The notes under the pieces: model-generated
What the model saw: only the letters and a program-made list of their open reading frames with translations
Databases searched by the model: none
Told to the model about the DNA's origin: nothing
In this document: piece after piece, positions 1-64,000 of the stretch
Layout: the number at the start of each line of letters is the position of its first letter
Position numbering within the stretch: position 1 is the stretch's first letter
Source of the DNA: Protoeuglena noctilucae
Taxonomy: Eukaryota
Reading direction: 5' to 3'
Length of the DNA: 64,000 bases
Assembly: GCA_958009085.1 (NCBI GenBank)
Contig: OY253680.1
Coordinates: forward strand, 496,001 to 560,000
Position numbers and translations under genes: made by a program

Positions 1-1167
1 ACCAGCTGCGGGAGGAGAGGCGCGGTGCGTGTGGGAGGAGCGGGGAGTGAGCCAGAGACACCCACGCTCGTCGGGGTGCCTTCACTCTGAAAGCACTGCC
101 GGGCTGTTGGCAGGCAGGTTGGGATGGCATCCCAGGTCACCTCGGGGGAGATGTCGTAGAGCTTGGCCACACACACCGCCGCCGTCTTGCGGACGTATGG
201 GTCCGTGTCGCGCAGCGCTTGCTGGAGGGGGTCGCAGATGTACTCGGTGATCTTGTCCACGCGGATGCAGCCCATGGTGCGGACGGCCTGCCGGGGGAGG
301 GGGCAGAGGGGTGAGCGGCGGCACACAGCTGTGGGGGTGGGGGCACGTTGCTGGGGCTGTCGTGCGCGACAGGCCGACAGGCGCCCTCACCAGCGCGCGG
401 ATGAGCGGGTTAGGGTCCTGCGTCAAGTCCTTCACGAACGTGTTGACCGCCTGCGGTCGCGGGAGGGCAGCACGCGTCGCCCTGACGCGTGCGTCGGTGC
501 TGTGAGCCCAATTGGGGCCCTGCGGCGACGCCCGGCCGCAGCAAAGATGCGAACACTGATTTGCTTGCGCAGCGCACCAGCAGCGTCAAATCGGGCTTGG
601 TCTTGGCGTAGTTGATGAGGTACAAGTACACGAGCTTCTTCAGCTCCAAGTCGTCGGTCTGTGGGCACGGAACCCGGCGCATCGTCCGGCTCGGACGAAT
701 GCTGCAGCTTCGTGCCATTCGGCGGCCACAGCGCCGGCCCCAGGAGCGGACTAACGGGCCAACTCTGGCGGCTCCCCCCAAGCCAGCCTGTAACGGCAGC
801 CTCCCGGGGCGACCGGGGCCACATAGCGGGCCCCGCGAGCGACCGAACCTCGTCGTTTGCAAAACAAAATCAGCTCCCCGCTTCGGGGCGAGCCGAAGTC
901 GCGGAGCGCGTGCCCCCGGCCCCGCCCTGCAGTTAAAACGCCGCGTCCCGCGCTCGCCTGCATGCATTTGACGACGTCGCCGAAGAGGCTGGACACGTCC
1001 TTCCCCACCGTCATAGCGGCGATGATGCGCTTGATGCCGTCCTTCTTGGCATTCTTGTCCGTACTGCGGATGGCCTCGCCCCACTCCACCACCTCCCCCT
1101 TCTTGGTCGTGCTGAAGAACCCCGCGTCCTTCTTCCCGCGGAACCTCGCAGCCAGGTTCTGAATCAT
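1..1167 (-). CDS. AP-1/AP-2 complex beta subunit (beta-adaptin), 5' part; continues beyond window start
   Basis: Spliced exons give [51 protein letters not shown]..|[53 protein letters not shown], the canonical beta-adaptin N-terminus. Intron 1 (659-957) is GC-AG. Confidence 0.95.
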
Positions 1168-1560
1168 CCTGGCTGCGCCGGCAGGGGCGGGGACGGGGTC
1201 CCAGGGAAGCGCACGCGCCGGGCAGGGACCTTCAGGGGCCACGCAGGCGGATCCACCCCGTCTTCGCTGAGGCTGCGGGCGCCGATGTGCAGCGATCCCC
1301 TCTAGAATGCGGTTGGCGTGGAGGGGACCGCGCGGGGGCGGTTGAAGAGGCTGTCCGACTGGCAGGGCCGGTCAGAAACGCGCCAACTGGCCCATCCGCG
1401 CTCTGCCGGACTCCCAGGAGCGAGTCAAAGAACATTTTAGCTCTGTACGAACCTCTCCGCTCGCTCCATCGAGTCGCGGAGGGCCAGGGCCGCCCTTCTC
1501 GAGTCTCCCCTCAGGCGCCTGGAGTTGCGGTCTTGACAGCGGTCGGGAGGAAGAAGGCAC

Positions 1561-3321
1561 ATGTCGGCTCTCAGCGCCTGCGGGCGGGGGGCTCGGCTGT
1601 CCGGCTGCCAGCGACCCCCCATGATTTCTTCCCAGATCATGGCGCCATCTCGGACCGCCCCGCCCCGGCGGCCGATCGCTGCCGCGGGTGAGATTCGATG
1701 CCTCGATACGAATGAGCGTCGCGGTCACGGCCATCGCGACCCCTGCGGCCCCGCACATCTCCCCGCGCGCGCAGCCCACACCCCGCGGACTGTACCCGAC
1801 GCAGCAACCCCCCAGAAGCCCGAGACGGCGAAGGAGGCGCTGCAGCGACGCAAGCGCGAGTCGGAGGAGGTCATGACACGCATTGAGAACGTCTACAGCG
1901 TGGAGGACTTGAATTCCCAGCTCGAGAGGGCCGGCGGCAAGGTGGGCCAGGCAGCCCCGCTCCCCGCGTCTTCTGAAGCGCCCTTGCCCCCCATCACCCG
2001 CGCCATCGCCGTCTCCTGCAGCTTGTGGTTCTGGAGGTGGTGAGCGACTCGGTCTGCGAGACGGGCCTGGAGGAGGAGGCGGAGGTGCAGTGGCGGCGGA
2101 GCCAGGAGGAGGTGATGCGGCCCTGCAACAACGTGAAGCACGTGTTCCAGCGTACTGCCAGAAACTGCAAGGACGTGATATTCCTGGAGCACATCGCCGT
2201 CCCGGACGACAAGCAGTCGGGTGAGGCGCGGTCCATAGGTGCGCAAGCGAGGTGACGGACGTCAGCCAGACGTGCTGCGGTGTGTTACAAAGCTCTCACT
2301 GCGCGCTTCGGGCACCCACAGCAGCTGCCCCTCATTCTCATCTACGATACCTCCCATGTGCAGAGTTCCTGTGCAAGCAGCTCGGCACCACGTCCATCCC
2401 CGCCCTCTACTTCTTCAAGGAGGACCAGCTGGTCTGGAGGCAGGAGGGGTACTTGGGCCTGGAACAGGCGAGGCTGCCGCGCCTGTGCCGCCCGGGTCAG
2501 GCCCGGCGCGGATGCTTGGCTGCCTTGCACCGGCAGGAGACTTGCACCCTTTCAAGAGAGTGGCTCCACCCCGTGAGGCGCGCAGAACCTCGGCGAGGGC
2601 GTGCTTTACTACGGCGACGCGCTCGCGGACGGCCGCGCGTCCGACCACGTGGCGGACTTGCACTCTGTGGAGGAGGTCCGGGCCTGGGTCGCGTCGCAGC
2701 CCGCCGACACGCTCGCCTGCGGTAAGCCTCAGCCGCCGCGTGCCGGTCTTGCGGGAGAGGCCTTCTCGCCGCGCCTGCTGGATGCGAGGGACTGTGCCAA
2801 TAGTCGCGAGCCTGCCTGCCCTGCCTGCCGCAGTGAACGTGGCGATGACGTCCGAGACGTGCTGCGTCCGCGTTTACCCGGCCATGCTGGCCCTGGCCAA
2901 GAACTTCAAGGGCTACTGCCACTTCGCGCGCATCATCGCGGACGAGAACGAGCAGACGCGGCCCATCCTGAGGTGAGACAGGGTTTGGGACGCAGCTCAG
3001 AGTGCAGGCATGCGTGGGGCCTCTTGTTTAGACCCGGCACCCCTGCGCCGCAGGGACCTCAACGTGATTGACATCCCGTCGTTCATCTTCTTCCGGGGCG
3101 GCAGGGAGGTCCATCGCTACGCGGGGTCGTCCCGAGGTGAGTTCAGCACTGGCGGAGTGGAACGGAGGGTGTTGCTTACACTAGCCAGCTTGCATATAGT
3201 CACCATCCTTCTCTCTCTCCCCTCAGGAGATCTCCTAGGCCAGGTCCTGTCCCTGAGCCCCGTGGTCCCCCCACCGCCGCCCGGGCAGGTGGGCCGCGGG
3301 CGTGCGAAGCGCCAGAGCTGA
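1561..3321 (+). CDS. CDSP32: CDSP32-like two-domain plastid thioredoxin with atypical active site
   Basis: Transit-peptide-like N-terminus; exons give IPALYFFK, NLGEGVLYYGD, CVRVYPAMLALAKNFKGYCHFARI, IDIPSFIFFRGGREVHRYAGSSRGDLLGQVL, matching CDSP32 architecture. About 7 introns; start codon uncertain. Confidence 0.8.
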
Positions 3322-3606
3322 GCTTTTGCTGGCGCCCAGGTCCGTGGATCAGCCCCGCTCAGTCAGCCCCGCCCATGAAGCTTGCATCCGCGGACAGCCG
3401 CCCCCAATGCGACCCCCCATGGGGTGACGCGTGGTGCTTTGCTGATACCCTAGCGGGCTGCGGTTTGCTTCAAGTCGTCTGTCAAGTTTTCCGGGTGCTC
3501 GCCCCTCCCCATCTAAGAGTTGCTGTCCAGCAGAGTGCTCTGCCGCCCCGCTTTGACCATCCATGAACCGAGACAAGCTCTCCCTGTGACAGCACAGCTC
3601 AAGCAG

Positions 3607-5160
3607 CTATGCTCGCGCCCCCCTTGGCCCCTGCGCTGTGTCAGCTGGTCGTCCGGGAGCGCCCAGCTGCGCTTGATGGCCGTTGGCGCAGTGCCGCTTC
3701 TCCATTCTGGGGCCTCCTCCACCGTTCTCCCTCGTTGCTGCGAAATGCTTCCCACCGTCCTCCCGCACGTCCTCGACCCCGACCCCACTCCTTCCCAGCG
3801 CACGGATGGCGGTGCAGGCGATGAGGTACGTCCAGTACACGTGCATAACCAGCAGCGCGCAGAGCTGCGAGGGGCGAAGCGGCGTCACCGGTCAGCTGAT
3901 TTCCAGACAGGCCTGGCTCGCGACCCTCCAACTGGTGGGGGTCTCTGATGATGGTCACCCATCAATGTGCTCGCATCGCGTCAGATGCACGGCACCCACC
4001 AGCGCTCCGAAGAAATAGTAGTGCGTCATGCCCTCCCGGTACTGCTCAGCAGTGAAGTTCGGCGACGTCTTCGGCACCCACTCCCGGGTCTGTGGCACAG
4101 AGTGGGGGACGCGCGCGGCTGGGTCGCCGCGCTGCAGGGTGCAGCTGCGCACGACGCTGGGTGTCGAGCCGGGGCGGCCTCGCCTCGAAAAGCACGGAGC
4201 GGACGACCACCGCAGGGAAGAGGTACAGACGCGTTGCCACCCAGACCCCTATGAACAGGACGAAAAACGGCTCCACCGGCAGCCCCAAGGCATTTGCGAG
4301 TTTGCCGCCGTCCAGGAACACGTCGCAGATGTCGTGGAGGAACATGGTGAGCACTCCGACCTGCGTGCATTGCCAAAAGACAAGATTCGAAGGGTCTTCG
4401 CTGCCTGCATGCCTGTGCAGGTGTGCTTGGCAAAGGCGGGCGCCGTGCCTTGAGGTAGTTCAGGACCATCGACGATACCAGGAGCCCGAGGGTGACGAAG
4501 TGGTGAGTGGCGAGGACGGGGAAGTCCCTGCGTGGGCGTGGAAACATGCCTGGCTAGGCAGCGCACTAGAGAGCGTGGAAGGCGCAACGCTCTGCCTCCC
4601 TCTGCACCTCTGCCTGGCGTCCTTGAAGAAGAGGGCGGGCAACGCGTAGAGGTACCAGCCGATCTCAGCCGCATAGGCCAGCCGCAGGTGCAAGGCCCTC
4701 GGGGCCTGGCAAGGCACGCCTGCACACTGGACCCAAAGCTGCGGGTGGGGGCGGGGGACGCGCTAGCTCGCCCTGGATGATGATGATGCTGCAGCTGCAA
4801 GCTGCTATGCCTCGCCATGTGGCTCCGCTTGATGAAGTTGGGCTCCCTCCGCAGCGCCGCGAGCGCGGCGATGCTCAGGATGCCATACGCGATGGCATTC
4901 CAGGCGGACTTGACGGCGCTCTCGACTTTGCTCTTCGACAGCGGCTTCTTCCGTCGCTCCCTGCGACGGTGGGTGCTGAGGCCATCTCCCGTTGCTCGCA
5001 GATGCCGTTCCTCTGCTGCCCACCGGGGCACTCACCCCACCGCTAGAGAGCGCCGGACGATTGCGGGGAAGAGGGTGTTGTCGAGGATCAGGCGGACAGT
5101 TGAGAAGACGCCAGCGGCCACGAGCGAGGCCGCCAAGTCTGGGTGCAGGGGCGCTCGCAT
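3607..5160 (-). CDS. LAG1: LAG1/ceramide synthase (TLC domain)
   Basis: Lag1 motif RDFPVLATHHFVTLGLLVSS..|VGVLTMFLHDICDVFL; W..TRLYLFP; LLVMHVYWTYLI..EDVRED. Two GC-AG introns (4361-4448, 4090-4183). Confidence 0.88.
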
Positions 5161-5511
5161 GGTAGGTCACCGAGCGCATGGCAAGCCCCGAGACTTTTGT
5201 GCGACGCATTCACGTCCTCAAACTAGCTACCGGCACCGCGATTGAATCGACGCGTCCTCGCAAGCGCGCCGGACGAGCGATCCCGACCTGTCGCGAGGCC
5301 CCCGCGGCCCCCTGAGAGCGCGGGGACATGGCTGAACCAGCTGTCGATGAATGCGATCACTTCCTCCATCAAGCCATCAAAGCAATTGAAGGAGCGGCAG
5401 CACCGGCATCAAGAACGGAAAATCCCTCGTCGGCAATCCAGGATTTCAACGCTGGAGAACAGCTAATGGACGCAATCTCAGAAGCAGCGATGGACAGCGA
5501 CGGCCAGCCCG

Positions 5512-8208
5512 TCACAGGGGTCGCACCGGCGAGTCAGGCGCGGGCTCGAGGGCCCACGAAGGCAGCGGCTTCGGCTTCGCGAGCTCCTCGTCCCCCTCCG
5601 ACGCCCGTTTCCCGTCCCCGTTCGGCGCACTCCGCGAGCCGAGCGACTCCAGGGCTTTCCGCTTCAGCGTCTCCAGGGATGGCATACCTCCCTCCGCCCC
5701 GCCCTCGGCCTCTGCACAGTCCCCCTCTGCGCCCCGCGCCTCCGCGCGCGAGGCGTCGGGCGGCCCGGGCAAGTCGCCAGAGCCAGCCGGAGGACCCGGG
5801 AGCGCCGGGCCCCGCTCCTCGCTCCCCGGCCCATCCGGGGACGGCTTGCCACCACTCTGGGGGCTCGGGCGCCCCTCCCGAGAGGCCGAGCGGCCGTCGC
5901 CGTGCGCGCGGTCCCCGTTGCGATCCGACGAGCGCCTACGGTCGTCTCGGCCCCCGCTTCGGCCCCGCTCCTCGCCCTGGTCATGCTCCCGCTCCCGACT
6001 CCGCTCCGTGCCCCGGCCCCGCTCCCTCTCCTTGCTATCCCCCCGCTCCCTGTCCCGACCCCGCTTCCGGTCCCTGCTCCCGCCCCGCTCCCTCTCCCTG
6101 CCACGGTCCCTGTTCCGACCCCACTCCCGCTCCCTCTCTATGCTCCACTCCCGAACCCGGCCAGCCCCATCCCTCTCTCGCCCCCTCTCCCGCTCACGAT
6201 ACCTCTCCCGCCCCCCGTCGCGGTCCCGGTACCAGCGCCGATCATCGCGCCGGTAGTAGTCCCGGCGATCGCGGGAGCGCGACCGCCCGCCGTCCCTCGA
6301 CCGCGACCTCCGCGGCGAGCGATCGTGGCCACGCTCCCGCTCCCTGTCCCGCTCCCTCGCACGCTCGCGTTCCCGCTCCCGCTGCTCGTCCCTCTCTTTC
6401 CGCCTCCGCTGCGCGCAAAGACGGAGCGGCGGGTCCTTCCCCGCGACAACTGGCCCCCGTCCGAGCGGCAGCAGCAGCCAGCCTCAATCGCCGCATGCCT
6501 GACGGGGGGCAACCAACACCTCCCTCACCTCCCACTCCTCCTCGCGGCGCCTCCGGTCCTCCTCCCGCTGTTTCCGAGCCTGCTCCCGCCGCTCGCGCTC
6601 CTCGGGCGGCGTCGGCGCCCGCGGGGGCGATCGCATGGCCAGCCTCTGTGCCGCACGGATGGCGGCGGCCTGCTGGATGAGCTGCTGCATCGCCGATAGC
6701 TTGGACTCGACCTTCCTCTTCTCCATCTCCTGAAGCAGAGGGTTCAGCTTGTTGGGCTGATACTCGGACAGCGCGTGCGTGGTGGTCGCCGCCAGGGGCG
6801 CCGGCGTCACGCGCAGCGCCCTCTCTCCCAGGTCCTTGCCGTTCATCGCGAGCGCCGCCTTGGCGGCCTCCCTGCGGGCGACACACACGTGGGCCGTCAG
6901 GGGCCCTGGGTGTGGTGGGTTGCGCGCGTGGGGCACCTGCACTAACGGTCCACCTGGGTCACCTGGTCTCGTATACCAGCGCGAGCCCCTCCGTGATGGC
7001 CTGGCCCTGCAGATATCGCCATGAAACAATCTCCCCGGCGAAGGAGAAGACCTGCTTGACCTGCGGGCATGAGGAGACCCGGATCGCAGTCAAGTTGGGG
7101 GCGGCCTGCAAGCATCGCTCGGTCTCGTGACGCACTGCCGGGCCCCGAGCATCGTCAGGGAGCGGCGCAGCAGCCGTCGCGTCGGACACGCCATCTGAGC
7201 GAGGGCCCGCCAGCATCGGTCGCCTCACAGCCTGCATCCGAACGAAGTCGATTCAGCGGGAGAGAGAGGGCGGGGCAGGGAAGCGGCCCATTGGCGTGCG
7301 CGGCAAGGGCACGGTCGCGGTTACCTTGGGCCGCGCGAAGCCTCGGGGCGCCACTGCCGGGCAGGAGAGCGATGCATCTGCAGGGAGAGGCCCGGTGGGC
7401 CCGCATCCCGGGGCCGCGCAGCAGGGGCGGGGCGGGACCCGGCCTAGAATCCACCAGTTCTCTCACCTCCTCAGGCGTCAGGGAAGGGTGGATGCCCGCG
7501 ACGTGGACGGTGCGGGAGTTGGGGTCCTTGGCAATGAGCTCGCGCTGGCGGACCTCCTCCTCATACGTGCGGCGCCGGAGCTCCTCATACTCGGCGGTGC
7601 CGGGCGCCGGGGCCTGGGAGCGAGCGCAGAGGACGTCGGCGGGGCTGCGGCGCGGGCGAGGCGCCCCAGGCGGGCCAGCCGGCAACAGGCACAGGCACGC
7701 TGCGCCCACCTTGGGTGCCGCCCCGGCCGCCGCCTTGGCCGCGTTCTTCTTCGCAACGTTGTGGTCGCGGAAGCCTGCATCGGGAGACCCAACAAAGAGG
7801 GGAATCGGCGCTCCCGCCGCGGGAACGCCGTCAATCTCGACGTGCAGCAAGTAGCTCCCTTTCGTGGGGCCCTGGTAAACACACGTGTATGTCCCGTCGT
7901 TGTTGTCGGTGACCTCCGCGGCGACCACGCGGTCCGTCTTGCGCGGCTCGGTGAGGAAACACTCCACAGCGTGGCCCCCATGCTTGAGGTGCTTGCCGTC
8001 CGCGTTGTAGCAGTGCAGGATGACCGCCACCTCCGATCCCTGCGGCCCACCCGTCACACCATGGCCTGGGGGACAGGAAGAGCGCGGGGAGGGTCCGAAA
8101 CGCGAGAGGGAGCGACGCAGAAGCCTCTCGAGGCTCCGCCAGGTCACGCCAGCGACCACGGCACCCACCTGACGCCTTGCACTTGGCGTAATCGATTTCC
8201 GCTGCCAT
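5512..8208 (-). CDS. Filamin-repeat + RRM + RE/RS-rich RNA-binding protein (putative splicing factor)
   Basis: MAAEIDYAKCKASG|HGVTGG..VTDNNDGTYTCVYQGPTKGSYLLHVEIDG (filamin/Ig fold); RTVHVAGIHPSLTPEE|VKQVFSFAGEI..AAKAALAMNGKDLGERALRV (RRM). A long RE/RD/RS exon from 6408 is in frame to the stop at 5512. Confidence 0.82.
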
Positions 8209-8467
8209 CGCGGGGCCCGGGGGGGGGTTCCCTGGCCTGGCTGGCCCCCCAGACGGTAAATATGGTCGCGAGGGTCTCTCTCAGGCCGGTTTGGATCTCA
8301 CTCGCGCTTCAGAATGCTAGGCTAGGGCCGCGAATCGCGGACAAGAAAGGCGCTGGTCAGGAAACTGTTTCACGGGAACTTAGCTCGGTCCGCCAAGTTT
8401 TACAGCGCAACACCACGGGGTTACTGTAAAGATCGCCAGGGAAACACGCTGAGATCGCCAGAGGTCG

Positions 8468-9143
8468 TCAGTCGCTCGCTTTAGCCAGCGCAAGGCCCAT
8501 CGCGCGGAGTTCCAGGTCCAGCTGCGCCTGCTCCTCCATCAAGAGCTCCCTGCGAGAAGATACGGCCCTGAAACGTCGGCACATGGATGGAGAGCATGGC
8601 ATGGGCATCCCAATTTGATGCACAGGCTTCATGGGGATGGCCATGCGCGTGCCATAGGGCGAGGAACAGCCGAAAACCCCACCTCAAGCGGCTCTTCTTC
8701 TCCTCCAGCTTCGTCAGCATGTACTCCTGCTTCGCTGCGATCTTTCCGTCGTTCTGTGACCCAGGACACGGCGCGGCATTCCACTGCGACATGTCTGGCC
8801 GTTCCCAGCGTGCGCGGCGTCCTTCACAGCGACAGGCGCCGCGAATGATGGCTCGGGTACGAACCCTCTGGGCCTATCCTCACCGTCTCCGCTAGACAAT
8901 TCCGTTGGCTTGGCCCCGCCTCGTCCCGCTGAGCCGTGCGCTCGTGCCGCGCCGCCACCTTGTTGGCTCGCTGGAGGTCATTCACATGGCCCACTGCGGA
9001 GTCGCGGCAGGTCACAGGGTCTTATTCTGACCGCGAAGAGGGGCACAACTGCCACTGTCACTCGCAAATGTGTGCCCACCTGCGCCAGCGTGCACTTCGT
9101 TGGCCTGTACCAGGCGCCGAATGTTCAAGGGAACCTTCGTCAT
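8468..9143 (-). CDS. CFAP141: Small coiled-coil axonemal protein, CFAP141/C1orf189-like
   Basis: Four short exons joined at GT-AG sites: MTKVPLNIRRLVQANEVHAGA|VGHVNDLQRANKVAARHE..|..MLTKLEEKKSRL|RELLMEEQAQLDLELRAMGLALAKASD*. The C-terminal RLRELL..ELRAMGLA pattern resembles CFAP141. TGTAA lies downstream at 8400-8404. Confidence 0.6.
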
Positions 9144-9463
9144 CCTGCCCTTCCCGCCCTCGGCCCGGAAAACGTGCAGAAAGCCGGCGCAATGCGAGCG
9201 AGCAACACTAACGCTGTCCAGCACTGTGTAGCGCATGCGGGTCGTGCACGTTGTCTCTCCTGCCTTAGTTCAACCGAAGAGTAACACAGGAAGCCGGGGT
9301 GGAGCGGCCTGAGAGCCCGGCGGCAGGCTCCAGCAGGGCAACTTGCCAGATCTTGCCAAGTGTTGAGCGGCACGAGTGAGAGGCGACGTTCAGCAGCAAC
9401 GCAACGAGGACCAAACGCACTCCTGTTGTCGCTCGAGACTGACCTGACGACGCATGAATGCCC

Positions 9464-11613
9464 ATGAAGCTCGTCACGTGGAACATCAACGGGCTCAAGT
9501 CAATCGTCAAGCAGCACGGGTCGCTGCGTCGCTTCCTCGACAGCCTAGACGCTAATATCGTCTGCCTGCAAGGTGCTTCGCCTAGCAAGCATCGCTTGGT
9601 CGGCCTGTGCCACAGGCCGCTCTCCCGTGCCCTGGCCAGCTCGAATTCCCACTCGTCCGCCGCTGCAGAGACCACGATCTCGAAATCCGACCTCGACTCG
9701 TCGATGGCTGTCACGGACGGCTGGGACTCGTTCTTCTCCTTTAGCCGCACGCGAGTGAGCGGCCGTGGCCCTAGGCGCACCGGGCGAGCCTGCACACGTC
9801 CTGCCCAAACCCCTGCAGCGTGCCCGCTTGCCCTCAGGACGGCTACAGTGGCGTGGCCACCTTCTGCCGAGAAGACACGGCGCGGTGCCTGCATGCGGAG
9901 GAGGGTGTGGCCGGCATCGACCCCCACTGCGGCGGCGCCCCGCGGCCCATCGGCTGCGTGGACGCCCGCACGTGCGCGCTGCAGGGCGTGGCAGGCATGG
10001 GAGAGCAGGCGGAGTCGCTCTTGCATTGGGTGGACTCTGAGGGCCGCTGCGTCATCACGGAGCACGAGTCTCTCGTCGTCATCAACATCTACGCCCCGGC
10101 CATCACGGGCGAAAGCACGGAGAGAGCCAAGGACCGGATGGACGTCAAGGCGAGTGGCACTAAATTGCTTGGATGTGAAGCATGTGGCTGACTTTACAGA
10201 CACAGTGTGATCAATCGCACCCCCGTGTATGGCTGGAACGCAGCTGGCAATGTACCAAGGCCTGCTGTCCCGCATCCGGGCCATATCGGAGGCCCTGCCC
10301 GCAAAGGCGATCGTACTCGCTGGCGACTTCAACATCAGCCCATGGTGAGCTCAGCTGCGAGCACCGCATCGGCCCAGGCACTGCAGCGCTCTGTGCAGAT
10401 GGCAACACGTTGCCACCCTCAACTCGCCCGCAGTCCCATCGACTCGTGCGACCCCGGCCCTCTCGCGGACTTCGATCTCCGCCCCGACCGCGCCCTGCTC
10501 CTCTCCTCCTTCCTGTCACCAAGAGGCCCATTCGTTGATGCCTTCCGCCTCGTCCACCCGCATGCCACTGAGCAGTTCTCGTGCTGGAACACGGCCACGG
10601 GGGCACGCAGCAACAACTACGGCACCCGGATCGACCTCGTCCTTTTGGGGGCCCCGAGAGCCGTCGCGGAGGCCGAGGGCGGCGGTGAGGCGTGGGCGGC
10701 GCGGGCTGTCACCTCTTGTGACATCCACGCGGATGTCCAGGGCTCGGACCACGCGCCGGTGTCGCTGGTGCTGGCTCTCGGGGACACGGGGGTGGCGGCG
10801 TGTGTGTCTGACAGCCGCCCCTCAGAGCAGGCTGAGGCGATGCGGGCGGGGGACATCGCTGGGCCCCGACGGCCGTGCCCGCCTCTGAGCAGCCGGGCGA
10901 TGTTTCGAGCGCGGCAGATCGGGCTGCGGGAGGTGTTCCGGGTGGCAGAGCCCAGGGCAGAGCCTGGGGCAGGGGAGCAGGCTGGTTTCGGGGGGGATGG
11001 CGTGGCACTGGGAGAGGGGAGGGGCGGTGGCAGGGGTGGCGAGGCTGCAGGGAGGACCGGGCAAGCGGGGGGGGTGGCGCGAAGTAGTGGGGTGAGGGGC
11101 AGGGCAGACCCGCGGGCCAAGGCGACGGCGCGGGGGCTGTCAACAGGTCAGACGACGCTGTGTGGCTTCGTGGGGCGGCGGTCGGATGCACAGCAGGCAT
11201 CGCGGGAGGTGGGGGGCGTGGGAGTGCAGACATCGGGTGCACAGTCCGACGCCGGAGACGGGGACCGGGTTGGTGTACCAGCAGAGCCCCCAGACTCGAG
11301 GGAGGCAGCACCTGGCGCGATGGAGGCTGCCAGTGTGCGGTTAGAGGGTGCAGAGATGGAGAGTGGCGCTCCAGGGCCCCATTCACCAGAGCCCCGGGCG
11401 GCGTGGGAGGCCTTGCGAAAGCGCATGGCTGTCCCACGATGCCGGGGCCACGGGGAGGCGTGCGTGGGCCGCGTGGTCAAGAAAGCTGGGCCAAATCAAG
11501 GTCGGTTGTTCTACGTGTGCGCGCGCGCTGATGGGCCCCCACCCAACGGCAGGTGCGAGCACTTCGAATGGGCTTATGAGCGGACGGTGCGAGCCAAAAA
11601 AGGCGCGAGTTGA
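9464..11613 (+). CDS. APE2: AP endonuclease 2 (ExoIII family) with C-terminal GRF zinc finger
   Basis: MKLVTWNINGL, IVCLQE, GYSGVATF, DSEGRC, AGDFNI, FSCWNTATGARSNNYGTRID, GSDHAPV, CRGHGEAC..GPNQGRLFYVC..CEHFEW. GC-AG intron 10150-10243. Confidence 0.95.
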
Positions 11614-12043
11614 CAGCTGTCGACGTGCCGATGTTGCTTCAACGCCAAGTGCTGTAGGCGCTATCCGGCAGCGGTGAAAGGGTGCGTGCAATGCTGCAAC
11701 GGGCAAACGATGCTTGAAGACGTGGAACGTGCCATGATGCGGCATGGAAAGGACAACACAAGAACAGGGCTACGTGCTCCGCACAGCCGCACGGCTGGCA
11801 GCACCCTGCGTGGTGGCCCTGCGAGGGTACGCGCTGCACGCCCGGGCAAGCAGAGGCGCGAGCCCATGCAGACCCTGGAAGGCGGCCGACCGCTGCATGG
11901 CGCGACCCGGGCCTGGGAACTGCAGAGGAGAGATAGGAACGCTAGCTCGACCCGGAGAGACGTTGATCACCGCGAAGGCGCTGATGGGACACCCGCAGCC
12001 CTTGCCCAACCTCACCGATACGAGCGCTGGGTCTCTCCGCCCC

Positions 12044-13162
12044 TCACATCCCGCCCCGCTCTCCAGGGCTCCTCCCGACCCTCTCCACCATCTCGTAGTA
12101 GTCCCTCGACCCAGGGTCCTCCTCGGCCCCCATCCCTCGCACTCCCTCGCTCAGCGGCCCCACCGCGCCCGTGTACGGCTCATGCTCGGGAGTCTTGCTG
12201 GTCCCAGCGGCCTTGAAGATGCCCGTCTCCTGGATGACGCGACGCCCGGGGCGGTACTCCTCCTGCATGCGCCTGGTCTCGCTGGCACTCATGACCCCAG
12301 TCGCCCTCGGCTGCTGAAGCCCCGGCTGCACTGCTCCCGCCGTCGGCTGCAGCGGCCCCCCGGTGCGGGTCGGGAACACCGTCGCCGGTGCCACCTCCTC
12401 GATCACCGCCACCTCCATCTCCTCCGGCGTGGTCGTCTCCTCCTCCTCTCCGCTCTCCCCGCTCTCGTACTCCTCGCGCCGCCCCTCCTGGGCGCGGCTC
12501 GGGCCCGCCTGCTGCACAGGGCCAGCAGGCGGTCCCTCCGGATGCCGCAGGTGCGGCTCGACGCGCACGGGGACCATGGGCGACTTGCGAGAGCGGCCCT
12601 TCCGATCCTTCATCCAGCTCATGAACGGCCGGGGCTCTGCGGAGGCAAGCGAGAGGGTCACGTTGGCAGAGCTCTAAGCGCACAATCCAACCGCTCCACG
12701 ACACATCCCAGCTCGCCAGCAAGCCCCTAACCAAGACCCGGGGCTGGGCTGTGCCAGTACGCCAGGCCACGCCGCAGTCGCCGCACTCCAGCCATGCGAC
12801 AGAGCATCTGCCACCCGCCCAACACCCGCATCCCCATCCACGCAAGCGAATCGCAAGCACGCCCCCATGACCCACTCACTCTTCTTCCTCAGCTTGTCCT
12901 CCTCCGTCAGCGGCACGTCGCCCGCTGCGATGGCCGGGGGGCCCCGATCTCCGCGCGCCTGGTGGTACTTCTCCCTGCCCTGGTCCCGCATCGACTGCGC
13001 CGCGCCCATGGCCACGTCCCGGGCCTCGGACAGCGCCTCCTTGCCCCTCTGAGTGGCCTTGCGCATGGCGCCCTTGGCCCGCCCCATGCGACCCTTGCGC
13101 TCGCCGCCCCTCGCGCCCTCCTGCACCTCCCGAGGCTCACGCCCCTGCCTCTCGACCTCCAT
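12044..13162 (-). CDS. Hypothetical hydrophilic protein with LEA-like N-terminal helix
   Basis: Exon MEVERQGRE..GRAKGAMRKATQRGKEALSEARDVAMGAAQSMRDQGREKY..KK joins in frame via a GT-AG intron to PRPFMSWMKDRK..ERGGM*. Charged low-complexity composition; termini uncertain. Confidence 0.55.
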
Positions 13163-13359
13163 CGTTACCTGGCTCTCTGGATCGATAGGCTCAATCCGCC
13201 CTCGCAGCTCGCAGCCACCCTCAGGAGTCAACTGCGTCGCACATCAGAACCACAACTCAGTGTCACGACCCCACTACAACGCTTGAACCCTCCCCCCCAG
13301 CCCTCTATGTCCGCATGAGCACAGCGCAGTTTGCTATGCCACACACGCCAGTCCTTGCC

Positions 13360-14557
13360 TTAATGCTCCTCACGCAGTCCTTGCTGCTCGGCACCCGCCG
13401 GAGACTCTTCCACGTGCTCCTTTGCCCGTCCCGCCACCTGGCCTGCCTTCTCCTTCGCCTCGCCGCCCACCTCCTGAGCCTTGCCAGCGATGCCCGACCC
13501 CTCTCCCGCTGCTTGCTCCTTCACCTGGCCGGCCTTCTGACCCGCCTTGTCCTTCGCCTCCCCAGCCGCCTCCTTGGCCTTGCCAGTGATGCCCGAGCCC
13601 TCTCCAGCTGCTTGCTCCTTCACTTGACCCGCCTTCTCCTTTGCCTCGCCGCCCACTTCCTTGGCCTTGCCGGTGATGCCCGAGCCCTCCCCAACTCGGT
13701 CCTTGAGTTGACCTGCCTTCTCCTTGGCCTTGCCACCTAGCTCCTTGGCTTTGCCGCCCACGTCCTTGGCCTTGCCCCGGATCTGCGGGTGACGCGGGGC
13801 ATGCCGATGCAGGTCGCTCGACGCGCCCCCAAAAGCGCACAGGAGCGGTGCCGACACGAGGTTGTGCGAGTCCTGGGAAACCGGCGCCGACGGCGAGAAA
13901 CGAAAGGCGCGAGCGGCTCCAAGCAACGCTCGCCTGGGGAAGCAACCCAGCAACCAGCTCTATGCCCTGGGAGACCCCGCTGCAGTGCCCCGGCTGGCCC
14001 TGGATAGCGAGTGCAACGCCCACTGCCTGGAGGGGCGGCGGGCGAGACGCGCTCAGGCGTCCGCCGCGCCCCCAACGCGCCGCAGGTGCCGTGGCTCGTC
14101 ACCTTCTCGGCGAACTCTCGGGCCCGCTCGCCCGCCCCCTCGCCGCCGCCGAACTTGGACGACACGCCCTTCGCCACCTGACCGGCGGCCTCTTGGATGG
14201 CTTTCGCGGCGTCGGGGCTCAGCACCCGCTCGTCCTCGGGGCCGGCTTGGACGGGCTCCTCGGAGGCCGCGGTGAGGGGACCGTCGATGCGGCCGGTACG
14301 AACCGGACGGTTGACTCCGTTGTTGCAAAGGCAGATGCACCCTGCGGAGACGGAGAGCGGCTCGTCGGCGTCGAGAAAGTGCTGGTGGACGCGCTCGAAG
14401 AGGCGCTCGAGGTCACGGCGCCTCGTCGCGACGGCGTCCAGACGCGAGGGTGGCATACATCCGGTTGGCGGCGCCGGCGGAGCGACGAGGCCCGGAATAG
14501 CGCGGCGAAACCAGGCTCACACATAAAGCCAGGAGGAGGGCCTCGCTTTGGCGCCAT
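13360..14557 (-). CDS. LEA/hydrophilin-like repeat protein
   Basis: Last exon (13360-13782) encodes repeated GEGSGITGKAKEVGGEAKEKAGQVKEQAA units. The preceding exon DAAKAIQEAAGQVAKGVSSKFGGGEGAGERAREFAEK joins via intron 13783-14102. 5' end unresolved. Confidence 0.6.
13420..13780 (-). repeat. Coding tandem repeat (about 87-99 bp units) of the LEA-like gene
   Basis: Recurring ccttgcc..gatgcccga.ccctc and ccttctcctt motifs; three copies of GEGSGI(T/A)GKA in translation. Confidence 0.85.
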
Positions 14558-14817
14558 GTCACCCGCTTGTCTTGAATGAATTCCACATCGAGAGGCTCTT
14601 TGGCGTCTCTTGTGCGCGAGGCTGACACGGTGGGGTCTGGCGAAATGCCCGCGATCTCCCCGACGCCGCGCTGCCCCCCCCTCTTAAATCCATAATAAGA
14701 CTGCCACTCGCGGCGCTGGACTCTGCCTGTTGTGATTCCTCCTACCTCGTCCACGCCGCGCCGCTCCCAGAGTCGTTCTCCGGGCCGGCGGGTCGGCCTT
14801 ACTGACACATCGTGCCC

Positions 14818-16576
14818 ATGAGCGCGCTTCGGGCTCCCCTGGGCCCCGCGGCGACGGCCCCTGAGCGCTCCCTGAGGAACCTCGCCGCCAGCACCTCGCA
14901 GGCCTGCGCATGCCGCGCCTCGCTGGTCGCGCCGGCGCGCGGCCGTCAAGTCCTGCACCGGACGGGGCAGGGCTGGCGCAACGTGCGCGCGAGCGTGCGC
15001 TCGGCGGAGCTCCCGACCGCAACCGTCGCCCTCCCGGCATCGGCGGACCCCGGCCTGCTCGCGGCGTCTCGGGAGACGGGATTCGCTCTCAGGCTCGCGG
15101 AACCTCTCTCCAAACACTGCACGTGGGTGAGGGAGCCGCGCGAGGAACCGGCGCGGCGGGTCGGAGTGGCTAATGCGCGCATCCCATGACAGCTGTTAGC
15201 CCGCCGGCGCCGATACCGCGCAGGGAATCGGGGGCCCGGCCAAGTACTTCGCCGAGGTGTCGACTAAGCAACAGGCCTGCGCCGCTTTGTCGGCTGCGGA
15301 CCGGGCCGGCATCCCCGTGTACGTGCTGGGCCGCGGCTCCAACACGCTCTTCGACGACCGCGGATTCGACGGCCTGGTGGTCCTGAACAGGCGAGGATGG
15401 ATATACGACCACGAATCGCGCACCGTGGCCCCCATCGATCGGCCCTCTGCGCGCGCTGACGCCGCACATGCCCCGATGCTCCAGGCTGGACTACGCCGCG
15501 CGCCTCCGCCGGCCGGGGGACGCGGCCGATGACGTGACGGTCGTCGCTGGAGGAGGCACGCCTCTGAACGTCCTCGCCGCCCGCCTCTCGGGCGACGGCG
15601 TCGGGGGCCTCGAGTTTGCTGTCGGCATCCCCGGCACGGTCGGTGGGGCCGCGTTCATGAACGCCGGCGCGCACGGCGCCTGGTGAGCGGCGCGAGGGGC
15701 TTCGCGGCACCTGCGGCGGCCCCGCGTCGCGCACCGCCGAGCCCCGCGTGCGGCACGTGCCCGCAGCCTGGCTGACGTCGTGCAGTCGGTCACCATCTGC
15801 ACGTCTTCCGGCGAGCCCGTCGAGCTCAGCGGCGAGCACCTGGACTTTGCGTACCGCCGGTCCGCCCTCTTCGACTTCGCCTCGCCGTGCCTGGTGCTTG
15901 AGGTCCGCCTGTCGCTCCGTCGGGACCCCCAGGCCTCGGCCCGTGCCCGCGAGTGGCTGCTGCACCGAGTCGCCACGCAGCCCGTGTCGGCCAAGAGTGC
16001 GGGGTGCGCTTTCCGCAACCCCGGGTGAGCCGCCCGTCCCTGCTGCTCCGCCTGCCCCGGCCAACACTCGCTGGGTGTGCCCACCGACACGAGTTTCGCG
16101 ACCAATTGACCTGCGCGCAGCCCCCAGGTCTAAGAGCGCCGGCTGGCTCATCGACTCGTGTGGCCTCAAGGGCGTGGCGGTGGGTGGCGCCCGTGTGTCG
16201 GACCTCCATGCCAACTTCATTGTCAACGCGGCCAGTGCCACCTCCCGCGACGTGCGGCGCCTCCTGAGGGTGCGTGGCCGAGCGGCGACCATGCAAGGCA
16301 CTTCGCCGCTGTCTGTCGATGCCACGGCCCGTGGGGGCGTAGCGGCTGTGCCTGTCTGGGTGTTCCAGGCGGCCGCGCAGCCTGGTGCGACCCAGCGCCA
16401 TGGCCCTTTGGCCGCAGCCATTACGGCCCTGATTGGACTCATCGACTTCCATGCCAACTCGCTGATTCCCTGCGCAGCTCGTGGAGGAGGTCGTCTACCA
16501 CAAGACTGGCCAGCGCTTGGCCAGGGAGGTCGTGGTAGTGCCCTACAGCCCTGCGCCCAAGGCGGAGGTCCAGTAG
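14818..16576 (+). CDS. murB: UDP-N-acetylenolpyruvoylglucosamine reductase (MurB), probably plastid-targeted
   Basis: [117 protein letters not shown]. About 85-aa Ala/Arg/Ser-rich N-extension; 5 introns. Confidence 0.95.
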
Positions 16577-16585
16577 CAATGCTAG

Positions 16586-16590
16586 TGTAA
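16586..16590 (+). promoter_or_regulatory. Putative TGTAA polyadenylation signal (chlorophyte type)
   Basis: TGTAA just after the murB stop. Similar motifs lie downstream of CFAP141-like (8400-8404, minus), ABC1K (28570-28574, minus) and DCL (38425-38429, plus). Confidence 0.55.
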
Positions 16591-16815
16591 CTAACACTAG
16601 ATTGGTTACCTTGCCTACTCGTCCACCCGTGAGACGCCAGCGCCGGCCGTCCGCCCAGCTACCACCGACGACCGGTGTCACTAGCGATGGGAATTCGAGC
16701 TGCGCGATTCCCAGAGCATCCTACGCAGAGCACGATTGCACGATTCCAGCGCACACCTGCAGAGCTCCCAGAGTGACGCGCCGACGAGCATTGAAAGCGA
16801 GAATGCAATTCCACA

Positions 16816-19612
16816 CTACTTCAGTGCTGTCACTTCCCCCGCACACAGCTGTATCCCGACGACCCGGCTGCGCTCTACCTCCAGCACGGCCAGGCCCATC
16901 TCGGAAAGCGCCTCGGCGCCCCGTTCAGCATCAAAGTCGCACTTGACCCCGTGCCGCTCCAGCCACCCCGCCACCGTCTCCGAAACCTGTTGCAGCCGCA
17001 CACCCGCCGACTTGGGTGGTGGACCTGCCTCTCGGCAATCCCCATCGACGCCCCCGCCACTGCTGGTACCTGCTCTTGCAGTTGCGCCCGACCCCGGCTC
17101 GGCCGCATGCAAGGGGCGCCGCACCTCATCCATCGCTGAGCGCAGGACTTCGTCCATCACCCCCGTGTCCCCCACAGTCGCCCTCGGCCCTGACCTACGT
17201 GAACTGTCCGCCCTTTCCAACTCATCGCCCGCAAAGACGGGAACCTCCGTGTTCCGCTCCTGAGGCCCAGCTGCCGCTCTATCCCCATCCCTGCGCCCTC
17301 CCACACCCTCCACGGCCCCACCCAAGGCCCCTGCTGCCACTCCATCCCCATCCCTGCGCCCTCCCACACCCTCCACGGCCCCCGCCGCTCCTCCTCTCTC
17401 GGCCAGTCGTCGCGCAGCCGCGTACACGAGCGCTGCCTGCGCTCCCTGCTGTAAGCCCACCTCGTGCGCCACGTGGGTGAGGCTGGCGGGGCCCGCAGCC
17501 ACGGTCAGAGAGTGCAGGATCCGCAGCACCTGCCGGTCGCTCGCCGTCACCAATCTGCTTGCAGGACAGGCGGCTTAAGATGCTCAGATTCCAGTGGACA
17601 CCTGCTGCCCTGACTTGCTTGCTAGGGCACATCGCGTCGTTCTCGGAACCACGCATGGGTGTCGCGCGTGCCGTTGTTACGACTCGCCTATAATAAGTCA
17701 GGCCGGCTCTCAGGAGAGCTCCGGCAGCTCCGATGATGCTGAGGGCCTCCAGCAGGGGGGTGCCCCACTTGGCACTCGCCGCAGCTCCCCCTAGCGCCAG
17801 GAACGTCACGAGGTCGGCGCGCACGGCGTCCACCGGCCTGCAGCGAGAAACTAGGGAGAGCCAGTGTGCATGGCATCCACAGACAGCAACGTAGTCGGCA
17901 ACTACCTCGCCCAGCCTTGCTCACGGAGCAATCTGCAATGCACGAGAGGGAATGCAGGCGGCGGACGTGAATAAACGCCCCATCAATCGTGCTGCTGTGG
18001 GCGGCAAAAGGCAGGGTTTCTCACCGCAGGCTGAGGAAGCGGCTGGGAAGCACGACGCGCCAGTTGCGCACCGGCACGTCGTGGTACAGCCGGACGTACA
18101 GCTCGGGCTCTCCTCGGTCGTCGGCCCCCGCCCCCGACCGCGTCCTCCTTCGCACAGCGTCCTGAATGCCAGTCAGCACACCCGCTCCAGGGTGCCGCCA
18201 GCACACCACAGCAACCTCCAAGAAGGTCGGCTCGCGTAAAGTGACTTTGGATGTGAGGAAGTCCCAGATGCCGCGGTTCCTGGCGAAAGGACGCACGGCG
18301 CCAAACGCGTCCGCTAGACCGACGCGGCGAACCGTCTGCGTGGGCGTCACGGCGCCACGGCCGCCGTCGTCCGCGGGAGGGAGACCGGGAGGGTCCGCGA
18401 GGAGCGTGCTAAGGGATCCGAGGCCCAGGGACGCACCCACTGCATTGGCAGCCGTGCGGGCAGCACGCCCGGCGGCAGAGAGGGGCCCTGGGGCTGACGC
18501 GGCGACCTCAGCGGTGCTGCCGGGAGCGAGGGACGTTGCGAGTTGCCCCGCCCAGGACAGCAGGCGCCTGCGACGAGACGTGTCCTGAGTGCCGTGAGAT
18601 GGCAGCGCTGGGGCGATGGGGGCACTCCACGCATGGCGCCACAAAGACACAACCGCTGCAAAGAGCCACGTCGGGTTGCCAGGCGCACGCCGCTCACTTG
18701 ACCCCAGACTTGCACGCCTTCCACGTCTTTCGCACCACTTCCCCTTGCAAGAAATCCAGCTTGGCCAACAGGTGCCTCCCTTCCTCCTCCTTCTCCCCAA
18801 AGCCGCTCACAAACACCAGCACCTTGCCAAGCTCAGCCTCGCGTGCCGCTGCGAGCAGGGCAGGGCAGGTGGATGCCTTCCAGGCTTCTAAGCGCATGAC
18901 GCGCATGCAGCTTCATACTGCACCCGTGTGTATTAAGAACCCATGGCTCGCCTGCATCGGCGTCCTGCAAGGCCACGACGGGCCTCGGATCGATGGCGGA
19001 GTCGTTCACGCGCACCAGCAAGCGGCCCACATAGTCACTGCATAGCAAATCCACGAGGTCGAGGTCCCGGGAGTTCAGGAGGCGATACCCCGCACCCTCC
19101 ATCTCAGCGTGGATGGCCCGCGTGATTTGCATCCGGCCCGCAAAGTCCCGCTCCTCCTCTCCATTCCCCGGACCAGCCGGCGGCGCAGGGGTGGACTTCC
19201 CGGCCGACTTCCCGCGCATCACGTCGCGCCGGTACCGAGCTGCGTCCAGCGTCCCGGCCATCTCGAGGCTCCGCAGCGCCGATACTGTCGCCACCGCCCG
19301 TGCGCGCCGGTAGACCGCAGAAACCTCGCCCGTGGATGCCCCCAGCAATGACGATACCTCCCGCTCCGTCAGGCGGAGGCGCCGGGAGGGCTGAACGGGA
19401 ACCTCAAAAACAGTCGCATTGGGCGCAGACGACGCGCGAAGTCGCGACCTGCCGGTGCCAGCGCCGGTACCAGTTTCGAGAACCCTCCTTGCGGACAGCC
19501 AGATGAAGGACCGGCTCAACCCCCTGAGCCGGAAAGGCCCCGCTTCTCCCGTTGCGTGGAGCAAGCATCGCATGCCCCGCTGATTGGCTGAGCAGCTCCC
19601 GCGATTAGCCAT
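16816..19612 (-). CDS. DUF3754 family protein, probably plastid-targeted
   Basis: MEGAGYRLLNSRDLDL..DYVGRLLVRVN, KVLVFVSGFGE..GRHLLAKLDFLQ, FLTSKVTLREPTFLEVAVV, LYVRLYHDVP..VVLP..|PVDAVRADLVT, followed by a hydrophobic segment. Start uncertain. Confidence 0.75.
17270..17390. repeat. 63-bp tandem duplication inside the DUF3754 C-terminal exon
   Basis: atccccatccctgcgccctcccacaccctccacggccc occurs at about 17281 and 17344; encodes AVEGVGGRRDGD twice. Confidence 0.85.
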
Positions 19613-19881
19613 CGAACATGTTTATGACATGTGCAAACTCGCACGCCATCAAAGCGAACCTCTCGGCATCCCTCCAGCCGGTTCACACTTGGTTCCTGCG
19701 AGCACTGGCGGGAACGCTGGCACGCTGGCGCCCCGCGATATAGATACGCTGGGGACTCCGCGTTGGGGAGAAGCGTCCATCCCGACGCTGCAGCTACTCG
19801 CTCATCGCGCTGTCCATGTCCGCACTGCTCGCGAAGGTCGGTGTCGTGATTTAGACTTGCTTCCCCGAGGGGAGGGCGACG

Positions 19882-22722
19882 ATGACGGTCCTGGCATGCC
19901 ACCTGGCCCCTTGTTCGGTGATGGGGCCGAGGAAGGACGAGAACGCGCGTGGACCCTTGGTTCGGCGGCGGCCCGGGGCGCTTGACGGTGTGCGTGTGTG
20001 CGTGTGCCGGGGGAAAGAAACCCGCGCTTGGGAGCGGGAGGGAGGGGAAACCTTTGCAAGGAAGGTTCAAGCGGTGTTGTTGGCCGGAGCTGTGAGCCTG
20101 GCATCGGCGAGCGGGGCACAGGCGGGAGCAATCGGTGCTTCACACATCTGGGGCTCGGAGCGCGACCGGCCGATACTTGATGCGAGGAACGTGATCCCGG
20201 TGAGATTGCTGCTTGCATTAATGTCTCGCCGCCTACGAGCATCGGGATCGCAAGTCGCTCAGGAGTCCGCATCAAGCACCTTTGATTGGCCGCTCCCCTG
20301 AGCACCGCCCGTCTCGCTCGCTGCCCACGCGTGCCTGCGCATATGCTAGGCTCGTGATATGCGATCACGAGAGATCCGGAGCCTGCCTGGAACCGCCCGC
20401 AGGCGACGGAGGCGCGTTTAGCGGAGGGCGCAAACATCCCCACAGAGTTCCCCCCGCTCCCCGAGCTCAAGCCGGCACCATACCAGGCGAGAGGCCGCTT
20501 ACCTGATGCTATGTCGTTCTCCCATGTGTCCCTATCCGCGACCCGGCGAGCCTAGCCTTGAGTTGCTTTGGACACGTCATCGCAGAAATTCAAGCTCAAG
20601 AACGGCCTCACGGTGTATCTGTTTGAGGACCACGAGGTGCCTCTCCTGCGTGGCACTGTGGTATTCAAGGGCGGCAGCCGCGTGGAGCCGGAGGAGAAGG
20701 CGGGCCTGACTCAAATCATGGCGGGTGAGGCGGTGGCGGTGAAGGGTCCTGCGAGGGTCCCGCACCACCCTGCCAGCCTACGTCGCCAAGGAAGTGCATT
20801 CCTCTCGCTTCCGTTTGCCCACGCAGCGGTCCAACGCACGGGTGGGTCCGTGCAGCACCCTGGGAAGGCCCTAGAGGACGAGCTGGAGGAGCTGGCGGCG
20901 CAGATTGAGACGGGGACCAGCGAGAACGCCACGAGGCGAGTCCTGTCATGATTGGGCATGGGCTGGTTGGAATTGACTGAGGCTGTGCAGCAGTGCAGCG
21001 GAGGGGGGTTTGGCTGCATTAGCTGTGGGTACGACATTCCCGCGCGCGCGTGAGTGCGTGGCTCCCCTCCACCTTCGCAGCGTGGGCTTTGAGTGCCTCC
21101 CGGAGGACGCGGCCAAGGTGATGAGCCTCTTCCTCGAAGTGGTGACGTCCCCGGCGTTCGGGGAAGAGAAGGTTGCGCTGGCCAAGACCCAAGCGCTCGA
21201 CTACATCGCGCACCGCAACGACGCCCCCGCGGCCATCCCGGCCCGCGAGGTGCGGCGGCTGCTGTACGGTCCTCAGAGCCCGTACGCCCGCCTCCCCACG
21301 CGCGCCAACGTGGAGGGCCTCACCCGGGACGACCTTCTGCAGTTCGCCGCCAAGTGGCAGCGGCCCGACCTGGGCTACCTGGGCATCGGTGAGGACCGCA
21401 ATGACACACGCGTAGCCCGCGCCTGACCGCCGCGTTCGCCCACCGCGACGGCTGCCGGGGTCATGCTGATGGCCCACACGTTGTGCGCAGTCGGCGACTT
21501 TTCGACGCCGGAGATGCGTGCCCTGGTGACGGACCTCTTCGGCGCCTGGAAGCTTCCCAAGGACCAGCCGTCCAAGCCGCCGGCCGTCCCCACCATCCCC
21601 ATCCCGTACCCTTCCGCCGCCCCGTTCCCGAACATCATTGTGCCGCCCGTGACTCCCATGACCCCTGCTCCTACCGTGCCCCCGGTGGACGCCGCAGAGG
21701 CGAGGACGGCGGGGCCACATGCAGAGCGAGTGGTCCAAGCTGTATGTTGCATCTGATCCTGTCGCTGTTGGGAGGGTCAGGACCCAACTTGCTGTCAGTC
21801 GGGGGATCAGGCGTAAACGCGCCTCGTCCCGTGGTGGTCGCAGGGTGCGAGCAAAGCGGGCGCATCGGGTGCCGCTGTCCCCGCGCCCCCGGCGCCGTCT
21901 GCGATGCCGCTGTACCTGGTGCCGCGGCCGGGCCTTTCCAGCACGACGCTGGCCTTTGGGGAGCTCGGGGTGACCGTGCGGGACCCGGAGGCCCCTGCGT
22001 TAGACGTGGCCAACATCATGCTCAACTCGTTCGGCGGGCGGCTGTTCACGGAGGTGCGCTCCAAGATGGGCCTGTCATACAGCGTGTCGGGTCGGTGGGA
22101 CATGGAGGCGAACTACAACGGCACCTTCATGGTGGTCGCGGACACGGACCAGCCGGCGGAGACGATCGCCAAGGTGAGCGTGCGGGCCCCTCCGTGCAGC
22201 CTGGCCCCACACGCCCGGTGCCTCAACGGAGCAGGCCCGTGGCTGGCCCTTGTGACCCCTGGGAGTCGAACCGGCATCGCGAGCGGTTCCCTGCAGATCC
22301 AGGCCGTGCTGGTGGACCTCGCGGAGCGCGAGCCGCCCGCGGAGGAGGTCCAGGCGGCCAAGAGCCGCGCCCTGAACTCGTTCGCCTTCAACTTCAGCAG
22401 CAAAGCCGCGCAGATGGCCCGTGTCATCAGCTACGACATCTACGGCCTCCCGCGCGACTTCCTGTACCGGTGAGGGGGCGAGGACGAGCGGGCCCGGACC
22501 GGCGCGCGGCGTGGAATGGCATGTGAGGGCGCCCCTTGCTGGCCCGCCCACCGCAGAACACAGCGCGACATCCAGGCAGTGACCCCGAAGGCGGTCCAGC
22601 GCGCCGTGCAGAGCCACCTGCACCTGGACAAGCAGCAGATTGTGGTGGTGGGCGATCCGAAGAAGGTGCAGGACAACCTCAGCAAGCTGGGGCGCCCCGT
22701 GGTCCTGGTCCGCCTCGACTGA
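19882..22722 (+). CDS. M16B peptidase family non-catalytic subunit (cyanobacterial type), plastid/possibly lumenal
   Basis: EFPPLPELKPAPYQ|KFKLKNGLTVYLFEDHEVPLLRG..GGSRVEPEEKAGL..|VQRTGGS, RRLLYGPQSPYAR, ALDVANIMLNSFGGRLFTEVRSKMGLSYSV, ALNSFAFNFSS. No HxxEH motif; three GC-AG introns. Confidence 0.88.
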
Positions 22723-23121
22723 GTCAGTGAGTCTGTCCCACGGATCTCACTTTTCCTGTCGCGTGGTTTCATTCTACCGCGAGGCGAAGGGGGCCGGCAA
22801 GTTCAACTCAACCGGCGATGGTAGCCGCGCCCGCACCGATCGACTGAGTCGGGGCGATGTTTGGTGGGCAGCTGCTCTAGGAGGCCCTTCTAGCCTCGTA
22901 GGACCAGGAGATGTGCTACCAAGGCAAATTGTGAATCTTGGGTCGGCTGGAAAGCGCAGGGGCCTCGGGGAAAAGAACGGATTTTGTGGGAAGGGGCTGG
23001 GGCATGCGCGGCAGGGAAAGTCGGGCAGGCGTGGCAAGGGGAGCGTGCCGCCTGCCGGCCGCTGCGTGGCTTCGCGTCACATCACGGTCCAAGCATGCGT
23101 AGTCGAGACGCGTAGAGAGAC

Positions 23122-24234
23122 TCAACCGAAGATGATCTGGGAGCCCCCGCCCGGCGCCTTGAGGACCCGGGAGGACGGCCGGTCCGTGATGAAGTTGCCC
23201 ACGTTCTGGCCATCCGGGCGAGCGTAGTTGTTGTTGTTGTGCCGGCCGATGGAAGCCTCGGACTCATCCTCCACCTGCAGTTGCGAAGCGCGGGTCCCGT
23301 TCGTGACGCGACGGGCTCAGCGCGGCCCGCCGTTGCATGGCCGCACGCGGTTCCCCGGAACTGACCTGAGCAGACCCGCCGCTCTTGATGCAGTCCACGA
23401 GGCGCTCGCGGAGGGCCTCGAGGCCACCCGCCGGCGACAGGCCGCGGGCACGGAGGGCCACGCGGAGGTCGGGCAGCGACATGCCCCGGATCTGGCGCTC
23501 GGTCTCCACGTCGAGCTGGCCCTGCGGAGATGGCGGGGACGGGGGTCCGGTGCGGCGCGGTTGGACGGAGGCGGCCCGGTCACGTCGCTTAACAACCGCG
23601 AGGGAGGCGCGTCGCGCAAGGGTTTCCGGGGCGCCCATCGACATCATCCGCTCTCATTCGATAAAACATAGCACGGGGATGTCCGTTCGAGAGGCATGGC
23701 GGCGAGAGCGACGCGGGAACGGCTCCCCCCTTGCGCAGGCCAACGCACCGCCGTGGGCTTCATGGAGGCCGACGCGTTGGACATGGAAGGAGCGTTCCTC
23801 TCCTTGAGAACCTGAAGAGAGCGGGGGAAACGTCGGGCGATCGGGAGACGCGTTGCGCAGGCAGGACGCGCCACGCGGGCCGGCCCCAAAGGGGCGGCAT
23901 GTCCGTTGCGCACGCGCCCCCGGCCGGCCTCGCGCGCTCGTGGCAAGCGCAGGCGATGGAAAGAGAGCGGGCGACGGGACCTGTCGGGCCCCGGACCCGC
24001 GAGGGGGTCACATCGGGGCGCAGCTGGGGCGACAAAAATACGCGGCGCCACGCGGCCCCCGGGCATTGTCCGCCCGCGCCACGCTCATCAAGATACAACG
24101 GAAAAGCTGCTCGGACCGGTCCTTTTCAAAGTCGGGTCGCAGCGGCCAACTCCGGGCGTTGTCACCTGCTCCTCGCCGCCGAAGAGGAAGTTCAGCTGGC
24201 TCGCGCCACCGCCGTTGGACTGACCACGAACCAT
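23122..24234 (-). CDS. SPR1: SPIRAL1-like microtubule-associated protein with internal SAP-like domain
   Basis: MVRGQSNGGGASQLNFLFG (SPR1 N motif); middle exon MSLPDLRVALRARGLSPAGGLEALRERL (SAP-like); NNYARPDGQNVGNFITDRPSSRVLKAPGGGSQIIFG* (SPR1 C motif). Three GT-AG introns. Confidence 0.85.
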
Positions 24235-24542
24235 TCTCGACAAAGATCGCTGGGATGGATTGTGGCGGCGTGGAGCCTCTCGAAGCTGTGATGGGACCGA
24301 AGCCATCAGAACTCGGTGCCAGGCAAACCCCTTGGGGCTGACGGGGCAGAACGCGTCGATGGACGCTGTGTTGGTTTGAATCATCGGTGTGGGAGTGACC
24401 GGCGGCACCTGCGTGGGGTCAGTCCGGGGCGGCAGTGCTACATCTCGTCTCGCCACGCTGTGCGCTCGTGCTGGGGAGATCCTGCGCGGGGGGAAGATGA
24501 TCCTGTAGCAGAGTGGCAGAAAGTCCTGGGAGAGGTGGGAGG

Positions 24543-26244
24543 ATGAGGGACATCACGCTTCCGACGCACGCGGGGGAGGTGAGCGACACCTCCGAACCCC
24601 GGCGAGGGGCAGCGAGAAGCAGCACAGCTATTCCGAGCTTTTGGCTGCCGCGTTATGCTCTCTTTACCCGTCTCCCACCCGCAGCGGCAGCCAACGGGGC
24701 TGGCCCAGCGCTTCACGCGGATTTCAAAGGTGCGCACAGCGTCCACTGGGCCGGAGCAGTCATGCTCTTCGCCCTCAGGATGTGTCTACCTCTTGGGCCT
24801 GTGGTGGTGTGGTCGGCGACGTTGCCGATGCGGGGGTGACATTGGGCAGGCCCCTCGCCCGCAGGCCGGAGCAGGCATGCTGGTCACGCTCTACCTCCTG
24901 TGCCTCGCCTTCCCCAGCCTGCGCGCCAATCTGAGCCTCGTCCCCGCCAAGGTCATTCCCTGCGTGTGGATGCTCTTCACCAGCTCGTTCGTCGAGCAGT
25001 CCTGGGTCCCCCTGGTCGCCAACGCCCTCAGCCTCCTGTTCATGTCCAAGCCCATCGAGCAGGTCTGGGGCTCCCGGGAGTACGCCAAGTACATTTCTAT
25101 ATGCGCCGTGTCCTCCGCCACCATCACGTGGATCTGCCTACTCGTGGAGGCCATGATCTTCACGGCGGTGCGCGAGACGGACCTGCTCTACGTCCCGTAC
25201 GGCGGCTTCCTCGGGGTCGTGGGTGGGCTCATGGTCGGGCTTAAGCAGGTCATGCCGGACACGACCGTCACGATCGCCGGACTCCTCAAAGTCGGCGTAT
25301 CCAGCGTGCCATTCGGTGAGGCCCGATGCGTGCGGGGTTGTGACCGCCGGCTGGCAGTGCTCCCCGCTGACTTGCAGCCGTTTGTCCATCCGCAGCGTCC
25401 GTCGTGTTCTTGGCTGCCTTCACGTTCCTGCTGAGGCTCCCCTTGTACCCCATGTATCTCCTCCTGTCAGGCATCTACGCGGGCTGGCTCTACCTCCGCT
25501 TCTTCCAGCCCGTGCCAGGTGACGACCACCAATGTCCATCTCTGTCGCCCTGTCATCTGTGCTGGCGTGGGCTGAAGCGTGAAACTCTGTCCTCATGAAT
25601 GTTCATGGTCTGATGTGACGGCAGAAGTTTATTGGGTGGTAAGAGTGGTCACCCATGGTTTGCCCCAGGCACGGCGCTCCGGGGCGACGAGCGCAGCGAG
25701 TTCCGGTTCGCGACGCTCTTTCCGTCCCCACTTCACGGCCCCTGCGACTCTGTCCTCAAGCACCTGGAGCCCATCGGTGAGACGGAGAGGGGGCGGGGAA
25801 GCAGCCGCAATGTGCCGTCCAAGTTGGATTGACTCTCCCCGCCCCTCCGTGCAAGCAGCGGCTGCGATTCGCACGCGGCCCCAGTCACAAGAGGCCCTTC
25901 CCCTGATCCGGCCCCCGGCATCCACCCAGCCCGACTCAAACGCACAGCGCCACGTGCAGCGCGGCCAGAGCGCCCTCGCGGCCCACCTGATGAGCAAGCA
26001 GAAGCAGGTGAGTGGGCGGCATCGGGACCTGTCCTGCTCTGCCATTTGACGGCCTGTTATGTGAGAAACGACCCACGGCATGGCTCGCCCGCAGGCGGAG
26101 AGGGCGAGCACGCCAGGCAGATCGCAGGGTGGGCCGAGTGCGGGGAGCGAGCAGGGCGGTGGGAAGGAGAGCGGTACGCTCGCGGGGTCGGCGGAGGGTG
26201 GGAAGGCCCCTTCGGCACAGGGTGGTGCCCCAGCCAGGACCTGA
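24543..26244 (+). CDS. TMEM115: TMEM115/rhomboid-like 19 (DUF1751) membrane protein
   Basis: RFTRISK|..LSLVPAKVIPCVWMLFTSSFVE..KPIEQVWGSREYAKYI, GFLGVVGGLMVGLKQVMPD, GWLYLRFFQ, RGDERSEFRFATLFP. Confidence 0.85.
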
Positions 26245-26454
26245 CACCAGTCCGCCGGGGCGACCTCCGCTCCTGTCTGATATCTGGCCCCACTAGCGCG
26301 CTCTCATTCTTGCACCCAAGCCGTCGCGTATAACCCGGGGCCGAGAGACTGGCGGGGCAGCCTCTGCGGCGACACGCGCACGCGCTTCCCGCTCTTTGAA
26401 CATTTAGATTATCCTAGTCGTGCGCCTCTTCAGCTGCGCCCAGCGGCGGCCACG

Positions 26455-28428
26455 ATGGAGGATGCCGGTCACATCGGGCACAGGACGAGGGCCGCGGCGC
26501 CGTCCGAGGGCCTTCAGGGCATCCAGAGGTTCACATCGCCTGTGGTGAACTTTGCGAAACAAGGCCAGAAGCTCGCGGGGGGCAGGTGAGGCGTCTCAGC
26601 GCTCACGGGGGCGAGTGATCTGCGGGACAACTGCACCTCGGGAGTGGCGAGGGCGGAGGCGCGATCCGGCGGAACTGTGTGCAGCTCGACTTTATGTCCT
26701 TTGAACTACGCATGGTACGGGCTCACGGGCCCCCCTGTGGCGCTGAGGCTCCCCCGCAGGTATTCGGTCGTCCACCTGTTGGGAAAAGGCGGCGTGGGCG
26801 TCGTCTTTCGAGGATGGGACCATGAGAGGGTGAGGAGGGAGTGCGGATGCAGCTGCGAAAGCAGGCGTGGGATGCGCGTGGACCAGCATCGCCCGCGGTG
26901 CCTCCATGGACAGACCTGGACCTTTTGTGAGGCCAGCCTGGACTCGCCGAGACACCGCTGGCGGGCATCTCTGCGGCGCGTTCTCGATGCGTGCCACGCG
27001 TCGCGTCCCCTTGGCTGCGCAGGGCGTCCCGGTGGCCCTGAAGGTCATCGACTGGCGGCAGTTGGAGCAGAGCGAGATGCTCACGTCGCGCCTGGTCAAC
27101 GAAATCCAGATCATGCGCAAGATCCGCTCGCCGCACGTGGTGCAGCTGTTTGACGTGTTCGTCCAGGCGGGGGTCATGAACTCGCACCTCGTCATTGCCA
27201 TGGAGCTCGTCGACGGGGAGGACCTCCTGCAGAAGATCCGCCACGCCCAGCCCGTGTGCCGGCTGGACGAGGACCTCGCCCGCAGCCTGTTTGTGCAGCT
27301 GCTCGCGGCCACCGAGTACCTGCACGAGAACAACCTCGTCCACAGGTGCGCGCGATACCGGTGGTGCTGCCAACGCCTCCCAACGATGACCTGCGCGTAT
27401 GAGAGCTCGCTGCTGAGCCTCCGTCGCAGGGACATCAAGCCCGAGAACATCATGGTCGAGTACGGCAGCAACCACCTGAAGCTCATCGACTTCGGGCTCT
27501 CCAAGCACATCACGTCGGCCAAGACCCTCGGGGTGGGGACGCCGGGCTTCCTGCCCCCTGAGACCATCCTGCGCACGGCTCCGGACGGGAGGCTCGTGGC
27601 CCCTGACGCGCCGTATGACCCCAGGAAGGCGAGAGGGGAGGGCCCGGCGCACGATGTTGGATAGCGCTCACGACTGCTTCCATTTGGCTATGTGTTGATC
27701 GCACCCAAATGCTCGGCGTCAGGTGCCATGAGTATGGAGGAGCTACGGTCTGGGTAGGCCTACTTATGCCCGCACGGTGGTGGTTTCCTACGCAGGTGGA
27801 CTCGTGGGCGATTGGCGCCACCCTGTACCTCATGGTCGAGGGGCGCTACCCGTTCGACCTGAACAACGACGGAGGGCGCAACGTGGCTGCCATGCTCAAG
27901 GCCCAAGTCAAGGGCGTCTTCCGGTGCGTGCTCGGCATGGCGATGTGTATGTATGTGTGTACAGCCCGTGTGTATGTGTATGTATGTATGTATCAGCACA
28001 CCAGCACATCAGCAGATGGCAGCGTTGCTGTCTGCGTGACATGAAACGCATAACAGCTCTTTTCTTCCGGACATTGCTGGGAGATGGCATGGAAAGAGCT
28101 ACGGACTCAGTGGCACGAGCTGACACACGTCATTCCCTCCTACCCCACGCGCAGGCCGCTGCAAGACAAGTTCCGCGGCACGGCCCTGGAGGACCTCATA
28201 TGCCACCTTCTGGACCCGAACCCCACGACGCGCTTCTCGCTCGAAGACATCAAGACCCACCCCTGGGTCCAGGCGGGGCTCGAGACGTCGTCGGTGCCCC
28301 CGGTGGCCACGGCCGCGCCGCGGCCCGCCCCGCTGCAGGAGCAGGTGCAGACCCTGCGGGGCATCAACACCGCGCCCGTCGTGTGCGGGGGCCTGGCGGG
28401 GCCCGGGGGGCGCGCGGCGGGGTTGTAA
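26455..28428 (+). CDS. Ser/Thr protein kinase (CAMK/SnRK-like)
   Basis: LGKGGVGVV, VALK, NEIQIM, HR|DIKPEN, DFGLSK, GTPGFLPPE, K|VDSWAIG, RFSLEDIKTHPW. GC-AG intron at 27629. Confidence 0.92.
27944..27992. repeat. Imperfect (TG)n/(TGTA)n microsatellite in kinase intron
   Basis: tgtgtatgtatgtgtgtac..gtgtgtatgtgtatgtatgtatgtat. Confidence 0.8.
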
Positions 28429-28671
28429 GTCACCACGCAGCTCGGTGCACAAGGCCCGGCAGGGCCTCATCCACCCATGTGACCGCATAGCGAGCGCCAG
28501 CCCTGCTCGTCTGTGCATCTTCGAGCAACATCTTTCAAGTTCCATTTGAGTCTAGCTCTCTCATCGCGCTTACAGCCGCGGAGAGTCCCTTGCGCGGCGT
28601 CCCGCTTTGGTCACGCAACACGCGATAGAAACACAACCCCCTGGTGCCCGTCCCCGCAAGCGCTCGCAAGC

Positions 28672-31600
28672 TCACGGGCGCGCGCCCTCCCCGAGCCGCG
28701 TGACGATGCGCAGGGCCATCTTGCGGACCAGCTTGGCCACCGTGACCCGCACGCCCGGCAGCAGCGCCGGGGCCATGGCCGCCAGCTCCAGGGCCACGAA
28801 GGCGCCGGCGCGGACCATGTCGCCGCTCAGGCTCGTCTTGGGCATGCCGTCGAACATGGCGTGCACGTTGTCAAGCGCCTCCTCGTCCTCCTCGGACAGC
28901 TCCATCACGGGCGCGATGTGGCTGAGCAGGTCGAGCGGCAGCTGCACCGGCTGCAGCATCATGGGCGTCATGGGCCCGAACGCCTCCATCTCCCCCAGCG
29001 CCGCCGTCACGCCCGCCCCGCCCAGCAGGAGCCGCAGCACCTCCGACGCCGCCTCGCGCGACATGACATCCACCGCCGCCACCATCTGAGGGGAAGCGGA
29101 AGGGGCGCGATCGCGTGACGCCAGCCGCAAGTGCCCTGGCCTTGCTGAACCCAGCTCACGCACGGACAGACACGTCTACAGGGTCGTCATGGCCCAGCAG
29201 AACGCAACCCAGGCCTGTCATACTGATACGACTATCCAGCGCCTCTCTCGCCCAGCGACGCTCACCTCTTCCACAAAGAGGTCCTGCACGTACGACCCCT
29301 CGGCCGAGAACACTAAAAACAGCGCGTCCTTCACGGCCGGGTCCAGGCGAGGCACGCTTATCTCCCGCGACCGCCTGCGGAGAGAAGAGGACGCGAAAAA
29401 GTGAGAGGAAGCCGGGTGCTGTCATCGCCGCGGCCAAGGCGGGCTCGACGCGTGCGTGGGGTGCTGGCCGCCTGGGCACCGGAGCCAGGCCAGGCTGTTC
29501 AGCGCCGAAGGCTGCGAGACCCACACCCGCCCCGCACCTGCGCGGCCGCGCGCCCTCCTCGCCGGCGCCGCTCTTGGTCTCCATGGAGTAGGCCCGGAAC
29601 CCCTGGGCCATGCGCTGGACGCGCCGGACGTCCAGACGCCCCCCGTCCGTGTAGAGGAGCTTGCGCAGGAGGACGCGGGAGTGCTCCGAGTTGTCGGAGA
29701 GGAGGCGGCGGGAGAGGTAGGGGAAGCACTCGCCGACGATCGAGTACTCCGGGTCGGCCTTTAAGGCGATGCCCTCGAGCACGCCGAAGGCGCGGAGCAC
29801 CAGGGCAAAGTACCCGGGGACGCGGAGGGGGTAGCTGGCGGCCAGGCCCTCCATTTCGGACATGAGGGTGCTGATGGAGATGCGCCCTGCGCCCCCGCCG
29901 TCCACGATCTGCCCCATGATGGCGCCCAGCATCTTGGTCACGCCCGCCGCGTCGGGGTCGGGCGCGTCGTCGGGAATGAAGCCCAGCTTGTGCAGGGCCT
30001 GCACCACCGCGCGCCAGTCCTTGTTGCACAGGTGCGCGATGAACTCGACCAGCGTCTGCCGCTGCTCCTCCGACACCTCGCCCATGAGGCCAAAGTCCAG
30101 CACGCAGATCTTACCATCGGGCGTGCGGATCAGGTTGCCGGGGTGCGGGTCTGCGCGGGGGGTTGGAAACGCGCTGTGTCACACCGCCGTGCCCCTCGGA
30201 GCCATGCAATGGCAGTGCTGTAGGGAAGGACCGCTCGCCGCAACTGCTACCGCTCACCCGCGTGCAGGAAGCCCGTCTCCAGGAGCTGCACGAGGTAGCA
30301 GTTGAGCATGACGGTGACGAGGGCCTTGACGTCCTCGGCCTTGGACTCGGAGAGCTTCTCGCCGTGGACCCACTCGGTCACAAGGACGCGTTTCGTGCTG
30401 AGGTCCTCAAACACCTGCGACGACGCACGCGGGTGGGCGAGGATGCAATGAGACCTGAGGTGACGCCACGGCGCATCGACGCGTGCCCGGGACTCTTCAC
30501 TGAAACCCCTGGGAGATGCCAGGGGCCAGGCGCATGGGGAGGGCCAGTCGCGAGTCACCGTGGGCACACGCACGATCTGCAGGTCGCGCATGTCCTCCTG
30601 GAAGCGCTTGGCGTTGGCCGCCTCGTGGCAGTAGTCCATCTCGAGGAAGAAGCGCGAGGCCCACTCGTCCAGGAGGCCCGTCATGCCCCCGATGTTGGCG
30701 GCCGCCTCGCCCGGGAGCGTGCCGATGAAGCTGATGATCTTGCGGATCACGAAGAGGTCTAAGGAGGAGTTCTCGAGGATGTTGGGCCGCTGGATCTTGA
30801 TGGCAACCTCCTGGCCCCCGAAGTGGTCCTGCAGGATGCCCCGGTAGACCTGGCCGATGGAGGCGGCGGCCACGGGCTTGGCCGAGATGGTCTGGAAGAT
30901 TTGCTCCGGGGGGCACCCGAGCTCGGCGGTGAGGATGTCGCGCGCGTCGGCGGTCGAGAAGGGCCGGACGCGGTCCTGGAGCTTGCTGAAGTGCTGGAGG
31001 TAGGCGGGGGGCATCATGTCGACGCGCGTGGACATGAGCTGGGCCAGCTTGATGAAGGACGGGCCGAGGTCCTCGATGATGTGCAGGCACATCTCGGCGC
31101 GCTGGTCCATGTTGCGCTCCCAGGCGCCCGTGTGCCAGTCCAGCAGCAGCAGCGTGCCCACGCGCAGCGCCTGCGCCGACACCACCACCGTGCGCCGCAG
31201 CACCGTCAAAGGGTGCTCGTCCAGGTACGCCTCGATAGCCGCCAGGTCGTAGCGGTCCGGCAGCGCGTGGGGGGCGCTGCGCCAGCGCTCGGCCGACGCG
31301 TCGCCGGGGACGGCCGCGCCGATGACGGCCACCACGCCCACCGCCGCGATGGCCAGCGTCGCGGCGTCCGAGCCGTCCGCGCGGTGCAGGAGGTCCGTCA
31401 GGGCCTTGAGGCCTGACGCCAGCGGCGAGTCAGGGCCCACCAGGGACGGCGCTGCGTCGTGGAACACGTCGGCGACCGCCCGCAGCACCGCCATCAGGAA
31501 ACCGCGTATGGCCTCGGGCTCCGCGCCCGATGCGCTCCCCATGGGCAGGTCCTGCGGGAGTCCAATGGACCGCCTCGGTTCAACCCTCGCCCACACGCAG

Positions 31601-33055
31601 CGAGTGTGCACAAGCGACGGCGCGGCGCATGTACAAATATCCCGCGTCACCTTGGTTTGGTCCAGGACGTCTTGGAGGGCCTGGGCGAGGGACTGGTGCG
31701 TGGCGTCCTGCAGCGAGGCCAGCTGGCCGACGGCGGCGGTGGCTGCCTCCCGCAGGCCCGCGGCGTCCGCGGCCGCCCCCGCGGCGGCGGAGGCGACGGC
31801 GCCGACCCCCACAGCGAGGGCCGCGTGCTCCGTCGCGAAGACCTCCGGGTTGGCCGTCAGCACGGCCGCGCTGACCTGGGCGGCGTCGAGGGCCGACAGC
31901 ACGAGCGACGCGGCCACCGTGCCCTGGAACGCCGGGCTCGACAGCGCGCTCTGCAGGCTGCGCACGACGGCCGACATGCACGCCGGGGCGCGCTCCGGGA
32001 GCTGCGCATGGCTCTCCTCACGGGCAATGCGAGGAGCGTCCGCGCCGTTCTCTTCGCGCTCCGGGGGCGCGGGCGTGGCCATCGCATCCACCTCCTCCAG
32101 GAAGGAGTGGAAAGCGCCCAGGGCCAGGCGAAGACGGGCCGCCTGGTCCAGCAGCTCGCGTGGCGCCAACTCCGGGTTCTGCGGACTCGGGAGGCGACCG
32201 CGGTGTGGCGGGTTAGGCGAGCAGATGCGAAGGAGTGGGAACATCGCGCAGGGCTGGGGCCGGGCGTCACCTGCGGCGCGTACGCGCTGGACGCCTCCCT
32301 CGAGGCGCGCGCCACGACATCGACGTGGCGGGCGCGCTCCGACGTCCCCTGCCTCCGCGGGACACGCCCCTCCGTCGCCTTGACCGCCACTCGCCTCGGG
32401 AGACGCTCCATCCCTGCGGAGAGCGACGGAAGCGCAGTCATCCATTTGCGGGGCATTTCAAACGCCTCTGGCCCGCGAGACAGGCAGCCGCGACGGCCCG
32501 AGGCTCCAAAGTGGCCAAGGTGCCGTAAGGAGCCGGCCGGACAGGCGCGGGCCGAGCGCACCGCGCGTTCCAGGCCTTGGCATGTCGCGCGGCAAGGGAC
32601 GGCCCAGAGAGGGGGAGCCCGCCGTGGGAACAGAGGCGAAAGGCTACGTCGCGAGCGTGGGAGCGGCGGGCCGGGTCGGAGGAAGCGTCGCTAGGCTCCC
32701 GCCCAGGCGTTGACCCTCGGAAGGGCCGCAGCGCCGTGCAGAGCCCCCCACGGTCCCGAAGCGCTCGTTTCGAAAGCGCTCGCCAAACGGCGCGGGGGGA
32801 TCGTCGCACGATCGGCGCGGCGCGACACATCCCTGCCTTCGAGGCCCCCCCTCGCGACACGACGCCGGAGTCGTTACAGCAGCGGAAAGCCAGCTGCACG
32901 AGTCCCGTTTCCACCCGTATATAGGGCAAGGAGCCCCGGAGGGGCCTGCAACGGCCGGGGCAAGGCTGGGGTGCCCGCTCACCCGCGCAGCTTTGCGCCG
33001 CCCTCACGGCCGAGGACGTAGAGGCGCCATTGACGGTGACTCCCACCCGCTCCAT
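28672..33055 (-). CDS. ABC1/UbiB atypical kinase (plastid ABC1K type)
   Basis: LGPSFIKLAQLMSTRVD, KLQDRVRPF, PVAAASIGQVYRG, VAIKIQRP, EMDYCHEAANA, VLVTEWVHG, QLLETGFLHA|DPHPGNL, LDFGLM, VPGYFALVLRAFGVLEGIAL. Long N-terminal extension; start uncertain. Confidence 0.92.
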
Positions 33056-33458
33056 CTTCCCGCGCGCGGTCTCCGGGACCTCACTAGCGCGCCAGGGCTA
33101 GGCTCAACGAAGCGCCCGGTCCTCGCCGCGCTCCATATCGTCTGGAAGCCGACGTCGCGGTCGCTTCCCTGATCGGGGGGCCGCTTCCCGTGCCAGTTTT
33201 GCGTGCCAGGGTTTGGGGGGTACGACTTGGGCCCCCGCGCCCGTCAGCGGTCGCCAATGGCGCGCAGTCCACATCGCCGCCCTCGGCCCCGGCTTTCTCG
33301 AGCCCCAAAGAGTTCCAACGAGACGTGCGCGCCCCCCCGACCCCCTCGCGCTCCGACGAGCTGCCCCTTCAGATATCGTCGCGTTCTCGGTGCGCCTGCC
33401 GTGCCCTCGACGCGTGTTGGTCGACCGGGGACCCCGCCAGCCGCGCCAGCGCGCAACC

Positions 33459-35985
33459 ATGGCGACAGCCGGCCCAAGCTCCGAGGAGGACTGGAGGAAA
33501 CAGCTGAAACTGCCCCCAAAAGATGCGCGGTACAAGACGGACGTGAGTCGGGCGGGTTTGGGGGACCCAGGGCACAACAGGCCGCGCCGGGCCCCTGCCC
33601 TGGCCTGAGGCCCGATCGGGGCGTGTTATATGCTGGGGAGCCCTTGAACACGCGGGGGAGGGGGCTTGTTCCCCCGCCTGTCGCGATCTGGACTGGCACG
33701 CGCGCGGAGCACCGCATCGGGGCATGGGGTGCCCCCGGGGGACGCTGCGGGCCCCTCCCCCCCTTCGCTGACTCTTCGTCGCGCCGTCTCGCGCTGCGTC
33801 TGGCCGTGCCGTGCTCGGAGACCTCAAGGGGACCGCGTGGCTGCCCCGCAGGACGTCATGGCGACGAAGGGGCAGGAGTTCGAGGACTACTTCCTGAAAC
33901 GCGAGCTCCTGATGGGCATTTACGAGAAGGGCTTCGAGAAGCCGTCCCCCATCCAGGAGGAGTCCATCCCTATCGCGCTCACGGGACGGGACATCCTCGC
34001 ACGCGCCAAGGTGCCTGCGGGCCGCCGTGCCCGCGCTGCCCGGCGGGCCCCGCTCCCCGGGCCGTCACGCGCGTCCCTCTCGTCGCGCAGAACGGGACGG
34101 GCAAGACGGCGGCCTTCTCGATCCCCGTGCTGGAAAAGATTGACCCCCAGTCCATCGTGGACGAGGAGGGCAACACCGAGGTCGGGACCATCCTGGCCGT
34201 CATCCTGGTGCCGACGCGGGAGCTGGCGCTTCAGACGTCTCAAGTCTGCAAAGAGCTGGGCAAGCACATGGGCCTGCAGATCATGGGTGAGCGCGCGGGG
34301 TCCCGCGGGGTGGGTCGATCTGGGGCTGTGCGCACCCATTCGCTCTTTCGTTCCCCGGGCCTTGCGACGTCGTGTGCGTGCGACTCAACGACTCTGCTGT
34401 TCAGGGCCATCATCACGTGCCAGGACCCTTGTTGATGCGCGCAGCCACGACGGGGGGCACCGTCCTTCGTGATGACATTATGCGCATGTACAGTCCTGTC
34501 CACGTCCTCGTCGCGACGCCGGGCCGCCTCATCGATCTCGCCTCCAAGGGCATCGCCAAGGCAAGTGGTGGCTTGGTGTCCCCCGCCCTGCCACCACCCT
34601 TTGATTGCGTTGCCCACGTCTTTCGCATGTCTCGCATGCCTCCCGTCTGTCGCCCACTGCTGAAGCATTCCCCCCCGGCACCCCCCGCAGCTCCACAAGT
34701 GCAAGATCCTCGTCATGGACGAGGCCGACAAGCTCCTATCCCCAGAGTTCCAGCCCCTGGTGGAGCAACTCATCAACGAGTTCCTCCCGGCCGACCGACA
34801 AATCCTCCTTTACTCTGCCACGTTCCCTGTCACCGGTGAGCCGAGCCAGAGGAGCGGGAGTGTCTCCGATGCCGACGCTGAGGCCGGCACTATGGCTTGA
34901 AGGCTGGAGCCACGCGAGGTGGCAGGGCTGGCTGCGGGTCACAACCAGCAGCGGGTCAGCTGAGCACGGGCGCGTGCCCCGCCCGCAGTGCGCTCCTTCA
35001 AGGACAAGTACCTGAAGAAGCCGTATATTATCAACCTGATGGATGAGTTGACGCTGAAGGGCATCACCCAGTACTATGCGTATGTCGAAGAGCTCCAAAA
35101 AGTGCACTGGTGAGTGGGGGGCGGGAGGTGTCTTGGTATGTGGCCATGGCAGTGGAGCACATATGGGGCTTCTTTATTGGCGGGGACGGATGCGTCGGGG
35201 ACCAAGCAGGGGCTACTAGCTTGGGTTCATGACCCTCGCCCCTCCTTCGCCCCACGCAGCCTGAACACCCTTTTCTCCAAGCTCCAGATCAACCAGTCCA
35301 TTATTTTCTGCAACAGCGTGAACCGGGTGGAGCTGCTGGTGAGCGTTTGATCGTCATGTTCGCGCCACAAAACTAGGCACCCCCTGGGCGGCGCCAGAGC
35401 GACGCTCGACACTCATGCATTGCACCCCACCCCCCCTCGGCCCCCAGGCCAAGCGCATCACCGACCTGGGTTACACGTGCTTCTACATCCACGCCAAGAT
35501 GCCCCAGAAGGAGCGCAACCGCGTCTTCCACGACTTCCGGAGCGGCAAGTGCCGCAACCTCGTGTCCTCCGACCTCTTCACGCGGGGCATCGACATCCAG
35601 GCCGTCAACGTCGTCATCAACTTCGACTTCCCCAAGGCGAGGGCCGCTGTGACGGATTCATGTCACACCTGGCGGAGTCCCACTGCGGTGTCAAGCGCGC
35701 ACGCGCCTTGGTCTGTGTATACACATGAGCAACACCCGTGCGCAGTCGTTTCCCTCCGGCAAGCTTCCCGGCGCCTCACGACGCGGCATGTCTGTCTCGC
35801 TCTTGCAGAACAGCGAGACGTACCTGCACCGCGTGGGGCGGTCGGGGCGCTTCGGGCACCTGGGCCTGGCCATCAACCTCATCACGATCGAGGACAAGGA
35901 CAACCTGTTCAAGATCGAGCAGGAGCTCGGGACCGAGATCAAGCCCATCCCACCCGCGATCGACAACGAGCTCTACTGCCGCTGA
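33459..35985 (+). CDS. DDX6: DEAD-box RNA helicase DDX6/Dhh1
   Basis: [130 protein letters not shown]. Confidence 0.97.
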
Positions 35986-36575
35986 GGGGCCGGGGGGCAC
36001 GGCTGGGGCGGCGGCCGGGGGGTGGTGCTGGCGCCGAGCGGGGAGGGGGGGGGGCTGGGGTGGTGACGGCCATGGCGGGTGGCTGGTGGAGTTACGGGGA
36101 GCGAGTGGGGGGTTTGGTCGTGGCATGCAGTGGCAGGACGTGGGGAGTGTTGAGGTTGTGACGGGGTGGAGTGGTGGGGTGGGGTGAGAGATTGATGGAA
36201 GAGAAGCGAGTGGGTGGAGAGAGAGGTGGAATGGTCGGGAACGTGGAGTCTGGAGTGGGGTGGTGGTGACACGTGGTGAAACGTGTCCGGAGGGGTGGGT
36301 GTCTTGGGGTGTTGCCGTCCTGGGGTGTGGGTCTGGAGAAATTGCGGCAAGGGGCGTCGGGCTGTGCGCTTGCCTGCGCACGTTCGTCGTGGTTCTGGCA
36401 TCGGCGGTGGTGCTGGTGCTGGGCAGGACGGGGCATCTGTCCCGATGGGCTGGGCGCGGGAGTGGCACGCCCTGAGTCGAAGAGCGTGTGGGCCTCTGTG
36501 GAAGAGGTAGGGAGAATGCGTTGATTGGCGTGGCATGAAGGGTGCTGGCGGGGGTCGGAGAACGTGCCAGCGGAG

Positions 36576-37355
36576 TCAGGGGACGGTGCTTGGCAGCTGG
36601 GCAGCCAGAGTGCGAGAGAGCCACTTGCGCTCTGCTCCGCCGGCCAGCCGGCTGGGAAGCACGTTCCGGGGTTGTTTGCTGTTTCTGCAGAGTACCGGGT
36701 GGGCCCCTGCCTGCCGCTGCCTGCCCCGGGCGCTGGGCGCTGAAGCGAGCTGGCGGCCGGGCGCTGGCGCGGTGGCATGGTGGCACCCTCCCCGCCCGCG
36801 CTCAAGGCCGCGGGTGCGCCGGGCCTTCCGAGGAGGGTGTCGGCGCGCTCGTGAGCCGCAGTAATGCGCGTGGAACGCAGTGCGCCTGGTTTCTTGTGTC
36901 AGGGGAGTGGCCTGTGTCCCTGCACGCGCATTTGTTGGAGGCGCCAGTTGCCTGGCGCCCCGGCTCGGCGCTGCGATGGATGGCCGTTGAATTGCTTCCG
37001 CGTTGTCGTCGTCTAGGCCCAGCCAAGCATTGGGGAAGGAAGCGAGGGGCTGCCCTCTAATGTGTCTGGCACTGCCGGCCCAGCCTGAGTATTGCCTCTC
37101 TAGCTCGCAACGCTCCTTTGTCTCGGCGGAACTCGAAAAGGCTGGCTCGCGGTACAGCATTGTGGCATCCGCGGTAACTCTTAGCTGGGCAGGCACAGGG
37201 GTCGCGTGCGTGGGAAGGTCGGAATGGCTGAGGAGGCGGCTGCCGCCGTTGTGCAGGATAAGATGAATGCTGGGGACGAGGGGAAGGTGGATGATGCGGA
37301 GAGGGAGGCTGGCGAGGCGGAGGACGGGAACGATGGTCTCGAGGTAACGTGCCAT
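36576..37355 (-). CDS. Possible intronless orphan ORF (259 aa)
   Basis: True ATG at 37355, about 200 bp from and divergent to the DCL start. No recognisable motif; 3' half is low complexity. Confidence 0.25.
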   Translation of the reverse strand: MARYLETIVPVLRLASLPLRIIHLPLVPSIHLILHNGGSRLLSHSDLPTHATPVPAQLRVTADATMLYREPAFSSSAETKERCELERQYSGWAGSARHIRGQPLASFPNAWLGLDDDNAEAIQRPSIAAPSRGARQLAPPTNARAGTQATPLTQETRRTAFHAHYCGSRARRHPPRKARRTRGLERGRGGCHHATAPAPGRQLASAPSARGRQRQAGAHPVLCRNSKQPRNVLPSRLAGGAERKWLSRTLAAQLPSTVP

Positions 37356-37557
37356 GCGCGCCTTTCGCCTTGAGTCCTATTTTACCCTCCGTCGTCCATA
37401 CTTTGTTTCTTGTGTATACGCCGGTAGGACTGGCTGGCTTGGATACTCGTCATAAGGGCGCCGGAGGGCCGGGCTGCCGGGGCACAGCAGTCCCGCCGCT
37501 CTCGCCCGGCAGGGGGGCCGGCTCACGGTGCGGACGCTATGCAACTCTTCGTCAAGA

Positions 37558-38371
37558 ATGTCTTCGCAGATGGAGGTGAAGGAGGACGTTGGCCAGCCAG
37601 CGAAGGCGGAGCCTGTGACGGTCGGCTACATGACGTTCAAGAGCGCGAACGAGGCGCTATCTTACTACGCCAGAGTCGCGCAGGAGTATCCTCAGGTGCG
37701 ATGCAGCCAGCGTCAGCAACCAACCAGCTCTCTGGGGGCCTCGCTGAGACGTTGGAAGTTGCTGCAACCAACACGGGGTTGTGGCGGGCACGATTCCTGC
37801 AGAACATGGACCTGAACGAGTACGAGTTCACCATGGTCAAGGAGCTGCTCGTGAAGGGCCACCCGCGGGCGGAGGAGAAGCTTGCAGGCGGCGTCAAGTC
37901 CATCCAGCTGCGGATTAACACAGAGTATGACGAGCCCACCAAGTGCTTCTTCATCCACCGTGACGGTGAGGACGGTGGGCAGCAGTGGCATGCGCCGGGC
38001 GTGGCAACATCCCTTGTGTGGAGAGCACGAACCCCAGCTGTGGAGCTTGGCTCGCAATGACTGCGAGCCACCGCTGCCTTTGACCGCAGACGACACGTGG
38101 GAGGACTTCTCCTACCGCAAGTGCATCTGGAGGCTCTTCCCGGGCTCGGTGAGCACCTCACAGGCAGAAGGCCACTGCGCTTTTTCCTAGCAAAGAAGCA
38201 CCAATATGACCGTGCCCTTGCATCCGTGGCTGACAGGAGCGGCACTCCATGGGTCATGGAGGCAAGGGGGGCCGCGGCGGGCGTGGGAGCACCGGCGGGC
38301 GCGGCGGCAGGGGCGGGCGTGGAGGCAGGGGTGGGCGTGGGGGCAAGGTGACAAATGCACTCAGCTGGTAG
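37558..38371 (+). CDS. DCL/DOMINO1-like protein (DUF3223) with C-terminal RGG tail
   Basis: VTVGYMTFKS..|DLNEYEFTMVKELLVKGHPRAEEKLAGGVKSIQ..CFFIHRD|DTWEDFSYRKCI, then GGRGGRG repeats. Alternative end at 38466 if a further intron is used. Confidence 0.88.
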
Positions 38372-38743
38372 ACGTCGCACGAGCTGGCTTCCCACACAGC
38401 CGTTTTCGTCCAGGTCCTCGCATATGTAATGAGACCTCTCGCTGCTCTCAGGGAGATGGGCACTGATTGTGACGGTCAGGGCCGGGGGCACGAGCGCGCA
38501 CAAGCTGCCGGGCGCCTCCTCGAGGCCGACATGCGTTCAAATCAGTGCTGTCGGATTGCTGTTGCGGGATCCAAGGCATGGCAAGTCTTGTTAGGCAAGT
38601 CCTGTTAGATTGAATCGCCCATGCCAGTGCACCCGCTCACTCTCAGTCCGCGTCGTAGGAAACACTTTCACGAAGTTAAACATATCGGCAACAACCTGGC
38701 ATGAGATTGTCGGGACGAACACCAAGCTTTGCTGTGGACGGCA

Positions 38744-40510
38744 TCACGCTGTGGCGCCCTGGCAGGAGGACCCACACCCGGCGGTGCAGCCGTAGCAGTG
38801 GTTTGCGAGGGCAATCGGCGTCCCAGTCAGCTCGTCCAGGCCGTCGATGTCAAACACAGTCGCCACCTCTGCGGGGGAGCATGGAGGGAAAAGCATTGGT
38901 CAAGGGCGGCAGCCACTGCACTGTCCCTGCCACAGCTACAGACAGCCCCGCAGCGTCTCATCCCGCCCGCGGATGACCAAAGGGATGTCGAGCTGCTGGT
39001 TGAAGTCGCAGTCGAAGAGGCGGCCGTCCCAATTGACGCTGACCGTGTTGCGGCACATGACGCCCTCGGCGGCCCCAGCGTTGAACGACTGCACCAGCAG
39101 AGCCATGTACTCTTCCAGAGACCCACGCCGCTGCAGCCAGTCGTGAAAACGCTGCAGCGCACAGATCCCGGAGTTGCGATGAGCGAGAGTCCGGCACCTT
39201 CGCTGGCATCTTTCCAGGCACGCCCCTCGCATACCGCATCAAAGAGTCGAAGCCCCTGCATGAAACAACCGCCCTCGCACCTTGATGGGCATGTTGTTGA
39301 GGCACAGCAGCCGGTTAAAGCGCACCCCGAAGTTGCCCAGGAGCTCCTCCTTGTACGCGGGCTCCAGCGTGGCCTGCGAGGGCGCCAGAAACGCCCCGCC
39401 CGGGTTGTAGACCAGGTCGAGCTCCAGCCCGGATCCCTCCATGCCGTACCCGAGGGCGTTGAGCTTGCGCAGGCCGGCGATGGAGCGCTCGAAGACCCCC
39501 GCTCCCCGCTGGCTGTCCACGTTCTTCTGCATTGGGTGACACTGGTCGACGTCAGGGTGGCACCCCATGGGGCTCGGATACAAGCCAGATCCTCTGCCAG
39601 ACCCCGCCGTCACCATGGAGTAGCACGGCAGCGACGCCACCACGCGCACGCGATGCTGCGCGAGGAAGTCCGCCAGGTCCTCCTGCCCCGGCTCCATGAG
39701 GACGGTGAGGTTGCAGCGGTCGATGACCTCGACGTTACGCTCGCGCGCGCCGGCCACCAGACCCCGGAACGCCGGGCAGAGCTCCGGGGCGCCGCCCGTG
39801 AGGTCGACGGTCGAGACGGAGGGCGAGGCGTCGAGGAGGCGCAGGCACCGGTCCGCCACCTCCTGGGACATGACCTCCGTGCGCTTCGGGGACGACTCCA
39901 CGTGGCAGTGCGTACACGCCTGGTTGCAGAACAGCCCGATGTTGAGCTGGAAGACGGTCGTGAGGCCGCGGACCAGGGGCGACACCTTCATCTCGCGCAC
40001 CTTCCCCGCAAAGGCGGGCAGGCCGAGCCTGCACGCACCAGCAGAGGGGCGAATGCAGCTCGCGCAGGGTGACGGCAGCTGCGCGTCGAAACGTGCGGCC
40101 GGCGAGCGGGCAGCTGCCTACCTGTCCAGCGACCGCTGCGTGCGGCGCTGCTCGTCCGCTGTGATGGCCCTCTGTCCCTTCTCCCGCAAAGCGTCCTGAA
40201 CACGCTTGAACTCCGGGTCGTCCATTCCCTTGAGAGTGTCGGGGATGAGAGAACTCGCCGAGCCCCCCGTCCTGCGCTCGGTTACGCGCTGCTCCTCGTC
40301 GCCAGTCGTCTCTTCAGGGGTCCCGGACAACTGACATCACTGCCCTCTCAGCACACTCGTGGCGCACGCGTGCATCGGCGCGCCTATCCACCGCTTAAGA
40401 TGTGACAGCACCGCGCGTCACCTGGCCATGGTCCTTTGCCTCCTCGCACAGCGCCGCCTGCCCTGGACAGCCGCAGCTTGCACGGCGGCGGGGAACGCCG
40501 CGGCCCCCAT
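38744..40510 (-). CDS. arsS: ArsS-family radical SAM protein (arsenosugar biosynthesis family, DUF3641 C-terminus)
   Basis: FQLNIGLFCNQACTHCHVESSP (CxxxCxxC), DLTGGAPEL, IDRCNLT, ASLPCY, LVYNPGGAFL, NNMPIK|RF, VMCRNTVSVNWDGRLFDCDFNQ, HCYGCTAGCGSSCQGA*. Transit-peptide-like start. Confidence 0.9.
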
Positions 40511-40760
40511 GCTTGTGCACACGGCGAGAAAGCACGAGCTTCTTTTGTCTCTAACTGTTCACCATCAATCCCACAGCTTCAGCAACAGGCTAAGTCTGAG
40601 GACATCTGCGCGAAGAGGCCCACCTTTCTCGCCATCTTCGGTTTCTGACTGTCACTTGCGCCGGGGTGCGCAAAAGAAGGCGACCGGGCGGCCGAAGCAA
40701 TTCACTGCGGACGCATTGTGACAAGTACGCACCTGTCCGAACCCCGGGAGCGTCAGTTGG

Positions 40761-42115
40761 ATGCTCGGGGCGTCCAGGAGCCTGCCTGCCCTAGCAGGCC
40801 ACGTCAGCAGCGGGCGAGCAGCCTCTGGGACGCGCATCCGCGGCCAGGTGTCAACGATGGCAACGTTGCGGAAAGAGCTCGTGGTTGTCGGGTCTGTGAA
40901 TGCCGGTGAGCCAGTGAGGAGGACGAGGGAATGGGTTGGAACGCATGCGTGCTGCTTTTAAAGCACCTGCAGAGGCCGCCGGATGCCCTGCGTTGCAGAT
41001 TTGGTAGTGACACTCGATCGCGTCCCTGGAGAGGGCGAGACGTTATCGGCCCACGCGCTGGAGCTGCACCCGGGGGGCAAGGGAGCGAACCAAGCGGCAG
41101 CGGGAGCTTTGCTAGGCTACCCGACGAGCTTCGTGGGGCAGGTGGGGCGGGACAGCAACGCTCCGTTCCTCCGCGAGTGCCTGGCGACGCGAGGCGTGCG
41201 CCTCAGCGGGCTGCGTGAGGTGGAGGGGCCCTGCGGGACGGCGATCGTGATGCTGGAGCGCAAGACGGGCGAGAACCGCATCATCATCGTCGGCGGGGCC
41301 AATCGCTCCGATTTCGAGATCTTGCCGGAGCAGGAGGCGCTCGTGCGCTCCGCGGGCATGCTGCTGCTGCAGCAGGAGGTGCCCCAGGAGGTCAACATGC
41401 GTGCCGCGCGCATCGCGCACGACGCAGGCGTGCCGGTGCTGCTGGACGCGGGCGGGGAGGACGCGCCGCTCCCGGACGAGATGCTGGGGCTGATAGACAC
41501 CTTCTCTCCGAACGAGACGGAGCTGGGGCGCATCGTGGGGAGGGCCGTGGCGACGCCCGAGGACGCGGTTAGGGCTGCACGGGTGCGCTTGGTGGCACCT
41601 AGTGGCACCTCTAGCGACATGCCGCAGTCGCTTAGCGACCGTCCCGTGGCACTTACGCTGCCACCCAGCTCTCGGATGCTCTGCAGGAGCTGATTGCCAA
41701 GGGAGTGTGGGGCGTCCTGGTCAAGCTGGGCTCCAAGGGCTCGCTGCTGGTGGAGGCTGGTACGGAAGAGGTGGTGCGGCAAGGGATCATCCAGGCAGAG
41801 AGGGTCGTGGACACGACAGGCGCGGGGGACTCGTTAACAGCAGGGTATGCGGTGGGGCGTTTGGAGAGGAAGAGCCACCAAGAGGCCATGCGGTTCGGGG
41901 CAGCAGTGGCGAGCATCGTGGTGAGTCAAGCATTGGTGTTATGGCTTTGCTGGGATCGGCTGTGGTCAGGACCGGTCAGAGAACTCGAGCAGAGGCCGTG
42001 TCACTTGACGCGTTCCCCTCCCTCCCAGGTCAGCCGGATGGGTGCCATGAGCAGCTTGCCGACACGCGCCGAGGTCGACGCTCTGCTCGAAGCAGACGGC
42101 ACACAGCGGAAGTGA
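40761..42115 (+). CDS. RBSK: Ribokinase (PfkB family), probably plastid-targeted
   Basis: LVVVGSVNA|DLV, PGGKGANQA, GENRIIIVGGAN, LLQQEVP, SPNETEL, VDTTGAGDS. Confidence 0.93.
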
Positions 42116-42217
42116 TGGTTAGAGTGCACATGGGCAGCAGTAGTTGTGCAGATGAGAAGGTGTAGCGGACACGTTCAAACGTGAAATAGGCACTGGCCTT
42201 CTAAAATGCTACGGTCT

Positions 42218-42990
42218 TTACTTCACGCCGACCGGTGCCTTACACAGCTGCAGCTTGCGGACGTGCTCCCCAACGACCGACTTGCGGTACGGCTTGGTGG
42301 CCAGCGAGGTCGGGACGTCCTCGGGCTGCTCCACCCAGAGCTGCGCGCGGCAAGGTGACGAAACGGGTCACAGGCTCTCCGCATTATCCGACAGCCCTGA
42401 GTGGACTGTTGGCCTTGGCATGCATGTCTACAAACATGGGCGCGACCTGTTGCAGACACCAGGGTGCCTACCTTGTGCAGGATGCCCGCATCTGTAAGCT
42501 TCTGCGACAGGTTCTTTAGCTGCTCGACCCCCTTAACCTCCAGCACCACCTTGCGCATGTGGTCGAGGTCGGCGCAGTAGGCCGCCACGTCCGGGTCGTC
42601 CTGATGCAGCCACAGCGCCGCGGTCGCCGCGTGGCATGCCTGGGCGGCAACGCTTCCCAGCGGCCAGCCCAGCTCGGACCAGAGGTCCCGACGAAGCACC
42701 ACGTACTGGACGATGGGATCGTCCCCAGAGGACGCACCACCACTAGCCGTCGAAGGCCCCGCGGCGGTGGCCGGGGCTACCAGGGTCTTCCCGTCCATCT
42801 TCAGACCGTTCTGCAAGGCGGGCCCGCGGCATCGGTCTCACCAAGCAGCGAGAGCAGTGCTGCCAACACAATCAGGGTGCTACTCTGTGTCACATCCCAC
42901 CTGCCGTCGATGGCCCTGACGCCGTGTCCAGCTGGTCACCCTCCCTGCTGCTAGCGGATACAGATGCCACGCGCGCAGACACGTCGCCAT
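42218..42990 (-). CDS. PTRHD1: Peptidyl-tRNA hydrolase domain protein PTRHD1
   Basis: VQYVVLRRDL..WPLGSVAAQACHA..LDHMRKVVLEV..HK|LWVEQPEDVPTSLATKPY. First exon is presequence-like; start uncertain. Confidence 0.9.
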
Positions 42991-43401
42991 GCGCAGAGAG
43001 GGCTTGCTTCAATGACGCGGGGGGCCGCTGTTGACCGTGTGTGCTATACTGGGTCGGAGCAGCCTTGCTGGACAAATACGCACTATCACTAGCTTGCTGA
43101 AATGGTGTTTGGGTCGGGCATTCGGCGCAGATGTCAGGCTGTGGGTAGATGACTGAGAATCAGTGAAATGTACCCTGTCAGAGCTATGTGCGGCTCTGTG
43201 CGTCGAAGGCACCTGCCCCTCGCTCTCCACGTGCTGTGTGTAGCGTCTCTCCAGCACTTGGTGCCATTCTCTGCGTCGTCTCTTTGTGTATTCACGCGTG
43301 GTCCCCTCGATTGACTGTAGCCTTGCGTGCTTTGGTGATCTGCGTCCGCTTGGGACACGCGAGTGATGTGCAGTGGTCTCAGCCCCGGCGAGAGCTGCGC
43401 G

Positions 43402-45744
43402 ATGGAGGAGGAGGCAGGCAGGGTGCAGGTCCCGGACGAGGACGATGGGGTCCTGAGCGAAGAGCAGTACGACGACGAGGACTTTGAGCCGGCGAAGGAA
43501 GGAGAGGAAGACGATGAGGCCAAGCATGGGGAAGCGGGCGTCTCCCCAGCTCCTGAGCAGGTACGAGCCTCGCCATGTGCCCGGATGTGACCCAGGGACT
43601 TGCCTGCGCCCCTTCTCGACCTTCTCTTATCACTTTCAAATCGAGGATTATTCCCAGAAATGTGATCTTTGCTTCCCGCGCGCTTTCTCGCCTCGCAGGC
43701 GGAAACCGGGGCGGAACAGGCCCGGGCTTCTGAACCAGACGCTGCCGTCGGCCAGCTCAACGAGTCGGGTGGCGAAGCCGTCACGGTAGGGAAGGAACAC
43801 GCGGAGGACGCGCCTGAGGGCGGCGATCAGGTCGAGGGAGGAGGCGGAGGCCATGTGGAGGACGGCGCGTCCCCAAACGATGGGCCGGAGGATCCCGCGG
43901 GGTCTCCCAACGCGGACGAAGCCGGAAACCGCGATGATCCGCCCGCGCATGATGCGGAGGAAGGGGTGCATGCGCCAGAGGGCGCGGGAGACCTCGAGCA
44001 AGAACAGGCTGCAGGGCCCACGGGCGAGGAGTTGACTCCGGCACCTGCGGACGCGCCATCATTCCCGCAATCGAAGGAAAAGGCTGCGGGTGCGGCTGAT
44101 CCGGCGTCGGAGGAGACCGAGGCGGAGCACCAGGCCGCGGAGGCGCACGCTCGCGCTGTGGAGGCGTCGCCGTCGGGCGGTGATGGCCGCGAGCAGGCCG
44201 AGACCGCTGTGGGCGATGCGGCGGCTCCCGAGAGTGGTGCAGGCATGCCGGGCCTCGAGGTTGCGGGTGCACCGATGGGCGCCGAGTCTGGGGAAGCGGG
44301 GGCCGTGGAGAGCGGGGGAAGCGTGGCACCAGACGCGGAGGCGGACGGCCAGGATGCCGACGCGCGTCTCGGCACTGCGGCTGACCCTGCGGTCGACACC
44401 CCAGAGGCGGGTGGCGATGCCCTTGCCACGCCGGCCGCAGAGGCTGGGGTTGAGGGCACGGCGCCAGGCCATGATGGGCCGGGCGATGGTGCAGGCGGCC
44501 TGCTGTCGAGCGATGCGCCCTTGGCATCGGATCGTCAAGGCGCAGAGGACGGGGCGCTTGGCGTGGATGGCGGGGGTGCCGAAGGCGGTGATGGCCACGT
44601 TGAGCCGAGCACTCCCCTGCGTTTCGGGTCCGGCGACGACGCGCCGGTCGCGCTGACGACGCTCCTGGAGATGGTCCCCGAGGGCGGCACGGTGGGAGGC
44701 ACGGTGGACATCACGGCATGGGTGCAGACATCGCCTGGCGCGTCACCGCGGCGTCGGAGAGGCGACGGAGTGGAGGAGCCCAAAGGAGACTCGCCCTCTC
44801 CGCGCAAGACCCGGCCCAACTCGGCACGGCCCCTGGCCAAGTGGCAGAGGTGCGTGCGCCTGCCGTGGGCCCCGTCGACCCCCACTGACCTCCTCACGAC
44901 CTCCTCCACCTCAAAACAGCCGATCACCGTGCGACCCGCTCCTCCTTCGCAGGGCCCGCATGGAGCGCTTGTCCCTGGGCATGCCGGCCCGCGTGGCGAG
45001 CTCCAACACGTCGCCCCTCTGGTCCACGGGACCTGTCACGGAGCTCATGGCCGACATGCCGACCCCGGACCGTCCCGTCACGGCCCCGGGCAACCTCATG
45101 GGGTCCTGGCGGGCCTCCGTCCAGACCTCTCCCCGGAGGCTGGTGAGCAGCAGCAGCTCTGGGCACGCAATTGAGGGGCACGTGACACATCTCTGCCCGC
45201 TGCTCTCTGACCACTGCACTGGCAATCATCGTCATGGATGGCCAGATTCATCGTTACTATTGCATGTCACTTTTTCTACCCTTATCGACCCCGCAGACGT
45301 CGGCGCAGCAGGCGGTGATGGTGGAGCGCCTGACGAGGGTCCCGGCAGCGCCCGAGCGCCCGCCGCAGAAGATGGGCTTTGTCAAGTGCAAGCTGATCAA
45401 CGGCAAGATGCAGGAGGAGCTTGTGCCGCCGCCGGTGCTACCGGAGAAGGAGTACACACGTCGCCTGGTGGAGGCCCACGTCAAGCAGACGACCAAGCAC
45501 AAGGAGTCAATCGACAAGCTGAGGGACAAGTACTACGTGCCGCTGGTGAGGAGAAAGCGAAGTCGTTGATGAGCAGGGCCGAAATGGATGGACAGAGTCG
45601 TACTATACCCATAGCAGGCATGCTGGAGCGTGCCATGGGTCATTGACTCTGCAGGTCAAAAAGGTGGAGCGCAAGAAGGACGTGATCGAGCGCGTGGCGG
45701 CGTGTCTCAAGGACGGCAAGTCGTCCAAGGAGGCCTACGTGTGA
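43402..45744 (+). CDS. Hypothetical protein: long acidic disordered N-terminus, helical basic C-terminus
   Basis: Five exons joined in frame at GT-AG sites: MEEEAG..EEQYDDEDFE..|AETGAEQ..AKWQR|..|TSAQQAVMVERL..DKLRDKYYVPL|VKKVERKKDVIERV..AYV*. Confidence 0.7.
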
Positions 45745-45954
45745 GCTGCTGACAGGCAGGCACGGGGGCCGCCTGGCAGATGGAAGCCGCAGCAGCGCAC
45801 ACGTGATGTGACGCGCCCGTGCGCCAGTCGCCGCACGTGCCTGCGCTTCCTCCTGTGCCGTGCGATTTAAACTCGCTTCATTCCACGTGTCGTTTCTTAG
45901 AGTCTTCAAATGCCAGGCTGGCAGGGGTGCGTCAGCTGTGCAGCCTTGGCGCCA

Positions 45955-47761
45955 TCACAATAGCCCGCGCTCCGCCATGACCTGACGCATGGTCTTGCCC
46001 ATGACAGCGGGGGACTGGACCACCTTGCAACCCGCGGACTCGAGGGCCTGGATCTTGCCCTGCGCTGTGCCCTTGCCACCGCTGATGATGGCACCCGCGT
46101 GACCCATGCGCCGGCCGGGGGGCGCCGTGAGGCCCGCGATGAAGGACACAACCGGCTTGGTGGTGCCGCTGGCGCGGATGAACTGCGGCCAGAGCGTCAC
46201 AGCGGCGAAACGTCAGTTGTGGGGCGACAAGGGTGGTACCATTGGAGCGAGAGTGGACAGACGCCAACAGGGCAGACACTCGCCTCCGCTGCCTCCTCCT
46301 CGGCCGTGCCGCCGATCTCCCCGATCATGATGATGCCCTCCGTCTGCGGGTCCTTCACAAAGCGCTCCAACACGTCGACGAAGTTCGTGCCTGCGCACGA
46401 AACGCCAGGCACTACTCACATCCATCGCGGGATTAAAACCATCTACAGTCACCCTGGCCCGTCACTGGAACCCCGGGTGATTGACGACTCACCGTTGAAA
46501 GGGTCGCCCCCGATGCCGACGACCGTCGACTGTCCCAGTCCCTCGTTGGTCGTCTGGAACACGGCCTCGTAGGTGAGGGTACCCGACCGCGAGACGATGC
46601 CGACCTTGCCGGGTTTGTGGATGTACCCCGGCATGATGCCGATCTTGCACTCGCCCGGCTTGATGATCCCGGGGCAGTTGGGGCCGATGAGACGCGTGCG
46701 AGACTGCTGCAGGAGCGCGTGCTTCACCCGCACCATGTCGTGCTGGGGGATGCCCTCTGCGGGGCGTTGGACAGCAACGCGTGAGCATGAGAAGCCATGG
46801 CGCATGGCAGCCCTGGCCCACAGTTACACCTGGCGTGCACCCCGCCGCCCTGCTCGCCTGTGATGCACACCACCAGGTCCAGCTCCGCCTCGATGCCGTC
46901 CAGGATGGCCTTGGCAGCGAACGGCGGGGGCACGTAGATGACCGACGCGTGGCATCCGGTCGCGCTCTTGGCCTCCTGGACCGTGTTAAAGACCGGGATG
47001 CCCAGGTGCTGGGTGCCGCCCTTGCGCGGGGTCACGCCGCCGACCATCTGGGTCCCATATGCGATCGCCTGCTCCGTGTGGAAGGTGCCGTTCTTCCCCG
47101 TCATGCCCTGCGGTTCGCGAGCGGGCCGGGCTTGAAGCGGAGGCGCACGGGACGGACCTCTCGGGCGGACCTCCCGGTGGGGAAACGAACCCGTTGCGCG
47201 GCCGCACCTGGCAGATGACCTTGGTGTTCTTGTCTACGAACACGGCAGGTTGCGAAGCCTGCGGGCGCGGGGCGGGATCTGCGGCGCTCGCCGCAGCGGA
47301 GGGGCAAGGACGGGCACGCGTCACTTCGCAAGCGTGGGCCGCGCGCACAGCGGATGCGAGCAGTACCGCGTCGCCGTCAGCGCATTCTTCAGCGACTACG
47401 CGAGCGGCTCGTGCAGTCGTCAGTCGCGTGGCTGGCCTCGCCGAGCTACACGACCAAACCCTGCGCATGCCCCTGCGTTACGCACCGCGGAGAAGCCCCT
47501 GCCCTGCTCCGCCGCGCCTTGCAGCACGCCGGCGACATGTCTGCGTTGGACGGGACCGCAGGGTGGACGTGTCAGCCCTGCTAGACGGCGCAGGGCCTCG
47601 GAGAGGGGCAGGGACCAACAGTTAGCGTTGAAGCCCCGGTTCCCTCGCAGCTGCACCCCATCCGATGATTCCGAAGCCAAAGGCAGATAACAAAACTTTT
47701 CCTCGACGCGTAGACCGGGCCATCGCCCCCCTCACCGCAAGGCCCGCCTCAGGCCGCCCAT
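45955..47761 (-). CDS. SUCLG1: Succinyl-CoA ligase alpha subunit, mitochondrial
   Basis: [78 protein letters not shown]. Presequence [13 protein letters not shown]. Confidence 0.97.
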
Positions 47762-48086
47762 CTCGACGACCCCGGTTGAGTTACGAGCCCTGTCGCTACT
47801 AGCAGTCCCTTGATTTGAACGTTGGGAAGGCCTAGCGACTGCCGCGGCCCTGCGTCCGCCGCGGCCATCAGCCCTGCCCGCCTGTCGGACCCGGGGACTG
47901 GCGTGGAGGGCGCTGTCGTTGTGCGGCAGTGGAGGCATCGCCACGCACCATTAACACCTCAGCTCAGGCAGCCAGACCTCGGCACAGCTCGACTGGAATC
48001 GAGTTGAGTGAACGGGGCGCCCTGCTGCCTGCGCCGTTCACAGCCTGAGGGCCGCTGCCGCCCCTTGGGAGCGTAGAGGGGAGGGC

Positions 48087-48495
48087 ATGTCGAAGACCAA
48101 GAAGGCGACTATCCTCGTCAAGCTCGTGAGCTCGTTGGGCACCGGTGAGCGCGCGACGTCTGCCGGCTCGCAGCGCTGCCAACCCTTGCTGAACCCCGGG
48201 CCTTTGCTTCGTCGTAGCTCACTTACATAGAATCACTAGCGATCGCGCCTGCTGAGTGCTGCTCAACTCCTGCGTCGGGGGCCCCCGCAGGCTTTTTCTA
48301 CGTGCGGAAGAAGAACCCGAAGACGCTCCCCGGGAAGATGGCGTTTGTCAAGTACGACCCCGTAGCGAACAGGTGTGCTTGAGAACTTGCCATCGGGCCT
48401 GTGCGCTCCCGCCAAACGCGCCGCCGCGCGACGCGGTGTGCCCGGTGGGCTGCGCTTGCAGGCATGCGGTGTTCACGGAGAAGAAGCTCCGATAG
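48087..48495 (+). CDS. rpmG: Organellar (probably mitochondrial) ribosomal protein L33
   Basis: MSKTKKATILVKLVSSLGT|GFFYVRKKNPKTLPGKMAFVKYDPVANR|HAVFTEKKLR*; two GT-AG introns. Confidence 0.92.
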
Positions 48496-48523
48496 CACGC
48501 GCCGCGGCGCATGAGGAGGGACG

Positions 48524-50353
48524 ATGACGCCCTTGCGTGCGGGACCGGAGGGCTGCGAGGACCCGGAGCCAGAGACAACTCAGCTGGTCAAGGCAGACCC
48601 AGGCCGCGCGCCGCTGTCGGGCCCGCTCGAGGACTCCGCACCCGCCCCTCCACTCGGAGTCCTTGTCGGACTTGCTGCATGCGCCAGGTCGCCCCCCCAG
48701 GTGCCGCAACCAGCAGCCGCATGTCCGCGCCGCTGCTGAGTACCCCGCCGTTTCCATTGCAACCCCGTATCCTCCCTCCCTCGCAGGCGCTGGTGCATGG
48801 AGCTCTCATTCTGAATCAATTCCTCTTCTCGATGCTCCACATCACGAGCAAGCCCGCCCTGGCTCACATCCCGCCCCTGTGCTTCGCGACTCTGCGCCTT
48901 TCCATGGCGGTGCCCCTGCTGGGGCTGGCAGGCTACCTGGAGCGAGGATTCCCGGACATCTCGACGCGAGACGTCGCCCTGCTGATGGCCATGGGCGTGG
49001 TGGGCGTCTCGGTCCCACAGACCCTCATCTTCGTGGGGAATGAGCTTGCGGGGCCCGCCGTCATCTCCATCATGCAGGCGAGCCTTGGCGATCCGAGCGG
49101 CCTTCGGGCAAGCCGAGTGGCATTCGTCGCAGACGAGCTCCAAACCGACACGCGTTGTTAGCGCTCACTCAGTGCCACTCTTGCCGCCCCCCCAGCCAAC
49201 CCGTTGCTAGCGCTCGCTGACAGTGCCACTCTCGCCGCCATACGCAGCCAACCATCCCGGTGTGGACCTCGTTGCTGGCGGCCCTCCTGCGCCAGGAGCA
49301 CACGTCTTTTCTGAAGGCCATGGGTATCGCCCTCAGCGTGGGTGGCGCCCTGGTCCTCCTGGGCGTGTGGTCCTTGGACTTTCAAGACTCGACCACCGCG
49401 GGCACGCTCGTCATGGTCTTCCAGACGTCCTCGTACGCCGCGTTCCTCGTGGCCCTCTCCCGCTTCCTCCGCCGCGTGCCTCGCCCCTTCGCGGCTTTCT
49501 TTTACTGCTCCCTCGCCGGTCTCACCGTCTGCGGCGCCCTCGCCGTCCGCCCCTTCCTCCGCACATCGTGGCGCCACGTCCCCACCACTGCCTGGCTCGC
49601 CGTCGCCTGGGCCGGCATCGTCACGAGCTTCGTCGCGCACTCGCTCAACTCGTGGGCCGTCTCCCACGCTGCGGCGGTCGTGCCAGCTGTATACACTACG
49701 CTGCAGCCGGTCTGCACCGTCGTCCTCTCGAGCATCTTCCTCGGCGAGAGGATCCTCGCCAGGTGACCAAGAGGCATCTGGCGGACTTCTTCGCTGTAAG
49801 CTCATCTGCCATGTCAACGATCAGATGCTGTTTCTGAAAAGGCTCGTTGCCGTCCTCTCACACCCCCCAGCCGTACTGCTTCCCTGCCCTCACACGCCAG
49901 GTCATGCCCTGCCCCTGCAGGCACCTGGGCGGCTTCGCTCTGATCCTATCGGGCCTCGCAGTGATGGCCCGGGCGAAGCTGCTGGAGGACCGGAGAGCCA
50001 AGAGGGCCAAGTTGGCCTCTGGCGCTGATCTGAGGGCCATGGCGGCAGACGACGAGGCGCCATCCGCGCCGCCCTCCGTCCGCTTCCAAGCCTTACACGG
50101 CCGCAAGAGCGGGGCGCACGGGCCGGGGTCGGCGGACGGGGCGGAGGGCGTGGGGCTGCTGGGGCCGCGGGGGGCGAGGGACGGGGCATGGGCGGAGGGC
50201 TCGTGGGTGGAGGGCTCGCCTGAGGCGCGGGGTGGTGGGCTGGCGGGGTGGCACATGGAGGGCGCGGTGGCGGTGCGGGGGAGTGATGGCGAGGGTCCGC
50301 GGTGGGGCGGAGGGGAGGTGGTAGAGTTGGCGGCAAGGCGCGGGGAGGGGTAG
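48524..50353 (+). CDS. EamA/WAT1-like drug-metabolite transporter
   Basis: HIPPLCFATLRL, LMAMGVVGVSVPQTLIFVG, SIMQ|PTIPVWTSLLAALLRQE, AVVPAVYTTLQPVCTVVLSSIFLGE, LGGFALILSGL. Candidate starts include 48511 and 48524. Confidence 0.88.
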
Positions 50354-50631
50354 CGTGTTGTGCATGTGCGCGGGTTCTCGAAGTTTGGTGCTTTGACATA
50401 TGTACTGCATGACAGTCGTGCTTGAGTAGGCCATTGTTACTCATCGTTGGTGCCTAGCCTCGCTTTCAACCCTACCAAAGGGTCATAGGCCGTGCGATAG
50501 ACCCAGAGAACAGCAACCTCACCCGGTAGCTACTAAACAAAGCCAGGCAGCAATGCGCCAGGCAGCGTGCCCAGCAACCACGACCCCATCGGTGTGGCAG
50601 TGACATCCCGTCGCGCCATGGGCAGTCAGTA

Positions 50632-53600
50632 TCACTTGCGTCCCTTCCTGGCCTTGGACACCTTCTTTTTCTCCTTCTTGGGCATCTTGCTCTTCCTCCT
50701 CTCGCGGTTCTCCTCCTTCACCTTTTTCTTGTGCTCCTTCATCGCCGCCTTGCGCTCCTCACGCGTCATCCCAGGCGCGCCCTCCCACGCGACGCGGCCG
50801 CCCTCGTCGCTGCCGCTGCCGTCGCTCTCGTCCTCGCTGCCGTCATCATCGAGGTCATCGTCGCCATCATCGTCTTCATCCTCGCTCGCACCCATGCCCT
50901 CCCCACCGCTGCGAGCGTGCGGGAGCTCGCTCGTGAGTGATGCCTGCCACGCAAGCATGACTATGCCAAGCCCCACCAAGCAGCCCTCACCTCCCATCCC
51001 CGCTGCTCTCCGCCCTCTCCGCCCCCTCGCCCTCCCCCACCTCCCCCCGCCTCTCCGCCGCCCCCTTCTTTCGGTACTCCGCCCACACCTTGCACAGCTC
51101 CGCGGCACGCTTGGCGCCCCCCACGATCATCCCCTCCGGCAACGGCCCGTCCTGCGCACTCCCTTCCTCCCCAGGCCCCCCATCACCCTCCTCCACCCGC
51201 AGGTCCCTCAGCGTCATCACCAACGCCGAAGAACCCTCCTCACCCTCGCCCTCACCCCCCTCACCCTCGCTCGCGCCTGACTCAGCGCCTGACTCAGCCC
51301 CAGGGTCACCCGCATGCCCAGTGCCGCCCTCGTCACCCCGGCTGTGCTCACCGCCCCCTGCCGCCCCCACCGCCTCCACAGCCTCTGCCCCGACCCTTGC
51401 CTCGGTTCCCCGCGCCTCCCGTGGCGCGTCCCCAGCCTTGGCGGCCGCCTTGGCCGCACGCCTCCCGACGAAACGGTGCCCAGCGCTGGCCGACGCAGAG
51501 ACGGCACCGGGGCCCACCACACGCCCATGCGCACTCTGCAAGACAAGACGAGCAGCACGTGGGGGGTGAGGCAACGTGTGGCTTACATCAACACGGCATT
51601 CGGCGCTTCGTGCATGCCACCACTCCACACCCACAGCTGTACAACACCAGCACACCCCGCAGTCACCTTGCCATATGGGATGGCGAACCCCTCCCCCCCA
51701 TCCGCAGCCTGGTCATACAGCCACTCGTTCCCGTCCTTGGCTCCCCGACTGTCCGCATCCTTCAGTTTGTAGTCCTTGTAATCCTTCCCCGTCAACTCGG
51801 CCGCCTTGTCCAACACCCGAGGCTCCAACTGCGCCCCCGTCAGGTCGTCCCTCAACCCTGCGAAAGACCCAGTGTGAGTAGGTCAGATACAGATACACGG
51901 AACGAACTGACAGGCAAGGATGCCGAGGCTGGAATCGTGGCCAGCTGCCGCGCAAGAGCTTTTGACAAACAGGCTCCCCACCCAACACCGTTTCCACACT
52001 CACAGTAACTCACATCAGCTCACAACACTTCACACCCTTACCTCACCCAGGATGGTCTGGTAGAAGATCTCCCTCTCGCGCCCCTCGCGCCGGTCCTCGA
52101 CATCCCTCTCGTAGGCCGCCACCTCGTCGAGACGCCTGGGGATGAACGCGTGCTGGAACACCGCATCGGCCACCTCCTCCTCCGCAGACAGGTCCAGGGG
52201 ACGGGAACTGGCCAGGTCCATCTGGGCACAGGGAGCGGGGCGGGAGCGAACGCTTGCCTGTACGCGTGGCACCTAGTGAGTCATGCTGAAGTGCAGAGGT
52301 TCTGGTGTCGAAAACCTGGTGCTATCTAAGTTGATGGTAGGGGTGGTGGCACAGACCAGCTCAGTAGGTACTGATGGAGGCAGCGTGTGCGATAAGCCCG
52401 TCACCCCATGCGACACGCCTGCCCATGCACACACCATCGCATGCCACTCACCAGCGCCTGCAGCGTGGCGTCCTGGTTCGTGTCGTCCACGGTGGGGTCC
52501 ACCACGAACTCGAACAGCTCCCGGGTGGTGAGGGTGGCGACGCCGCTGCGACGGAAGTACGCGTTAACGTGCGCGCAGTCCTCTCTCAGAAAGGTAAGGG
52601 CGTGGGGATGATCGAGATCCACCGCTTGGGACACGTCGATGACCCACACCTCGCCCTCGTGCCACTGGGGGTGGTGGGGGATGGGGAGGTGGTGGATGAA
52701 AGGCGACAGGGCGGGTGCGAGGGCCAGCCAGGGTGCTGAGTGGTGCTGTGTGAGAGCAGGGGACAGCAGCTGGGTATACCGCGCTGTTGCCCACCAGTCC
52801 TGCCCACCTGCTACACTACTGGTCCCTCTCTCACCAGCCACCTGCACCCTCACCCTCAACTGCACCGCTTCTTGCCCCTCCCTCACCAGCAAGTTGTACT
52901 CGGACAGGTCCCCGTGCACGAGCCGGCACTCCTGGTAGAGCTTGCGCAGGATCAGGAGCAGGTCCAGGTAGGCCTCCCGCAGCTCTGCCTGACTCAGGCG
53001 GGCGTCGCGGATGCGCGGGGCAGCGGCGCCAGACTTCCCCAAAAACTCCATCACCAGGACGTGGAGCTTCAGCTCCAATGGCTGCATTTGAGTGAATGAT
53101 ATGAAGTGGTTGGCATCATGTAATATCGTCGTCGCAGTGTCGAGCTACAGAGATAGGGTCGGGAATCGTGGGCTCGATAGAGGCTGACTTGGCTGCAACG
53201 CGGTGCAGGTGAGGCGGGGCCACTCGCCTTGGGGCAGCGGATGCCGGCCTGGTGCAGGCGGTGGAGGTTGCGGAACTCCTTCTCCGCCCACATGGCCACC
53301 ATCTTGCGGGGGTTTTTGGAATACCCTCCCCGGAAACGGTAGTCGCCAGAAACGTACCGGTCCCGGTCCTTGAAGACGAGAATCGAGGTCTTAAAGATCT
53401 TGACGGCGACGTCCGAGCCCGACGACGTCTCGGCCGTGTACACGTTGGCCTCCTTGCCCGTCGACACGCAACCGTACATCTTGCTGCGCGAGGGAGGGGC
53501 GGCGAGTGAGTGGGGCTGAGTGAGCGGGGACGGGTGAGCGGGGGTGGCAGCATAGACGGGACATGCAGGCGGGGAAGTAAGCGTGGACAAGGAGACATGG

Positions 53601-54703
53601 GAGTGAGGGTCAGCATAGGGGCAGCACACCTGAAGACGCCTGCCCCGGCCATCTTGCTGAGGATGCGCATGGTGCGAGGGTCGAGGACCAACTCCACCGT
53701 GGCGCGGTCGGACTTGTCCTGCAAATACCGCGCAATAGCACAGATTGAGATTGGTGTTGGATGGTTCAGAGGCGCTGGCAAGCATGCAGCCTCAATGACA
53801 AGGGTGAACCTGCAATGCGCGGCGATAAGCGCTCGGCACCTTGCGTCGGATGGTCTGGTTGAGTTGGGCGGCGGATGCGGCACGGATGGTCGTGCGCACG
53901 CCTCCGGAGACCTTAATGCCCGGGTCCCAGTCATCCATATGGCCGCCCCCGCCCCTGCAAGCAAGCCGAGAGGTGCTGACATGCAGCACGGCACGTCCCT
54001 CCGCATGCATGTCATGGCATTCACGACTATGACGGACATGAGCGTTACACGAGGTCAGCAACGGCGATGCTTGTGCAGCTGTCATGGCATGTCCGTTGCG
54101 CCCATCTGCTCGCTCCTCGCCGTCACACGTTAGACACCATTCACTATATCACCTGCGGTTGTGTTTCATGCCGATGCCCTCAGAGACCTCCTCCAGCGCC
54201 CGCCGAGCCGTCGCCCTGTGGGTCCGCCTGGCGGCCTGGGGAGCCAAGTCCTGCGAGGACCAACGCAGGCGAATATTTGACGAAATCGAAGAAATCGGTG
54301 CATAATATCCTTCGATTGTCGACAATGCACAAGTGAAGGACGCCGGCACAACGCGGCAGGAGTCCGCGGGCGTGCTGCAAGGCCACCGTGGCACGGCGCT
54401 GGCGCTGCTCCCCGCCCCAAGCGAAAGCGGCCACCGTCCCGGCGGCGAGGATGCGCCCGCCATGCGCACGCATGCAACGGATACAGGGAACACCTCAGCA
54501 GGCGCGCAGAGCGGACGCCCGCTCGCCTCCTCGTCCGTGCCCGACGGCAGCGACGCTTCCGAGGCGTCGTCGCGCGCCGGCGCTGGATGCGGCTGGCCGG
54601 GACCTCTCCTCCTCCTCTCCCTCGCCTCTAACGGGGCATCTTCAGGCATCCCGGCTTCCGCCACTGCAGATGCGCTGGACGGGGCTGCGTCGTCCTCAGG
54701 CAT
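50632..54703 (-). CDS. RIO1: RIO1 atypical kinase (40S maturation)
   Basis: [95 protein letters not shown]-terminal [27 protein letters not shown]. Confidence 0.95.
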
Positions 54704-55057
54704 CCTGGGCTGGCGTCGAGGTCCGCCGCGGCACGGCCCAGGCTCTACGGAACGAGCGATGAACGAGAGGAAACCGTCAGGGCCGAGGTTGAGGCTCCCG
54801 CCTCTCGCGTGTCAGTGCTCGCTCGGTGTGCAGCACAGGCCACGCTCGCAGCCATACAGACGTCCCTCTACATCCACAGGTGCAGCAGTTGAAGAAACTA
54901 TCACTGCCTAAACTCACAAGGCAGCGCCCTGGCTTCCACGCGCGCTATTCGTTGAGCCGCGTGCTCGCCCTCGCCCCGGGATGGATTTGCTTCAGCGAGT
55001 TCTTCGTGACGGCACGCCCTCGAAAGCGGCATTAGCCAGTGAGCAGCAGTGGTGGCA

Positions 55058-56592
55058 ATGCCGGCCTCGCTCGAAGCCCTCGCCGCGCCGCGACTCTCAG
55101 ACGCGCTTTACTCGGCCCTCCTTGCAGACTTCGTGCTTGTATCCTCGCATCTAGAGGTCCCCGGCACGCTTAACATCGTCGCTCACGCACTGGCTCGCGC
55201 GGCGGAGGCGTGCGGGCAGGGACGGGGCCAGGCTGCGCGCGTACTGTGCGTGTGTGTAGACGAGGGGCCCGACGAGCTCCGGGCGCTGATCCCCGACGGG
55301 TCGGCGCGCACCGTCGCATTCCTCGACGCTTATCGCGACGCGGCGGGATGGCTGCGGGACGCACCAGGCCCTGAGGGTTGCCCGGGGGTGCTGTCCCCGG
55401 GCGGCCTCGATCGCCTGATGCGCTGCATCGCCGAGCACCCGCTGGCCCAGCGTGCCAGGGACGCCGCAGGGACCCTCGCGTCCGGTTCCGAGCCGTGCCG
55501 ACCTCTCATCGTCGTCATATACTCCCTCAGGCGAGCCCCAGTCGGTGTCGCGCCTGCTGCGTTTTGCGACGGCCCCCAAGGCGCAAACCTCGTCGTTCTG
55601 CGGCCCCCACAGTTCCCTGGCCGTGGTACATGGCGCCCCCGCAGCCGTGACCTTTGCTCGCTCTCTGCGCGCCGCCCCTGGGGTGTCGTCCGTGGTGGCG
55701 GTAGTGCACGGCGATGCGCACTCAGCGGGGGACCGAGCCGCGCTGACCTCCGGCGCCGCCGCCGCCGCGGCGATGGTTCCGGCGTCTGCGCTGCAGTGTG
55801 ACCTCGCGGAGGCGAAAGAGGGCTGGCGGCCGGTGGGGTCACTGCGGACATGGGCCGTCAGGGTGCGCGCTTGGGGTGGCGCGGCGCAGCGGGCGTCCAC
55901 GCAGCTATTCGGGTTGGGAGGCGGGGGCAGCGCAGTGGGCGGAGTGCGGTTCGTCGAAGCGCCGCGGGCGCAGGGCGGGGCGAAGGACTTGGCAGCAGCC
56001 GCTCTGAAGGTGACTTGCCGGTGTGCATGCGGCATGTGATCCCCAGCTGCTCCTACCGATGCCGATCGATACGACACCAGAGTATCATTCGTAGATGATC
56101 GCAATAGTCTTTGCAAAGCCCATCGTGACCGGTCGCTACGCTGGTGTCACGCAGGGGGAGCTGGGGCCTGGCGCGAGGGACGGTGGTGCTGGGGGTGCAG
56201 CACCTGCACAGGACGCGGTGGAGGAGCTGAGCCGGCTCAGCGGCATGGATCTGCGCGTCACGGAGGAGCAGCAGCGGGCGAGGGAGCAGGTGAGACTGTG
56301 AGCATACGCAGGCAGCTGCTACCAGTCTTGGGCGGAACTGGCAAGGAGCTCACTGCCCGTGTCCGGCGGCGTTTGATCGCAGGTGGTTCTACCGTACGAG
56401 CACCGAGGGCAGTCGGCGAGATACGCCACCACTGCGTTCGAGGAATATTTGCCGCCAGCGGCGGGCGGGCGCGGGGCGGGGCGTCCGGTCGAGGGCGTGG
56501 GCAGCGGGAAGCTCGGCCACATTTTATACGTGAGGGACAGCGAGAGCGAGCACGACAGCGACGAGGACCCCGACGACGATTTGGACATTTGA
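55058..56592 (+). CDS. ELP5: Elongator complex protein 5-like
   Basis: C-terminal MDLRVTEEQQRAREQ|VVLPYEH..GHILYVRDSESEHDSDEDPDDDLDI* is typical of ELP5; internal AFLDAYRDAAGW and VVHGDAH. Confidence 0.75.
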
Positions 56593-56786
56593 GGACATCC
56601 ACCCCATCGGGGTGGATTGGCCCTTGCTGACTGTGCTCGGTGTATGTTTGAACGTCAGTGGCACAGCAAGCATCACGCGCACGTGTTGTTGCGTTTCCTA
56701 TCGACTGCGTAGAATGACGCGTCCTATCCTAGAGTGTCGTGAGGAGTGCAGCCCTGCATGGCCCGTCGGACCATGACGACTCCCCA

Positions 56787-58324
56787 TCACCAGGGCACCT
56801 GGAGCCCGAGCGCCCGCACTTCGTACTGCACAATGTCCTCCCCTTCCTCCAGCGGGAGCCTGCGCGGGAACTTGACCCCTCCAGCCATCCGCAGGCGCAC
56901 TCCCTGCTTGGTGCGCACGGTCCAGTCCGTCTCGACGGACCCTGGCGTCAGGAAGATGCCAGAACCCATCTCGTAGTTCAGCGAGATGTGCACGCCAGCC
57001 GGGGGCTCCAGGGGCTTGCTGCGAGGACCCACGAGGGCGACAGCGTGTCCTGACTGATCCCACACACGAGTGGGATTGACAGTTGCACAACGGAGAGGCA
57101 CAGCGATGATCCGAGCAAGGGCAGCGACAAGGGAGCATTGGATGCATCATTCAGGTGTCCTGCCACAACACGCACGGCACTCACTCGAGGTGCACGAGGG
57201 GGCACGAGTACCGGAGGGAGAGCGACAGAGGCGAGGTCTTGGATTCCCCCACCAGGGTGCCGGGGACGCGCCAGTTGCCCTCGATGTTCAGGGATGGCTC
57301 GGGCCACGCGTTGACTGCGCGGAGGGTAGAAGGGGCACGCTTGGCACGGCCAGCGGGTGGCGCGCCGCAGCAGCAGCAGCAGCCCCCGCCGCTCACCACA
57401 CACAAAGTCCCCGACCCGCACGCGCGCGTGAGGCTCCAGCTTGCGCCGATCGAGGTCGTATAGCACGCCGACGCCCAGGTCCAAGGGAGCCCGGTCCTTC
57501 CAGAGCAACGTGCCGCCCTTCTGCCACCAGGGCCGACCGGGCCGGGCGCGAGGCGGGGCACCACCGGGATTCACAGCCTGCCCGGCACGCGGCGCGCCGG
57601 CCTGGTTGGCGGCGGCGGGGCTGCCGCGCGGGGCACCCCCGCGGTTGGCCTGGGCCGGTGGCACCGTCGTCCCAGTGGACCAATCCCCGCCCATGGCCTG
57701 CGCCTTCGCCTCGTCGTGTTTCCCGGCGTCTTCTTCCTCGGAGACCTCCACGTCGCCGAGGCGGAGGTAGCGGGCCACCTTGATGCGGCCCCCTGACACG
57801 GGGCTGACCTGCTGGGCGGCCGTGGTCTGGCGGAAGGACTGGCGACGGCGGAGGAATTGCGGCACTGCGGGGCGGGACGCAGGGGTGGATCGCATGCGCT
57901 CAGGACCTCACTGCTGGGGCGCGGGTGCGGGGACGGCATGCGCACCCATGCTGCCGCGGCCGTCGCCAGGCGCTCGGTTCGAGGGGAGCTGGTCCGGCCA
58001 CAGGAGGGATCCTCCTGGCACCGCGGCCGTGCCAGCGCCCGGGCGCGCGAGGTCGAGCTGAAAGACGCCTTTGGTGCTGTGGTGACACGGCCGGGGTTCA
58101 CACAGTCACATTGCAAGGGTGGCTTGGGACGCGGACCTGTGCCTCCTGCCAATCGCGCGATCGGTGGGCCAATCGCACCTGGTGAAGATCGGCTTCAATG
58201 CGTTCCCGACGAAACTGTCCGTCAGGGCGTTGAACCAGCCGAACCCCGCTCCCGACGGCTTCTTCTCCACCGCCCCGGCGCCATGCTCCAAGACAAACGT
58301 CCCCCCCGTTCCGCCCGACGCCAT
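56787..58324 (-). CDS. Hypothetical protein with beta-strand-rich C-terminal half
   Basis: In-frame spliced exons MASGGTGG..KPIFT|STKGVFQLDL..|VPQFLRR..LDLGVGVLYDLDRRKLEPHARVRVGDFV|..LSLSLRYSCP..|..VRLRMAGGVKFPRRLP..VRALGLQVPW*. Confidence 0.65.
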
Positions 58325-58796
58325 GGCGACCGACACAGAAGACTCCTGTGTACAAGATTGGGCAGGTTTTGGCAATCGGAAAGGCCCCCATCCGATGCGG
58401 TCGCCGATGCAAGGCGAGCGTCCCTCGCCTGCCCGTCGGGCCGTGCCTTGGCCTCCCAAGAGATGAGACGGCCAGGCCCGGTTTCTTTTACAGTCGAAGT
58501 TTGCTAACGAGTGGGCGGAAGTGGCTTTTTCGGGTGGCGGGAGCGGCGCAAGAAAAGTAGGGCAATGTATTGCGAGAGCAGAGCGGGGGCGGGTCGGGAG
58601 CAGCTGCCCTCATTTACATTTAGTGTCCCTGACATCTTGGATTCCGGATCGGTGCGCGGCGTGCAGGAATATCGGCGAACGAGCAGAAACGTCGCATTTG
58701 CCGCGTGCGTTTGCGTGCGAACGGCGGGAGTGATAATTCGTTAGGAATCGTCCCGAGCTCCGTCCGTCCCCGGGCTCTGCGGCGGCGCGCGTGGCC

Positions 58797-60632
58797 ATGA
58801 GCCTGGCGGCAGAGCTGGATGACCTCAAAAGCCTCCTCACCCCGCGACAGTCCAAGAGGGCAGCGGCAAATAGGTCCCCAGGCCCGTTCACCGCTTCCCG
58901 CCATGCATCGCTGGCGACCAGCGGGGGCCTGGGGGCCCTCTCACCCCGCTCACCAGGTGACGAGCCAGGAGAGGCCGAGGGTGCGTTTGGTGTGAGGGAA
59001 ACAAACGACGTTTGCAAGTGCCTGCCCGCACTGCCACGCGGAGGCCCATCGCGCCCCGCGGAGCGCTTCGGCCATCCTCGCATGTCGGCCGCAACAACGC
59101 CTTCGTCCGAGCCCCGCGGCCCCGCCCGTGCGCGAGCAGCCGCGGCCCTGTCTCCTCGCGCAGGTTCCACTTTTCCCGCGGGGGATATGGCGACGACCGT
59201 TCCCCGGAGCTTGAAGAAGGCCGAGGGTGTCGTGGCATCGCTCTCGCGCTCCCTGTCCCTTGCCGGTGAGAGCGGGGCGCAGCCAAACGTGCCAGGCGGA
59301 CGCCACCACGCCTATTACCGGCCCTCGCACCGCTGCTGCCTGGCCGTCCCTGGCCTCGCAGCCTCAGCCACACGCACCCGTACCACGGCATCCCACCGCA
59401 TGCGTGCCCTGGGCCTGCAGACCGCGAGATGGAGGACGCCGTGCGCCAAGCGCGGGAGCTGCACCGGCAGGCGCTGGCGCAGAAGGACCAGGAGATCGAC
59501 GAGCTGCGGCGCGCGCTGGCTGTCAAGGACCGTGCGGTCGACACGGCGCGGGAGTCGACGGCGTCGCGCGTGACCACGCTCGAGGCGCGGGTGAGGGACC
59601 TCGAGGCGCAGCTGGCGGACTCGGCGGCGGAGTCCCGGCAGCTGCGGGACCTCGTGGGGCAGGCGCGGCAGGACCAGGCGGCGGCGGAGGCCAGGGCGGA
59701 CAGCGAGCGGCAGCAGCTGGACGCGGAGAGGGCGTCGTGGGAGGCGCGGCTGGAGGCGGAGCGCGCGACGTGGCAGGCGCGCGTGGATGCCGAGCGGGAC
59801 CGGGCGCAGCGGGAGGCCGCCCAAGCGGAGGAGCTGCGGGTGCGGCTGGCCCGGGCGCAGGCGGCCGAGCAGCAGGCGTCGCGGAAAGCCCAGGTCGCGG
59901 CGGAGGAGCACACGCGCGCGGCGGCCGCCGCGCGGTCGCGGGAGAGCGAGTGGCAGAGCACGATGGACGACAACAGGTGCCTGGAGTGTGCGGGTGTCAC
60001 CATGTGGAGACACGCGGGCTTGAGCGGGCCAGGAGAGAGGGGTGCTCATCCAACTGCGTCGCAGAAAGATGCGGGAGGAGCTGGCGGAGGCCCGGTCTCT
60101 GGTGGCCCAGGCCCGGGAGGCGCTGCGGCTGGAGGAGTACAAGCGCCGTCAGGCGGTGTCCAAGCTGCACGCGGAGCGCAAGGGCCGTCTCAAGGCCAGC
60201 GAAGTGGACGAGATCAAGCAGCGGCTGCTGGGGGAGCGCCGGGCGCGGAAAGCCCTGGAGCAGTGGCTGCAGAGCGAGCTTAAGGCGAGATGCCGGGCTT
60301 CAGCTGAAGAACTGGGGCTGCAGGTCGAGAGCGGGGTCGGGCGTTCTGCAATTCGCTTTGCATGTGTGCGCTCGCAGTCTCGTGAGGAGATGGAGGTGCT
60401 CTTCACGGCGTTGCGGGACGTGGCGCTGACCAAGCCGCAGCTTTCCGCGGAGGTCGCGGAGCTCATCCGCCTGCTGCGCAAGTACGAGGACCGGCTGGGG
60501 GGCATGCATGCCCAGGGGGCGGCTGAGCCGGGGCACGTGGCGGCGTCTTCGATGCTCGACCGCGACAGCCGGGCGCTACGGGAGGAGATATCCAAGCTGC
60601 GCGCGGTGCTCCAGGAGAAGCTCGCGCTCTGA
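58797..60632 (+). CDS. Coiled-coil protein of unknown function
   Basis: MSLAAELDDLKSLL; long E/R/A/Q heptad-like exons; ALEQWLQSELK|SREEMEVLFTALRDVAL (GC-AG intron at 60285). Confidence 0.75.
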
Positions 60633-60762
60633 GAGACAGCGTAGCGCAGATCACCTAGCAGTTTCAATGCCTAGGAAGTCTATTGGCCATGTCATGCTAG
60701 CGGCTTGTCGGTGGCGGTCCGAGGCAAGCGCGCACTGGCATGCCTCGGCCGCGTCCCCCGCG

Positions 60763-62695
60763 TCACGAACCCGTCGATAAGAAGCCCCCGAACTCCAGCG
60801 GGGCGTCCCCTTCGTCACCCGAAGACCCCGAGCTCTCATCGGATGCCTCCTCGGCCTCCCCCGCGCGCAGCCACGCAGCCATCCTCTCCGCCACACCCGC
60901 CATGTCTCGTGCGACCATGCCACCCCCCTCTGCCTCCCCCGCGTCCCCCGCCAGCGCCTGAGCAAGCGAGGACAGGACGTCCGCCACGGCATCCCGCCGG
61001 TCCCCACTCGCCCCATCCATGGGGCCCACGCCGCGAATCACCCGCGCCAGAGATTCCAGGGAACCCGATTTGTGCATCCAGTTCTGCAGCAAAGGGCGCC
61101 AAACGAGTCACTGTCCCAGCAGGGACCGATTGCCAGCACCTTTTGACACCGCGTGACGGTGGCGACAGAGGCTCGACGCTGGCGTTGTGGGTAAGCAGCG
61201 CAGGCATTTCCAATCATCCGCTTCCCACCTGGCCCACTTGCACGAGGCGCGTCGTCAGCTGCACCACCTCTGCAAGGACTTCGAACCCGTCCCCCTCTGC
61301 CAGTGCCAGCTGGTCGACCACGAGCGCCAGGATGCGCAGCGCACGTGCCGCGGTGCCCTCGAGCCTCAGGCAGTCGTCGCCGTCGCAGTCGCCCCGCTGC
61401 AGTCGGCCCACGCAGCCATCCAGCACGTGCAGCGCGACGTCGGCAGCGCCCAGCTCCACCATCCCCTCGCCGAGATCTGGCATCGCGTACAGCACGTTGT
61501 ACACCGCCATGGCGGCCTTCTGTGGAACAGGAAAACGTAAGCAGGCTATACTTAGCCCGCTGAGGTGGAGGCGACACTGACCTTTGCATGCGTGCATCGC
61601 GCCGCCCCTCACCTTGCCAACAAGAGGCTGCTCTGCAGCGTCTGCCATGCCCTCCAGGATCGTCCCGAGGAGGGTGAAATCCTTTCGCACCAGAGATATC
61701 ACGAACTTGGGATTGTTAGATGCCGCGTTGGCCAGGACGCCCATGGCGGCCGCGCGCAGGTCCGGGCCCTCTTGGCTGCGGAGGTACGGGGCCAGGAACG
61801 CCAGGCCTCCCACCGTCTCGTGGATGAAATCCACGGCGGTGTCTGCGACGACAGAAAATGAGCACGGAAGCGCTTCGGCTTGTGCATCGCAGCAACAGCC
61901 TGCGACCCACCCAGGGACGCCGCGCGCAGCGCAGCACGCACCGATGTTGGTCACAAGATCTGCGAGGAGGTGTAAGCTGGAGACCTTGTCCTCGGAGCGC
62001 ACGTCCTCCCCGTTCACGTCCCGAATGATGCGCTGCATGAGCTCCACCGCCGACGGAAATCGGTTATCCAAGTGGTCGAGGAGACCCGCGAGCTCCTCAC
62101 GCGCCTGAGAGCAAGTCGCGAGGGGACCTGCGTCGCATCGGCGGCCTGCGAGCCCGCCACGGCGGATGGAACCCGGTGCGTTCGGCTTCCCGCGGAGAAA
62201 TGCCCGGCGCGAAGGACCTCGCCTTAGCCAGGTCCTCTGGCGACATCTCGGCAAGCTTCATCATCTCATCGGGGTCCGAATTCTCTGCGAGAAAGCGCGG
62301 GGAGCGCGAGAGGGTGGTTGCAAGCTCAGCCCTTTGCAGGTGGCCGGCCCGGCCGCCAGCCGTGACCGGGCGCCGTTCTCCGCCGCAAGCAGCTTCTGAC
62401 GCTTCGTATGAATGCAGCGCGACTGCGTGCCGCGGCTCTCATGCACTACGGGCGGGGTGCGCGGGCCCGCGGTCCGCCACTTACCAAGGCCCCAGCGCAA
62501 GAGATGCTGGATCCCCTCGAAGTTGATATCGCCTTCCGGCACCGTGTTGCCAAAGCCATCACTGGGCACATCAATGTGGGACAGATCGACCCTCACGTCC
62601 GCCGCGGAGGCGGGCACTGCCACGAAGGACGACAGCACCACCAGGACCAACACGGCCAGGGCGCCGAGCGCCCATCCGGGTCGCACTCGTCCCAT
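60763..62695 (-). CDS. SIL1: Hsp70 nucleotide exchange factor SIL1/Fes1-like with signal peptide
   Basis: Hydrophobic N-terminus WALGALAVLVLVVLSSFVAVPASA; HLLRWGL|ENSDP (Fes1 motif); LADLVTNI|DTAVDF..GGL; AAAMGVLANAASNNPKFV (ARM repeats). Confidence 0.8.
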
Positions 62696-62968
62696 CTCGC
62701 CGCGTGCGTGTTTCCGAAAGCGTGGCGCGCGCCTTGCCTCTTTGCTTTCGCCACCGTGTCAGGCGCACTCGGGTCGAGGCCAGCAATGGGTTGCAGTCAA
62801 ATCATGCGCTCCAGAAGGCTGCCGCTCACCACTCACTATATGGCTTCTCCTTGGGACCATCGGATTGCGCTGGGGCCGACTGGACAAGGATTGGATGCCC
62901 ACAGTCCGTGACATTGGCATCACGCTCTCCTAGTCGCCATATAGTCTAGCAGGGGAGGCGTCGAGGAG

Positions 62969-64000
62969 ATGGCGTGTGCGCTGCACGCCCCGGCCGGGGC
63001 CCCGCGAGCCCAGGGGATGCGGGCACGCGCGGCTTCCCTCGCCGGCCGCCAAAGCGGTTTCCTGGGGGCCGGCATCCCGGGTGAGACTGCGACCGGTGCT
63101 ACATTATACTCCGCATTCGCTGGCGTGGTTGCCTTCGGCTCATGGACGGTCCGTGCTTCAGTTCTCGCGCCATGACACGGCATCCCCACCCCAGCGCGAA
63201 CGGGGCGTCCTCGCCCCTCGCACACAGTGGCGACGAGAAGCTCTGAAGGGACGTGCATGGCGCGCACAAGGCGCCCGCTGCGGCCCCGTGCCCTGGACGC
63301 GGCGCAGCCGTTCGACTTTGAGGCGCGGATGGCAAAGAAGGTGGCGCAGCAGAAGAAGCTGCGCATCGGGATCGTGGGCTTCGGCAACTTCGGGCAGTTC
63401 ATCGCCAAGCGGATGGTGGCGGCGGGCCACGAGGTGATAGCCACGTCGCGCACGCCGTACTACGAGCAGGCCAAGAGCGTGGGCGCGACCTTCTACAGCG
63501 ACCCCGACGACTTCTGCGAGGAGCATCCGCACGTCGTCATCCTCTGCTGCTCCATCATCTCCGCTGACAAGGTCCTCCGCAGTCTGCCCCTGCAGCGACT
63601 GCGCCGCAGGTGACGCCGCGTGCCCCTCCCAAACGAGCACCTGCGTCAGCTACCAGGACGCCGTGGCTGACCCCACCTCACCATCCCCGGCGGCCCGTTC
63701 GCAGCACGTTGTTCGTGGACGTGCTTTCGGTCAAGGTGTTCCCCAAGCAGCTCTTGCTCAAGGAGCTCCCGGCCGAGTTTGACGTCCTCTGCACGCACCC
63801 CATGTTCGGCCCAGAGTCCGGCAAGGGCTCCTGGCAGAACCTCGCGTTCGTCTTCGACCGCGTCCGCGTGGGCGCCGAGCGCCGGCGGCAGGAGCGCCTG
63901 GAGGCCTTCTTGGACTTCTGGCGCGCCGAGGGGTGCCGCATGGTGGAGATGACGTGCGAGGAGCACGACCGGCAGGCGGCGTCGACGCAGTTCATCACGC
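62969..64000 (+). CDS. tyrA: Arogenate dehydrogenase (TyrAa), plastid; 3' truncated by window
   Basis: AAQPFDFE..LRIGIVGFGNFGQFIAK, DPDDFCEEHPHVVILC, RLRR|STLFVDVLSVK, LCTHPMFGPESGKGSW, GCRMVEMTCEEHDRQAASTQFIT. Confidence 0.94.

Follow-up and report, generated by a model that had tools for sequence, protein, structure and literature searches.

The 64-kb window analysed here, positions 496,001 to 560,000 of contig OY253680.1 of Protoeuglena noctilucae, has a G+C content of 66.9% and carries genes for, among others, a beta-adaptin-like protein, TLC-domain, MurB-like and coiled-coil proteins, an M16 peptidase, a protein kinase, a DDX6/Dhh1 helicase, the alpha subunit of succinyl-CoA ligase, an EamA transporter and a RIO kinase. 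Introns starting with GC rather than GT are found throughout. The original prediction claimed 18 GC donors, each preceded by an exonic AG, and AG followed by GC was present at 18 of 18 coordinates. The donor forms it had listed were exact as well, with GCGAG at 16 of the 18, GCAAG at 34561 and GCACG at 4448 on the minus strand. Our gene model added four introns, and every one of the following starts with GC and ends with AG (a slash marks the exon-intron boundary; "added" marks introns beyond the original 18).

659..957, minus strand: GC-AG intron, beta-adaptin-like gene; cag/GCGAGC; Adaptin_N 14-52 closes the upstream exon, 53-79 opens the next at residue 1; in gene model
2468..2585, plus strand: GC-AG intron; cag/GCGAGG; RNA-contig joint
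4090..4183, minus strand: GC-AG intron, TLC-domain gene; gag/GCGAGG; gene-model prediction; upstream exon is TLC 101-160; length not a multiple of 3
4361..4448, minus strand: GC-AG intron, TLC-domain gene; unusual donor aag/GCACGG; upstream exon matches TLC 72-99 (E 0.028) in frame, next exon carries 101-160 starting at residue 1; in gene model
4739..4815, minus strand: candidate GC-AG intron, added; atg/GCGAGG; gene-model prediction; T at -2, weaker context
10150..10243, plus strand: GC-AG intron; aag/GCGAGT; gene-model prediction; length 94; stop 39 nt into the read-through
15391..15484, plus strand: GC-AG intron, MurB-like gene; cag/GCGAGG; FAD_binding_4 2-48 before, 62-112 after (approximate); no in-frame GT within 60 nt
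17555..17687, minus strand: candidate GC-AG intron, added; tag/GCGAGT; gene-model prediction
18849..18951, minus strand: GC-AG intron; cag/GCGAGC; RNA contig piece (457/525 nt) stops exactly at 18952; in gene model
20487..20585, plus strand: GC-AG intron, M16 peptidase gene; the transcript-type ORF P0001 cannot be mapped without GC..AG here
20936..21080, plus strand: GC-AG intron, M16 peptidase gene; as above, from P0001
21700..21843, plus strand: GC-AG intron, M16 peptidase gene; as above, from P0001
27629..27795, plus strand: GC-AG intron, protein kinase gene; aag/GCGAGA; Pkinase 122-170 to about 27574, 176-204 from about 27790 in another frame; model chooses the GC donor
34561..34690, plus strand: GC-AG intron, DDX6/Dhh1 gene; aag/GCAAGT; DEAD 24-76, a 38-aa exon, then 115-161; GIAK/LHKCK gap-free against 9 homologues
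35637..35808, plus strand: GC-AG intron, DDX6/Dhh1 gene; aag/GCGAGG; homologue alignment
46183..46283, minus strand: GC-AG intron, succinyl-CoA ligase alpha gene; transcript-type ORF P0154
46757..46857, minus strand: GC-AG intron, succinyl-CoA ligase alpha gene, added; cag/GCGAGC; P0154 maps only with GC..AG
49078..49247, plus strand: GC-AG intron, EamA transporter gene; cag/GCGAGC; EamA 7-97 match stops at the donor; in gene model
53145..53227, minus strand: GC-AG intron, RIO kinase gene; aag/GCGAGT; RIO1 1-74 to the exon end, 74-142 resumes 20 residues into the next exon
55531..55612, plus strand: candidate GC-AG intron, added; cag/GCGAGC; gene-model prediction
60285..60377, plus strand: GC-AG intron, coiled-coil protein gene; aag/GCGAGA; spliced form gap-free against three homologues
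62105..62222, minus strand: GC-AG intron; aag/GCGAGG; gene-model prediction; no in-frame GT within 60 nt

Removal of GC-AG introns was exact at the transcript level in six cases (donors 2468, 20487, 20936, 21700, 46283 and 46857) and partial for 18951. The joint 2464>2583 was seen in three of three RNA runs and was absent from the DNA run; its ambiguity of 3 places the intron at 2468-2585, reading GC..AG. Among the RNA joints listed (15 of 36 joints), one of 13 was GC-AG. The other exact cases come from two proteins that are probably of transcript origin, judging from their uninterrupted ORFs on 3-kb contigs. P0001 (611 aa, 99% identical) needs three GC..AG introns to map, and P0154 (326 aa, 100% identical) needs two, including the one at 46183-46283 that had been claimed for the SUCLG1 gene. 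For the 18 claimed introns, the evidence thus divides into five introns that spliced RNA or the ORFs of transcripts define exactly (2468, 20487, 20936, 21700 and 46283), one RNA contig end, nine cases of homologue alignment or Pfam continuity (957, 4448, 15391, 27629, 34561, 35637, 49078, 53227 and 60285; approximate for 15391, 27629, 49078 and 53227), and three, 4183, 10150 and 62222, for which our own gene model is the one source. Conserved reading frames had been said to force several of the GC donors. In DDX6 the junction DFPK/NSETY aligned gap-free with 9 homologues, the Adaptin_N profile ran continuously across the 957 junction, and in the protein kinase gene the two Pkinase segments lie in different frames, so that an intron is required near 27629..27795.

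Concerning the rate, a two-strand gene model trained on this window called 139 introns, including 24 of the GC-AG type. Once two dubious first-exon calls reading ATG/GC were removed, 22 of 137 introns (16%) were GC-AG in this one 64-kb window, close to the 18 of about 130 (about 14%) estimated earlier. The share is, as proposed, far above the usual level of about 1%, the figure given in the survey of Iwata & Gotoh being 1.3% over 61 species (PMC3033335). The four added introns are 4739-4815, 17555-17687, 46757-46857 and 55531-55612, among which 46857 is the one verified by a transcript. The model found 25 of the 26 transcript-supported introns, and its GC-AG count stayed at 22-25 across GC priors from 0.01 to 0.3; the claimed sites were retained in 18 of 18 cases at a prior of 0.01 and in 16 of 18 at 0.001. 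When decoy donors were allowed at priors of 0.1 and 0.01, GG received 10 and 3 calls and GA 13 and 6, against 24 and 22 for GC, and in the context AG/GNGAG there were no decoy GG or GA calls against 19 GC calls. A neutral prior added 12 candidate weak-context GC donors, one of which displaced a verified GT intron. The terminal model intron 19837-20402 was wrong, the true intron being 20200-20402, and doubtful introns overlapping neighbouring models were called at 3149-3755 (minus strand) and at 11237-11925 (plus strand) with 11819-12047 (minus strand). Intron density was about 4-5 per gene (137 introns, 30 models). Median lengths were 102 nt for GC and 120 nt for GT introns, and the phase distribution (16/2/4 for GC, 55/30/30 for GT, p 0.08) showed a trend only.

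The flanks of the two donor classes differed clearly. GC donors carried -2A in 21 of 22 cases, +4A in 21 of 22 and +5G in 22 of 22; the corresponding figures for GT donors were 57, 73 and 89 of 115. The full context AG/G.GAG was present in 19 of 22 GC donors and 12 of 115 GT donors (Fisher p 1.8e-12), statistics based mostly on the model, whose penalty on GC donors favours the prediction of those with strong flanks; in the transcript-verified subset the figures were 6/6 and 5/19 (p 0.003). The fixed AG/GCRAG context claimed at the outset is therefore near-fixed, with 19 of 22 donors reading AG/GCGAG. It is not a lineage-specific signal, as compensation of this kind is a well-known general property of GC-AG introns. 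We then counted losses of the A/U pairs -2A, +2U and +4A over the model donors. None was lost in 29 donors, two in 16 and three in 0; among donors losing one pair, it was -2A in 44, +2U in 20 and +4A in 28. Within GT donors, -2A and +4A were negatively associated (odds ratio 0.33, p 0.007). In donors reading AG/GYGAG, C accounted for 19 of 31 (61%; C:T 19:12), close to the neutral ratio given by a C/(C+T) of 0.626 in intron interiors.

Taking these results together, we favour, with a probability of roughly 0.7, the view that these are ordinary U2-type introns of a marine green alga rich in GC, with C at +2 in about 16% of cases, and that GC pressure erodes the A/U pairs of the donor and the remaining pairs compensate. 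Strong GC-biased substitution, already proposed as a cause and in keeping with both the agreement of 61% with 63% C and the loss of A/U pairs one at a time, would wear away the donor positions -2A, +2U, +4A and +6U. A threshold amount of pairing to the 5' end of U1 snRNA would suffice for splicing, and most donors would for that reason be down one of three A/U pairs, +2U>C being one of three roughly equivalent losses. It would be tolerated only with -2A, -1G, +3G, +4A and +5G all intact, which would explain the near-invariant AG/GCGAG. What the data show directly is that the introns are real and form a high share, that +2C depends on its context, and that C:T at +2 in the full context agrees with the neutral ratio; the threshold for pairing and the push by mutation are inferred.

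A second possibility is that the splicing machinery itself (U1 snRNA, U1C, Luc7, U6 or Prp8) is altered and no longer discriminates against +2C, so that relaxed recognition, and not mutation pressure alone, would account for the rate. The neutral frequency of C in the full context would agree with this, as would the difference in GC-AG share between Micromonas species beyond their GC content and the proposal, in the passages of Iwata & Gotoh on causes, of base modification or U1 snRNP proteins (PMC3033335). Near-perfect flanks are nevertheless still needed in 19 of 22 GC donors, indicating that +2C is not free, and the 5' end of U1 was canonical in both algae for which that paper describes it. 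The window, Pfam searches included, carries nothing that bears on the machinery, and no snRNA genes were found in the 64 kb. We consider such an alteration rather unlikely. A related and similarly doubtful reading takes the equality of the C:T ratio in AG/GYGAG with the neutral intronic ratio at face value: position +2 would be selectively neutral when the other U1-pairing positions are intact, the spliceosome ignoring +2U because proofreading by U1, U6 or Prp8 had become laxer in this lineage, beyond any effect of mutation pressure. If this were true, the alga would offer a natural system for probing the need for +2U.

We also considered introners, intron-generating transposons proposed for some dinoflagellates, which would carry GC donors and spread by insertion. 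The two algae for which the largest GC-AG percentages have been published also host introners (PMC11282704), a link that we draw ourselves. A self-BLAST of the window, on the other hand, gave six repeat pairs, none linking introns of different genes, and an all-versus-all comparison of the 139 intron interiors gave no GC-to-GC match at E<0.01, so that no intron sequence family emerged from either search. Several GC introns, moreover, lie in highly conserved genes and are of ordinary length, making an origin from introners very improbable.

Still less probable is a modelling artefact, in which the true donors would be nearby GT sites or the introns would be retained coding sequence. Six sites, the claimed donors 4183, 10150 and 62222 and three of the added ones, come from the gene model alone, and the intron 60285-60377 has a length that is a multiple of 3 and is free of stops. 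Its retention would add 31 aa, residues that P0272, P0275 and P0286 all lack. The six introns exact at the transcript level also argue against an artefact, no GT..AG cut yielded the same protein for any of the 24 predicted GC introns, and in-frame GT alternatives within 60 nt of the GC sites mostly lacked the donor consensus of the genome. As for U12-type introns of the minor spliceosome, to which only the non-GT start points, they can practically be set aside, as the donors read GCGAG, GCAAG or GCACG and not the ATATCC or GTATCC type of consensus (as given in PMC3033335), and apart from +2 match the consensus GTGAG of the GT donors.

The earlier warning that standard predictors would mis-model these genes proved justified, as lowering the GC prior to 1e-6 lost six of six transcript-verified GC introns. 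Gene finders restricted to GT donors or using a weak GC prior of about 1% would get roughly every sixth intron of this alga wrong; a GT-only setting drops the six verified introns, those of succinyl-CoA ligase included. The succinyl-CoA ligase of the window has no identical named protein, reaching at most 83-85% identity to named green algae, and annotation of the lineage is thus still ahead. On the preferred reading of GC pressure with compensation, the window provides a clean, small-scale view of the trade-off between base-composition pressure and splice-site recognition, in which each donor can seemingly do without about one A/U pair, +2U being among the expendable ones.

A general counterpart is the GC-AG class of mammals and plants, reportedly about 1% of introns with a compensating consensus, as Burset in 2000, Thanaraj and Clark in 2001 and Kralovicova in 2011 are said to have described. 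Those introns are likewise U2-type, and their donors have C at +2 and match U1 more closely at the remaining pairing positions, but they are about tenfold rarer, whereas C is here the majority among full-context donors (19/31). Introner-derived introns of dinoflagellates share a high proportion of GC-AG borders, and according to the account in PMC11282704 they belong to families of repeats that inserting transposons left behind; no such family was found in the window. Abundant GC-AG introns in GC-rich algae have been in print since 2011 (14-40%), and the phenomenon as such opens no new question. In Aureococcus strains 14-17% of introns, and in Pelagomonas calceolata about 14%, are GC-AG, which is attributed to GC content (bioRxiv 10.1101/2024.10.30.620910); these values nearly equal the 16% found here under the same attribution. 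Both algae are stramenopiles with fewer than one intron per gene, in contrast to about 4-5 in this green alga. The figures given by Iwata & Gotoh in 2011 are 39.6% for Aureococcus anophagefferens, 22.2% for Micromonas pusilla and 7.7% for Chlorella sp., and the paper calls the origin "an enigma" (PMC3033335). The same source gives only 2.7% for Micromonas RCC299 at 64% GC; GC content alone therefore does not predict the rate, and another factor may act. With a G+C content in the window that fits the class of GC-rich algae (GC-AG above 5%; G+C about 65-70%) and a share of 16% in the same 64 kb, P. noctilucae resembles the algae of that survey in its very GC-rich nuclear DNA, its short introns and, over this window, a two-digit GC-AG percentage, and the published link to G+C agrees with the composition match seen here. 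The organisms differ, and the single-loss pattern suggestive of a pairing threshold, which the passages of that account drawn on here do not describe, is shown here in the donors of this alga.

All 18 positions at which the original prediction placed a GC donor carry an exonic AG followed by GC, and the donor types that it gave hold (16 GCGAG, one GCAAG at 34561 and one GCACG at 4448 on the minus strand). Concerning transcript-level evidence, RNA contigs from three runs and DNA contigs from one run were aligned to window positions 2400-22399; RNA cover was missing from some stretches, such as 12405-13738, which are uninformative. Among 15 of 36 joints listed, 13 were RNA joints, 12 of them GT-AG and one GC-AG. 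The latter (2464>2583, ambiguity of 3) resolves to a GC..AG intron at 2468-2585; all three RNA runs have it, and the DNA run does not. In addition, the end of one RNA contig piece falls precisely on 18952, the exonic border of the predicted donor 18951 on the minus strand.

Single-exon protein searches yielded two uninterrupted ORFs on contigs of about 3 kb: P0001 (611 aa), 99% identical to the M16 peptidase gene of the window, and P0154 (326 aa), 100% identical to its succinyl-CoA ligase alpha gene. Because the genomic copies are interrupted, we took both to be derived from spliced RNA. They were mapped with a script listing every cut that yields the exact protein, and the following introns were required.

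20487-20585, 20936-21080 and 21700-21843 (+): GC..AG introns required by P0001
20200-20402, 20725-20826, 21389-21490, 22174-22296 and 22470-22556 (+): GT..AG introns required by P0001
46183-46283 and 46757-46857 (-): GC..AG introns required by P0154, the latter absent from the original prediction

P0154 requires GT..AG at four further introns. Exact GC..AG splicing was thereby found at the predicted donors 2468, 20487, 20936, 21700 and 46283. The transcript-supported introns number 26, with GC-AG accounting for 6/26, a figure that is not an estimate of the rate because the genes of P0001 and P0154 were picked for holding GC sites. At position 20036 the window and the DNA run have G, while run X1 has C in its RNA contig (depth 32.8); this difference, which alters one P0001 residue relative to the window, probably reflects strain variation within the sea sample and not editing.

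Further donors were examined by homology and with a gene model described below.

957 (-): Adaptin_N 14-52 followed by 53-79, gap-free in Pfam coordinates
34561: DEAD 24-76, then a 38-residue exon, then 115-161 (Pfam)
34561 and 35637: spliced DDX6 model gap-free against nine homologues, with junctions GIAK/LHKCK and DFPK/NSETY
4448 (-): TLC 72-99 followed by 101-160 (Pfam), the upstream match being weak (E 0.028)
15391, 27629, 49078 and 53227: approximate Pfam continuity
4183, 10150 and 62222: predicted, the basis being the gene model alone

The 120 matches listed in the DDX6 exon search, the best at 90% identity, did not include the gene's own transcript and were used as homologues. The intron at 60285 is 93 nt long, a multiple of three, and contains no stop. 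Among 1.84 billion representatives, a search found a relative of 374 aa with 60% identity and two that are more distant; none of the three shows a gap against the spliced form, and all lack the 31 residues that retention would add. We also compared P0154 with metagenome contigs, where the 80 loci kept were all uninterrupted and at most 81% identical, with no intron-bearing genomic copy from a relative among them, and these loci were set aside. For none of the 24 GC introns predicted by the gene model could a GT..AG cut yield the same protein, and most in-frame GT alternatives no more than 60 nt away do not match the donor consensus of this genome. The GC-AG introns are real.

The gene model was a two-strand Viterbi model that scored coding sequence by a 3-periodic Markov model and splice sites by weight matrices for donors and acceptors, the former trained on GT introns only. 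With a prior weight for GC donors of 0.1, GC-AG introns made up 24/139; at 0.01 they were 22/138 and all 18 predicted sites were recovered; at 0.001, 17 were called and 16/18 sites recovered. A prior of 1e-6, in effect GT only, left 4/18 sites and lost all six transcript-verified GC introns. At priors of 0.01 and 0.1 the model recovered 25/26 transcript-supported introns; its error was the peptidase 5' end, where it predicted 19837-20402 and missed both the 5' exon 19882-20199 of the transcript ORF and the true GT intron 20200-20402. After removal of two dubious GC calls (33462 and 42987, each with a 3-nt 'ATG' first exon), the modelled GC-AG share of the window is 22/137, or 16%, with a denominator of roughly 130-137 as a few doubtful terminal GT introns overlap neighbouring gene models. 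The original figure of 18 in about 130 was thus slightly too low; at least one added intron is verified and three further ones are likely. A neutral prior gave 12 extra GC donors in weak contexts, one of which ousts a verified GT intron, and these were not counted. Decoy donors at priors of 0.1 and 0.01 gave 10 and 3 calls for GG and 13 and 6 for GA, none in the context AG/GNGAG (the slash marks the splice site), versus 24 and 22 calls for GC, 19 of them in this context. Counting both strands, the window contains the 7-mer AGGCGAG 33 times, and in the model 19 of these serve as donors.

The bases around the GC donors were then compared with those around GT donors.

Bases matching the donor consensus in 22 GC and 115 GT donors
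A at -2: GC 21/22, GT 57/115
G at -1: GC 22/22, GT 108/115
G at +3: GC 20/22, GT 106/115
A at +4: GC 21/22, GT 73/115
G at +5: GC 22/22, GT 89/115

The full context AG/G.GAG was present in 19/22 GC donors versus 12/115 GT donors (Fisher p 1.8e-12) and, in the transcript-verified subset, in 6/6 versus 5/19 (p 0.003). That GC donors are offset by a stronger consensus elsewhere in the site is textbook knowledge from mammalian GC-AG introns. Considering -2A, +2T and +4A jointly, all three are kept in 29 donors, exactly one is lost in 44, 20 and 28, respectively, two are lost in 16, and all three in none. Among GT donors, the presence of -2A shows a negative association with that of +4A (odds ratio 0.33, p 0.007). 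GC and GT introns did not differ clearly in acceptor strength (score p 0.26), pyrimidine content or length. Intron phases 0/1/2 were 16/2/4 for GC and 55/30/30 for GT (p 0.08), a trend only, in which GC introns tend to phase 0 and away from phase 1, where -2 is a GC-rich third codon position.

The window has a G+C content of 66.9% and, in our model, about 30 nuclear genes that are closely spaced, rich in introns and distributed over both strands. Pfam names among them a beta-adaptin, a TLC-domain protein, a MurB-like reductase, an M16 peptidase, an ABC1 kinase, DDX6/Dhh1, succinyl-CoA ligase alpha, a RIO kinase and an EamA transporter. An Rfam scan of the window matched no family, so no snRNA lies within these 64 kb. 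Of sampled words from one 10-kb stretch, 35-60% were present in four marine metatranscriptome runs of a single study and 99% in DNA runs labelled 'organism A'. The succinyl-CoA ligase, identical to P0154, reaches no more than 83-85% identity with named green algae, and a tree of this single gene gave the window sequence no settled position within the green algae. On these grounds we treat the source as an unannotated marine green alga and, as no named protein is nearly identical, not as Micromonas pusilla. The following features were also observed.

14818-16576 (+): MurB-type gene (UDP-N-acetylenolpyruvoylglucosamine reductase type) whose product has FAD_binding_4 and MurB_C domains, so that the alga, a eukaryote, encodes an enzyme of the peptidoglycan pathway; contains the GC-AG intron at 15391
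19882-22722 (+): M16 peptidase gene, 34-46% identical to the 30 relatives listed, its own transcript ORF aside; the named ones, entered as 'zinc protease / pitrilysin', come from bacteria or metagenomes, none of the 30 bearing a eukaryotic name
13415-13756: tandem repeat units that have diverged (identity about 79% across 258 nt, window self-BLAST), in the final exon of a gene with a product resembling CsbD, YtxH and LEA-like families, all below Pfam cut-offs
17263-17382: 58-nt tandem duplication (93% identity) within a predicted 474-nt intron, coinciding with breaks in DNA-run contigs at 17310 and 17353
38936-40225 (-): radical-SAM gene with a C-terminal DUF3641 domain (Pfam), a pairing that we take to be that of bacterial arsenosugar-synthesis (ArsS-type) enzymes
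49078-49247: GC-AG intron with a short internal tandem repeat at 49150-49253 (55 nt, 82% identity)
8468-8548 (-): short exon weakly matching the cilia/flagella-associated CFAP141 (E 0.002, below cut-off), a hint that the alga may be flagellated

The rate of GC donors in the window and their dependence on context are observed; a pairing threshold and a mutational drive are inferred. The data are fitted best if splicing is of the ordinary U2 type and the donors are under strong GC-biased substitution, an explanation with a probability of roughly 70%. Such substitution would wear away the A and U positions of the donor until a minimum of U1 complementarity is reached. The +2U would be one of three pairs, each expendable singly, and +2C would arise solely where all other positions still pair. 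As near-perfect flanks would be needed at +2C, the seemingly fixed AG/GCGAG is accounted for without a special signal.

The original prediction was half right in its interpretation: the flank dependence and the C share support a compensated tolerance of +2C under GC bias, whereas altered U1 or U1C, its other putative cause, is not needed for the pattern. Changed recognition by U1, U1C or U6 in this lineage seems unlikely, all told. It is favoured by the neutral appearance of +2 in full-context donors, where C outnumbers T by 19 to 12 (61% C), close to the C/(C+T) of 0.626 in intron interiors, and by two Micromonas species that have similar GC content and yet 22.2% and 2.7% GC-AG introns, according to PMC3033335. 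On the other hand, GC donors strictly require perfect flanks, and the same paper reports canonical U1 5' ends in Aureococcus and Micromonas. An origin of the GC donors from introners is very improbable and was rejected, since neither self-BLAST of the window nor pairwise comparison of all 139 intron interiors revealed GC introns resembling one another. That the true donors are nearby GT sites is extremely improbable, being contradicted by the transcripts, the homologues and the search for cuts giving the same protein. U12-type introns, contradicted by the donor sequence, have a negligible chance.

Abundant GC-AG introns in GC-rich algae have published precedents. The paper of Iwata & Gotoh 2011 (PMC3033335) gives a GC-AG frequency of 1.3% over 61 species, with 39.6% in Aureococcus, 22.2% in Micromonas pusilla and 7.7% in Chlorella sp.; it ties high values to G+C content, finds U1 5' ends canonical and calls the origin an 'enigma'. 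A 2024 preprint (10.1101/2024.10.30.620910) reports 14-17% in Aureococcus strains and about 14% in Pelagomonas and holds GC content responsible, and a 2024 review (PMC11282704) describes dinoflagellate introner introns as rich in GC-AG. Literature searches on GC-AG introns in Micromonas, in Chlorella and in green algae in relation to GC content yielded no report for an organism matching the window, though one may exist. The result is of use for annotating the genes of this lineage and serves as a neat small illustration of how donors may follow a single-loss threshold. The phenomenon itself is a fresh instance of a published pattern and will not surprise a specialist.
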